From the NCBI RefSeq assembly GCF_004010195.1, contig NC_057755.1, forward strand, positions 957,023-1,021,022: a stretch of 64,000 nucleotides of DNA, written 5' to 3'. Source of the stretch: Chiloscyllium plagiosum. Lineage: Eukaryota. Both the position numbers and the translations under genes were made by a program. The notes under the pieces are model-generated. The model worked only from the letters and a program-made list of their open reading frames with translations, was not told the DNA's origin and searched no databases. Positions 1 through 64,000 of the stretch are shown here, in pieces. Position 1 is the stretch's first letter; every line of letters begins with the position of its first letter.

Positions 1-970
1 TAAAATACAAAGACACACGCACTGAGGCATGGAGAAATCCTGCTGGTGCTCAGAAAGATCTGAACATAATGACAGATAGACAAACAAGATTTCAGCAATA
101 GACTCACCAACTTGAACAGGAGCATAACTAGACAGTGACATACGCAGACTCCCAGAATAATATACTAAGACTTACAGACAAGCAGACATGGAGTCACAGA
201 ACCATCATGAGACGTTGACATTAACGCACACATACACAGGCACACACATACAAAACATGTTATAGCAATGTAACCATACGCAGTGATGGACACAAATACA
301 CAAAGAACATGCACACAGACAGAAACATGCACACAGACAGAAACACATCAAATGCACTTGTGAAAAACGCACCGATACAGTCCAATAAAGCACACAAGCA
401 GACACATAGATAAAAGCATTCACAGTCAGAAGCAGACATACTCAGTAACCTACCCGAACAGCTATATCTAGTCACAAAATAAGCTTCCAAACGCACACAG
501 AGAAAAAAAAAGCACACTGACACAGAAACACATTCACAAATGGTGGCACAAGGGAAAAAAAGGGAGATACATGCACAGAATGACATTCCCACAAAGACAA
601 TGAAAACACTCACACACAGACCCTCACACACCGAAAGGGAAAGACACACAGACAATCTCCTTCACTGACACACAGAGAGAGAGAGAGGGAGAGCTTAGGA
701 TGAAGAGAGGCGGAGAGTAAGAGATAGAGAGAGACAGAGAGAGAATCAGAGTGCTGCAGATGAAGGGACACTGAACTTTACAGAACTGTAATCAATATTG
801 TGCCAAGGTACTGCTGGTTGCCTCAAAGCATGTTGTATTTTCCAAAATAACTTCATGCAATAAAATCAGTGACTGAAGAGATGAGAAGGGCATTTGAGCC
901 AAAGTATGTGAACAATGCTAAACTGAGTCCACTGTCCAACTGTGTCAATGAGATAGAGACGAAGGGAGAT

Positions 971-1014
<44 letters not shown>

Positions 1015-1260
1015 TGAGTGAGAGAGAGGAGATAGAGAGAGATGGAAAAAGAATTAGTCAGAGCGACAAAGAGTGAGAGAGGCAGACAGAGTGGAAGAGA
1101 TCGAGAGAATCCGAGAAAAACTGAGGCAGAGATACATAGCGAGAGAAGACAGAGAAAGACGAAGAGAGATTGAGAGATAGTCAGAGTGACAGAGGAAGAG
1201 ACTGATACGGAGAAACTGAGAGATGTGGAGTGGGACAGTGATAGATGTAGTGAAATAGAG
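1..1260. repeat. CA-rich low-complexity block followed by GA-rich microsatellite (part of the duplicated unit)
   Basis: Degenerate (CA)n/(CACAGA)n to about 670, then (GA)n/(GATA)n. Alignable to 17250-18410 (e.g. tcctgctgg..cagaaagatc) and, for the CA-rich part, to about 35400-36760. Confidence 0.85.
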
Positions 1261-2053
1261 TGTTAATTTCGGAAGAATGTCATTTTAAAGGAAAGGGTAG
1301 AACTTAGTTTCAAAGGGCACAAACTTGTACCTGCAGAAACAGTTGCACAGATTTTGAAGGAAACAACATTTTCAAGGAAATGAAGGAGAGAGGAGCATAT
1401 ACTGAATGGAGATTATATATATATATGAGTAATGTCAGATCAAATTAAAACTCAGAAAATAACATGCTCTAGTCTATCTGATGAGCCAGTACTTTAATAC
1501 TTTTGCAGCAAAGGTGGTGCCGGTCAAATCCCAGTGTTGAGACCTGATGGGATTAGGGCTCAAGAAGCTCTTTCAAAAATAAACAGAACAGCAGAAAATA
1601 ATTTTAAATTTAGATGCGGGGGTGGGGTATCACCAGCACACGGAGCCTTTCTCTTGTTATAATAAAGTGTTTATTGTGAGTTGTACAGAGAGTCTGGCAA
1701 TCATCATGGGGCAGGAGGGATTGTTTCTGTCCCACCCATCCTCGCCTGCAGGGGGAATTCAGAGACCTCTCCTGCAGGTCTGTAACACTCATCCACAGGG
1801 CAGTCCGTGAAGACCCAATATTTCAGCTGAAGCCAAAACTCACAGACAGTCCATTATTTCAAATCGGCCCTGCAGCCTTTTTCCACCCGATCCTGCCCAT
1901 GACAGTTTCCTTTTGCCTCCATACCTGCTTCTATTTGTCAATAGTTTCGATGCAGAGATGGAGAGATTACTGTTAACCTGTGGACAGGGAGGAATGGGGT
2001 GGTCCTCTAGGGCAGAAGTGAATGCGGGTTTGACATTATAATTAGATGAGCTG

Positions 2054-5000
2054 CAATAGACAATAGGTAATAGACAAGAGGTGCAGGAGTAGGCCATTCT
2101 GGCTTTCGAGCCAGCACCACCATTCATTATGATCATGGCTGATCATCCTCAATCAGTATCCTGTTCCTGCCTTGTCCCCATAACCCTTGATTCCACTATC
2201 CTTAAGAGCTCTAGCCAACTCTTTCTTGAAAGTATCTAGAGACTTGGCCTCCACAGCCTTCTGGGGCAGAGCATTCCACACACACACACACCACTCTCTG
2301 GGTGAAGAAGTTTGTCCTCAACTCTGTTCTAAATGGTCTACTCCTTATTTTTAAACTGTGTCCTCTGTTTCGGGACTCACCCATCAGCGGAAACATGCTT
2401 CCTGCCTCCAGAGTGTCCAATCCTTTAATAATCTTATACATCTCAATCAGCTGCCCTCTCAGCCTTCTAAACTCAAGGGTATACAAGTCCAGTCGCTCCA
2501 ATCTTTCAACGTAAGATAGTCCCGCTATTCCAGGAATTGACCTCTTGAACCTATGCTGCACTCCCTCAATAACCAGAATGTCTTTCCTCAAATTTGGAGA
2601 CCAAAACTGCACATAATATTGCAGGTGCGGTCTCACCAGGGCCCTGTACAGCTGCAGAAGAACCTATTTGCTTCTATATATAATTCTATCTGTTCTGAAG
2701 GCCAGCATGCTATTAGCTTTCTTCACTGCCTGCTGTACCTGCATGCTTGCTTTCATTGACTGATGTACATGAAAACCTAGATCTCGTTGTACTGCCCCTT
2801 TACCTAGCTTGACCCCATTTAGGTAGTAACCTGCCTTCCTGTCCTTGCCACCAACGTGGATAACCAAGCATTTATCCATATCAAACTTCATCTGCCAAGC
2901 ATCTGTCCACTCACTCAGCCTGCCCAGGTCACCCTGTAATCTCCTAACATCATCCTCATGTTTCACCCTGCCACCCAGCTTTGTTTCATTAGCAAATTTG
3001 CTAATATTACTTTTAATGCCATCATCCATGTCATTAATGTACAATGTAAAAGGTTGCGGTCCCAGCACTGATCCCTGCGGTACCCCACTGGTCACCGACT
3101 GCCATTCCAAAAGTGAGTCATTTATCACTACTCTTTGTTTCCTGTCAGCCAACCAATTTTCAATCCAAGTCACTATTTTGCCGCCAATACCATGCGCACT
3201 CATTTTGCTCACTAACCTCCTATGTGGGACTTTATCAAAGGATTTCTGAAAGTCCAGGTACACTACATCCACTGGATCTCCCTTGTACATCTTCAGAGTT
3301 ACATCCTCAAAGCATTCCAGAAGATTAGTCAAGCATGATTTCCCCTTCATATATCAATGCTGATTCTGACCTATCATGTTACTGCTATCCAGATGTGTCG
3401 TAATTTTATCCTTTATAATTGACTCCAGCATCTTTCCCACACTGAGGTCAGACTAACTGGACTACAACTCCCTGCTTTCTCTCTCCCTCCTTTCTTAAAA
3501 AGTGGGACAACATTCGCCACCCTCCAATCAGCAGGAACTGATCCTGAATCTAAAGAACATTGGAAAATGATCACCACTGCATCCACGATTTCTAGAGCCA
3601 CCTTCTTCAGTACAATGGGATGTAGACCATCAGGTCCCGGGGACTGATCAGCCTTCAGACCTAACAGTCTCTTCAACATCATTTCCGGATAAATAAAAAT
3701 TCCCTTAAGTTCAGGTCCTTCAGCTACTGTTACCTCAGGGAGATTGCTTGTGTTTTCCCCAGTGAACACAGATCTGAAGTACCAATTCAACTCTTCTGCC
3801 ATTTCTTTGTTCCCCGTAATGTATTCACCCGTTTCTGTCTTCAAGGGCCCAATTTTAGTCTTAATCTTTATTTCCTTTCACATACCCAAAAAAGCTTTTA
3901 CTATTATCCTTTATGTCTTTGGTCAGTTTACCTTGGTAACTCATTTTTTTTTTCTCTGCGTATTTCCTTATTATCCTCTGTTGTTCTTTAAAAGCTTTCC
4001 AGTCCTTTTTGGAATGAACTGATCCTGCATCTCCTGCAGTATACCCAGAAATACCTGCCATTGTTGGTCCACTGCCATCCCTGCTAGTGTATTCCAACAA
4101 TGAACTTTGGCCAGCTCATCCCTCATAGCTCCATAGTTCCCTTATTTCAACTGAACTATTGCCACTTCCGATCGTACCCTCTCCTTTTCAAATTGCAGAT
4201 TAAAGTTTGTTGTATTATGGTCACTACCTCCTAATGGCTCCTTCACTTCGAGGTCCCTGATCAAATCCGGTTCGTTGCACAACACCAGATCCAGAATAGC
4301 CTTCTCCCTGGTAGGCTCCGGCACCAGCTTTTCTTAGAATCTATCTCGGAGGCACTCCACAAACTCCCTTTCTTCGGGTCCAGTACCATGCTGATTCTCC
4401 CAGACTACCTGCATGTTGAAATCCCTCTTAACAACTGTAGTAATATGTTTGCGACACGCCAATTTCAGCTCCTTATTCAACTTACACCCTACATCCAGAC
4501 TACTGTTTGGGGGCCTGTAGATAACTCCCATGAGGGTCTTCCTACCCTTTAGAATTTCTCAGCTCTATCCATACTGACTCTAGATCCCCTGATTCTAGGT
4601 CCTCCCGCGCAAGGGACTGAATATCATTCCTTACCAACAGGGCCACTCCACCCCCTCTGATCGTCAGTCTGTCCTTACGATAGCGCGTATAGCCTTGAAA
4701 ATTCATTTCCCAGGCCCTGCCCACTTGAAGCCACGTCTCCATAATCCCCACAACATCGTAACTGCCAATTTCCAAATGAGCCTCAAGCTCATCCATCTTA
4801 TTTCTAAGGCTCCGTGCATTCATATATGATATTTTTAATTTGTTACTGTCCTCACCCTTCCTATCAGTCCGTATTTCACTCAGCCTTACAGCATGATCCC
4901 TTTTGGAGTTTTCTTCTACATTGATACCGCTGTCTTTCTTGACTTCTCTTGTTCTAACTTTCCCTTCAACGTCCTACCTAGGCTTCCAGTTTGTCCCCTT

Positions 5001-5264
5001 CCCCCCACACACACACTTTTTAGTTTAATCGCAGCTGTGTTGTAGTGACAAACCTACTTGCCAGAATGCTGGTCCCCCACCTATTAAGATGCAACCCATC
5101 CCTTTTGTATAATTTAGCCTTACCGCAAAACATACCTGAGTGATCCAATAATTTAAATCTTTGCTTCCTGCACCTGTTCCCCAGCCACACATTCAAGTTC
5201 ATTATCTCCCTCTTCCTGGCCACCCCGGCCGAAGAACTGGAAGCAAACCGGAGATAACAACCCT
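2054..5264 (-). mobile_element. CR1-clade LINE, 5'-truncated within ORF1; ORF2 (APE endonuclease + RT) frameshifted
   Basis: (CAATAGA)n tail at about 2054-2078. RT motifs GVPQGSVLGP and YLDFQKSFDKVPH. APE N-terminus MNARSLRNKMDEL..VVGIMETW. ORF1 SGNH-esterase motif RDGLHLN in 5020-5250. Confidence 0.93.
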
Positions 5265-5426
5265 CCACATCTTCTGGAATGGTGAGAGGGTCAGATCGAA
5301 GGGCTGAATGGCTTACTGCTTGCTGGTTATTGGTTGTGTGTCCCCGTGTGTGAAAATCTGTCAGGCAATCAGGGGGGAGCAGCGTGTTCCTGAGCATGAT
5401 GAATGGTGACCCATCCTGTTAATCCC

Positions 5427-5880
5427 CTTTTGCCCGAAATGTCGATTTTACTGCTCCTCGGATGCTGCCTGAACTACTGTGCTCTTCTAGCACCACTAAT
5501 ATAGAATCTGGTTTCCAGCATCTGCAGTCATTATTTTTACCTAGTTGATTTTAACCCTACTGCGAAACCTCTTGCAAGGATGCCTGCCTTGAAGAAGTTT
5601 TCCTCCTCTACAAGAATCTCAGGGCGTCCCTCTCCCACTGAACTCCACCTATCCACTATACCCTTCCCTCCCGACCTATCACCTTCATCCCCTTCCCCAT
5701 TCACCTATTGTACTCTATGCTACTTTCTCCCCACCCCCACCCTCCTCTCACTTATCTCTCCACCCTTCAGGCTCTCTGCCTGTATTCCTGATGAAGGGCT
5801 TTTGCCCGAAACGTCGATTTTCCTGCTCCTCGGATGCTGCCTGAACTGCTGTGCTCTTCGAGCACCACTAATCCAGAATC
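5427..5880 (+). mobile_element. Non-autonomous Penelope-like element with direct pseudo-LTR repeats
   Basis: An approximately 80-bp direct repeat (tttgcccgaaa..ctgctcctcggatgctgcctgaact..caccactaat..agaatc) at about 5427-5508 and 5799-5880. Flanked by imperfect TSD tgttaa(t/c)cc. Hammerhead core present. Confidence 0.75.
5784..5820 (+). ncRNA. Minimal type I hammerhead ribozyme motif (Penelope pLTR)
   Basis: CTGATGA (5788-5794), A, stem II GGGC-TTTT-GCCC, GAAA, palindromic ACGT stem III, and a GUC cleavage triplet ending at 5815. Stem I is weak. Confidence 0.7.
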
Positions 5881-6036
5881 TGTTAACCCTCCCCATCCAC
5901 CGCTCTGTGTTATACTTAGATCCATGAGGTTGTGCTGATGGAACCCTGGCCGTACATATGCAAATCCTGCACTGGGAACACTGCGGTCACCTCTGGAGTT
6001 CTCTCAGTTGTTTTGCGAGGTTATTAAGTGAAGAAT

Positions 6037-6882
6037 TTACGTGACCAGTTGGTGCATTGCATTCCTGAACTTGACCAGAGACACGGCATAAATTGAAGGG
6101 TTCATACTGCAGCTGAAATCCTGGATGAGGTATCCAATTGGTGCACGAACACCAAAAGTTGTTCCATTAATGATTTAGTATCAGAAAGTTGTAATGTGCA
6201 CGAACCACAGAAATATGAAGCTGGTCGATATGGTGAAGAGGGTAATCACTGACTTCCCCCGGCTCTCCAACTCTGCGTCTTTTTTACTGTCTCCTGGACT
6301 CGGACCCCTCAGAGTCTTGCGGACTCGATTAACTACTAAGATGTACCTGGCCGTCAGAGTGTGCATCATCAGAATTAACACGAGTGAAATGGAAGGTATT
6401 AAAACGCTGTGAAATCTGTTAAATCACAGCCACCTGGGATCAGCAAAAAGAAAACTTTATTTTCCTCGGCTGTACCACGGACCATTGTCAATTTTCATCC
6501 CAGGTTGAAACAGAAAATAGAAGAGAAAATTTTTTGAACCGAGCAGAATGCCAATTTTGGCTAGAGTCACAGCCAAGGCATTCCCTGCCCGATATTTTCT
6601 CTTCATTGTCAGACAGCAAATGGCCACAAAACAATCAAAGGCGAAAAGGATAGTGAACCAGACAGAACAGTCTCTGGCTGCACGAGCCAGGACAAAGATA
6701 ACTGCAAGTAGAGGTGAGGTCCAGGAAACACCTTGGGAAGTAAAAAATATTGATTTCCCATGGTATGACGTGCACGAGAATAAACAGTAGATCCAACATT
6801 GCCATGGTCATCAGGCATTGCGTTGTGCATTTAGAGAGTCCACATATTCCACGCGTGAGAACCAAAATCAACAAGAAATTAA
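6037..6882 (-). pseudogene. GPR139-like class A GPCR pseudogene copy 1, exon 2
   Basis: Reads NFLLILVLTRGICGLSKCTTQCLMTMAMLDLL, then after a frameshift ARAARDCSVWFTILFAFDCFVAICC, then NGPWY followed by TAA, and later KSVITLFTISTSFIFLW. The acceptor reads AA instead of AG at 6883-6884. Homologous to copy 2. Confidence 0.88.
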
Positions 6883-7954
6883 TTGACATTAACGGAGGTA
6901 GAATGCAAATTGGAAATTAATGATAAAGCATTCACTGCATCTGCCCAAAAAAAGCATGGATCGTAATAGTACCAAAAAGGGTTAGTTAGGGAAGGTCTAA
7001 GGTCAGATCTAAAAATGAAAGCTCTGAGCCTGACTTCAAAAATGCTCACTTCCAATTTACCAGCCGGGTGGGGGTGGGCGTGGGGGTGGTAAGGGGAGTG
7101 TAGTGAATTGGCAGATGCCAAGGGCACATAATTTTAATGTGAAAGGGCTGAGTTTTAGAGGGCATTTGAGTTAAAGGCTTTCATCAGAGAATACTGGGTA
7201 CCTGGAATGCACGGCTTTGGAGGGTAGTTGAAGGAGTAAAACTAAAATCTTTAACATCTCCTTGGCTGAGCGTTCAGGATCACTCTTCAGGACATATTCA
7301 ACTGAAGAGGGATCGCTCGACTCAAAACGTTAACCATGCTTTCTCCCCGCAGATGCTACCAGACCAGACAGGTTTTATTTTTTGTTTTTCTTTGAAATGT
7401 TTCATTGAGGATGTAAATCTTTGTCTTAATATTAAGTTTAACTCTGACTGTCTGGGGTTCAAGAATTCCTAGAAGGTGTAGTGCATTCAGCCCTTTGAAC
7501 CTGTATTGCCATTCGACATTGTGGTGGCATATTCCCAACAGCAATGCTTGCTTTCGGTCCATTCCCCTTGGTACTCCTAAAATTGCAGAACGTACATGTC
7601 ACACACATTTAAAAAATCTCAGAGTCTGAGGGGGGGCGGGGAGGTGGAATGTTGTGACTGGGAGCATTATCTCTTCCTCTATCACATGACCATCAGGATA
7701 TGAGTCAATCTGAGGATCATGAACCTGGAGTCCCATCCCAAGACTCGGTTTTTGCTGACTTTATATTTCCTGCCCTCTAACCATACGCTGTCCACACTCT
7801 TATGTTACCTCTGTTGCCAAGAATTCATTCTCTCGTCAGCAACGTCGAACATAGCACTTCCCCAATTTGGTCTGGAAATTCGCAATCTACTTGCACAATC
7901 TATGTTAAAGATTGCAGTTGCAAATCCAACTGCGACTGCACCTAATTCCAAAGT

Positions 7955-8850
7955 CATTGGGATCATACAGCACAGAAACAGACCCTCCGTACCGACTACA
8001 TATCATAAATTGAGCAAGACCCATTTGCCAGCATTTCATCCATATCCGATTCATCTGCCCATATAGATGTCTTTGTAATTGAACCTGTCTTCATTACTTC
8101 TTCTGGCAGCTTATTCCATAAACGCATCACCCTCTGCATTGAACACGTGACCTCCGGGGTTCCTTTTAAATCTTTACCCTATCAGTTTAAGACGATGTGT
8201 TCCAGGTTTGGGCTCCCCTACAGTGAGGAAAAAACAACCATTCGCTATTCTCCCGATCCGTGCCCTTCATGACTTTGTAAACTTCTATAAGGTGACCTCT
8301 CAGCCTTCAATGCGCCATACAAAATAGCCCTAGCCTATTCAGCCTCTCACTACAGTTCAAACCCTCCAATCCTGCTAACAGCGTTGTCAAACCTTTCTGA
8401 ATCTTTGCAAGTTAGCAACATTTTTCTGTTAACAGGGAGATCAGGATTGAATGCAGCATTATATAAATCACCTCACTAATCTCCTGAGCAGCAGCAACAT
8501 GACGTCCCAACTCCTATACTCAATGTACTGTGAAGGAAGGTGAGCTTGCTAAAACACTGTCTTCACCATTCTGTCTGACTGCGACTCATCCCTCTCTGTT
8601 CGGCAAAATATCTCAAGGCCCAACCATTAAATGTATAAGTCCCGCCCTGCTTTGCCTGACCAAAATACAACATCTTACATTTATCCAAATTAAACTCCAT
8701 CTGCACCTTTTCGTTCCAGTGCCCTGTTGTACGCTAAAGTAACCTTTTGTACTGTTCACTACGCCAATTATTCTGGTGTCATCTAGAAATTTGCTAATCA
8801 TCGCTGCCATATTCACATTCAAGTCATTTATGTAAGTGATGAAAAGGTCG
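7955..8850 (-). mobile_element. Old CR1 3' fragment in copy 1 intron
   Basis: Decayed RT region LFITYINDLNVNMAAMISKFLDDTRIIGVV and CR1-type 3' UTR near 7955-8050. Confidence 0.75.
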
Positions 8851-9069
8851 TGGAACAAACACTTGCACCATACTGCTGTTCAAAGACTTCAAAGAATAGC
8901 TATCGAAATAGTGGCGTGCATTCAAGTCAACATCCCTAAAGTAGTGACATGCCTCAGCAGAGTGTAAACTTCACTCTATTTAGGAAAGGAAGAGGACAGA
9001 ATGCAAAATATTACAATACAGCGAGTGCTACATGCATTTGAAAACTAGGGCTGAGCCTTGCACTACTCT

Positions 9070-9246
9070 CTGGTAAGAGAGGGATGAGTGGTGGTGTAAT
9101 CTGATTGTCTTGTGCCTCTGCCAATGACAGAGATGAAGAAGGACAATCCTTCAATGGTAACCTGAGCCAGTGCAAGAAATGGACGCATGCTGTTGACATC
9201 ACGCTGCAATGCAAAGTAGCTATCCAGCCAATTGAGCTAACCGACC
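9070..9246 (-). mobile_element. tRNA-derived SINE (decayed)
   Basis: Minus strand begins ggtcggTTAGCTCAATTGGctgg (A-box-like), followed by a degenerate B-box region and SINE body. Confidence 0.55.
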
Positions 9247-10098
9247 ACAAAACACCACAGTACACATTTAAATAAAAACAATGTCTTAAAGTGTCAAGCG
9301 TTCAGTGCTGCAATTTGGTCGGAAGGGATATTTTCAAAGATTCCTTGGAAAACAAGCATTCAAATTCGATCAATGCATTTGGGAGCTCAGAGCGACAGAT
9401 TCACAAATATGTAAAATAACGTTAACAGTCCAACAAAGCAATGCAATTGCCAATTTAGGCCACACACTCATTTCCAGAAGTCAACTGGAATACAAAGAGT
9501 TAATATTTATCTACTTTGGAACATTTGTGGGAGCACGCTGTGTTTACTGGTTCGATTTCTGGTGAACACATCAAAACAACATGAGTTGATGCACTGGACA
9601 ACATGGAATTATAAGATGGAGCATGATAACGGAACTGAGAAACATTTGTTTCATCATTAAAACACATGCCACTATCTAAACTCTCTCTTTTAACATAATG
9701 ATTAACTTCAGAAACACGGAGATGTGCACCAGTTAATTAATCAAAACGAAATGCACCCTAAGTGCTTTAGCACTTGCTACATACTATTTCCACAGTTTAC
9801 AACACTCTATTCCTAAGTGACTAAAACTCCATTGAAATTCTCCAAAATCTCTGATTAAAATGGAGATTTCCAGAAGCTTCCAGGTGGAGATGAATTACCT
9901 AATGGGAAATTTAATCCTCTCGCAATTCCTGCTTAGTCTGCGATGCTGGGGATTCTGTGGTCTGAATCTAAATCACTGAATGCCTGTCCCTTTGCGAAGG
10001 TGGGCACAACCTGCCCATGTATCACTGTCAAGGGGAGAGTGAAACCGCAGACTACCCTCAGACAGAGTCACAAAAGGTCAACGGTGCAAGGCACTTAC

Positions 10099-10165
10099 CA
10101 GGAATTGTTACAATTGGAAGGATCATGTAACATATTTTCCTTGCCTTAAAACACGTTTGATACAT
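10099..10165 (-). pseudogene. GPR139-like GPCR copy 1, exon 1 (67 nt, open)
   Basis: ATG..MYQTCFKARKICYMILPIVTIP-G|GTAAGT. Phase-1 donor joins in frame to the TT AAT TTC start of exon 2 (V-N-F). Paralogous exons at 30184-30249 and 49704-49770. Confidence 0.8.
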
Positions 10166-11989
10166 TTCCTGCGGAAAACCCTTTGTGCAAGTAATCTCTC
10201 TGTTATAAACACTGAGGCAATATATTTCCAAAGCCTTTCATTTATTCCTGATGCTACAGCCTGGGAGCAGTCACGTTACTACACCATTCAATTGTATTAT
10301 TGATCAATTTGAGCAAACAGCTGACGATCGTGAATTAACCCCAAGTTGTGACAGAATATTTTTCAAACAGAGGTATACTGAATGATGCAAATCTCAATCG
10401 GTCAATATCAAATATTGGAAATTGCATCCACGATACACTAATACTAACCGTTCCACTTTGAAATCTCCTTTGATTTTAATGTCATCCTTCCCTTGAATTT
10501 GACAATTTCATAATCAAATTCCGGCTGTTAAATGTCTCTCTGGGAACTGTTCTTCTCAACAGTGGGATATGGTTTGCCTGATTAACAGCGGCTGTTCCAT
10601 AAAGAGATGGTAGTTGTTCAATGGAGATGATGTGTTGAAGTTGTCAATAAATCCAGCATCGCAATAGAATTTCTCAAATTGCGCAGTAGCGTCTCAATCC
10701 ACTATAATTTCACAAATTAAAACAAAACTTTTAACGAGTCAAATAACTCGCTGGAAAATATTCTTAAGGGTGATACAAGCTTCAATCTATACAGATTCTC
10801 CGAGAAGTTGAAACTCTTCTGGGGATGTTTCAGACCTAACTGCGAGTCACACGCAAGCTGTACAGCAGCAGATGGGCGTTAATATTTCGCGGTTCCCCCA
10901 GTGTACTGGACATGTTCAGTGAAAAAAACGTAAAACAGCTGATCGAGGAAGTGACGGAGTCGTTCGTAGGGAAATGGAGAGGTGAGCACAGTGAGGAATT
11001 TGCAGTGACAAGGCTGTAGAAATGACAAAAATTAGTATCGTTTAAGTTGGTGTCAAAAGTATCAGCGAGCTCAAGCAGTGTCGGGGAAACGGGACTTCGT
11101 GTCAGGACTGAAATAGTACAGAAAACCGAGAATGCGAATAAACATGTCTATTTCAGCTTGTCAGGACTGATTTCGTGGGTGCCACAAGGAACGTTAATCA
11201 AGACAAAGCTATTAATAATCTGTGTCAACGACTGAAATGATGTGATCATGTGTTTCATTTTCTGAGAACACTCGATTCGGTGAGACAGTATCATACAAGG
11301 AGGACACAGAAACCCTGAAATTAGGAAGTGCGGGTTCAGTGAGTGAGTGACAAACAAATAGTCTGTGCAACGTAAGCTACAGAAATCCTAAGCATTGTTC
11401 GTTCATTTCAATCTTGAAAAGATTTCAGACTATTCTTAAATTTATAGATGATGTTCCTAAATGTCGAACTAAAAGCAATAAGAAGCCTTTCTGTGCACGC
11501 ATGCCACCAATGTCCATTTTTTTCTGGAAAACTTTACTCCTCTCAGATCTTACTAAAGCTCAAGAGTTTGTGTGAATTCACGTCCTTGCCATTGAACCGT
11601 TGTTTTTCAGCATTCATTCTCTGGGTACTTTGCTGCACTCAAATGGACATGGACTCCCAAGCCTCCACTCTTTCTTGCCTCTCCCTGTTCATGAAGTCAA
11701 TGTCGATTCTGCGATAACATCGAGTTTCGTCAGTGGGCAAACCTTAAACAGCTGACTGACGGACTCCTTCAGGATCATCTGTCCAGACTTGACACAGTTC
11801 AGAAAGAAATGTTAACTCAATAGTTCATTCGTTCAAGAAGATCCCATAAAAGCTGCAGGACATCTTGGGGGAAGGTTGGGGTGGGATAAGGACAAAGGTG
11901 GGAGCAGGAGCTGTGCATAGTGAAGACCGCGTGGTCCTGGGCCACATTGGCGCCAACAATGTTCGTTCTTGAAACAACTCTTGAAATCG

Positions 11990-12188
11990 ATCAGCAATCA
12001 CTCTTTACTTACAATTGCATGGCCCTTAACAATAGCTCTCACTGAGTCAGGCATTCTGCATCACAATATTCCTTACATTCACCCTGCTGTGTTTAGCCAG
12101 ATATCTCTGACGGGATCAGATTGAAAGCCCAATCAGAGAACTCATATCCTATGAGGTCCAGCTGGCTGACCTCATGAAAATCACTGCA
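11990..12188 (-). mobile_element. Old solo-LTR-like element shared among duplicated units
   Basis: Minus strand starts tgcagtgattttcatgaggtcagccagctggacctcataggatatgagtt. Homologous copies on + at about 44760-44815 and at 46285-47830, the latter split by a CR1. Confidence 0.5.
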
Positions 12189-13094
12189 GTTAGAAATAAT
12201 GATGTGTTCTTGAAAGTAGAATTGACATAGTCAGGCAAGAAATCGACATGCTGATTAGGCCGCTGAACATGTGGATGGAAATATTTGGTGGCAGGAGGAA
12301 GGGCTTTGGTTGGCTCGGCTTTTTCTTTAATTTCTGGGGTTGTTGCGATCTGAAAACATTGAACAGGTGGGTTTCATTTTAACGGGATGGAAATTGCTAC
12401 CCATCTCGGGAAACATGGTACTGTTGTTGAGGAATATTTAATCAAATAAGTCAGTCTGTGAATCTGTGAGCGAACTTAGTTAGGAGGAAAATGAAGCCGG
12501 CCACGTGAAGTTGAAAGTCTGTAAGTGAAAGAGGAAAGCAGCAGAAACACATTCTGGATCTACAATGATGCTGTTCTTCAGAATCCGAGTCTTCAGGAGA
12601 AAAAAACCTCCCTCACATACCTAACAGATTCAGGGGCAGGGCTCATTTGGAGAGCTAATTTGTGATGTTCAGGAGATCTTCAATAATGTGAATATGAAGT
12701 GATGCAATTAATGTCAAAACCTCAACCACATTTTGTGATGATGCATGAGGAATTTAAGTGGAATCAGATTGGAACAGTTCATCAAAATTTTGAACTGTCT
12801 ACAAACACCGATATACTTAAGTAACAATGCACAATTAGAAGGATTAATTTATTTCATCTCGCAGAATTGAATTAACACAAGAGCGCAGAAGTAAATATGC
12901 CGTAATTTATTATCTTTTTTCAAAAAAAAATCCACACCAAATGAGACAGAATTATGAAACAATATAATTGTATTTGGGAAGAATAGCCATAAAATCCTCA
13001 GATTCTTTATTAAGATGGAGAATGAAGAAATTGAATTTGAAACTTGGAACCCTGAATCTAAATAAAGAGGACAACAAGGAATTAAATGGGCAAA

Positions 13095-13470
13095 AAAAAT
13101 TATTCCGTACTCACTGGACAGGCAATATTATTGTTGCCCATCAGGCAAATCCAATTACAGGTCTTGTCCCCAAAGCCAGTTTTGGAGAGTATGTCGCACG
13201 TGTTGGTGTGCGATTATCTGTCAAAGGCTTTCTGCTGGTCCAGGCTGACAAGGCAGGTTTCTAAGCTGACTAATTCACACATAGGCAATGATATCGCTAA
13301 TGAGCCAGAGGTTCTCAGAGATCCTCCTGACCAGTACAGCACAGGCTTGGTCGGGGTGAATCACTGATCTCACAGTAGACCTGACCTAGCTGGCGATGAT
13401 CTTAGGCAGGATTCTGTAAACTGCATTTAGCAGTGAAACCAGTCATTAGTCCTCCCTGTCGCCTTCTAAT
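13095..13470 (-). mobile_element. L1/Tx1-clade RT fragment
   Basis: Minus translation LVSLLNAVYRILPKIIAS*VRSTVRSVIHPDQACAV..RISENL..DIIAYV..CLVSLDQQKAFDR. Inverted paralog at 44990-45345. Confidence 0.8.
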
Positions 13471-14029
13471 TTTAGATGAGAGGTATGATAAATTTCTTGT
13501 TGGATTCACACAGACTACCTGTTCCATGATGTTGGCTGTTAAGATGTGACCTCCGCTGCTCTGTGATTCCGCCCCTCTGGCTGTTATTGGAACTGCAGAT
13601 CCGTCGCAACATGCTGGAGGAGTTCAGCAGCACCCCCACAGGGTCAAATTCTGTATTACTGATGGGAAGACAATTGACTAATACAGTATTTACGTCTGAA
13701 TAGGAACAGCTACCATACGCAACAGTATTCACATACAAGCATGGACAGTTCTAACATACAGCAATATATGGATATAAACTGGAACATCTCCAATAAAAAC
13801 AATATTAATGTTCCAAAGCACAATAATATTGCATGTCAACACAACCAGCTCTAATGCACAACATATTTGTACAGATACAAACAGCTTCAACATATAACAA
13901 GACATTATATATATATAGGACATAAAACATGAAATAATTTGCATATGAAGGACTTATGGGAAGGAAGTGAATACACTATTGCTAAATTTGTAGATAACAC
14001 TAAAGTAGGTGTGAAGGAAAGTTGGAACA

Positions 14030-14810
14030 TTGCATGTGCTTACTTATGTACGGGAATGGTGGTGATCATCTTGAAGAAGATGGGGATTCAGCTTGTTCGA
14101 TGGAGAGGTTGAAGATGTCAGTGAATACCTATGCCAGTTGGTCCATACAGGATGTAAATGCAGGTCGAGGACACCATCCAGGCCCGTCGGTTTCCTTGGG
14201 TTGACTCACTGCAAGACCATTCTGACATGTGAGGTGGTGAACGAAGGAACAGGTGCGTATGGGGTTATTGGGGCAGACGTCACTGCGCCCCTGGCATTCT
14301 GCTCAAACCGAACAGCGAAAGCTTTGAGCTCCTCATGGAGGGATGTGTCTTTGTCTGCTAGCTTGCTCTGCTTCAGTTTGTATTCTAAAATGTTCCTTCG
14401 ACCTTGCGATAGGTGGCAGCAGCCTATTTGGTAGGTATGGCCCTCTCCCGTGGTCTGGTACACTTTCTTGGCATTCCTGATGGTTCGGCGGAGGTCATAT
14501 CTGCATTCCAAGAATAGATTTAAATATTTCCACTAGAATGCTGCCCGTCAGATCTTCAGTAGGAGAGGATTTCCTGATTCACTCAAGGTTTATTCTTGGG
14601 GAACACTCGAATTGGCTTCTTTAATATGCAATCCTCCATGCATTCGCCTATGATGTCCGTGATGGTCATCCATGTTTTCCACTAACAACTTGAACACGGT
14701 CCTGTCCACAAGTTCCAAACAGTTCCAGAGACTGTCATTCACAGCCTCCGATGACGATTTTACTTCCTTTTGTGAACAATCCTCCCATTTCAGCTTCTAT
14801 TTGGAAGCAC
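14030..14810 (-). mobile_element. Rex1/Babar-type LINE fragment
   Basis: RYDLRRTIRNAKK..SLHEELKAFAVRFEQ..VNPRKPTGLDGV..DQLA*VFTDIFNLS. Confidence 0.75.
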
Positions 14811-14815
14811 TGTCC

Positions 14816-14937
14816 ACATAAGACCATAAGACATAGGAGGGGAAGTATGACCATTCGGCCCATCGAGTCCACTCCGCCATTCAATCATGGATGATGGGCA
14901 TTTTAACTCCACTTACCCGCATTCTCCCCGTCGCCCT
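14816..14937 (-). mobile_element. Short CR1-type 3' tail insertion
   Basis: (cataagac)n tail plus ccattcggcccatcgag stem-loop typical of CR1 3' ends. Confidence 0.65.
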
Positions 14938-15114
14938 ATGTCAGAGAATGAAGCAAGACAGAGAGATGTCAGAGAGATTAGGAGCTTAGGGCACAGCCTC
15001 AGAATGGAGGCACGACCCTTGAAACTGAGATGGCAATGAATTTCTTCAGACAAAGTGTGGTTAATCCGTGGAAATCATTGCCACAAAGAGTTCTGGAGGC
15101 CAGGACATTGAGCG

Positions 15115-15760
15115 TGTGATGCTGTAGCTCATTTACCAAGGTTGTGTTGCCTTGTATTTTTTTTTTAATTTAAGGTGCTTGGAAATGCAGCAGTTCCAGG
15201 CTGTCTAGTTTGGATGGGTTGTCGGGCCAATTTCATGATAGCTAAAAGACACTGCCTCAGGCAAAATAATTTCAATTGTCACAGCATGTACAATGAAAGG
15301 GGAGTGTACAGTTCTCACTGCTCAGGTTATTTCTGGTCTGGTTTAGTTTGGTTTGTTGTTTCCAACAGTCAGTTTTTCAGACTGCTGCTGAAAGGAACAG
15401 CTTCATGTAAAAATCTCTGTCTGACATCTCTCCCAATATCTCACGATACTGTGTTTTTGATTTTACCCGTTTTGCCGTAAGTTGTTAATGGGGCTTGTTC
15501 AAGGAATTGAAGCAAAATGTAAGTTGGTATCATCTGTTGGATTTTCGGATAGGTCAAGTTATTCGGTATTCTGTTAACTTTTCTTTGTGTTACATTCGTT
15601 ACTCTGTAAGTAAATTATAATTTATTTAAAACCGAGGAATATTGACCAGCTCCACCACTCCTGGAATATCCACTTTACTCCTGCTCCAAACAAATAGAAA
15701 ACATAGGGTCTGGGCGACCACCTTGAAATGTTTTGAGAGTGTCTGACCTAGTCCATAACA
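15115..15760. mobile_element. Solo LTR (TG...CA)
   Basis: Begins TGTGAT and ends ATAACA (5/6 inverted match). Degenerate 4-bp TSD agcg/aatg. Interrupts an otherwise contiguous CR1 3' end and is absent from the paralog at about 34220. Confidence 0.7.
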
Positions 15761-15860
15761 AATGTATTAAAGATTTGGAGATGCCGGTTTTGGACTGGGG
15801 CGTACAAAGTTAAAAATCACACAACACTAGGTTATAGTCCAACAGGTTTAATTGGAAGCA

Positions 15861-15895
15861 CACTAGCTTTCGGAGCGACGCACCTTCATCAGGTC
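15861..15895 (-). ncRNA. Minimal hammerhead ribozyme motif (minus arm)
   Basis: Reverse complement gac-CTGATGA-A-GGTGC gtc GCTCC-GAA-AGCT-A-GTG, with one mismatch in stem II. Confidence 0.65.
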
Positions 15896-15905
15896 ATCAG
15901 ACAAT

Positions 15906-15940
15906 CACCTGATGAAGGAGCGTCACTCCGAAAGCTAGTG
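15906..15940 (+). ncRNA. Minimal hammerhead ribozyme motif (plus arm)
   Basis: CAC-CTGATGA-A-GGAG cgtca CTCC-GAA-AGCT-A-GTG. Stem I CAC/GTG, palindromic stem III AGCT, predicted cleavage after CUA (15937). Confidence 0.72.
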
Positions 15941-16489
15941 TGCTTCCAATTACACCTGTTGGACTATAACCTGGTGTTGTGTGATTTTTAAAAATGTATT
16001 AAAAGTAGAGATGTTTGCGTTCCTTATTGGTAAGGGAATCAAAGGTTATTTGGAGAAGGCAGGAGAATAGAATTGAGAAACAGATCCTCCAGGATCATAT
16101 TGCAAAGATGACTTAATGGGCTGAATGCCTAATTACTCTCCAGCACTATATGGCCGAATGATCCAATATATACGAACATATGTTTATGGACACAAGCAGC
16201 TCCAACATTAAAAAAAATGAATATATTGCATTCTTTATTCAAACTTGGACGAAACAACTGGAATCCTGCCTTTCAGTGAACATTCCCCTGTCTTGCTTCA
16301 TTCATTAAGGCTATGTCCTTGAACTGAAGTAATAGTTTAGTTTTCAGGGTGCAGGAGGTGCAGATATTGGCAATTAGATATTTCCCCAGTTGGAAAATAT
16401 ATGCCATTGAGAGCAATCTATGCACCGTGACCTGCTGTAGGGTTCACCTGTCCTTTTTCAGGGCAGGGAGTCTCATGATCAGACAGAGA

Positions 16490-18410
16490 CAGAACCACAC
16501 CCAGAGGGCCACAGAAACGCATCCACTCCCTCACACACACATACACATACACGCAGAAACGAACCCTCACACAGAAATACAGCCAAAGTGAGATATGGGA
16601 AGTTATTGACAAACACACACACTCACATACATATGCAACTCACAAACATGCACACAGGCACAATGACATAATCAAACTGAAATGTGGGAAGACACTTACG
16701 CAATGAATACAGAAACATTCCCACACCCACATAACACACATAGGAATACAATCAGAGTGCCGAAGGGGTACACCTACTCACACATGCATGGGTGTACACG
16801 CACACATGCACACATGAAAACAGGTATATTGAGACATATAGGAACACACACAAGAACGGACAGAATCCACACACATCCACATACAAAGAAATACAGTCAT
16901 ACTGAGATAGTGGAACAAATCTACACACACACACATATGTACAGGCATACTGACAGAGAATGGAACACACCCATGTGCATATGAAACGCCTGGATATCTG
17001 CACTCACAATAATACAGTCACACTGAGATATAGGAACTCAAATGCACACAGGCACAGAATCACACCGACACCCTCACACACATATAAGAACGAACTTAGA
17101 GTAAGAGACATTACATACCAACCTGCAAGAATTGACAGAAATTTCTTACACATATACACACGCGCATTCAAACACAGTTACTGAAACACAACCGCAATTA
17201 GATATGGGCAGTGAGCGACACTCAGAAACAGATGCCTCACCCACAGAGAGGCACAGAGAGGTCCTGCTGGGGGCACAGAAAGATCTTGATACACATACAG
17301 ACAGCCAAACAGAGTCTGAACAGTACACTCACCCGCTTATGCAAGAGCACAGCCAGGCAGACACACATCCCTCACTACCATAATAAGATTCTGATAGTCA
17401 GAGACACACACGAAGTCACAGAATTATCATGACATGCTGACAGTAACACCCACACATACTCACCCACACACACGCACACAGACAGACAGACAGACGCACA
17501 CACAAACACACAGACATAGGATTGGTACCCCACAAACAGCGTGCACACATGCACATGAGCAAAACAAACACAGATACGCAATCACACAGACACATACACC
17601 CACGTATAAAGCACTCACCTTCACAGAAACACCCTCATTCAGAGGGAATATCATTCCCAAACACATAAACACATGACTGTCTCGTCACCGAAATACTTCC
17701 AAACACACAAAAAGGGAAACCCACACTCAGATGCATAATTACACTCAGAATGTGTCACACTCAAAGATATATCTAACGACCAAAACCAAGGGACACACGC
17801 ACACACAGAATGAGATCCCCACAAAAGCATTGAAACCCCTCCCACACACAGAGACGCAAGGGCACTCTCACACACTGAAAGGGAAACGCATGAAGATCCC
17901 TCCCGCCTAGCCACAAGGAAAGAAATGGGAGAAGATCAAACTCCAGCAAACTTACTTACAGTAATGTGTAAAGTTATTGCTGCCTGTATCTGTGCACTTT
18001 GTATTTTGCAAAATCACTGCCTGGGGAAGAATGAATGAATGAACGGATCAGGAAGGGATTTGAGTCAATGCAAGTGAGCATGTATTAAACTGAGACAAGT
18101 GTCTGACATCGTGAATATGAGAAAACGACACAGAGAGCGCAAGACAGACAGACAGAGAAAGAGATAGTCAGAGAGACAAAGAAGGATAGACGTAGATAAA
18201 GACAGAGAGACAGACAGACACATGGGTGGAGAGAAGAAGAGACAGACAGAGACAGAACGATACAGGCGGAGAGACACACAGAGTGAGACAGATAGAGAGA
18301 CAGAGAGAGAGAGACTGAGCAAGAATCTGAGAGATGAGGAACAGCAGGAGAGGGGAAGAGAGGAAAAGACAAAGACAGATAGACAGAGGCATAGAGAGAA
18401 AGAAAGAAAT
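16490..18410. repeat. CA-rich then GA-rich low-complexity block (duplicated unit)
   Basis: Degenerate CA repeats to about 17900 and GA/GACA repeats at 18120-18410. Paralogous to 1-1260 and 34700-36760. Confidence 0.85.
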
Positions 18411-18815
18411 ATCCATGTGAATGGGACAGAAGATGGATTCAATAAACACACTCAGATAGAAGTGTGCATGTAACAATAATTCATTCAAGTCAGCACCCAG
18501 AGGCTTTCTCGTCTCTTCATAAAGTATTTATTTTGAGCTGAACAGAGAAATTCTGGCAATCATCATTGTGCAGGAGGGACTGTCTCTGTCCCTGCCCCTC
18601 CTCCCCTGCAGAGGAAATGGAGAGACTCTTCCTGCCAGTCTTTAACACTCATCCACAGGGTGTCCGTGAAGACCCAATGTTCCAGCTGAACCCATCACTC
18701 ACAGCCAGTCCATCACTTTCAATAATTCTTGCAGCCTTTTTCCATCCTGCAATGGCAACACTGCAGTTGCCTCTGGAATTTTCTCAGTTGTTATGCTGAG
18801 TCAGAAATGAAGGAT

Positions 18816-19681
18816 TTACGTGACCAGTTGGTGCTCCGCATTCCTGAATTTCTCTCTGAACTTGGGCGGAGTCGCTGCATAAAATAATGTGTTTGTGCTG
18901 CAGCTGAAATCCTTGAGCATTTCTCCAGAGAGTGTAAAAATTATGAGCGGGCCGTTCATGCACCGATTTGTTCCTTTAATGTTATAGTATAAGATATTTG
19001 GACCGTGCAGTACCCACAGAAGCATGAAGCTTATGGATATGGTGAAGAGGGAGATCATTGACTTCCTCCAGCTCTCCATCTCTGTGCCTTTGTGACTCTC
19101 TCCCTTCCTCTGGCTCTTGTGGAAACGACTCGTGACTAAAATGTACCTGACCGTCAGAGTGTTCATCAACAGAATTAACACGAATGGAATTAAAGGGGTT
19201 AAAATGATATCAAAACATTTATACCAAAGCCATCTGGGATCAGTAAAATAACTTGGCTTGGTTCTGCAGTACCACGGAACATTGTCAATTATTCTCAAAG
19301 GTTTCAAACGAAAATAGAAAAGAATGTATTTTGAACAGAGCAGAATGCCAGTTGCACCCAGAGCCACAGTCAAGGCTTTTTCTGTCAAATATTTTCTCTT
19401 CGTTTTCAGGCAGCAAATAGGCACATAACGATCAAAGGAGAAAAGGACAGTGAATCAGGCAGAACAGTATGTGGCTGCAATGGCCAGGACAAAGACAGCA
19501 CTACACACAGGGGTGATGTACTGGAAAGACCATGAGAAGTAACTGTATTTGAATTGCCACAGTATGCTCTTCATGAGAATGAAAAGTAGATCCGATATTG
19601 CCATAGCCAACAGACAGTGCGTTTTGCAGTTCGAAAGTCGACACTTACCACGTGCGAGGACAAAAATCACCAGGAAAATAA
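18816..19681 (-). pseudogene. GPR139-like class A GPCR pseudogene copy 2, exon 2 (single in-frame stop)
   Basis: Polypyrimidine tract and AG acceptor at 19682-19683. One frame reads (V)IFLVIFVLARGKCRLSNCK..LLAMAISDLL..ITPVC..AATYCSA*FTVLFSFDRYVPICC..DNVPWYC..LTPLIPFVLILLMN..RKSMISLFTIS..STNTLFYAATPPKFREKF. TGA at 19455-19457 replaces the conserved TM3 Trp. DRY motif intact. Confidence 0.92.
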
Positions 19682-20504
19682 CTGAAACAGACAGGAGGCA
19701 AAATACAATACGGAAATGAATGACTAAACGTTATCCACGTTGGCCCAAGGTGCAATGGAAGATCTTAGCATCAAGCTGGGTCAGCTCGAGGGTTCAGATA
19801 TCGAGTTTGAACATGACAGCTCCAGCCGCCTGCCTCACTTCGAAGCTGCTCAATCCTGGGCTTGATTAAGTGTGGGCAGGAAATCAACCGATTGCAGATG
19901 TGGCAATTATTTTTAGGTAAAAAGGAAAAGGTTCAGAGGGGATTCGATGAAGAGGTTTTGACCCAGAGAGTGGTGGGGGTCCAGTAATTCAGTACCTGAT
20001 AGGATACTGAAAGCAGGAAACCTCACAAACTTTAAAAACAACCGAGAAGAACACTTGAGCTGTCATAACATTCGAAACTACGAGGCTAGTGTTGGAAGGT
20101 GGGGCGAGTGTAGATTTTGTTTAGCTTCGAAAGCAGAAACTGGATGGAATAAAGGACCTCTTTTTCCCTATTTCTGGTTCCCTATTTCTCAGAATTCCTT
20201 CTGGGAGGCAGGTTGGGAAGTGAAACATTTAATGAAATAAATGAAAGGGATTTGAATGCTGCAAACATGAAACAGAATCAAACATAACTGGCAAAACCCA
20301 ATAGGTACGGCCGCATATGTGGGATAAGAAACCGAGTTATGGAATCACTGTTCATCAGAACATTTCGTCTGAACATGGATCACTGAACTCAAAACATCAT
20401 CTCAGGTTTCTCCCCGCACAATATTCTTTCATTGCAAACAGAAGGCAGGTTTTCATTTCTAACAGGGAATTGAGATTTGAAATGTTAATTTTCACATAGT
20501 ATGG

Positions 20505-23500
20505 AACACCTATTCCTTCTATTGTAGGAAAGGTTTTGGAAAGGATTATAAGAAATAAGATTTATAATCATCTAGCAAGCAACAATTTGATTTCAGATAG
20601 TCAACATGGATTCGTCAAGGGCACGTCGTATCTCATAAACCTCATTGAGTTTTTTGAGAATGAGACCAAGCATGGAGGTGAGGGAAGGGCCTTTAGCGTG
20701 GTATAGATGGACTTCAGTAAAATCCTTGATAAGTTTTCACATGATAGGCTGTTGGAGAAAATGCAGAGGCATGGAAGAGAGCGTGATTTACTGGTTTGGA
20801 ATAGAAACTAGCTTTCTGAAAGAAGGCTGCGAGTGGTGGTTGATGGAAAATATTTATCCTGGTGTCCACTTACTGGTAGTGTGCCACAAGGATCTGTTTT
20901 GGGACCACTGGTTTTTGGTCATTTTCATAAATGACTTACATTCAGGCATACGTGAATGGATTAGTAAGTTTGCAGACGGCACTAAATTCAGTGGAGTAGT
21001 GGACAGTTTGGAAGAATGTTGGTTGCAGGGGGACTTACATAAACTGCAAAATGGGGCTGAGAGGTGGCAAATGGAGTTCAATGCGGCCTAAGTGAGGTGA
21101 TGCACTTTGGGTAAAAAAATGCGAAGGCAGAGTACTGGGACAATACAAAAATACATGGTAGTGAGGATGTGCAGAGGAATCTTGGAGTTCATGGACATAG
21201 ATCCCTGAAAATTGCCACCCAGGTTGATAGTGCTGTTAAGAAGGCATACGGTGTGTTAGGGTTTCAATCGTAGAGGAATTGAGTTCTGGAGCCGCAATAT
21301 CATGCTGCAACAAAACAAAACGCGAGTGGGGCCACACTTGGAATATTGTGTACAGTTCTGGTCACCATATTTCGGGAAGGATGTGGAAGCATTGGAAAAG
21401 ATGCAGAGGACATTTACCAGGATGTTGCCTGGTCAGGAAGGAATGTCTTCTGATGAATGGCTGAGATTTGGGCCTGTTCTCATTCGAAAGAAGAAGGCGA
21501 AGGGGGTATTTCATAGGGACATACAAGACGATCAGAGGATTAGATAGGGTAGACAGTGAAAGTATTTTTCTTGGGATAATGACGTCAGCTTGTACGACGG
21601 GGCATATCAACAAATTGAGGGGTGATAGATTTAAGACAGACATCAGCAACAGGTTCTTTACGCAGGAAGTGGTAAGGACGTGGAATGCCCTACCTGCTAA
21701 TGTAGTTAACTCAGCCACATTAGGGAGATTTAAACAATCTCTGGATAAGCACATGGACGATGATGGGATAGTATAGGGGGATGAGCTGAGAATAGTTCAC
21801 AGGTTGGCGCAACATCGAGGGAGCCGACCAGGGAGAAGGCAATTCTGGATCTGGTATTGTGTAACGAACCAGAATTGGTCAGAGACCTCGAAGTGAAGGA
21901 GCCATTAGGAAGTAGTGACCATAATACAGTAAGCTTCAATCTGCAATTTGAGAGGGAGAGGGTACAGTCGGAGGTGATAGTACTTCTGTTGAATAAAGGG
22001 AACTATAGAGCTATGAGGGAGGAGCTGGCCAAAGTTCAAAGGTGCAATACCTTAGCAGGGATGACCGTGGAGGAACAATGGCGGATATTTCTGTGTATAA
22101 TGCAGAAGTTGCAGGATCAGTTCATTTCTAAAATGAAGAAAGATCCCAGGAGGAGGCATGGGCGGCCGTGGCTGACGAGGGAAGTAAAGAAACATATAAA
22201 GTTAAAAGAGAAAAAGGATAACATAGCTCAGATAAGTGTGAAAACTGAGGACTGGGAAGCTTTTAAAGAGCAACAGAGGATTACGAAGAAGGAAATACGC
22301 AGAGGAAAATTGAGGTACGAAGGTAAATTGGCCAAGAATATTAAGGAGGATAGTAAAAGGTTTTTTAGGTATGTGCAGGGCAAATAAAAATGGTTAGGAC
22401 AAAACTTGGGCTCTTGAAGACAGAAACAGGGGAATATATTACTAGGAACAAAGAAATGGCAGAAGAATTAAATGGGTACTTCAGATCTGTGTTCACTGGG
22501 GAAGACACAAGCAATCTCCCTGAGGAAACAGTAGCTGAAGGACCTGAACTTAAGGGAATTTATATCTGCCAGGATTTGGTGTTGGAGAGACTGTTAGGTC
22601 TGAAGGTTGATAAGTCTCCGGGGCCTGATGGTCTGCATCCCAGGGTACTGAAGGAGGTGGCTCGGAAATCGTGGATGCGTTGGTGATTATTTTCCAGAGT
22701 TCAATAGATTCGGGGTCGGTTCCTGAGGATTGGAGGGTGGCTAATGTTATATCACTTTTTAGGAAAGGTGGGCGAGAGAAAGCAGGAAATTATAGACGAG
22801 TTAGTCTGACCTCAGTCGTGGGAAAGATGCTGGAGTCTATTATAAAGGATGAAATTACTGCACATCTGGATAGTAGTAACAGGATACGACAGAGTCAGCA
22901 TGGATTTATGAAGGGGAAATCATGCTTGACTAATCTTCTTGAATTTCTTGAGGATGTAACCATGAAGTTGGACGAGGGAAATCCAGTAGATGTAGTGTAC
23001 CTGGACTTTCAGAAAGCTTTTGATAATTCCCACACAGGAGGTTAGTGAGTAAAATTAGGGCGCATGGTATTGAGGGCAAAGTACTAGTTTGGATTGAAAA
23101 TTGGTTGGCTGATAGGAAACAAAGGGTAGTGAATAACGGCTCCATTTCGGAATCGTAGGCAGTGCCCAGTGGGGTGCCGCAGGGATCCGTGCTGGGACCG
23201 CAGATTTTTACAATATATGTTAATGATATAGAAGACGGTATCAGCAATAACATTAGCAAATTTGCTGATGATACAAAGCTGGGTGGCAGGGTGAAATGTG
23301 ATGAGGATGTTAGGAGATTACAGGGTGACCTGGACAAGTTAGGTGAGTGGGCAGATGTATGGCAGATGCAGTTTAATGTGGATAAATGTATGGTTATCCA
23401 CTTTGGTAGCAAGAACTGAAGGCAGACTACTACCTCAATGGAATCAATTTATGTAAAGGGGTAGTACAGAGAGATCTGGGTGTTCTTGTACACCGGTCAA

Positions 23501-24235
23501 TGAAGGCAAGCATGCAGGTACAGCAGGTAGTGAAGAAGGCTAATAGCATACTTGCCTTCATTACAAGAGAAATTGAGTATAGAAGCAAAGGGGTGCTTCT
23601 GCAGCTGTACAGGGCCCTGGTGAGACCACACCTGGAGTACTGTGTGCAGTTTTGGTCTCCAAATTTGAGAAAAGACATTCTGGCTATTGAGGGAGTGCAG
23701 CGTAGGTTCACGAGGTCAATTCCTGGAATGGCAGGATTACCTTACACTGAAAGACTGAAGCGACTGGGCTTGTATACCCTTGAGTTTCGAAGATTGAGAG
23801 GGGATCTGATTGAGACGTATAAGATTATGAAAGGATTGGACACTCTGGCAGTAGGAAACATATTTCCACTGATGGGTGAGTGCCGAACCAGAGGACACAG
23901 CTTAAAAATTCGGGGTAGACCATTTAGGACACAGCTCAGGAGACACTTCTTCACCCAGAGAGTGGTGGCTGTGTGGAAAGCTCTGCCCCAGAGGACAGTG
24001 GAGGCCCACTCTCTGGATTCATTTAAGAAAGAGTTGGATAGAGCTCTCAAAGATAGTGGAATCAAGGGTTATGGAGATAAGGCAGGAACAGGATACTGAT
24101 TAGGAATGATCAGCCATGATTATATTGAATGGCGGTGCAGGCTCAAAGGGCTGAATGGCCTACACCTGCACCTATTGTCTATTGTCTATTGAAACGCCTG
24201 TTCTGCGCTGTATTGTTCTATATTCTATGTTCTAT
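20505..24235 (+). mobile_element. CR1 LINE 3' portion (host element), tail split by a nested CR1
   Basis: RT remnants (SQHGFVKG, INDL..WISKFADGTK, GPHLEYCVQFWSP). The tail gcgcaacatcgaggg stops at about 21821 and resumes as gcctgttctgcgctgtattgttctat at about 24196-24235. Confidence 0.85.
21822..24191 (+). mobile_element. CR1 LINE (same subfamily as 2054-5264), 5'-truncated in the APE domain
   Basis: EPLGSSDHN, KSPGPDGLHP, YLDFQKAFD, GVPQGSVLGP, ISKFADDTK, RPHLEYCVQFWSP. (CTATTGT)n tail at 24171-24191. Few frameshifts or stops. Confidence 0.93.
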
Positions 24236-24269
24236 TTGTTCGAATGTTCTTCATATTTCGGGCATAGTT

Positions 24270-26775
24270 AGAATCATAAAGATGTATTACAAAGAAACAA
24301 AACCTTTCATCCAAATTGTCCATGCTGACCAGGTATCCTATATTAATCTAATCCCATTTTCCCCCATATCCTTCTAAGTATTTTCTATGAATTTACACAT
24401 CCAGATACCAATTAAATGTTTTAATTTCACAGGCCACTATCACTACGTCTGGCAGTTCATTCCAAACACATGCCACTCTTTGCGTGAAAAAAATGCCCCT
24501 TAGTTCCTTTTTAAATTTGTCTTCTCTCAACCTAAACCTCTGTACTCTAGTTTTGGACTCCCCAAACCCAGGAAAAGATCTTGTCTGCTTACCTTGTCAA
24601 TGCCCCTTATGATTTGATAAACCTTCGCAACGTTAACCCTCAGTCTTCGACTCTCCACAGAGAAAAGTCACAGCCTATTCAGCCTCTCCCTGTAGCTTAA
24701 ATGTCCCAACCCTGGCAATGTCCTTGTAAATCTTTTCTGAACCCTTCAGGTTTCAAGACATCCTTCCTTTTGGAGCGATAACATAATTGCACACAATATT
24801 GTTAAAGTGGCCTGATCAATGTCCTGTACAGGCATAACATGATCTCCCAATTCCAATACTCAAAGCTCTGACCAATAAAAGAATGTATACCAAACCATCT
24901 TCACCATCTCATCTTCCTGATACATCATTTTCAAGGAACTATGAACCTGCACTCCAAGGTCTCTTTGTTCTGCAATACTCTCCAGGACCTTACCATTAAC
25001 TATATATGTCCTGCTATGGTTTGCCTTTCCAAAATGCAGCACCTCATATTCATCTAAATTAAACTCTATCTACCACTACTCGACCAACTGTCCCAACTCA
25101 TCAATATCCAATTGTGCACTGAGGTAACCTTCTTCGCTATCCACTCCAACTCTAATTTTGGTGTCACCTACAAACTTACTTCGTGAATATATATGAATGA
25201 GGAAAATGTGTGGTTCCAGTTCTGATCCTTGTGACACACCACTGATCACAGGCCTCCAGTCTGAAAAGCAACCCTGAACCACTACCCTCTGCCTTCTACC
25301 TTGGAATAATTTCTGTCCCAAAGACTGGCTCTCGCTTCGTTCAATGCTGTCTAACCTTGCTAACTACTCTACCATTAGGAATCTGTTTGAACGGCTTCTT
25401 GAAGTGCTCATAGATCGCATCCACCGTTCTTCCCTCATCAATCCTCTTCGTAACTTCTTTAAAAAACACAATCAAGTTTGTGAGACATGATTACCCACGC
25501 ACAGAGGCGTATTGACTCTCCTTAATCCGTCCTTCCCTTTCCAGGTACATGTAAATCCTGTCCCTCATAATTCCGTCCAACAATTTGCCAATCACCGACG
25601 TCAGGGTCACCAATCCATAGTTATCCGGCTTTTCCTTACCACCTATCTTTAAGATTGGCACCACTAGAGCGAACATCCAGTCTTCCAGCACCTCACAAAT
25701 ATCTCAGCAAGGGTCCAGCAATCGCTTCCCTAGCTTCTTGGGTACATCTGATCAGATCCTGGGAATTTATCCACCTTTATACGTTTTTAGACTTCGAGCA
25801 TCGCCTCTTTTGTAACATGGACAGTTTTCCAGATGCCACCATTGATTTTCCCACAATCTGTATCTTCCGTGTCTTTCCCTCCACATATAGGCTGCCTTGC
25901 TGATCTTTGAGGAGACTAATTTTCTCCTTCGTTACGCTTTAGTCCATAATCCCATTGGTTCGTTCTTAACCTTATTTGCCAAAGCAATCTAGTGTCCACT
26001 TTTTGACCTCCTAATTTCCCTCTTAAGTGTTTTCCTACTGCCTTCATACACTTCTAAGTATTCACTCGATCTCTGCTGACTATACCTGACATATTTGTCT
26101 TTTTTTCTTACCAAAACCTGAATTTCCTTCGTCATCCAGTATTCCCTACACCTACCAGAATTGTATTTCACCTGAAGAGGAACATACTGTCTCTGGACTT
26201 TCATTGTCTCATTTTTCAAGGCTTCCCATTTTCCACCTGTCCCTTTACCTGAGAACATCATTCCTCAGTCAACGTTTGAAATTTCTTGCCAGGTACCATC
26301 AAAATTGGCTTTCCGGTACTTTAGAACTTCCACTTTTAGATCAGGTCGATCATTTTTCATTTATGTATTAAAACTAATAGAATAATCGTTGCTGGCCTCA
26401 AAGTGGTCCCGCACTCAAACCTCAGTCATTTTCACTGCCTTACTTCCTATGAGTAGGTCAAGGTTTGTACCTTCTCTTGTAGGTACATCCATATAATGAT
26501 GCAGAAAATTTTCTTGTACCCACTAAACAAATAACTCTCCAGCTAAACTCTTAACACCACGGACATCTGGGTGTACGTTTGGAAAGATAACATTCCGAAC
26601 CATTACTATTCTATTATTTTTACAGATAACTGAAATCTCCTTACAAAGCTTTTTCTAATATTCCACCTGACCATGGTGGGGTGGTCTGCAATACAATCCT
26701 CAAAAAGTAATCATCCCTTTGTTGTTTCTCAATTCAACTCAAATAACTTCCCCACATGTATTCCGGGGAATAGAG
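24270..26775 (-). mobile_element. Older CR1 LINE ORF2 fragment
   Basis: DWRPVISGVSQGS, EKPDNYGLVTLTS and KREIRRSKSGH in fragmented minus ORFs. 3' UTR at about 24270-24400. Confidence 0.85.
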
Positions 26776-27450
26776 TCAATAATATGGTGCTGGTAAAGCA
26801 CAACAGGTTAGGAAGCATCTGAGGAGCAGGAAAACCGACGTTTCTGGCAAGATACATTCATCGGGAATTGGCTGGGAACCCTGGGGTGTGGAAATATACA
26901 TTGGAGGCGGGTGGGGCTGGGAAATGGTAGCTGAGAGTGCGATAGGTAGGTAGAGGTGGGAGTAATAGGTCAGAGTGGAAGGTGGATCGGACAGGAGGGA
27001 AGGAAAAAGGGCAGGCAGGGTGGTTCTGAGGCTGGAATGGTTTAAGTTAGGGTTGGGATAATGAGGAAACTGGTTATATCCACATTGATGCAATGAGTTT
27101 GGAGATTCCTGAGGCAGAAGATGAGGCGTTCTTCCTCCATGCGTTGGGTGATAAGGGAGTGGCGATGTAGCAGGCCCAGGACCTGCATGTCCTCGGCAGA
27201 GTGGGAGGGGGAGTTAATATGTTCAGTCAAGGCGAGGTGGGGTTGGTTGATGCTGGTGTCCTGGAGATGTTCTCTGAAGCAATCCACGAATCGACATCCT
27301 GTCTCTCCAATGTAGAGGAGATTGTATCGGGAGCAACGGATGCAGCAAATGACATGTGTGGAAGTGGAAGTGCAATTTTGATGGATATGAAAGTCTCATT
27401 TAGGCTATTCGATGGAGGTAAGAGGGGAGGTGTGCACGCATGTTTTGCAA
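26776..27450 (-). mobile_element. Penelope-like element 3' end (GIY-YIG C-terminal region + pLTR)
   Basis: DCFREHL..HINSPSHSAEDMQVLGLLHRHS..EEERLIFCL..INVD. pLTR with a decayed hammerhead (CCGATGA..GAAACGTC) at about 26835-26866. Confidence 0.82.
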
Positions 27451-30183
27451 TTGAGGGTAGCGCTCTTGCAGCCACAATCTTTTCCGCCGTCCACATAGAA
27501 TTGCCGAGAATTGGCTTGTCATTATAATATGAATTGTTGCACTTGAGAAGATGTTATTATTTGACAGATAATGCTAATAGAGCTGAGAAAGTTTTGTTTC
27601 ATCATTATACATACAAACCATGATTGAAGCCCCCCTCTCTGTGATGATATTATGGGGATTGGTGAACTCATTAAATCCCTCATACTCTGTTTTGGAATGT
27701 GAACAATTCCTTGTCATGTTTAACAAATGTTCTAATTTTGCTTGTACATTAAGTCAACAAATAATGTAAAATGCAAAGAGAGAAATGTGACTTTTTAAAT
27801 ACATATTCTCCGCAATATCTGACTCAAATAGTTTTGGAATGTGTTTGTGATATTTTATGAATAAAGCACACAATGCAAAGCAAAACAAGCAGTTCACTAC
27901 TGCAATTACTGAATGTGACAGTTCCAATCCATTGCATATTAAAACATGCTATGATAAAAATCCTGTCTCACTGACTCTCTGTTGTGTTCTGATTATGTCA
28001 GGGACAATTAACATTTAAAGTGATAATCCGAACACTCAACAGTTCGGAGACATACAAGATTTCACAATCCTTCTTTTTTTTTAAAATAAAAATCGTTATT
28101 TTGTATTGACAAAAACTAAACAAGGTAAGCAATATTAACTTAATGAATTGATAAATTCTGAAGTTCTAAACTTAGTTAATATTATTCCTCCCCGTGTAAA
28201 GTTGCTTTATGCATTGTAAAAATTATCAAGCCACAGATACTTTTCATTGAACAGCTGGAAGGTATCCACTGCCCTCCGAAATTCAATTTAACATTCCACA
28301 ATATTTCAGTGTTGGAAATGCACAACACACCAACAGGGTATTTAATCCACCAAGCAAATTCACTTTAACACTCCTCAGTTTTTCTACAATTCCACAGAAA
28401 TGCACAGAAGTGATGGCACTGAAAGAGATCCTTCATGTCTGCATTAACTGAATAAAATATCAACCTGTTCTGATCCTACTTTCCTGCACCTGTTCCACAG
28501 CTTTGAAAGCTTCTACGTTTCATGTGTAGATCCAAGTTCACTTTAAATGAGTTAAGGTTGCTCAGCTCAATCTACCAGCAAACCTGGGCAGTGAATTCAG
28601 TCGTACCATCATGCTCTGAATGAAATGGTCGGCCTCATGACCTTGATAACCCTCCCATCATATTTTCTCTCTCTGTGTCTCCAGGTAAGTGGTTCTGCGT
28701 TCCGGAGACAGGTCTCCATTCAAGACCCTCCTTATTTTGTGCATCACAATCACGTCAAATATCATTCGCCTCTGAAAATGACACTACCCTATCCATCTTT
28801 CCACAATAATGCAGTAATTTTTCACATGTCGGCACCATTGTTGTAAATTTCATCGATACACTCCTCACTGCAATTCTGTCCACACTGTTAGCTGATGACC
28901 AGTACTGTGCACAAAGCCACAGCTGTGAGCCACACATTGATTCATGTAGTTCCAGCATTACAGGTCTGGTCTGGTATTTGTTGCGGGAATTTGTGTTGTA
29001 TTGTCTGTAGAGAGTAGGAACTTTGGGATGGATAATATGGAATTACATCCAAGTATGGATGTCTGATCAGGGTCTGGCGCATATGATGAATCTGGACTGG
29101 TATAGTTGGGATGCAATCTATTTGACGAATGGGGTTAGTTTATCAGTTCCTCAGGAGTTATTGGAAGTGTTAAATAGCATCATTTCTGTTCGATACCAGC
29201 TGCTAAATTACAGAATAAGTCAGATCCTGAACAGAAAACCAGCTTGATGGATCATAACCTTATTTATTTTATTTCAATGACTTGTGACTGCGACTTCTAA
29301 ACTAGAACTGCAATAAATTTCTTCCTGGAGCTACCACACACCTGACTGTCAATATACTGACAATGAAACAATCTCCACATTGTTTTTTTTTTTCTTGACC
29401 CAACACTTCTTTCTGAGACCAAATCAACATTTTCATTCTAAGGCAATGTAATTGATGCAAACGCGCATTAACTTCGCATGAGCACAGATCTACACGTTCA
29501 CTCAGTTCCAGGGTCTTCCAGGATTAAAAAAAAACAAAAATGATTGAAGTGAAAATAAAGCTTTCACTGTTAAGAGTTTCTTCTTTAATCGCAAATTCCA
29601 GAAGTCTCCAACTAAACTTTCAGGTTCCATTGATAACAAGCTGGGTTTCAAACATCAAAATTAAACAAAGGCTTACTCGTGCACAGCGCATTCAGTCCGT
29701 AGCCAAACCTCAAACGCAATTCTTACAATAAATTTCCGTGATTACAGAAATAACTCTAAGTTAACCATTAACGTCAGATGCCAGAGAAGCCCACTGCTTA
29801 TTCACTCAAAAAACAGAACCAAACTCAAGCTAAAGGATTTCGCACTCTCGACATAAAGTGCCACCGCTTATATTTTTCCAAAGTCAATCCTTGTCTTAAT
29901 TCCACCAAAATTATCCGTAGTCTGCGATTGAAATGGAAATGTCTCGACGGTTCCCAGAAGAGATGAATCATTTCCCAGACAATTCCTGTGAAATCTGTGA
30001 TGATGGGGTTTCCCTGGGGTGTCTGTCACCTGAGACATCCCGTGGAAACCCCGTCATCACTGATCGTCTACCACTGTGTGACTTTTGGGCACAACATGCG
30101 CATGTATCATTGTCAGTGGCAGAGTGAACCCGCAGAGAATCCTCAGACAGATTCGCACAAATTCAATGGTACAAGGCACTTAC

Positions 30184-30249
30184 CAGGAATTGTGAGAATC
30201 GGAAGGGTCGTGTAAAAAATATCCGCACATGATGAATTCAGAATGTCAT
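30184..30249 (-). pseudogene. GPR139-like GPCR copy 2, exon 1 (disabled)
   Basis: ATG ACA TTC TGA ... ending IFYTTLPILTIP-G|GTAAGT. It is 66 nt against 67 nt in the paralogs (1-nt deletion) and has a stop at codon 4. Implied intron 19682-30183. Confidence 0.75.
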
Positions 30250-30519
30250 TTTTTGCCCGAATCTCTTTGTGCAGGCAATCTCTCTGTACTCAATGCCGAG
30301 GTGATACAATCTCAAAGCCTTTAAATTATACCTACTGACATCGCCTGGAGGACTGTTACATTACAATGTCGTTCAACTGATTTATTTAAGATTTTGAACA
30401 AACAGGTGACAGCAGTAAGTTAACTCCCAGCAGTTGCACAGTATTTTTAGAACTTAGGATCATTGGATGATATAAATCTCAATCGATCAATAGCAAATTT
30501 GAAAAACACATTTAGAATA

Positions 30520-30660
30520 AAATCATAGAATCCTTACAAATGTGAAAGGAAGTGAATGGGCCCATCGAGTCCACGCCGACCCTGCAAAGAGTATCGGACC
30601 CAGACTCACCCGTTGGCCCTGTGAGGCGGCAGGGCTAACCACTGAGCCACTGTGCCACCC
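30520..30660 (-). mobile_element. HE1-like tRNA-derived SINE with internal deletion
   Basis: Head gggtggcacagtggctcagtggttagc (A-box) is joined directly to the CR1-like tail gtctggg..gtcggcgtggactcgatgggcc. The same deleted form occurs at 49333-49460. Confidence 0.75.
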
Positions 30661-31929
30661 TAAATAACACCCCAACACCATGTATCCTTCACTGAAATCG
30701 CATTTTATTTCAGTATCATCCTTCCCTTGCCTTTGACCGTTTGGAAATTAAATTCCAGTTGTTAAGTGTCTTTCTGAGAAACGTTATTCTCAACACTGGG
30801 ATATGGCTCTCCTGGTTATCAGTGGCTGTTCTGTGAAGCGATGATAGTTGGTGAATGGAGATGACGCATTGCAGGTTTTAATAAATCCAACATAGCAACA
30901 GAATTTCTGAACTTGTATGGATACAGCTTCTGAATTTAATATAAATTCTCCAATTCAGGCAATAGTTTAACAAAGTAAAAGACTGAAAAATACCCTCAAA
31001 GGTTACATAAGCTCAACTCATTACAGATCCTGCTACCAGTGCCCTGGATATGTTTCAGAGCTGACTCTAACACACACACGATCGGGACAGCACCACATGG
31101 GGATGAATTATTCTCTGTTCCCTGCAGTGTCCTGCACATGTACGCAGTAGAAATTTGAAACATCGGACTGATGATGGGCTGGAACAGTTTGAAGCGATGG
31201 GGTGGAAGGATACCATGGAGGGATTTGCATACACAAAATGCAAAAATGTCAAATTCTGGAAACGTTCGAACGGGAGTCATTGCTTTCAATGAGGTCTGTT
31301 GTGATGGGGGAAAGGGACTTTGTGTGAGGAATAATAAAGGACAGAAAATAGAGAGCAGGAATACATTAGTCATATTCATGTTTACAGGCTAACATTACTC
31401 ACTGCCACAAGTACCATTTCTCCAGACACAACCATTTACAAATCTGTGAATGACTGAGATAATGGGATCATGTGTGACGTTTGTTGATAGCGCAGTGTTA
31501 GGTGGGATAGTAAAAGAGAAGGACGATCTAGGAACGCTGTGAAAGGGGGATAGGTTCAGTGAGTGAATGAATACAACATAGTCTGTGCAATATGATGCAG
31601 ATAAATGTGAGGCATTCTTCATTCATTTCAGTCTTGGAAAGATTTCAGGCCATCTATAAATTTTTAGAATGCTATCCTCATCCTAAATCAAGAAGGAACA
31701 AGAAGCCTTTCAGTCCATTCAGTGCCAACAGATTGCATTATACTCTTGAAAACCTTACTCATCTCAGACCCTTATCGGTTTGAGGATTTCAATTCTGGTT
31801 TGCGTCATTTCACTCCCTAATCATTGAAATCATTGATAATCAGCTATCATTCTGTCAATCAATGCTGCACTCAAATAGAAATGGACTCCCAACTCCCCAG
31901 TCTTTTTGTTTTGTTTTTCTCTATTTATA

Positions 31930-32465
31930 AAGTAAGTTTGTTACTGTGTTAAAATCAAACAGCAGCAGCTCGAAGGGCGCATGATTGGACCAGGGGCCTG
32001 CCGGGAGCGGTGAGTTCCTGATTTGAACCTTTAAAATCTTTCCTCGAACGCGGGAGTCCTCCGTTTCTTTTATTTCAGTAGCAGCAGCTTGAAGGATAGG
32101 AGCTTGGACCAGGGAGCTGCGGGAGCGGTGAGTCACTGATTCAACCTTTATATTTGAAATCACAGAGCAGAAGTTTCTGGGAAAGGAGGGATTTTTTTTT
32201 TAATTTCCCTCCAGCTATATAAGTCAGTGTTGTCTAAAACCGAGACTCTACTTTGTAGGACCTCCTACCCAACCACTTCCTCTAACCTTAAAAACCAGGG
32301 GCACATCTGGTATTCTTCTCTTCGTCTTTACTTTGTGGTAAGGGGACTAGCAGGGATGGCAGTTCAGGGAGAGGAATGCTCTCCTGCATGATGTTTGAGG
32401 TGAGGGACGCCATTAGTGTCCCATCCAAGTACATCTGCAGGAAGTGCACTCAACTCTTGCTCCCT
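31930..32465 (+). mobile_element. CR1 5' UTR and ORF1 N-terminal zinc-finger fragment (3'-truncated)
   Basis: Repeated gggagcggtgagt in the 5' UTR. ATG at about 32356 gives MAVQGEEC(fs)SCMMFEVRDAISVPSKYICRKCTQL (CxxC..CxxC). Confidence 0.72.
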
Positions 32466-32995
32466 GAATGGATCAGGTGAGACTGTACAAATTAGGCCTT
32501 GATTCTCTGTAACTAGGAGAAAGGGTGCCTTAGGATAAACTATTTCCACTGTTTTGGGTTTAGAGCACAAAGGAAATAGTCTGAAAAGTAGTGCTAATGT
32601 GTTCAGGAGAGATGTTCGGAAGAACTTCCAAGCAAAAAGGGTGGTGGATGTTGGTACAATGAAACAGCAGCATCAATCAGTTCTTAATGGGATCAGGAGA
32701 TTCCAGTTCTCTTCGGGGTTAGGTGAGAATGTCTCGTTTCCTGGCAGTAAGATGTTTCCCTTGTTGATCTCCCGTGAGTGAGGTATTCAGGTGTCGCTCA
32801 ATCTGACCTGTTATTTGTGTAGTTTTGGTATCACTGGGGTTCGAGACTGCCCTTAGAGCTTTGGAACAGCTGTGTTTATCGGGTCCAGGAAGCTTATTGT
32901 CAGCTTGTCTTGGGAAGTGAACTGTTGGTTTCCCTTGGTCAATGCTGAGGCATTCTGGGTGTTCCTTGTATGTTTTCTGTGTTCTGATTAGATTA

Positions 32996-33470
32996 GATTA
33001 GAAGATAGCTGGGAATGCAATAGATAGAAGAAGGTGGGGGTGGTGGTGTTAGGGTGGAGAAGAGGGTGGGGCAGATAGGTGGGAACGAAGATGGACAGGT
33101 AGGACCGTTCAAGAGTGGGGTGCCGAGTTGGGAGCTTGGTACTGAGTTAAGATGGGAGCAGCTAATTGGGAAAAATGTTGAAGCAAGCTGCCAATGCTGT
33201 CTTATGTACGAGGATGATGGTGGTGTTCTTGACTTTGGCCTGCTGGAGGGAGAATTTGTAGATCTTTCTGACACCTCAACCAGTTGTTCTGTACAAGATG
33301 TAAGTGCAAGGTCAGGACTCTTCGGAACTCTGGGCTTCAGATTATACTGGATATGGGACTTTTGTCCGAAACATCTATTTTTCTGCTCCTCGGATGCTGC
33401 CTGACCTGCTGTGCTTTTCCAGCACCACACTCATCTAAAGTCTTGTTTCCAGCATCTGCAGTTTTCACTC
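32996..33470. mobile_element. Penelope-like fragments
   Basis: Minus-strand 3' region at 32996-33160 resembles 26920-27070. Plus-strand pLTR ctgctcctcggatgctgcctgacctgctgtgcttttccagcaccac..ccagcatctgcag at 33360-33470. Confidence 0.65.
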
Positions 33471-33474
33471 TTTC

Positions 33475-33745
33475 CGCTTAGGAAAACTGTTCTGATGTGT
33501 ATCATGGTGACTGAAGGAATCATCGTGTCCGGGGCAGATGGGGCAGGCGCCACAGCACCACTGGCATTCTGCTCAAACTGATGATAAAACATATTGGCAT
33601 CAAAGAGCGATGTGACTTCGTTTGCGATTTTGCTTTGCTTTATTTTATATCCCACAATGTTGTTTCAGCCCTGCCACAAATAACAAGTTTCTGTTTGGAA
33701 GGTTTCAGCCTCTAACTTGATCCGCTACTGCCTTTTGGCATCCAT
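33475..33745 (-). mobile_element. Rex1/Babar fragment (paralog of 14200-14500)
   Basis: GYKIKQSKIA..NMFYHQFEQNASGAVAPAPSAPDT aligns with EYKLKQSKLA..RFEQNARGAVTSAP. Confidence 0.7.
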
Positions 33746-34699
33746 CATGGTCAGATCATGATTTCCTGTTTTGGTCTGGGTATTCCAACTTGAATCTTGC
33801 AGGTTTGGTCTTCAGCAGGGAGTGCACTTCCTGCTTCATCCAAGGTCTACATTCGAGGCACACTCAGATTGACTTCTTTGGTACGCTTTCCTCCACATAT
33901 TTGCTACGTACACGTTGGCAATACTCTACTCGTCTTGGAGCTCGGCGAGGTACTTTCACGCGGTCCAATCCACCGACTCCAAGCAGTCTTTCCCAGCCTT
34001 GGAACAGCATTATACTTCCTTTTTTGAAGGGTCCTAATTTCTCAACTTCTGCTTGTAAGCTGTTTCAAGACGGTAGAAAAGTTGAGGAGCAGATGACACA
34101 AACTCTGAATGAAGGAACGACCTTTTAAATAGAGATGAAGATGAATTCCTCCATCCAAAGGGTGATTAATGTATGGAAATCATTGCCACAAAGGGTTGGG
34201 GGGGGTGGGGGGGCAGGCCATCGAGTGCACTGAAGACAGCGATCTATCGGATTGGTAATGTTATTAAAGAGTGCAGGGAGCAGACAGCAGAATGGGATTG
34301 AGAAACAGATCCTTCATGATGAAATAGCAGAGCTGACACAATGGAACGAATGGGCTAATTCTGCTTCTCCATTGGTTGGTCTTACGATCCAAGACATAAC
34401 TATATTTGTATGTGAACAAATACAGCTCCAACATGAAATAATATGTTAATATATGGCCTTGGTTCAACAATGCCCAAAAGAGTTGGTGTCCTGCTTTTAA
34501 CTGCATATTCTCCTGTCCTGTTTAGTTTGTACGACTTAAGTCTTTGAACTGAAGTAACATTGAAGCTTACTGGGTTTTTGGGATAGAGTTACTGATATCT
34601 AGATACTTTCCAGCTTCCAGAAATACTCCATTGGGAGCAATCTGTGCACCATGACCTGCATCAGGATTCACTTTTTTTTTCATGAGAGTGAGTCTCGTA

Positions 34700-36760
34700 A
34701 TGATGCAGAGACAATACCAAACGCAGAGGGGTACAGAAATATACCCACACCCTCACACACGCCTAAGACTGACAGAGAAATACACTTACACAAAGAAATG
34801 CAGTCAAAGTGAGATATGGGAACACACTCTCAAACCGAAGTAGAAACCCACCCGAATACACATACATGCGTGTGCATACAGAAACACACACGCACAAACA
34901 CAGGAGAACTGAAATGTGGGAATATATCTAAATACTGACGCAGAAACATACCCACTCTTTCACAAACCATACATTCGATTACAATCAGACTGCAGTGTGG
35001 GAACATACCTACATACTGACACATTAAAATGCACCTGCAGCGTAGCACAGTCACAGAAAGGCCGACATACTGAGAAATACATGAACACATCTATGTACAG
35101 CCCGAATGCACAAGCATCCACACGCACAGTAATGCAGTCATACTGTCATATAGGAACAAATCTATTTTCATACTAAAACCAATCATGTTGAGATTTCGGA
35201 GCATATCTATCTGCAGACACGGAATCACACCCACATCCTCACAGACAGACAGAAATGACCACATACTGAGAGACGGTACACACCAAACTCCAAGCAATTA
35301 CAGAAACATTCTTCTACACATGCACTTGCACATTCAAACACAGTTAGAGAACACAAACACAATTATGGAAAGCGATAGAGTGACACTGATTGCAAACACA
35401 GAGACACACTAAAGTAGAGGCACAGGCAGATCCTATAGGGGGGATAGGAAAAATTCGACACGCAGACAGACAACCAAACACAGTCTCAGGAACACACTCA
35501 CCTGCTTAAACGGGGCACAGCCTGCACTTCCAAAATAATGCACCGACACACACTCATCGAGTCACAGAAACATATTGACTTCAGACAGTAATACACACAT
35601 ACAACACACGCACACTCGCGCACACACACTCACACAGTCATAGCAATGCAACCACAGAAACAGCATTCACAAAGGACAAACACAACAGGTGTATATCTGC
35701 AAAACGCACAGGTAAAATCACACAGGCACAGTAACATACACCACATAAAAACAGTCACCTTCACGCAAATAGTCTTATACAGAATGAATGACATAGGATA
35801 AAGTGAGGACTGCAATTGCTGGAGATCAGAGATGGGCCGGTGGTGCTGGAAAAGCAGAGCCAATCAGGCAGCATCCAATGAGCAGGAGAATCGACATTGC
35901 GGTTATAAGCCCTTCATCAGGAATGACGCTTATGGGCCAAGGTGGCTGAGAAATAAATGGGATGGAGAGGGGCTAGGCGGAAGGTAACTGTGACTCCATC
36001 CAAAATGGATGGAGGTTAGGGGGAGGGGTGGGCACAGGCCTTGTACTTCTTGTGGTGGCGGGGAAGTGGAGCTAATAAGGGAGTCAGGGAGCAAATGATC
36101 TCTCCGAAACTCAGATGGAGGCGGGTTGGAAAATATATCTCTGATGGTGGGTGTTTGAAGGTGATGGAACTGGCGGAGGATAATGCAGTGTATCCTGAGG
36201 TTGGTGGGGTGGAAGGTGAGGACCAAGGGAGTTCTGTCCTTATTTTGGTTGGAGGGATAGGGTTCAAGGGCGGAGGCGTGGGAAGTGGAGGAAATGTGCT
36301 GAAGGACAATGTCTACCACGTGGGAGGGGAAAGTGTCGTCTTTGAAGAAGGAGGCCTACTGGGATGTTCTATGGTGGAATTGGTCCTCCTCGGAGCACAT
36401 GCAGCAGAGACAGAGGAATTGGGAATATGGGATAGCATTTTTACCAAAGGCAGGGTGGGAGGAGGTATAGTTCGGGTAGCTGTGTGAGTCATACCAAAAT
36501 AGACAAACACCGTAATATATAGTCACTAAAAAAGTTCCCAACACAAAGAGAGGGAAATGCGCACAAAGATGCATAAACACACTCATAATGTATCACACCC
36601 AGGGACAATTCCAAAAACAAAAACTGATGGACACTCACACACAGAGTGACATCCGCACAAATGCAATGAATCTCCCTCACATAGCGGCACACAGAGGCCT
36701 TCACACACTGAAAGGGAAACACATGAACACACCTCCCTCACAGCCAAAGGAAGTGAGAGA
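34700..36760. repeat. CA-rich low-complexity block (third copy), interrupted by a Penelope element
   Basis: Alignable to 16490-17920 (e.g. aaagtgagatatgggaa, aactgaaatgtgggaa, cacactgaaagggaaac). Confidence 0.75.
35800..36490 (-). mobile_element. Penelope-like element (RT thumb/linker + pLTR, internally deleted)
   Basis: DSHSYPNYTSSHPAFGKNAIPYSQFL..EEDQFHHRTSQ and NKDRTPLVLTFHPTNLRIH. pLTR with mutated hammerhead CTGATGA..GCAA at about 35890-35925. Confidence 0.85.
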
Positions 36761-37614
36761 GGAAGATGTTCAAAGTTCAGGAAATGGTGGGAGACATAAC
36801 TATCATTTATATATTCATACAGTGGAATACAGAGGATCGAATGCAGATAAATATATGGTTAAGTAAAGAATAATATTATGGCACTAATTACAGATGAACA
36901 GGAAGAGGATGAAATACAGGATCGTTCATAGCGAGGACTGAATACAGATAACGGCTTAAATGCAGAGTAACAGGGAGAAGCTTCAATAAAGAGAGCGAGA
37001 AGGTGAAACACACAATAATTGAGAGAGAAGTAAACACTATGGAAAAGTATGGGTTTCATGCAAGAAAACAGCGATATAATTAAATGCAGATCAACAGGGG
37101 GAGGTTTGCTCACAGGGAAAGATAAACGCTTAAATGCAGGGAAAGACAGTGCCACACATTTAGGGCAATAGAGATGATTAAATGCAAGGTAATAGAGATT
37201 ATTTCCAGCTTTAATCAATTTGGGTGGGAGGGAGTGATGGGCAGTACCCTCTTTTCAAAATTCCAAACATCAACATTGAGCCTTGTCTCTCACCGCGTCC
37301 ATCCCCACAAATTATTGCCTCCAATTTGCATTGCCTCCCACAAACAGCTCTCTCCACCCCACTGACTACTCCCTCATTCGCATTCCAGTTGTCATTACAC
37401 ATCATACAACCCCACTCCTCACACCTTCGCGTTCCCTCCTGCCTTCGCTTTTCCATGTAGAACAGTGTGGACAGACGTAAATCCATTCTGATATTCTTAT
37501 GCTCACGAGTAGAATTGATCGGCCTTCTGCTGTTCCACGGTACCATCTCAGAATTAACTAAATTACATCCTCCATTTCCTCTGTACATTTCTCAAGAAGG
37601 GTTTTAATATTCAG

Positions 37615-37910
37615 TCAGAGGATGAGCACGATGCTGGTCAGCGCCAGTGTTTATTGCCCATCTCGAAAGGCCCAGAGGGCTGTTAAGTGGCAACCACATT
37701 ACTGTAGATCTGGATTCACGTGTAGTCCTGACCAGGTAAGGATCCTGTTTCCCTCTCGAAACGGCATGAGAAAAGGCAAACAGCTAAGGTTCATCATTAG
37801 ACTCTTAAATTCTGTACATAGATTGAAATCATATATAGCCATCAGCCACGGTGGGATTTGAAACCAGCTCCACAGAACATGACTTGGTTGCCTGGATTAA
37901 CAGTCCATCA
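37615..37910 (-). mobile_element. Deu/SacSINE-like tRNA-derived SINE (decayed)
   Basis: B-box-like ggtttcaaatcccacc on minus. Core ttattgcccat..caaccacatt..accaggtaaggat. A related fragment lies at 40490-40720. Confidence 0.6.
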
Positions 37911-38051
37911 CAAATTCCCCTTTCTCAATGCCCACCTCCTGTGTGGAAGGCTGGGGAAGGGGCTGCTTATAAACCGAATGAACTGTGGAAGCTCTAAATC
38001 AGAAACAAAAACACAAATTCTAGGAAGCACTCAGCCAGTCTGGCAGCACTT

Positions 38052-39425
38052 GTGGAGAAGGAGCTGAATGATTTCCTCCTGTTCCAGCATAACAAGAAGG
38101 AGAAGGAGTTGAATGGCTTCCTCCTGTTCCAGCGTAACATTCTGGAGAAGGGGCTGATTGTCATCCTCCTGTTCCTGTCGGAGAGGCTGTTTGAGTTGAA
38201 TGGCAGCTTCCTGTCCCAGTGCTATTCATCTCCTTCTCCAACCGGTCCCACAAGGAGAAGAGGGCTGAATAGTCTCCTCCTGTTGCTGTAGGTTGAAATG
38301 GAGAAGGGGCTGAATATCCTCCTTCTGTTCCTGTGGTACAGGATGCAGAAGGGGCTGAATGGCATCCTTCTGCTCCTAAGGGACAGACTGGAAATGGAGC
38401 TGAATAGCCTCATCCTGTTCCTGCGGGACAGGCTGGAAAAAGACTGAATAGCCCTCCGCCTGTTCCTGTGGGTATGGCTGGAGAAGGAGATCGATACCCT
38501 CCACTTGTTACTGTGTGACAGGTTAGATAAGGCCTCCTCCAGTTCCTGTGGGACGGGATGGAGAAGGGGCTGAATAGCCTCCACATGTTTCTGTGGGACA
38601 GGTTGGAGAAGAAGATGAATGTCCTCCTCCTGTTCCTGTGGGACATGCTGGAAAATGGGATGAATAGCCTCTGCATTTTCCTGGGGTAAAGGTTGGCGAA
38701 GGAGATGAATGGCCTTCTCCTGTTCCTCTGGGACGGATTGGAGAAGGGGCTGAATGGCCTGCTCCTGTTCCTGTGGGACAGGTTGGAGAAGGAGACGACA
38801 TACCTTCTCCTGTTCCTGTGGAACAGGCTGGAAAGGGGCTGAATAGCCCCCTCATGTTCCTGTGAGACAGGCTGGAGTTGGGGGGGAATAGCCTCATCCT
38901 GTTCCTGTGGAACAGATTTGCGAAGGGGCTGAATGGCCTCCTCTTGTTCCTGTGAGACGGGCTAGAGAAGGAGATGAATAGCTTCCTCATGTTTCTGTGG
39001 GTCAGGTTGGAGAAGGAGATGACAGCCTCCTCCTGTTCCTGTGGGACAGGCTGAAAAAGGGGGTGAATACCCTCCGCCTGTTTCTGTGGGACAGGTTAGA
39101 GATGGGGCTGAATAGCCTCCTCCTGTCCCTGTGGGACCAGTTGGCGAAGGGGTTGAATGGCCTCCTCTTGTCGCTGTGGGACTGGTTGGAGAAGGTGATT
39201 AATTACCTTCTCCTGTTCCTATGGGACAGGTTGGAGAAGCAGAAGAATAGCCACCTCCTGTTCCTGTGGGACAGGCTTAAAATGGTGCTGAATACCCTCC
39301 TCCTGTCCCTGTGGGACCGGTTGGAGAAGGAGATGAATAGCCCCCTCATGTTCCTGTGGAACGGGCTGGAGAAGAGGCTGAATAACCTGCGCCTATTTCT
39401 GTGGGACAGGTTGGAGAAGGAGATG
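38052..39425 (+). repeat. 45-bp minisatellite, about 30 units, derived from the CR1/SINE 3' tail motif
   Basis: Consensus ggttggagaaggggctgaatagcctcctcctgttcctgtgggaca. The core resembles the CR1 tail aagggctgaatggcctacacctgcacct at about 24146. Confidence 0.92.
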
Positions 39426-39934
39426 GAGATGCATCGAGAAAAAAACCCACGAATGGACGGTGAATAGGTGCAATATTTGAAATGTTGAAGACGCTTTCAT
39501 TTAAAACTTTACCCAACGGCAATAAAGAAAGTCAGAGACTTGAAAATTTCACTGTGAAATAGGCAGACAAATGGCAGATCACGACGGAAGTGAGAAAGCT
39601 TTATTCTTTTTGGTAGAGAGAGATGATATAAATTAGCTGGCCCAATTCTGGAGGGGAAATAACAGCATCAAGACTTGGAGATTTACGCTTTTTTTGGAGA
39701 GTGATTGGGCAGGCTGGGCAGTTGTGTAAAAAAAAAGCCACACACAGTGTAATTCGAATATCAAGGGGAGGGATATATTATTGAACATTTTTCAGCCACA
39801 GTCAGGGGAAAGAGGCTAGATTTGAACTCTTGTGATGCAAATGGCTTGCATTGGGTTAACACCATTCCTGAACACCACACTTTAGGAAGAATTTCAATGC
39901 CTTGGTTATGCTGTAGGAGGAGGTTAATAGTCGT

Positions 39935-40450
39935 GGGGACATAGAAACAGGCCATTCAGCCCCCTGCGAGTTTGTTCTGACATTCAACGGCTGATCTGTA
40001 GGCTAACTCCATATACCTGTAATTGTACCTTATCCTGGAATACCTATGTTTTATAAAACGTATCTATCTATCACAGAATGATAATTAACAACTTGTCCAG
40101 CATACACTACTCTTTGTTGAAGAGAGTGCAAAATATCCCCCACCATTTCTGTGTGGTGTTGCTTCTTAAAATCTCTCATATGCACAATGGCCTGACAACA
40201 CAAACTATGTCCCTTTTAGTCGAAACGCCAAACAGTGGAAATAGTTTATCGATTTAAACCCCGTGTCCTAAGTTGTAGAGAAACAAGGCCTAATTTATAC
40301 CGTCTCACCCGATAACTGAACAGGCATCATTCTTGAAAATCTACACTGCACCCCCTCGAAGACCAAGGTATCCTTTTAAGGTGTGTTACCTGGAACTGTT
40401 CACAGTTCTCAAACCAGGGTTTTGTATAACTGCAGCATAACTTCTGTGGC
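39935..40450 (-). mobile_element. Decayed CR1 3' fragment
   Basis: aggccattcagcccc tail and the ..ccagggttttgtataactgcagcataacttc RT C-terminal region. Confidence 0.6.
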
Positions 40451-40529
40451 CTTTAATGGGATGAGAACAACACTGCCGAGGACAGCAAGTTTTTTTGCCC
40501 ATCCCAGAGAGCAGTCAAGAGTAAACCAC

Positions 40530-40627
40530 GTCGATTTTACTGCTCCTCGGATGCTGCCTGAATTGCTGTGCTCTTCCAGCACCACTAATCCAGAATCTGG
40601 TTTCCAGCATCTTCAGTCATTGTGTTT
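40530..40627 (+). mobile_element. Solo Penelope pLTR fragment inserted in a SINE
   Basis: Near-identical to 5441-5535. Flanked by a(c/t)cac, interrupting SINE core aaccac|attgctgt. Confidence 0.7.
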
Positions 40628-41653
40628 ATCACATTGCTGTCAGTCGAGAGTTACATATAGGCCAAACCAGATAGGAATGGCAACTTTCTTTCTGAAAGAA
40701 CATGAGTGAAACTTTACTTGTTGATTTTATTTTCATCGAAAATACTAAGGCAAAATTATTAATCAATATGTTGGGCATTTCTCTGTAACCATTGACAATA
40801 TCGTTTCTAAGTTTCATTTTCCACTTGCTTACTTAGTGGACCTCGTTTTACACTAATAAACAGACATGGTTTAACATTTTTGAAAAACAAGATAGATACA
40901 TAAACAACCTTATAAAATCACTATTTCCCTCTTATATCCCAAGAACCTTCACAGTTCTGAAATGTCTATTCCCAAACACTATTTCAAATTAGAGCTCATT
41001 GAACAGGAGTTGGGGTTTTTATTCCCTACTCCCAATATTCCTGCTTCTATTCCTTGACAGACTCTGATTTGATTTGCTTCTTTTAGCTATGATATGGAGG
41101 CGTTTGCGTTGGACGGGGGTGTACAGGTCAGAAGTTGCATGACACCATGTTATCGTCCAACATGTTTATTTAAAATTGCAAGCTGTCATGTGACTTCTGA
41201 CATTCCTTTTTTTTTTAGTTTTCCATGTCATTTTCGATTACAATTTCTTAGCAGCAGTTTCTTAGAACAATGCAATAAGGAAAACTTAAATTCAGTTTAT
41301 ATCTCACGAAGGTGTTACATACAATGGTAATAGATATCTGATTTTCCCCCTTTTTCATTTGACCCATTCCAAAAAGAGATCTACTGAAACTGATGCCTGT
41401 TGCTCCATCTGAAACCTTGTGGCAATGTTTCATCGACAACCCATTCAATGTTCAATTAAGGTGAAGGTTTGTATATCTGTCTGGCTTGATTGAACTTGAC
41501 AGTGAATTCTGCAGGCTTCTTGGTTTTTTCGCACAGTTCCTCTGTTTCATTAACACTGGTTCAATGTAATCAATCAAGCTAATGGGATTGTGTAATCGGG
41601 CCGACCACACCGACGCCACTACCGACACCAGGATTCCTGTTCCAGGTTCACAA

Positions 41654-43625
41654 ATAGAACATAGAACAATACAGCACAGAACAAGCCCTTCGGCCCACCA
41701 AGTTGTGCCGAACATTTGTCCTAGCTTAAGGACCCATCCTTGTACCTATCCAAGAACCTATCCCTGACGTCTCCCTTATACCTTCCACCCTTCACCTTGA
41801 AATTATGTCCCCTTGTAACACTCTGTTGTACCCGGGGAAATAGTTTCTGACTGTCTACTCTATCGATTCCCCTGATCATCTTATAAACCTCGATAAAATC
41901 TCCCCTCATCCTTCGCCGTTCCAATGAGAAAAGGCCTAGCACGCTCAACCTATCCTCGTACGACCTATTCTCCATTCCAGGCAACATCCTGGTAAATCTT
42001 CTCAGCACCCTCTCCAAAGCTTCCACATCTTTCCTAAAGTGAGGCGACCAGAACTGCACACAGTACTCCAAATGTGGCCTAACCAAATTCCTGTACAGCT
42101 GTAACATCACTTCACGACTCTTGAATTCAATCCCTCTGCTAATGAACGCTAATATACCATAGGCCTTCTTGCAAGCTCTATCCACCTGAGTGCCAACTTT
42201 CAAAAATCTATGAACATAGACCCCAAGATCCCTCTGCTCCTCCACCTTACGAAGAACCCTACCGTTAACCCTGTATTTTGCATTCTTATTTGTCCTTCCA
42301 AAATGGACAACCTCACACTTGGCAGGGTTGAACTCCATCTGCCACTCCTCAGCCCAGCTCTGCATCATATCTAAGTTTCTTTGCACCCGACAACAGCCGT
42401 CCTCACTATCCACAACTCCACCAATCTTCGTATCATCTGTAAATTTACTGATCCACCCTTCAACTCCCTCTTCTAAGTCATCAATAAAGATTACAAACAG
42501 CAGAGGACCCAGAACTGATCCCTGCGGAACTCCACTTGCAACTGGGCTCCAGGCTGAATATTTACCATCTACCACCACTCTCTGACTTCGACCGATAAGC
42601 CAGTTTTCTATCCAACTGGCCAAAATTCCCACTATCCCATGCCTCCTGACTTTCCGCATAAGACTATCATGGGGAACCTTATCAAATGCCTTACTAAAAT
42701 TCATGTATACTACATCCACTGCTCTACCCTCATCCACATTCTTGGTTACCTCCTCAACGAATTCAATAAGACTTGTAAGGCAAGACTTACCCTTCACAAA
42801 TCTGTGCTGGCTTTCCCTAATCAAGCAGTGTCTTTCCAGATACTCATAAATCCTATCCCTCAGTACCCTTTCCATTACTTTGCCTACCACTGAAGTAAGA
42901 CTAACTGGCCTGTAATCCCCGGGGTTATCCCTATTCCCTTTTTTGAACAGGGGCACAACATTCGCCACTCTCCAGTCGCCTGGTACCAACCCTGTTGAAA
43001 GTGACGATGAAAAAATCATTGCCAACGGCTCTGCAATTTGCTCTCTTGCTTCCCACATAATCCTAGGATAGATCCCGTCAGGCCCGGGGGACTTGTCTAT
43101 CCTCAAGTTATTCAAAATGTCCAACACATCTTCCTTCCTAACAAGTATCTCCTCTAGCTTACCAGTCCATTTCACACTCTCGTCTTCAACAATACGGTCC
43201 CTCTCGTTTGTAAATACTGAAGAAAAGTACTCATTCCAGACCTCACTTATCTCTTACGACTCAATACACAGTCTCCCACTACTGTCCTTGATCGGACCTA
43301 CCCTCGTTCTCGTCATTCTCATGTTTCTCACATACGCATAAAATGCCTTGGTGTTATCCTTGATCCTATCCGCCAAAGATTTTTCATGCCCTCTCTTAGC
43401 TCTCCTAATCCCTTTCTTCAGCTCCCTTCTGGCAATCCTGTATCCCTCCAATGCTCTGTCTGAACCTTGCTTCCTCAACCTCATGTAAGCCCCCTTCTTC
43501 CTCTTGACAAGACATTCAACCTCCCTCGTCAACCAAGGTTCCCTCACAAGACCATCTCTTTCCTGCCTGACAGGTACATACATATCAAGAATACGTCGTA
43601 TCTGTTCCTTGAAAAAGTTCCTCAA
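41654..43625 (-). mobile_element. Young 5'-truncated CR1 LINE with a 484-aa open RT-containing frame
   Basis: ORF 41721-43175 contains KSPGPDG, YMNFSKAFDKVPH, GVPQGSVLGPLLF, ISKFTDDTK, RPHLEYCVQFWSP. (ATAGAAC)n tail. No APE domain. Confidence 0.95.
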
Positions 43626-43859
43626 ATGTGCTGCTGTACTCACCACTGATGGCATCTTCCTCCGCTGTCTCTGCCACAAGGAAGAGAAGACTAGGATGAA
43701 GATGAAGATGAGAAAGCAAAGAAGAAAGAAGGATGTGACTGGCCTGCTGATCAGAATCAAATGGGCGCAGGAGCCTGGCAACGCCTCCAATCTTAAAACA
43801 AAAATTGACGGTGATATTTACCAGGGAGGTTAACCAGGGCTCAAGTGCTTCAAATGTGA

Positions 43860-44095
43860 CGTGAGTCGAGAGAGGCTGGTATTGGTTTTGGTCAAATTCA
43901 ACGATGTCAAGTCGATGAACACTCCTCCTGCTGCTCAACAAGGGAGCATGGAATTTGAACATGAAACTGCAAATGACAGAAAGCATGGACGAGCTTAAAA
44001 AGGGTTCCACAGGTTGGAGAACCGTGAAACCCCTCTTTGAGTCTCCCTCGGAATTGTGGGTACTAGTCAAGGGGAACATCAAGAGAATCTTTGTG
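43860..44095 (+). mobile_element. L1/Tx1-clade ORF2 fragment (post-endonuclease region)
   Basis: GAWNLNMKLQMTESMDELKKGSTGWRTVKPLFESPSELWVLVKGNIKRIF resembles the WKLN..W..W..K.NIK motif that follows L1/Tx1 APE domains. Confidence 0.62.
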
Positions 44096-44989
44096 TCTTA
44101 ATGTTTTGGAGAATGTAAATTAACTTGCTGCATGTTGTCATCTGTTCTCACACATCAATTCAAACCTGTGAGATGTAATAAGTTAATCCTTTAAATATGT
44201 TATTTCTGTCCAAATACCATAAACATCATCACAAATAATAAAAAAGTGAGATTTTGACAGTAATTGTATGACTAAACGGATATATTATTGAGGATATCTC
44301 GGAAATTAGGAGGTAGTTCTCCAGAAAGATCTCTGTCCCTGAATCTATTAAGAACGTGAGGGAAGCATTTGATCCTGAAGATTAGGATTTTGGAACACAA
44401 CATCTTCATGGAAAGAGAATGTGTTTTTGTTGCTTTTCTCTTTCACTCATAGATTTACTACTTCAATTGGCCAACTTAATTCCCCTGCTACCTGAGCTTT
44501 ATCCAGGTTTCCCAACACTCTGACAAGATTCAACAAATATTCCACAATGGCAGTAGTATGTTTCCTCTGAAGAGTAGCAATCCCTATCCATTTTAAGAAA
44601 AACATATTTCGAATTTATTCAGGTCACAACAGCCCCAGAACCCTCACATGATTTTTGGCATAATGTATACTCAGAGTAACAAGGGGAGAAGCTTTCCAAT
44701 TTCTTTCCTGATTTGTTCCATTTTACTGATAGCAATTCATCCCTGATTCTACCTGTTATCGTCATGAGGTCAGCCAGCTGGATCTAAAAGGATATGAGTT
44801 CCCTCATTGAGTGCCCTTAGAAAATAGTACATTTTTCAGAAGTGATGGCTTACCACCTGAATTGTGTTCACCACGGTGGCACTCGATTGGCCTTGATCTG
44901 CTGGAAGTGTACAACAATATGTTTCGAAAAGGTAGCATGTGTGAATCCAACAGGTAGGTTATCATCCCTCTTATCCACAGATAGAAGGA

Positions 44990-45345
44990 GGACAAGGAGA
45001 CTGTCGACCGGTTTTTCTGCTAAATGTTGTTTACAGAATCCTGCTTTAGATTAATGCTAACTAGCTCTTGTCTGTTGTGGAAAATGTGATTCACCCCAAT
45101 CAAATTTGTGCTGTACGTGGCAGGATGATCTGAGAGTCTCACGTGCCTCAGAGATACTGTTGTTTACATATGGAATAATGAGATTGGAAACATGCCTTAT
45201 CAGCCTGATTCAGGAGAAAGCCGTTGACAGGAAATTGCACAACAACACGTGGGGCGTAATCTCCAAAATTGGCTTTGGGGACGAGATCTGCAATTGGATT
45301 CTACTGATCTTCAGCAAGAGCATTGGCTATCCGATGAGAACATAA
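44990..45345 (+). mobile_element. L1/Tx1-clade RT fragment (inverted paralog of 13095-13470)
   Basis: LLNVVYRIL..VIHPNQICAV..CLISLIQEKAVDR..ISKIGFGDEICNWI. Confidence 0.75.
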
Positions 45346-46332
45346 TCCGTATTAGCCAGTTTATGCATCAATTATTTCTTATACTCTTTATTTAGAATCG
45401 GAGCATTTTCAAATTCAATTTCTTCATTCTCCATCTTAAAAAACAATTTTAGCATTTTAAGGCCGTTCTTCCCGTATACAATAACATTGTTACATAACAT
45501 GGTCTCAATTTGTCCGTACTTGTTTCGCAAAAAGTATAAAAAATCGGTTCATGCTTGCATCTGTGCTCTTGCGTCAATTTAATACTTCGAGATAAAATGA
45601 GTTAGTCCTCTCAATGTGCATTGTGGCTTTAGGTGTTTGGACGGTTGTGAACAGTTCAACATATTGATGTATTGCTTCAGTCTGTTTATGAACAAATACC
45701 TTGAACTTAGTTATAAAGACATAATACAATGAGTCACGTTTCAACAGTAATTTAAAGCATATGTTATAGAGGATCTTCCGAAATTCAACAAGTAACCCAC
45801 TGAAATTAACTCTGCCCCTAAATCTGTGTGGCAGGGGAGGCAAGTGTTTGATCCTGAAGACTAAGATTCTGAGAGTCAACAGCTTAAGAGATCGATAATG
45901 TGATTCTGCTGCTTTTCTCTTTTCGTCACAGATTGTACTACTTCCCATGGTCAGCGTCATGTCCCTCCTTACTGAGTTTGATCCCGGATTCCCAAACTTC
46001 TGGCAGGTCTGAATAAATATTCCCCAGCAACAATAGCATGTCTCCCCAACTGGGTAGCAATCCCCATACAATTAAATCAAAACAAACGCTATGTAATCAG
46101 ATTGCCGCAGCATGACAAACATTTCCAATAATTGAGACGTCCAAAGTCCTTCCTCCGAGAATCAATGTTTCTTGTCACACTTATTTGGGCCTAATGAGCA
46201 CTTGGAGTCATCCATGGACCTGCTTTTGAATTTCTTGACCGATTTGCGAATTTCTACTTTCACAAAATCATTTTTTTTTTCTCCTGGTAATGATTGCCAT
46301 GAGGTCGGTCAGCTAGACCGTATTAGTTGCAG

Positions 46333-47645
46333 ACTCATAGAGTCAAAGAGAATGCAGCATGGAAACAGATCTTTCGGTCCCACCTGTACATGCCGACCAG
46401 ATATCCCAATTCAATTTAGTCCCACCTGCCGGCACCTGGCCCATATCCCTCCAAACCCTTCCTATTCATATACCCATACAAATGCCTCTTAAGTGTTGTA
46501 ATTGTACCAGCCTCCACCACCTCCGGCAGCTCATTCCATACACGTACCACCCTCTGCGTGAAAACGTTGCTCTGCAGGTCTCTTTTATATCTTTTTCCTC
46601 TCACCCTAAACCTCTGCCCTCTAGTTCTGGACTCCTCAACCCCAGGATAAAGACTTTGCCTATTTATCCTATCCATGCCTCTCATAATTTTGTAAAACTG
46701 TATAAGGTCAGCCCTCAGCTTCCGACGCTCCAGGGAAAAAAAGCCCCAGCCTGTTCAGCCTCTCCCTATAGCTCAGATCCTCCAACCCAGGCAACATTCT
46801 TGTCAATCTTTTCTGAAACCTTTCAAGTTTCACAACATCTTTCCGATAGGAAAGAGATCAGGAATCCACGCAATATTCCAACAATGGCCTAACCAATGTC
46901 CTATACAGCCACAACATGACCTCCCAACTCCTGTACTGAATGCTCTGACCGATAAAGGAAAACATACCAAACGCCTTCTTCACTATCGTACCTATCTGCT
47001 ACTCCACTTTCAAGGAGCTATGAACCTGCACTCCAAGGTATCTTTGTTCAGCAACACTCCCTAGGACCCGACCGTTAAGTGTGTAAGTCCTGCTAAGATT
47101 TGCTTTTCCAAAATTCAGCACCTCGCATTTATCTGAATTAAACTCCATCTGCCACTTCTCAGCCCATTGGCCCATCTGGTCCAGATCCTGTTGTAATCTG
47201 AGATAACCCTCTTCGCTGTCCACTACACCTCCAACGTTGGTGCCATCTGCAAACTTACTAACTGTACCTCTTATGCTCGCATCCAAATCATTTATGTAAA
47301 TGACAAAAAGTAGAGGTCCCAGCACCGATCCTTGTGGCACTCCACTGGTCACAGGCCTCCAATCTGAAAAACAACCCTCCACCGCCATTCCCTGTCTCCT
47401 ATCATTGAGCCAGTTCTGTATCCAAATGGCTAGTTCTCCCTGTATTCAATGAGATCTATCCTTGCTAATCAGTCTCCCATGGGAAACCTTGTCGAAGTCC
47501 ATATAGATCACATCTACCGCTCTGCCCTCATCAATCACCTTTATTCCTTCCTCAATAAAACTCAATCAAGTTTGTCAGACCTGATTTCCCACACACAAAG
47601 CCATGTTGACTATCCCTAATCAGTCCTTGACTTTTCAGATACATT
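46333..47645 (-). mobile_element. CR1 LINE 3' portion inserted into an old LTR-like element
   Basis: GVPQGSVLGPLLFVIYINDL..VSKFADGT and a catagagtca tail. Host sequence gaggtcggtcagctagacc resumes as ..ccctgattggggctgttaatc after about 47645. Confidence 0.9.
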
Positions 47646-49332
47646 GGATGTGAAATCCCTGATTGGGGCTGTTAATCTGTGCCAAACAGGGAGATCTGGC
47701 TGATTCTAAAGAGTGAATGTCAGGGATATTGAGATGCTGAATACCTGACTCCGTGAAAGGCTTTTGTCACAAACTCGGCATTTATAAATGAAGGGTGATT
47801 AATGGCTGGATGCCAGACTCTGAACGGTTGGTGCCAATGTGGACCAGGACCAGGACACTTTCCATCTTCCATCCGTGTCCCACCCACTGACCACCCCTCC
47901 CCAGTCACGTGCTGATTTTGTTCTGTGACTTTCCCAACCCTAGGCACTGTTGAGACAATATATTATTCTGGACTCTTTCAAGTCCGGACTGGTGGTTCTG
48001 AAAGAGTCAGTCAGTCATTTTAGGTTTCTTCATATTGATATTTGATGTTAACACATCACTAAACTGACTTTATAAATGCGGGGGGGGGGGGGGGGCGAAA
48101 GAAAAATACTGGACAGTTCGGAGTCCGTGTCTGTTTGAGTGCAACATCAATTGATCAGAATGAGAGCTGGGCAGCAAGGGTTTAATAACGGGGAAATAAA
48201 ATGACGGAAATCTAGGGTTAAACTCTTCCTATTGAGAAGGGTCTGAGATGAATGAAGCTTTCAAGAGAATAATGGAAACTACTGGCAGTGAATGGACGGA
48301 AAGGCTTCTTGTTACCGCTTAATTTGGAACTACGATGAGCATCTAAAACTTTGCCGATGGTCTGAATCTTTTCAAGACCATAATTAATGACAAATGTCTC
48401 ACATTTCTCTCAATTATATTGCAAAGAGTATTTGTGTTCGTTCACTCACTGAACCTGCCCTTCCCCTTCTCAGTGATCCTATGCTCTCCTTGTCATTTAC
48501 TGTCCCAACTGATATTGTGCTATCAACAAATGTCACACATGATCCCATCATATCAGTCATTGATAGAAATTATAAATGGCTGTGCCTGGAGAAATGTTCC
48601 TTGTGGCATTCACTAATATTTGCCCGACAACACGAAAAAGACATATTTATTCCTTCCCTCTCTTTTCTGTCCTTTGTCATGCCTCATGCCAAGCCCCATT
48701 TCCCCAGCACCGCAGGCTTTATTGACAAGAGTGACATCCGCTCAAATACTTCCACATTTTGACATTTTTGTATTTTTGTGTGCCCAAATCCCTCCCTGGC
48801 ATCACTCCACCATCTCGCTTAAAGCTATTCCAACCCATCATCAGTGAGGTATTTTCAGTTACTTCTCTGTGCATGTGCAGTACAGTTCAGGGTACAGAGA
48901 ATAACACATCCCCATGTGCAGCTGCACAAATCATGTGTCTCAGAGTCAGCTCTGAAACATTACAGGACACTCGTATCCTGCTAGGAGGATCGATATTGTT
49001 TGGACTTATGTAACCATTGAAGGCATTTTTCAGTGACTTCTTTTACTAGTTTCAATTATTGCCCGGATTGGAGAAATGATATTCGATTCCGAAGTTTTAT
49101 CTGTGCAGGGTCTGTAATTCTGCTGTGATGTTAGATTTACAAAAACCTAAATGTATCGTCTCCATTCATCAATTATCATCCCTTCACAGTCCAGCTACTG
49201 ATAACCAGTGAAGGCACATCTCAGAGTCGAAGAGAACGTTTCCAAATGGTCAAAGGCAAGGGAAGGACGTCACTGAAAGAAAATGAGATATCAATGTTGG
49301 ATATCAGTGTTGGGTGTCAATGTTGGTATATA

Positions 49333-49460
49333 AGGTGGCACAGTGCCTCCACGGTTAGCCGTGCTGCCTCTCAGGGCCAGCTTATTGGTCTGGGTGCTAT
49401 ACATTTGCAGGATCGGTGTAGACTCGATGGGCCAATTGGCTTGCATCTACATTGGAATCC
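49333..49460 (+). mobile_element. HE1-like SINE with internal deletion (paralog of 30520-30660)
   Basis: ggtggcacagtg..ggttagcc.tgctgcctc.cagggcca..gtctggg..gactcgatgggcc, at the same position upstream of exon 1. Confidence 0.7.
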
Positions 49461-49703
49461 CACATGCATTTTCCAATGTTTGCAGTTGACCGATAAGTGT
49501 CATTTCTAAAAATACTCTGACAATTGGAAGGTAATTCACCACTGTCACCCGTTTGTTCAGATTCTTAAATAAATGAATTGAACCACATTGGAATGTAACA
49601 GTCCCCGGGCGATGTCAGCAGACATAAATGAAAGGCTTTGAGACTGTACCACCTCGGCATTGAGTACAGACAGATTGCCTGCATAAAGCGACTCAGGCAG
49701 AAA

Positions 49704-49770
49704 ATGACCTTCTCGTTTGATCCTGTGCAGAAAATATTATGCATGACCATCCCGACCGTAACAATTCTTG
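49704..49770 (+). pseudogene. GPR139-like GPCR copy 3, orphan exon 1 (donor mutated)
   Basis: 67 nt, MTFSFDPVQKILCMTIPTVTIL-G, followed by ATAAGT instead of GTAAGT. Flanks are inverted paralogs of copies 1 and 2. No exon 2 follows before the next unit. Confidence 0.75.
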
Positions 49771-52700
49771 ATAAGTGTCAGGCAACATTGAATTTATTTG
49801 AATCTTTCTGAGGGTCCTCTGTAGGTTAACTCTGCCACCAACAATAATACATGGCCGTGTTGTGCCCAAACGTCACACAGTGGCAGACTATCAGTAATTT
49901 CGTATCAGATTAGAGACAAACCATGGAATCCCCATCATCGCAGATTCTGCAGGAACTGCCAGGGAAACTTTATCTCTGCTGGGAAACTTCCAGAAATCTC
50001 CATTTCATTCGGAGACTACGAAGAGTTTATGTGGAATAACGAAAAGGAATCACTTTGGAAACATATAAGCAGTGTTTTTTTATGTAGAGAGTGTAGAGTC
50101 ATTTAGTTTCAGTTTGTTTCTGTTTTTTGGGTGAATAAACAGTAGGCTTGTCTGTGCAGCGGAATTTAAAGGTTATCTTGGAATTATTTCTGCAATCACA
50201 GCAGTTTGTTTTAAGAATTGCTTTCGGCATTTGACTATAAACTGAATGGGTTTGCGCAAGAGCGATCCTTTGTTTATTTCTGATGCTTGCAACCCAGAAT
50301 GGTATTAATGGAGACTGAAAGGTTTGATGGAGAGGTCTGGAATTCGTGGTTACGGAAGAAATCCGCAACTGGGAAAGCTTTACTTAAACTTTTTATCAGT
50401 TTTCACATTTCGTTTAGTTCCAAGAAAACCCTGGAACTGAGTGAATGTGAAGGAAACGTGAGTTTTAGTAACTTACATTGCCTTCAAATGAAAATGTTGT
50501 GTTGGTCCCAGACAGAAGTGTTGTGACAAATAAAAGTGACTGTTTAAAGCTGAGTACATTGACGTTCGGGTATGTGATAGTTCCAGGAAGCAATTTCCCA
50601 CAGCTCCCATTTAGAAGTGCCAGTCACAAGTCATTTATCCAAGTGAGAGATACAGGGATTCTGGTCAGGATATTGCATGACGTTTATTTTCTTTGGAAAG
50701 GCACTGGGGGTCATGTTTTGTATAATATATAAAAGTCATTATTTTTGTTTCATTTATGCATTGTTTTGAGGTTAATGAGAATTATACATTTTCTGCATGT
50801 TCATTGCCTTTGAATTGGCGTCATAAGTACCTAGCTTGGTTTATTCTATTTTATCGTCATTTCTTTTGTAATAAACTGATGTCGAATCAATATTAACAGC
50901 ATTGTGTGTTTACAATTCAGCAAAAGATCACGTTGTTAAATCAAAACAAATAAGATTATGATCCATCAAGCTGGAGTTCTGTCGAGGAACTAGTTTGTTC
51001 TGTAATTAATCAGCTGGTATTAGAACAGACTTACTCCTGAAGAACTGATAAACTAACCCCACTGTTCAAATGGATTGTGCCACAACTATATCAGTCCAGA
51101 TCCATTATTTGCCGCCGACCCTGATCAGACATCTACACTGAGATGTCTTTCCATATTACCTCTCCGAAAGTTACTACTCTCTGACTCTGTATCAAAGTTT
51201 ATGCAAAATCAATCTGCTCAGGCCCTGCCAAAAGAGTAACACTGGAACTACATGAGTGCCTTCTAGCTGTAGTGTAGTGCACAGCATTGGTCATCACCAA
51301 GCAGTGAGTACAGAATTGCTCTGATCCGAGTATCAAAGAGATTTGCAAGAATGTTGTCAGTGTGTGGAAGTGACTGCAGCAGTGAGGAAAAGTGGATGGA
51401 TTCGGGTCATTTTCCCTGAACAGAGTGGAATGAGAGATGCCATGGTTCAGATGTACAAAATAAGCCGGCTCTTCAATGGAGACCTGTCTCTCCAAATAGA
51501 AAAACATTTACCAGGAGACACACAGTGAGTAAAATTGATGGGAGGATTATCGAGGACATGAGGCCTACCATTTCATTCAGAAGATGATGGTGTGTCTGGA
51601 ATTCACTCCGAATTTTGGGTGGTGACTTGAGGTGACCACACTCACCTCACTTAAAGGAATTCGGATCTGCCCCTGAGGTGTAGATTCCTTCGACACTATG
51701 GGCTAGGTGCTAGAAAGTGGGATCAGTTCACGTTGATAATTTATTCAGTTGATGTATACATGAATGAACTCTTCAGTGAAAAATCTTTCGAGCAGTTCTA
51801 TGGGTTAGTAGAAAGGCCGAGGATTGTAAAAGTGAATTCAAATGGTGGGTTAAGTGGTTTGTTTCTGTGTTGTCTGTTTCCACCACTGGGACATTGAGGA
51901 TTGTTAAAATGAATTCCAGAGGGCTTTGGCTACATTACAGTTGTTCCCTGAAGAAGTATTCGTAGCTTCATAATTTTTACAATGCCTGTGGAATTTTAAA
52001 TGGAGAGGAATAATATTTACTCTGTTTAGAACAAAGAAATTTATCAATTCATTAGCTTAATAATGCTCAACTTGTTTACTTATTCTCAATATAAAATAAA
52101 GGTTTTTTTTTTACAAAAGAGCATTGTTAACTCATATTGTCTATGAACTGCAGAGTGTTCGGAGTATCACTCTGAATATAAATTCTCCCTGAAATGATCA
52201 GAGCACAATAGTCAGTCAGAGAGAACTGAATATTATCATATCATATTTTATTATACAATGGATTGGAGCTGTCACTTTCAGTAAATGCAGTACTGACCTG
52301 TCTGCTTTATTTTCCATTGCATAGTTTATTCATAACATACCAACAAGCACGTTCAAACCAATTTGTGTCAGTTAATGAAGAGAATGAAATAAAAAGTCAC
52401 ATTTCCCGATTTACATTTTGCATTATTTGCTGAATCAATGTACAATCAAAATTAGAACATTTGCTGAACATGACAAGGAATTGTTCATTTTCGGAAACAA
52501 ACAATGAGGGATTCAGTGAGTTAACAGATCATCAGGCTATCAACACAGAGAGGGCTTATATTATAGTTTGTGCCAGTAATTGTGAAACACAAAAAAAGCA
52601 TTGTCGTCAAATAATTACATCTTCTCAATACAACTACTTATGTTTTTGCAGTGTAGTGACCAAATAATTCTAGGTATTCCTAACGGGAGAACAAGAAAAG

Positions 52701-53050
52701 TTTATGGCTGTAAGAGCTCTTTCCATTTTTGCGATATTTAAGGCGTCAGAGCTGACTTCTACCAAATCTTGAAAGAGTAATTATTGTTTTTTTTAAGCTG
52801 TTGCATTGTTTTGGAAATATGGGGAAAAGAACGAACAAAGCAATACATTCTATGAAAAGGTGGAACACGTGTGGGAGAGTTCACAGCACAGGAGCAGATA
52901 AGTGAATGGTTTTTAAGTGGAATCTTGGTGATATTTTTTGTGTAACTTTGCAAAAGTGCATAAAATGATTTTTTTTTTTAGTTATAGGTTTTATTGACTT
53001 CTGTATCGATTAAAATTTCAAAATATAACGCATAGACATTAAGTTAGCAT

Positions 53051-53069
53051 CTGATTGGAACAATTCCTG
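53051..53069 (+). pseudogene. GPR139-like GPCR copy 4, 3' remnant of exon 1
   Basis: CTG ATT GGA ACA ATT CCT G|GCAAGA. The following sequence aligns with the intron start after 49770. Confidence 0.55.
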
Positions 53070-53366
53070 GCAAGAGTTTTAAACAATTGAATTTGTCTGA
53101 ATCTCTCTGAGGATTATTTGCGGTTTCCATCTGAAATTGACAATGATACATGAGTATGCTGAAGCCACGGTCACACAGGGGCAGCCGTTCAGTGATTTAG
53201 TCTCAGACTTAGGAGACTTTCCGTATACCTATCTTTGCAGATTATTAAAGAATCGCCTGGGAAGCTGAACTTTCAATTGTGTGATTCTCATTTCTTCTAG
53301 TAAAGTTCCAGAAATCCCCATTTGAAGAGGAGATTACAGAGAGATTTGATGGAATTAAGGAATGTA

Positions 53367-54252
53367 CTTGTGTCTATGTCGCGAAGAGGTCGAACTCATG
53401 CATAAGTCAAACCCTTATTTTTTGCCAAACAATCTTTTATTCTTCATATGTATTCATGTCTAAGTAAACTCGATGACATCGCATTATAGAACTCTCACAA
53501 AAGAAACTGCATGTTTTCAAAAACCTACTTAAACAAATTCATTCATACTTGGTACTCTTCATCACTGTTTGTTGACGATACTGCAACTCCATTCATTCAT
53601 TCATTTATAATACTATTTACCGCAATTGGTTTACTACAGCATTGTTTTTTATTCGTTGATTCGGAAAAGTACTAAGTCTATCGATACTTATCACACTTGG
53701 TTCACTATATATCCAAAGATTATAAAACCTTTTAAAAGTTCATTATATAAATTTGCCATTGCATGTGAATAAATGTGAGATATGTTCGCTATATGGCTGC
53801 ATATCTTTTATTCTTTTACAAATTTGTTTATGTTGTTGACGTTCCTCACATATGAGAGTAAATGAGAGGGTAAGGGAAGAATTTGGCAGCAACACTCAAG
53901 ACGCTTCATCTTTCAAAATTGAATATGTTTCATTTTACGTGTACCATTATACCAGGCCATGCCCATGTCGAACAGTGTGATTTTGCAGACATTCAATTAT
54001 TTTTCATATGTTAAATCTTCATACGGGTCTCTTGCTTTTATCCAGTAATTACCTTTACCATTATTCATTGCATTTTTCTTCTTTACCCGGGATTAATTGT
54101 GCCATTAAATCAATGTTTTTTTAATAATACGGTATTTCTACTGCAGCATGAATTTCTGCCCCTTAAAAATTGTGCCTGTCGATTAATCGATCCTCTAAAT
54201 TGAACTTCTGAAAATAGTGTTAAAAATTCAACGTATATACCAGTATATACGG
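53367..54252. mobile_element. Tc1/mariner superfamily (Tc2-like) non-autonomous DNA element
   Basis: Right end reads (reverse complement) TA-CCGTATATACTGGTATATACGTTGAATTTT. The left end is degenerate, with taagtcga-like subterminal motifs. TA on both sides. The AT-rich insert of about 890 bp is absent from the paralog near 50050. Confidence 0.55.
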
Positions 54253-54754
54253 TAGTCACTTAGAAAAACATATGTACGATGGTATTTTATGTAGAGAGTG
54301 CAATAACATGTTGGGCGGGTTTGGTTCTGGTTTTTGAGTAAATAATTGGCAGCATGCGCTGTGGTTCTGAACTTAGTAGTTAACTTGAAAGCATTTCTGT
54401 AAACACATCAATTTGTTTTTAAAAAAACTGCTTTTGAAGTTTGGTTGTAGGCTGAATGATTTTTCTACGAGAATGAACTTGTGTTTATTTTTAATAGTTT
54501 ATTAACATGATATTAACAGAGCTTTTAAGATTTGTTGGAGAGTTATGGAATCTGAGAGTGAGGAAAAATCACCTTGACAGAGAAAGCTTGAATTTCACTG
54601 TTATCATTTTCATCATTTCTTTTCGTCCTTGTACGACCTGATATTGAGTGTATCTATAATTCTGTGCTGATGAGAAGTGAATGAGAGAGTTAATCAATTA
54701 CACTACCTTGGAGTGAGCATGTTGTGAAGATCCCAGACTGAAGTGTTTGGATAC

Positions 54755-56595
54755 ACTGGGGAAATCGGAGAGGTGCTAAACGAACAGTTCCCAGAGATTT
54801 TCACTCAGGAAATGAGAATATTGTTGAAGAGAAGAATGAGGTACGAGATATTAGACTAGAAAGAATCGAGGTAAGTTACGAACAGTTGTTATCAATTCTA
54901 GAAAGAGTGAAACTAAACAAGTCCCATGGGCGGGATGGGATTTATCCGAGGATTCTCTAGGAATCTAGGGAGGAGATAGCAGAGACTTTGGCTTTGATAT
55001 TTGAGTCATCATTGTCTACAGGTTTGGTACCAGACGCCTGGAGGATTGGAAATATTGTGCCCTTGTTTAAGAAGGGCAGTAGAGATGACCCAGGTAATTA
55101 TAGACCGGTGAGCCTTACTTCTGTTGTAGGAAAGATTTTGGAAAGTATTAAGCGAGATAAGATTTATAATCATCTAACAAGCAACAATTTGATTTCAGAT
55201 AGTCAACATGGTTTCGCCAATGGCAGGTCGTGTCTCACAAACCTCATTGAGTTTTTTGAGAAGGTGACCAAGCATATTGATGAGGGTAGAGCAGTTGGCA
55301 TGGTATACATGGACTTCAGCAAAGCCTTTTTTAAGATTCAACATGGTAGGCTGATGGAGAAAATGGAGATGCATGGAACTGAGGGTGCTTTAGCAGGTTG
55401 GATTAGAAACTGGCATTCTGAAAAAAGATAGTGAGTCGTGGTTGATGGAAATTATTCAGCACAGAGTCCGGTTACTAGTGGTGTGCTGAAAATGTGTTGC
55501 TGGAAAAGCGCAGCAGGTCAGACAGCATCCAAGGTCTGACCTGCTGCGCTTTTCCAGCAACACATTTTCAGCTCTGATCTCCAGCATCTGCAGTCCTCAC
55601 TTTCTCCTACTAGTGGTGTGCCACAAGGATCTGTTTTGCGACCACTGATGTTTGACATTTTTATAAATTACATAGACACAGGCATAGGCAGACGAATTAG
55701 TACGTTTGCAGACGATACTAAAGTCGGTGGAGTAGTGGACAGTGTGGGAAAATGTTACAGATTGCAGGGGGACTTGGATAAACTGCAGAATTGGGTTGAG
55801 AGCTTGCAAATGGAGTTCAATGCAGCTAAATGTGAGGTGATGCACTTTGGGAAGAATAACAGGAAGGCAGATTACTGAGTCGATGGAAAGATTATTGGAA
55901 GTGTGGATGTGCAGTGGGATCTTGGAGTCCATGTACATAGATCCCTGAAAGTTGCCACCCAGGTAATAGTGATGTTAAGAAGGCATTCGGTGTGTTAGGT
56001 TTATTTTGAAGAGGATTTGAGTTCCGGAGCCACAATATCATGCTGCAACTATACAAAACGCTGGTGCGGCCTCACATGGAATATTGTGTACATTTCTGGT
56101 CCCCATATTTCGGGATGGATGTGGAAGCATTGGAAAAGTTGCAGAGGAGATTTGCCAGGATAGTGCCTGGTCTGGAGGGAAGGTCTTATGATGAAAGCCT
56201 GAGAGACTTGAACCTGTTCTGATTGGCAAGACGAAGGCGAAGAGGGGGTTTTATAGAGACATATAAGATGATGAGGGGATTAGATAGGGTAGTCAGTTGA
56301 AGTCGTTTTCCTAGGATGATGACGTCAGCGTGTATGAGGGAGCATAACGAAATTTTCGGGGTGATAGATTTAAGACCGATGTCAGAGGCAGGTTCTGTAT
56401 GCAAAGAGTGGTAAAGGCGTGGAATGCACTTTCTGCTCATATAGACAACTCAGCCATGTTAGGGAGATTTGAACATTCCTTAGATAAGCACATGATTTTG
56501 GGATCGTTTAGGGGGACGAGCTGACAATAGTTCACAGATTGGTGCAACGTAGAGGGCTGAAGGGCCTGTTCTGAGCTGTACTGTTCTGTGTTCGA
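54755..56595 (+). mobile_element. CR1 LINE (subfamily of 20505-24235), 5'-truncated
   Basis: NYRPVSLTS, YMDFSKAF, PQGSVL, ISTFADDTK and gggctgaagggcctgttct tail. Empty site in the paralog near 50520. Confidence 0.92.
55486..55607. mobile_element. Penelope pLTR hairpin mini-insertion inside CR1
   Basis: Perfect 39-bp inverted repeat (55485-55523 / 55534-55572) with a 10-nt loop. TSD tactagtggtgtg at 55473-55485 and 55608-55620. Confidence 0.85.
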
Positions 56596-56933
56596 TGATT
56601 TTAAAAAGTTCTGAAGAGAACACTTAAAGCCGATTACATTGAGATGAAGGTGTGTGGTAGCTTCTGAAAGAATTTTACTGCTGTTCCAGTTTAAAAGTGG
56701 CCATCATAATTCTATATACAACTGTTAGATACAGAGAATCTCGTGTGAATATTATACAGGAGGTATTTTCTTTGGAATGGCACTGGGAGTGATTTAATTA
56801 ATAAAAGTTGTCTCCTTTCATTTCTTTTATGCATTGGTTTAAGATTGATGAGATTATGCATTTACTTCGTGTTCATTACCTTTGTATCTGTGTTATGAGT
56901 ATGCAGTTTTACTTATTCAATTTTATCGTCATT

Positions 56934-59868
56934 TTAGAGTCATAGAGTCAGACAGAAGTACAGCATGGAAACAGACCCTTCTGTACAAACAGTTCATGTC
57001 GACAAAATATCCCAATCCAATCGAGTCCCACCTGCCAGTACCCGGCCCATACCCCGCCAAACGATTCCTATTCATATAGACATCCAAATGCCTCTTAAAT
57101 GTTGCAATTGCACCAACCTCCACCACATCCTCTGGCAGCTCATTCCATACACGTACCACACTCTGCGTGAAAAGGTTGCCTCTTAGATCTCTTTTATATC
57201 TTTTTCCTCTCACCCTAAACCTATGCCCTCTAGTTCTGGACTCCCCGACCCCAGGGAAAAGACTTTGTTTTTTTTTTCCAATCCATGCACCTCATAATTT
57301 TGCAAACCTGTATAAGGTCACCCCTCAACCTCTGACGTTCCAGGGAAAACTGCCCCAAACTGTACAGCCTCTCCCTATAGCTTAGTCCTCCAATCCTGGC
57401 AACATTCTTGTAAATCTTTTCTGAAACCTTTCAAGTTTCACAACATCTTTCCAATAGGAAAGAGTGAGAATTGCATGCAACATTCTAACAGTGGCCTCAC
57501 CAATGTCCAGTACAGCCGCAACATGACCTCCCAACTCCTATACTCAATACCCTGACCAATAAAGGAAAGCACATCAAACGCCTTCTTCGCTATCTTATCT
57601 CCTTGCGACTCCACTTTCAAGGAGCTATGAACCAGCACTCCAAAACCTCTTTGTTCAGCAACACTCCCTAGGACCTTGCCATTTAGTGCATGCGTCCTGC
57701 TAGATTTGCTCTCCCAAAATGCAGCACCTCGCATTTATCTGAATTAAACTCCATCTTCCACTTCTCAGCCCCTTGGCCCATCTGGTCCAGATCCTGTTGT
57801 AATCTGAGATAGCCCTCTTCGCTGTCCACTGCACCTCCAATGTTGGTGCCATCTGCGAAATTACTAACTGTACCTCTTATGCTTGCATCCAAATCATTTA
57901 TGTAAATGACATAAAGTCGAGGGCCCACCACCGATCCTCGTGGCACTCCACTGGTCACAGGCCTCCAGTCTGAAAAACAACCCTCCGCCACCATCTCTGT
58001 CTTCTACCTTTGAGGCAGTTCTGTATACAAATGGCTAATACTCGCTACATTCCATGAGATCTAATCAGTCTCCCCTGGGGAACCTTGTCGAACGCCTTAC
58101 TGAAGTCCATATAGATCACATCTACTGCTCTGCCCTCTTCTTTGTTACTTCTTCAAAAAAACTCAAACAAGTTTGTGAGACATGATTTCCTACACACAAA
58201 GCTATGTTGACTATCCAGAATCAGTCCTTGCCTTTCCAAATACATGTACATCCTGTCCCTCAGAATTCCCTCCAATAACGTGCCCACCAATGAGGTCAGG
58301 CTCAGCGGTCTATAGTTCCCTGGCTTGACTTTACTACCCTTCTTAAACAGTGGCACCACGTTTGCCAACCTCCAGTCTTCCGGTACCTCACCTGTGACTA
58401 TTGATGATGTAAATATCTCAGAAAGAGGCCCAGCAATCACTTCTCTAGCTTCCCACAGAGTTCTCAGGTACACCTGATCAAGTCCTGGGGGTTTCTCCAC
58501 TTTTACCTATTTCAAGACATCCAGCACTTGCTCCTCTGTAATCTGGACATTTTGCAAGATGTCACCATCTATTTCCCTACAGTCTATATCTTCCATATCC
58601 TTTTCCACAGTAAATACTGATGCAAATTATCCATTTAGAATCTCTCCCATTTTCTGTGGCTCCACACAAAGACCGCCTTGCTGATCTTTAAGGGTCCCTA
58701 TTCTCTCCCTAGTTACCCTTTTGTCCTTAATATATTTGTAACAACCCTTTCGATTCTCCTTAATTCTATTTGCCAAAGCTATCTCATGTCACCGTTTTGC
58801 CCTCCTGATTTCCCTCTTAAGTATGCTCCTACTTTCTTTACACTCTTCTATTGATTCACTCGATCTATCCTGTCTATACCTGACATATGTTTCCTTCTTT
58901 TTCTTAACCAAACCCTCAATGTCTTTAGTCATCCAGCATTCTCTATGCCTAGCAGCCTTCTCTTTTATCTCCATACTTTCCCTGGATTCTTGTTATCTCA
59001 TTTCTGAAGGCTTCCCATTTTCCAGCCTTCTCTTTACCTGCGAACATCTGCCTGCAATCAGCTTTCGAAATTTATTGCCTAATACCGTCAAAATTGGCCT
59101 TTCTCCAATTTAGAACTTCAACTTTTAGATCTGGTCTATCCTTTTCCATCACTATTTTAAAACGAATAGAATTATAGTCGCTGGCCCCAAAGTGCTCCCC
59201 CACTGACACCTCCGTCACCTGCCGTGCATTATTTCCCAAGATTAGGTCAAGTTTGCACCTTCTCTAGTAGGTACATCCACATACTGAATCAGAAAATTGC
59301 GTTGTACACATTTAAGAAATTCCTCTCCATCTAAACCTTTAACACTATTGTAGTCCCAGTCGATGTTTGGAATGTTAAGATCCCTGACCATAACTACCCT
59401 ATTATTCTTACAGATAGCTGTATCAATTTCCCCCTCTGACTATTGTGGGGTCTACAGTACAATCCCAATAAGGTGATCATCCCTTTCTTATTTCTCAGTT
59501 CCACCCAAATAACTTCCCTGGATGTATTTCCGGGAATATCTTCGCTCAGCACAGCTGTAATGTTATCCCTTATCAAAAATGCTACTCCCCCTCCCCTCTT
59601 GCCTCCCTTTCTATCCTTCCTGTAGCATTTGTATCCTGAAACGTTAAGCTGCCAGTCCTGCCCCTCCCTGAGCCATGTTTCCATAATTGCTATGACATTC
59701 CAGTCCCATGTTCCCAACTATGCCCTGAGTTCGTCTGCCTTCCCTGTTAGGCCCCTTGGATTGAAATAAATGCAGTTTAATTTATTAGTCCTACCTTGTC
59801 CCTGATTGCCCTGACTGACTCATTTCTGTTCTCAGCTGTACCCGTCTCACACTGATCTCTTTCCTCGC
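56934..59868 (-). mobile_element. CR1 LINE, near-complete but degenerate ORF2
   Basis: APE motifs (WNVIAIMETWL..KRGGGVAFLI), RT motifs (NYRPLSLTS, GVPRGSVVGP, NFADGT) and catagagtca tail. Empty site in the paralog at about 50860. Confidence 0.92.
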
Positions 59869-60505
59869 AATAAACTTCTTTTTTGTTGTGGAAGCAATAC
59901 TTGCAGTTTTGCGTCTTTATGGTTCGGCAAGAGATCACTTTGTTAAATCAAACGAAATAAGGTTGTGATCCATCAAGGTGGATTTCTGTCTGGAGTCTGG
60001 CTTATTCTGGAATTAATCACTTGGTATCAGAACTGATGCGAGGCTATTAAACACATAATCTAGCACCTAAGGAACTGTGAAATTTACCCCACCCTCCAAT
60101 CAGATGCGCCCCAACTGTATCCTTCCAGATCTGTTATTTTTCTCAGACCATTATGTGATCAGGCATCTATACTGAGATGTAATTCATTATTACTCCTCCC
60201 TACTGAGATGTAATTCATTATTACTCCACCCACACGTACGACTCTTTCACACTACACCATATCAAACTCAGAAAACTTTCCCTCACTAACTGCTAGACCT
60301 GCAATGGTGGAACTACATGTGACACCACGTGACTCACAGCTGTGGTTTTGTGCACAGTATTTATCATTACCTCATAGTGAGGACAGCATTACTCTGAAGA
60401 GAGAATAAAAAGGATTTACAAGAATGTTGCCAGTGTGTGGAAACGCCTGCAGAATTGACGGAAGATGGATACAGTCATTTTCTCTATAACAGAGCAGAAT
60501 GAAAT

Positions 60506-61064
60506 AGCAGAGGGATTGAATTCAAGAGTCGTAAAGTGATGTTGCAGCTGTACAGGATTTTGGTTAGGCCACATTTGGAGTACTGTGTGAGGTTCTGGTC
60601 GCCTCACTTTAGGAAAGATGTGGAAGCTTTGGAGAGTTTGCAGAGAAGATTTACCAGGATGTTGCCTGGAATGGAGAATAGGTCGTACGAGGATAGGTTG
60701 AGAGTGCTAGGCCTTTTCTCGTTGGAACGGCGATGGATGACGGGTGACTTGATAGAGGTTTATAAGATGATCAGAGGAATAGATAGAGTAGACAGTCCCC
60801 GGGTACAACAGAGTATTACAAGAGGAAGGGGAATTTACAAGGGGAATTTAAGGTGATGGGTGGAAGGTATAGGGGAGATGTCAGGGGTGGGTCCATGTGG
60901 GGGCATGGAATGCGCTGCCTGTGGGAGTGGTAGAGTCAGAATCTTTGGTGACCTTTAAGCGGCAATTGGTAGGTACATGAATGGCTGCTTAAGCTAGGAC
61001 AAATGTTCGGCACAACATCGTGGGCCGAAGGGCCTGTTCTGTGCTGTATTGTTCTATGTTCTAT
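60506..61064 (+). mobile_element. Short CR1 3' fragment (subfamily of 41654-43625) nested in an older CR1 remnant
   Basis: MLQLYRILVRPHLEYCVRFWSPHFRKD and tail gttctatgttctat. atgaaata lies on both sides. Empty site near 51430. Confidence 0.88.
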
Positions 61065-62919
61065 GAAATATGAAATATGCGGTTATTGAGGTGTCCATAC
61101 TATCCAGGGGCTTTGGATGGAGACTTGTAATACCGAATGCAGGATACCATTAGCCAGGAGACACAAAGTGAGAAAAATTCCAAAAGGATTATCGGGGATA
61201 AGAGGATGAACCCTTTCATTCATGGTGTGTCTGGAATTCATGTCCAATTTTGGTTTGCGTGTGAGACAAAGCACAACATATTTTAAGGGAACCTGAATCT
61301 GCATCTGAAATGAGGTAACCTTCAAAAGCTGGACCAGGTGCTGGAAATTCGGATCAGAACAGGAGCTAGTTTATTCAATTAATGGAGACATCAATAAGCA
61401 TGTTCAGTTCCCGAATCTTCCTGCAGTTCTATGGGATTGCAGAAAGACTGAGGAGTGTTAAAGTGAAGTCACTTGGTGGGCTGAATGGCCTATTTGTGTT
61501 CTGTACGTTTCCCCCAATTCTGAACACTGAACAGTGGTAAAGTAAATTCCAGAAGGCTGTGACGACCATCCAGTTGTTCCCTGAAAAATGTCCGTAGATT
61601 CATAAGTTTTAAAAAATTTTAAATGCACAAATTAATTGCTCACATTACTAAATAATTGTAACGAAGATTAGAGCATGGGAATGTGTGAATTCGATAATTA
61701 GATTAATATTGCTTACCTTGTTTAGTCACTCTCATCATAAATGAAGAGCTTTTGTTTTAAAGAGGGAAGTGAAGTGTTTTGCTATCTATGAACTGCTGTG
61801 TAATTAGATGATCAGTTCCAATATTAGTTGCCCCTGACATGATCAGAACGTAACAGAGAGTTTTAATCACATTGCAGCAACCGTGCACAATAATTGTGGT
61901 ATTGACCTGTTCAGTTTTGAAATAATTAGTTTATTCACAAAATTCAATAAGCACATTAAAAATATCGATTTGAGTCAGACAATGAAGGGAATGCAGTAGA
62001 AATGTCATATTTTGCTATTTGAATTTTGCATTTTTTGCTGATTCAATGTCCAAGTAAAATTAGAATGTTTACAAAACATGACAAGGAATTGTTGGTTTTC
62101 CAAACTGAGGTATAAGAGGCTCATTGAATGAAGAGGTTCTCAGTGTATCATCACAGATAGTCCTCAGATAATGGGTTGTTACTTTACTGATGAAAGAACA
62201 TTTTCTCAGCTCAGTTCGCATTCTCCTTTGAATAATTACATCTGCTCAAATGCAACAACTCATATTTTTGGTAATATAGTGAGCAGTTGATTGTGGGTAA
62301 TCCGAGATGGAGGACCGGAAGTAATTGTGTCTGTAACACGTTCTCCTTTGCTGAGCTAATTTAGGTAACAGGGCTCGTGTCGTTGAATTCCGGGAAGAGT
62401 CATTTATTTTTGCAAGCTGTTGCATTATTGTGGATCGTTGGGGGGAAAACATTGGATCAACATCTCTTTCGAAAGGAGGAAGTGACACAAAGGTGGAGAC
62501 AACATGGTCAGAGAGGGAGAGAGAAGGGAACATATACTGTAGTCTGACACACCAGTGAATCTGCACAGCTACTGTACTTGCTGTTTGAGTTCACGTATTT
62601 CTGGGCATCAGAGTGCACCTGAACAAAATGAACAAACAACAAACATCACAGCTGACCTTGGAGAAACCTGTGTGGGAGAGTTCACAGCACGGGAGCAGAT
62701 AAGAGCACCGTTTTTATGTCTAATTTTACTGATTTCTTTTTTTGTAAATCGATCGTAGTAAATGGGATGGGCTTTCTTTGGTTGTATGTTTATTTATATA
62801 AGGCTCTTGATTAAAGTTGAAAATATTTAAATTGGCACTAAGTTACCATGGAGAAGTGTGTTTAAAAGCAGTAGTACTCTGTCATTTCCTGAGTCCAGAA
62901 ATTGATAAGGTTCAAAGAT

Positions 62920-64000
62920 CACCCTTCGTAGAGTGATGAGCTCTTCCTGACAGATGTCGGAGATTCGGGAGAGTTTCCAAGTGACTGATGATTAAGTATG
63001 TTTGCCTTCGAATCCTATCAAATCACATTGATTAGAGCAGAGGGGTAGAGACAATGGGGAACGTAAAGGAGCTGGAGTGTGTAATGAATAGCAGGTACAG
63101 AAAGCGAGAAAAGTCGAGATACCGTTAGGCTGCATCCAGGAAAGGTAGGGGAGGAGGCGGGTAGTGCAGGAGTCTGCTGTAGATAGCACTGTCTAAAATA
63201 AATATTTTTTTTTTGAAAATGTAGGGGAAGATAGACTCTCAAGGGAATGTAGTACAAAAACAGCCAAGTTTCTGGTACGAGTCAGACTCCAATGTAACGA
63301 GGGGTATGTCAGGTTCTAAATAACCAGTTGTGTTCGTTAACTGTCTAGTCAGATGCACAGACAGATATTTCTGCAACCAACAGCGAGAAATCAGAATGGA
63401 GTGTCTCTTCGTGGTGCAGGGGGCAAGGATATCTCAGAGAGAACGTAGAAAATTCTGAGGTGGGAGTGGGACCAGCCGTAAGTCATTGAATAAATTGGAA
63501 CTAACGTTACTGGAAGGGAAAAGGATGAGATTCTGAAGGGAGAACACAGAAGGTTCAGTAATTCAAAGGGATGTCTTCTGGGGTAGTAATGCAGTACATG
63601 GAATATTGGAATCTCTTCTGGGGAAGAATTGGCCTGTATGAGATGGACTGAATGCACCTGAATTGGAAAGGGACTAATTTACTGTGAGGAAGATTAACCA
63701 AAACTGCTCAGGATCATTCCAGCCAGTGAGTTCGGAATGAGGGGCATGGACTTGGATGGGAGAAGGGAGGTTTAGTGGTGGCGGGGATCCAGGGAGATAG
63801 TGAGGAAAGAGATCAGTCTGAGACTGTTACCATTTGGAAAAGGAGAAAGTCAAACACTCAGGGCAGGCAGGAACAAAACAGAGGATGAGGTATTACAGAT
63901 ACATTAAATTGTATTTACTTCCATATAATATGCGGAACAGGGAAGTCTGATGAACTGAGGGCGTGGTTCTGAGCATGGGACTGCGATGTCACAGCAATTA
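62920..64000 (+). mobile_element. Decayed CR1 ORF1 (esterase) and start of ORF2, running off the window
   Basis: Remnants of the GDSL-like block, TDRYFCNQQREIRM..GARGKDISER..IGTN, then LNCIYF..GKSDELRAW..WDCDVTAI. Confidence 0.72.

Follow-up and report, generated by a model that had tools for sequence, protein, structure and literature searches.

Disabled two-exon receptor genes in a 64-kb stretch of Chiloscyllium plagiosum DNA and the expanded class A GPCR family to which they are assigned

In this work, the window, that is, the whole 64,000-nt stretch of DNA that was analysed, was found to hold the remains of a cluster of two-exon genes of a class A (rhodopsin-like) GPCR family. We consider it about two-thirds probable (0.68) that the window is a patch of dead genes from a receptor cluster under birth and death, the intact kin of which form a sensor array. 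The locus itself consists of ordinary pseudogenes, its own copies would most likely make no receptor, and the importance lies in the family rather than in the four copies. A two-exon class A GPCR gene with a 22-codon exon 1 and a phase-1 intron in TM1 was duplicated together with its flanks into tandem and inverted units. The copies were then disabled separately, as splice sites were lost, frameshifts and stops arose and LINEs inserted. Four disabled copies were listed in a preliminary description of this DNA. This count holds for copies 1 and 2, which are complete two-exon dead genes, but copies 3 and 4 make up one remnant.

Copy 1 is encoded by the minus strand. The coding part of its exon 1 (10165-10099, 67 nt) has an open frame and a GT donor in phase 1, and is followed by a 3.2-kb intron (6883..10098) and by exon 2 (6882-6037), a pseudogene that runs from TM1 to the C-terminus. 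A fragment resembling a reverse transcriptase (LINE) lies in this intron at about 8205-8846, and compared with the intron of copy 2 about 2 kb are deleted internally. The acceptor of exon 2 is changed from AG to AA at 6884-6883, and the frame is shifted by a 2-nt deletion at 6701/6700. Both lesions had been described before, but the single stop reported with them has to be replaced by four internal stops (6459, 6426, 6183 and 6177). Furthermore, DRY is changed to DCF with loss of the DRY arginine, the ECL2 cysteine is absent, P5.50 is replaced by Ser, and 12 nt are deleted close to helix 8. Two pieces of copy 1 searched alone gave no match in Pfam. Five proteins of bamboo and epaulette sharks are the nearest relatives of the window copies and have the same early C-terminal stop, so that the DNA would probably be that of a carpet shark. 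This stop and the 18-nt gap of copy 1 in ECL3 were both considered as lesions and rejected; they are common to intact bamboo and epaulette shark relatives and are therefore subfamily traits.

Copy 2 is also on the minus strand. The 66-nt coding part of exon 1 (30249-30184) has a TGA at codon 4, a 1-nt deletion and a GT donor, the 10.5-kb intron (19682..30183) owes part of its length to LINE fragments (about 20512-21659, 22453-23958 and 24572-25837), and exon 2 (19681-18816) has kept an intact AG acceptor together with the DRY and NTLFY motifs. Exon 2 is interrupted by a single TGA (19457-19455), where the paralogues read Trp, and its N1.50 is changed to Ile. The stops, the 1-nt deletion and the preserved DRY that had been attributed to this copy were all seen in exons 1 and 2. 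NTLFY, which had been given as the TM7 motif of the cluster, is present in copy 2, but copy 1 has NPSIY. A comparison with the 7tm_1 profile had also been suggested; with copy 2 read through its stop it gave E 3.7e-15 (56.5 bits, cut-off 30.5), and the same read-through protein found homologues down to E 2.5e-107. An intact relative reached 72.9 bits with 7tm_1. The structure model of the intact protein P0008 (pLDDT 76.7) shows seven long helices and helix 8, and its TM-score against class A receptors is about 0.7.

Copies 3 and 4 are on the plus strand. The coding part of copy 3 exon 1 (49704-49770, 67 nt) has an open frame, ends in TIL and carries AT instead of the GT donor, and the 5' part of its intron (49771..53050, 3.3 kb) stops at a fusion junction. 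The junction together with the remainder of copy 4 exon 1 spans 53046..53069, with a microhomology of 4-5 nt, 19 nt of exon (53051-53069) and a GC donor. The copy 4 intron (53070..62849) is represented by homologous pieces at 53070-53359, 54256-54750, 59884-60505 and 61070-62849, interrupted by LINE sequence. Since the sequence reaching to 53050 can be aligned with the distal copy 4 intron (to 62849), it is the intron of copy 3, and since the 19 nt of copy 4 exon 1 abut this intron directly, copies 3 and 4 form a single fused remnant. A whole but eroded copy 4 exon 1 was tried and rejected, as its supposed 5' part is insignificant (36-159 of 200 shuffles score as high) and matches the distal intron instead. 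No third exon 2 was found within the 64-kb window by tblastn with seven intact homologues or by nhmmer, and the acceptor-side intron segment of copy 4 has no match before 64000. The spacing of copy 1 would put the start of this segment at about 63.8-64.6 kb, so the copy 4 exon 2 probably sits just past the window end (64000). Of what had been described for these copies, the AT donor of copy 3 is correct, and its missing exon 2 holds within the window only; the exon 1 of copy 4 is truncated to its last 19 nt as stated, but it now forms one remnant with copy 3. Similarly, an exon 1 of 67 nt ending in TIP had been regarded as shared, but the full length is found in copies 1 and 3 only, with TIL at the end of copy 3, and copies 2 and 4 have 66 and 19 nt.

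We hypothesize that a deletion with the 4-5 nt microhomology joined the copy 3 intron to the last part of exon 1 of copy 4, and that it would have taken out copy 3 exon 2 and the copy 4 promoter. The repeated unit (exon 1 end and 3.3 kb of intron) is arranged head to tail, and its join shows microhomology; this could also come from an internal tandem duplication inside one gene, with no deletion between genes. This is unlikely, because the copy 3 intron is nearer to the copy 2 intron (72.6-72.7% identity) than to the copy 4 intron (65.0-67.4%), and the split between copies 3 and 4 would accordingly predate that between copies 2 and 3, unless the rates differed.

Copies 1 and 2 are in tandem, and copies 2 and 3 are divergent with 19.5 kb between them; the exon strands and positions agree with the tandem and head-to-head arrangement noted previously. 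The upstream flank of copy 1 (10166..13524, minus strand) has homologous counterparts upstream of copy 2, as far as 31964, and upstream of copy 3, at 44926-46319 and 47642-49703. In copies 1-3, a putative AT-rich, TATA-like word precedes the ATG by about 80 nt. A search of the 4 kb next to copies 1-3 for a 26-bp upstream satellite gave no match. The spacer block between the tandem units (14017..18750, no strand assigned) has direct repeats at about 33170-36784 and 14-1888, and this recurring block is taken to mark a duplicated tandem unit of about 18 kb. At least 11.9 kb of the window resembles LINE-type reverse transcriptase, and the repeats of the window are presumably of the CR1/LINE and SINE types. 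The dN/dS between copies 1 and 2 in exon 2 is 0.86 (95% 0.61-1.22, 268 codons), and their terminal branches are 0.52 and 0.31, compared with 0.04-0.08 in four intact relatives of the same clade, which has 100/100 support. Copies 1 and 2 died long ago. The four dead copies, the repeated spacer blocks that flank the units, the extent of reverse-transcriptase-like DNA and the dN/dS near 1 would all fit a mostly neutral amplification, in which recombination-prone, LINE-rich DNA is copied passively, few members matter and the pocket is relaxed. We give this explanation a low probability in view of the family-wide evidence below.

The family was searched with copy 2 read through and X at the stop, which gave 283 matches. 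The best 120 of them are all elasmobranch and represent 13 species. Among these 120, N1.50 is most often at residue 24 (37 sequences) and at residue 23 in 8 more, the others being scattered or without the motif; residue 24 agrees with the 67-nt (22-codon) first exon of copies 1 and 3. The horn shark has at least 64 family members, 32 of which are on one 74.5-Mb contig. With a profile of 50 sequences, 131 representatives were obtained at 50% clustering and E up to 1e-30, a number in which fragments and bad models are counted. Of the family representatives checked for taxonomy, 18 of 19 are chondrichthyan, one of them from a chimaera. An Atlas search returned the same automatically named clusters and FMRFamide-receptor-like clusters, and nothing else. 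The family is predicted to have tens to hundreds of paralogues per cartilaginous-fish genome.

In a 58-row tree, copies 1 and 2 fall into a hemiscylliid clade of six rows (100/100), which is nested in the family of 43 rows (98/88), and the family and an amphibian/sturgeon orphan are sister groups (100/99). This tree omitted a long invertebrate row, the long skate row P0186, nameless family rows and many near-duplicates, and is limited in that it contains neither true GPR139 nor true GPR142. In a first quick tree of 108 rows, support for the family was weak because of one long invertebrate branch. Deep sub-clades span sharks and rays. The monophyly, the horn shark count and the elasmobranch origin of the best 120 matches bear out the earlier proposal of a lineage-expanded, fast-turnover class A family. 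A literature search, in which the coverage of subscription papers was thin, found no description of the expansion, and the available parts of PMC12208981 and bioRxiv 10.64898/2026.08.31.747588 contain nothing on the family. It is apparently undescribed so far, its proteins being placed in NCBI under an automatic name, and this misleading name hides the intact-looking horn shark paralogues.

The automatic name is GPR139, which is borne by 114 of the best 120 of the 283 matches. GPR139 and GPR142 are class A orphan receptors that L-Trp and L-Phe activate (PMC7318219 and PMC5430874, in excerpt). The GPR139 gene consists of two exons, and the zebrafish and human proteins are 70% identical (PMC7318219, in excerpt). 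Human GPR139 is the top PDB match of the family by sequence, with a profile E of 1.5e-16 versus 7.5e-10 for the next, and the resemblance is therefore real. Moreover, GPR139/GPR142 and the family are alike in the 7tm_1 domain, W6x48, a TM7 without the NPxxY proline and a two-exon gene. These likenesses would suit true co-orthologues of GPR139/GPR142 that sense Trp and Phe as nutrient or food cues, but we regard this as highly improbable. The identity to human GPR139 is about 25% (about 73 over 296 positions, counted by eye), and the agonist contacts are not conserved. Among the five contact residues given in the available part of PMC5430874, W6x48 is present in 63/63 horn shark paralogues, F3x33 in 9/63, H5x43 in 3/63, and R6x51 and N7x38 in 0/63, and none of the 63 has all five together. 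The family also lacks P6.50 and has a TM3-ECL2 cysteine pair, whereas in the alignment GPR139 has no cysteine opposite either. It has tens to hundreds of copies, in contrast to the one conserved gene of GPR139/GPR142. Furthermore, with the same profile, orphans of the coelacanth and a salamander score 174 and 169 bits, compared with 63.6 bits for human GPR139. In Foldseek with the P0008 model, neurotensin receptor 1 is first, the neighbours are peptide and chemokine receptors, and GPR139 is absent from the 46 chains printed of ranks 1-50. A lancelet query aimed at true GPR139 gave 11 rows, namely ten from lancelets and the query. The window genes are thus assigned as distant cousins and not as orthologues of GPR139. 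As the best human match, GPR139 justifies the label GPR139-like given at first, but GPR139/GPR142 identity or aromatic amino-acid sensing does not follow from it, given the low identity and the missing R6x51 and N7x38.

The nearer relatives are the amphibian/sturgeon orphan (XP_069092602.1 and relatives) and the coelacanth/teleost orphans (XP_005988539.1). They resemble the shark family in the third intracellular loop, in length and in the short N-terminus, at 27-33% identity. The amphibian/sturgeon orphan is automatically named 'probable GPR139', like most of the shark family in NCBI. In amphibians it forms one 90% cluster per species (20 amphibian rows), in contrast to the many shark paralogues, and its pocket is invariant and keeps F3x33, W6x48 and N7x38, with Lys at 6x51. 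In gar, fishes and coelacanth, genes close to GPR139/142 were named GPR210A/B (Rinne et al., 2019; PMC6504862, in excerpt), and the words 'shark' and 'cartilaginous' occur nowhere in the main text of that paper. The amphibian/sturgeon and coelacanth/teleost orphans are possibly these GPR210A/B sets. The conserved amphibian orthologue offers a direct handle on the ancestral ligand.

For the pocket, 17 positions were taken from the available part of the GPR139 paper (PMC5430874) and transferred through an alignment with a receptor that is only about 25% identical; two TM1 pocket positions were dropped because many gene models carry a wrong exon 1. Of the 64 horn shark sequences, 63 were full enough for this comparison. 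Their mean column identity is 0.51 in the pocket, 0.80 in the other TM positions and 0.88 on the intracellular face, with p 4e-5 for the pocket versus other TM and p 0.0016 for the pocket versus random outer-helix sets, values which overstate independence because the paralogues are related. In 22 amphibian sequences, the corresponding identities are 0.96, 0.82 and 0.72, and the overall identity of the horn shark and amphibian sets is similar (0.76 and 0.80). When seven of the 17 positions, picked after their variability was known, are read as a string, 58 distinct strings are found in the 63 horn shark paralogues and one in the 22 amphibian sequences. The core motifs are nearly invariant in the horn shark, with C3.25 in 63/63, R3.50 in 62/63 and the ECL2 cysteine in 62/63 paralogues. 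This pattern is that of a predicted ligand-diversified repertoire under birth and death, and the pocket variation itself may be compatible with positive selection or with relaxed constraint. One face is spared while the pocket varies, which neutral decay would not do. Together with the 64 or more long ORFs in one shark, the near-invariant core motifs, the deep sub-clades common to sharks and rays and the chimaera member, this argues against a mostly neutral amplification.

Returning to the sensor array as the preferred reading, we hypothesize that the family goes back to a single-copy receptor, the ligand of which was an aromatic small molecule or peptide. The cartilaginous fishes would have multiplied this receptor, the G-protein face being held constant and the pocket varied, so that the intact members would act as an array for varied outside ligands. 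OR, TAAR, V1R, V2R, T2R, FPR and MRGPR are vertebrate receptor repertoires under birth and death. The family is like them in its clusters, its many pseudogenes and a pocket that varies more than the remaining bundle and is set on a constant signalling face, as is typical of chemosensory expansions. It differs from them in its separate origin from GPR139-related orphans, in the intron in TM1 and in being known from sequence alone. In our own judgement, the chance that the intact members sit in chemosensory or somatosensory neurons falls slightly short of even, leukocytes or mast-like cells come next with a lower chance, and the remainder goes to other tissues or to mostly neutral copying. More tentatively, and at somewhat less than even odds, the cartilaginous fishes, which are regarded as poor in GPCRs and odorant receptors, could have an uncounted chemoreceptor repertoire in these members. 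It would be larger than the V2R family and built independently from the single-copy GPR139-related orphan still present in amphibians and sturgeon, with sparse expression in sensory cells of the olfactory, taste or skin type (or with an MRGPR/FPR role). The shark nose is dominated by V2Rs, the catshark having 34 V2R genes and a small olfactory repertoire despite the large noses of sharks, and the shark chemoreceptor surveys do not count the family in the accessible part (PMC10116579). In excerpts of two other papers, no GPCR is among the 50 most specific genes of the catshark olfactory library (PMC11979771), and cartilaginous fishes are said to show a 'relative paucity' of GPCRs (PMC8455134). 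If the members are indeed sensory or immune receptors, the shark chemoreceptor counts are incomplete.

An immune or tissue-surveillance repertoire, in which the receptors would sit in leukocytes or mast-like cells and detect microbial or damage peptides, differs from the sensory array only in site. Mammalian formyl-peptide receptors and MRGPRs sense microbial or damage peptides. The same pocket pattern fits this possibility, which we nevertheless hold to be doubtful. That the fold neighbours belong to the peptide and chemokine receptors is in its favour, but such neighbours do not discriminate among class A receptors. The dominance of V2Rs in the shark nose also speaks for it, and according to the available part of the whale shark paper, MAS1 and related receptors are absent from cartilaginous fishes (PMC8455134), so that their role would be open to the shark family.

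As for sequencing runs, two RNA reads of about 13 million (about 2% of one single-cell run) fell on copy 2 exon 2; both are less than 90% alike to it and therefore come from a paralogue. The same exon was covered by 339, 507 and 486 contig pieces from the DNA runs of three organisms, most of the pieces being less than 95% alike, and the Trp codon at 19455 is carried by 31, 41 and 31 contigs, which are short overlapping pieces and not gene counts. These pieces point to many paralogues but give no paralogue number. In run X4, which belongs to a second study, one 216-nt piece is identical to the window at copy 2 exon 2.

None of the public models of the five nearest intact relatives of the window copies (P0002, P0004, P0005, P0003 and P0007, from bamboo and epaulette sharks) includes the standard first exon, which is the 67-nt coding exon 1 followed by a phase-1 intron in TM1. 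In three of the five, the start ATG lies within sequence that is intronic in the window (19766-19682), and this intron-derived segment is open over 29 codons in all three. Another model begins with a LINE-like piece similar to the fragment in the intron of copy 1 (8801-8619; E 0.079), and the remaining one starts inside TM2. These non-standard starts are probably annotation errors; less probably, they reflect a genuine change to an intron-derived start.

The TM7 motif of copy 1 (6107-6093, minus strand) reads NPSIY, the canonical NPxxY form, in a dead gene, whereas position 7.50 is Thr in 61 of the 63 paralogues from the horn shark. The Pro-containing motif is probably the result of chance decay. 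In the amphibian and sturgeon orphan receptor that is sister to the shark family (P0233 group), nearly all of the 22 sequences carry N1.50>S and D2.50>N. The orphan is conserved and its pocket is invariant across the group, with no amniote or teleost sequence among the 25 matches listed in a word-limited search. Independently of the shark genes, this receptor is worth deorphanising.

Part of the upstream flank of copy 3 is locally duplicated (44104-44809 and 44926-46319), and both pieces match the upstream flank of copy 1. Copies 2 and 3 have divergent promoters, and the stretch separating these contains a tandem array (38054-39425) in which a 45-bp unit is repeated about 26 times, with one further short piece. 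Its minus-strand open frames encode a 15-residue Gln/Glu/Pro-rich repeat, for which the Atlas search gave a hit below 0.9 and no family. Six copies of the roughly 100-nt end of a short interspersed repeat, which we take to be a SINE, are found at 5427-5541, 5783-5882, 33343-33475, 35782-35924, 40528-40645 and 55493-55609. The longest of the window open frames listed, with 510 codons on the minus strand (41724-43253), matches RVT_1 at E 5.7e-34 and encodes a reverse transcriptase of the LINE type.
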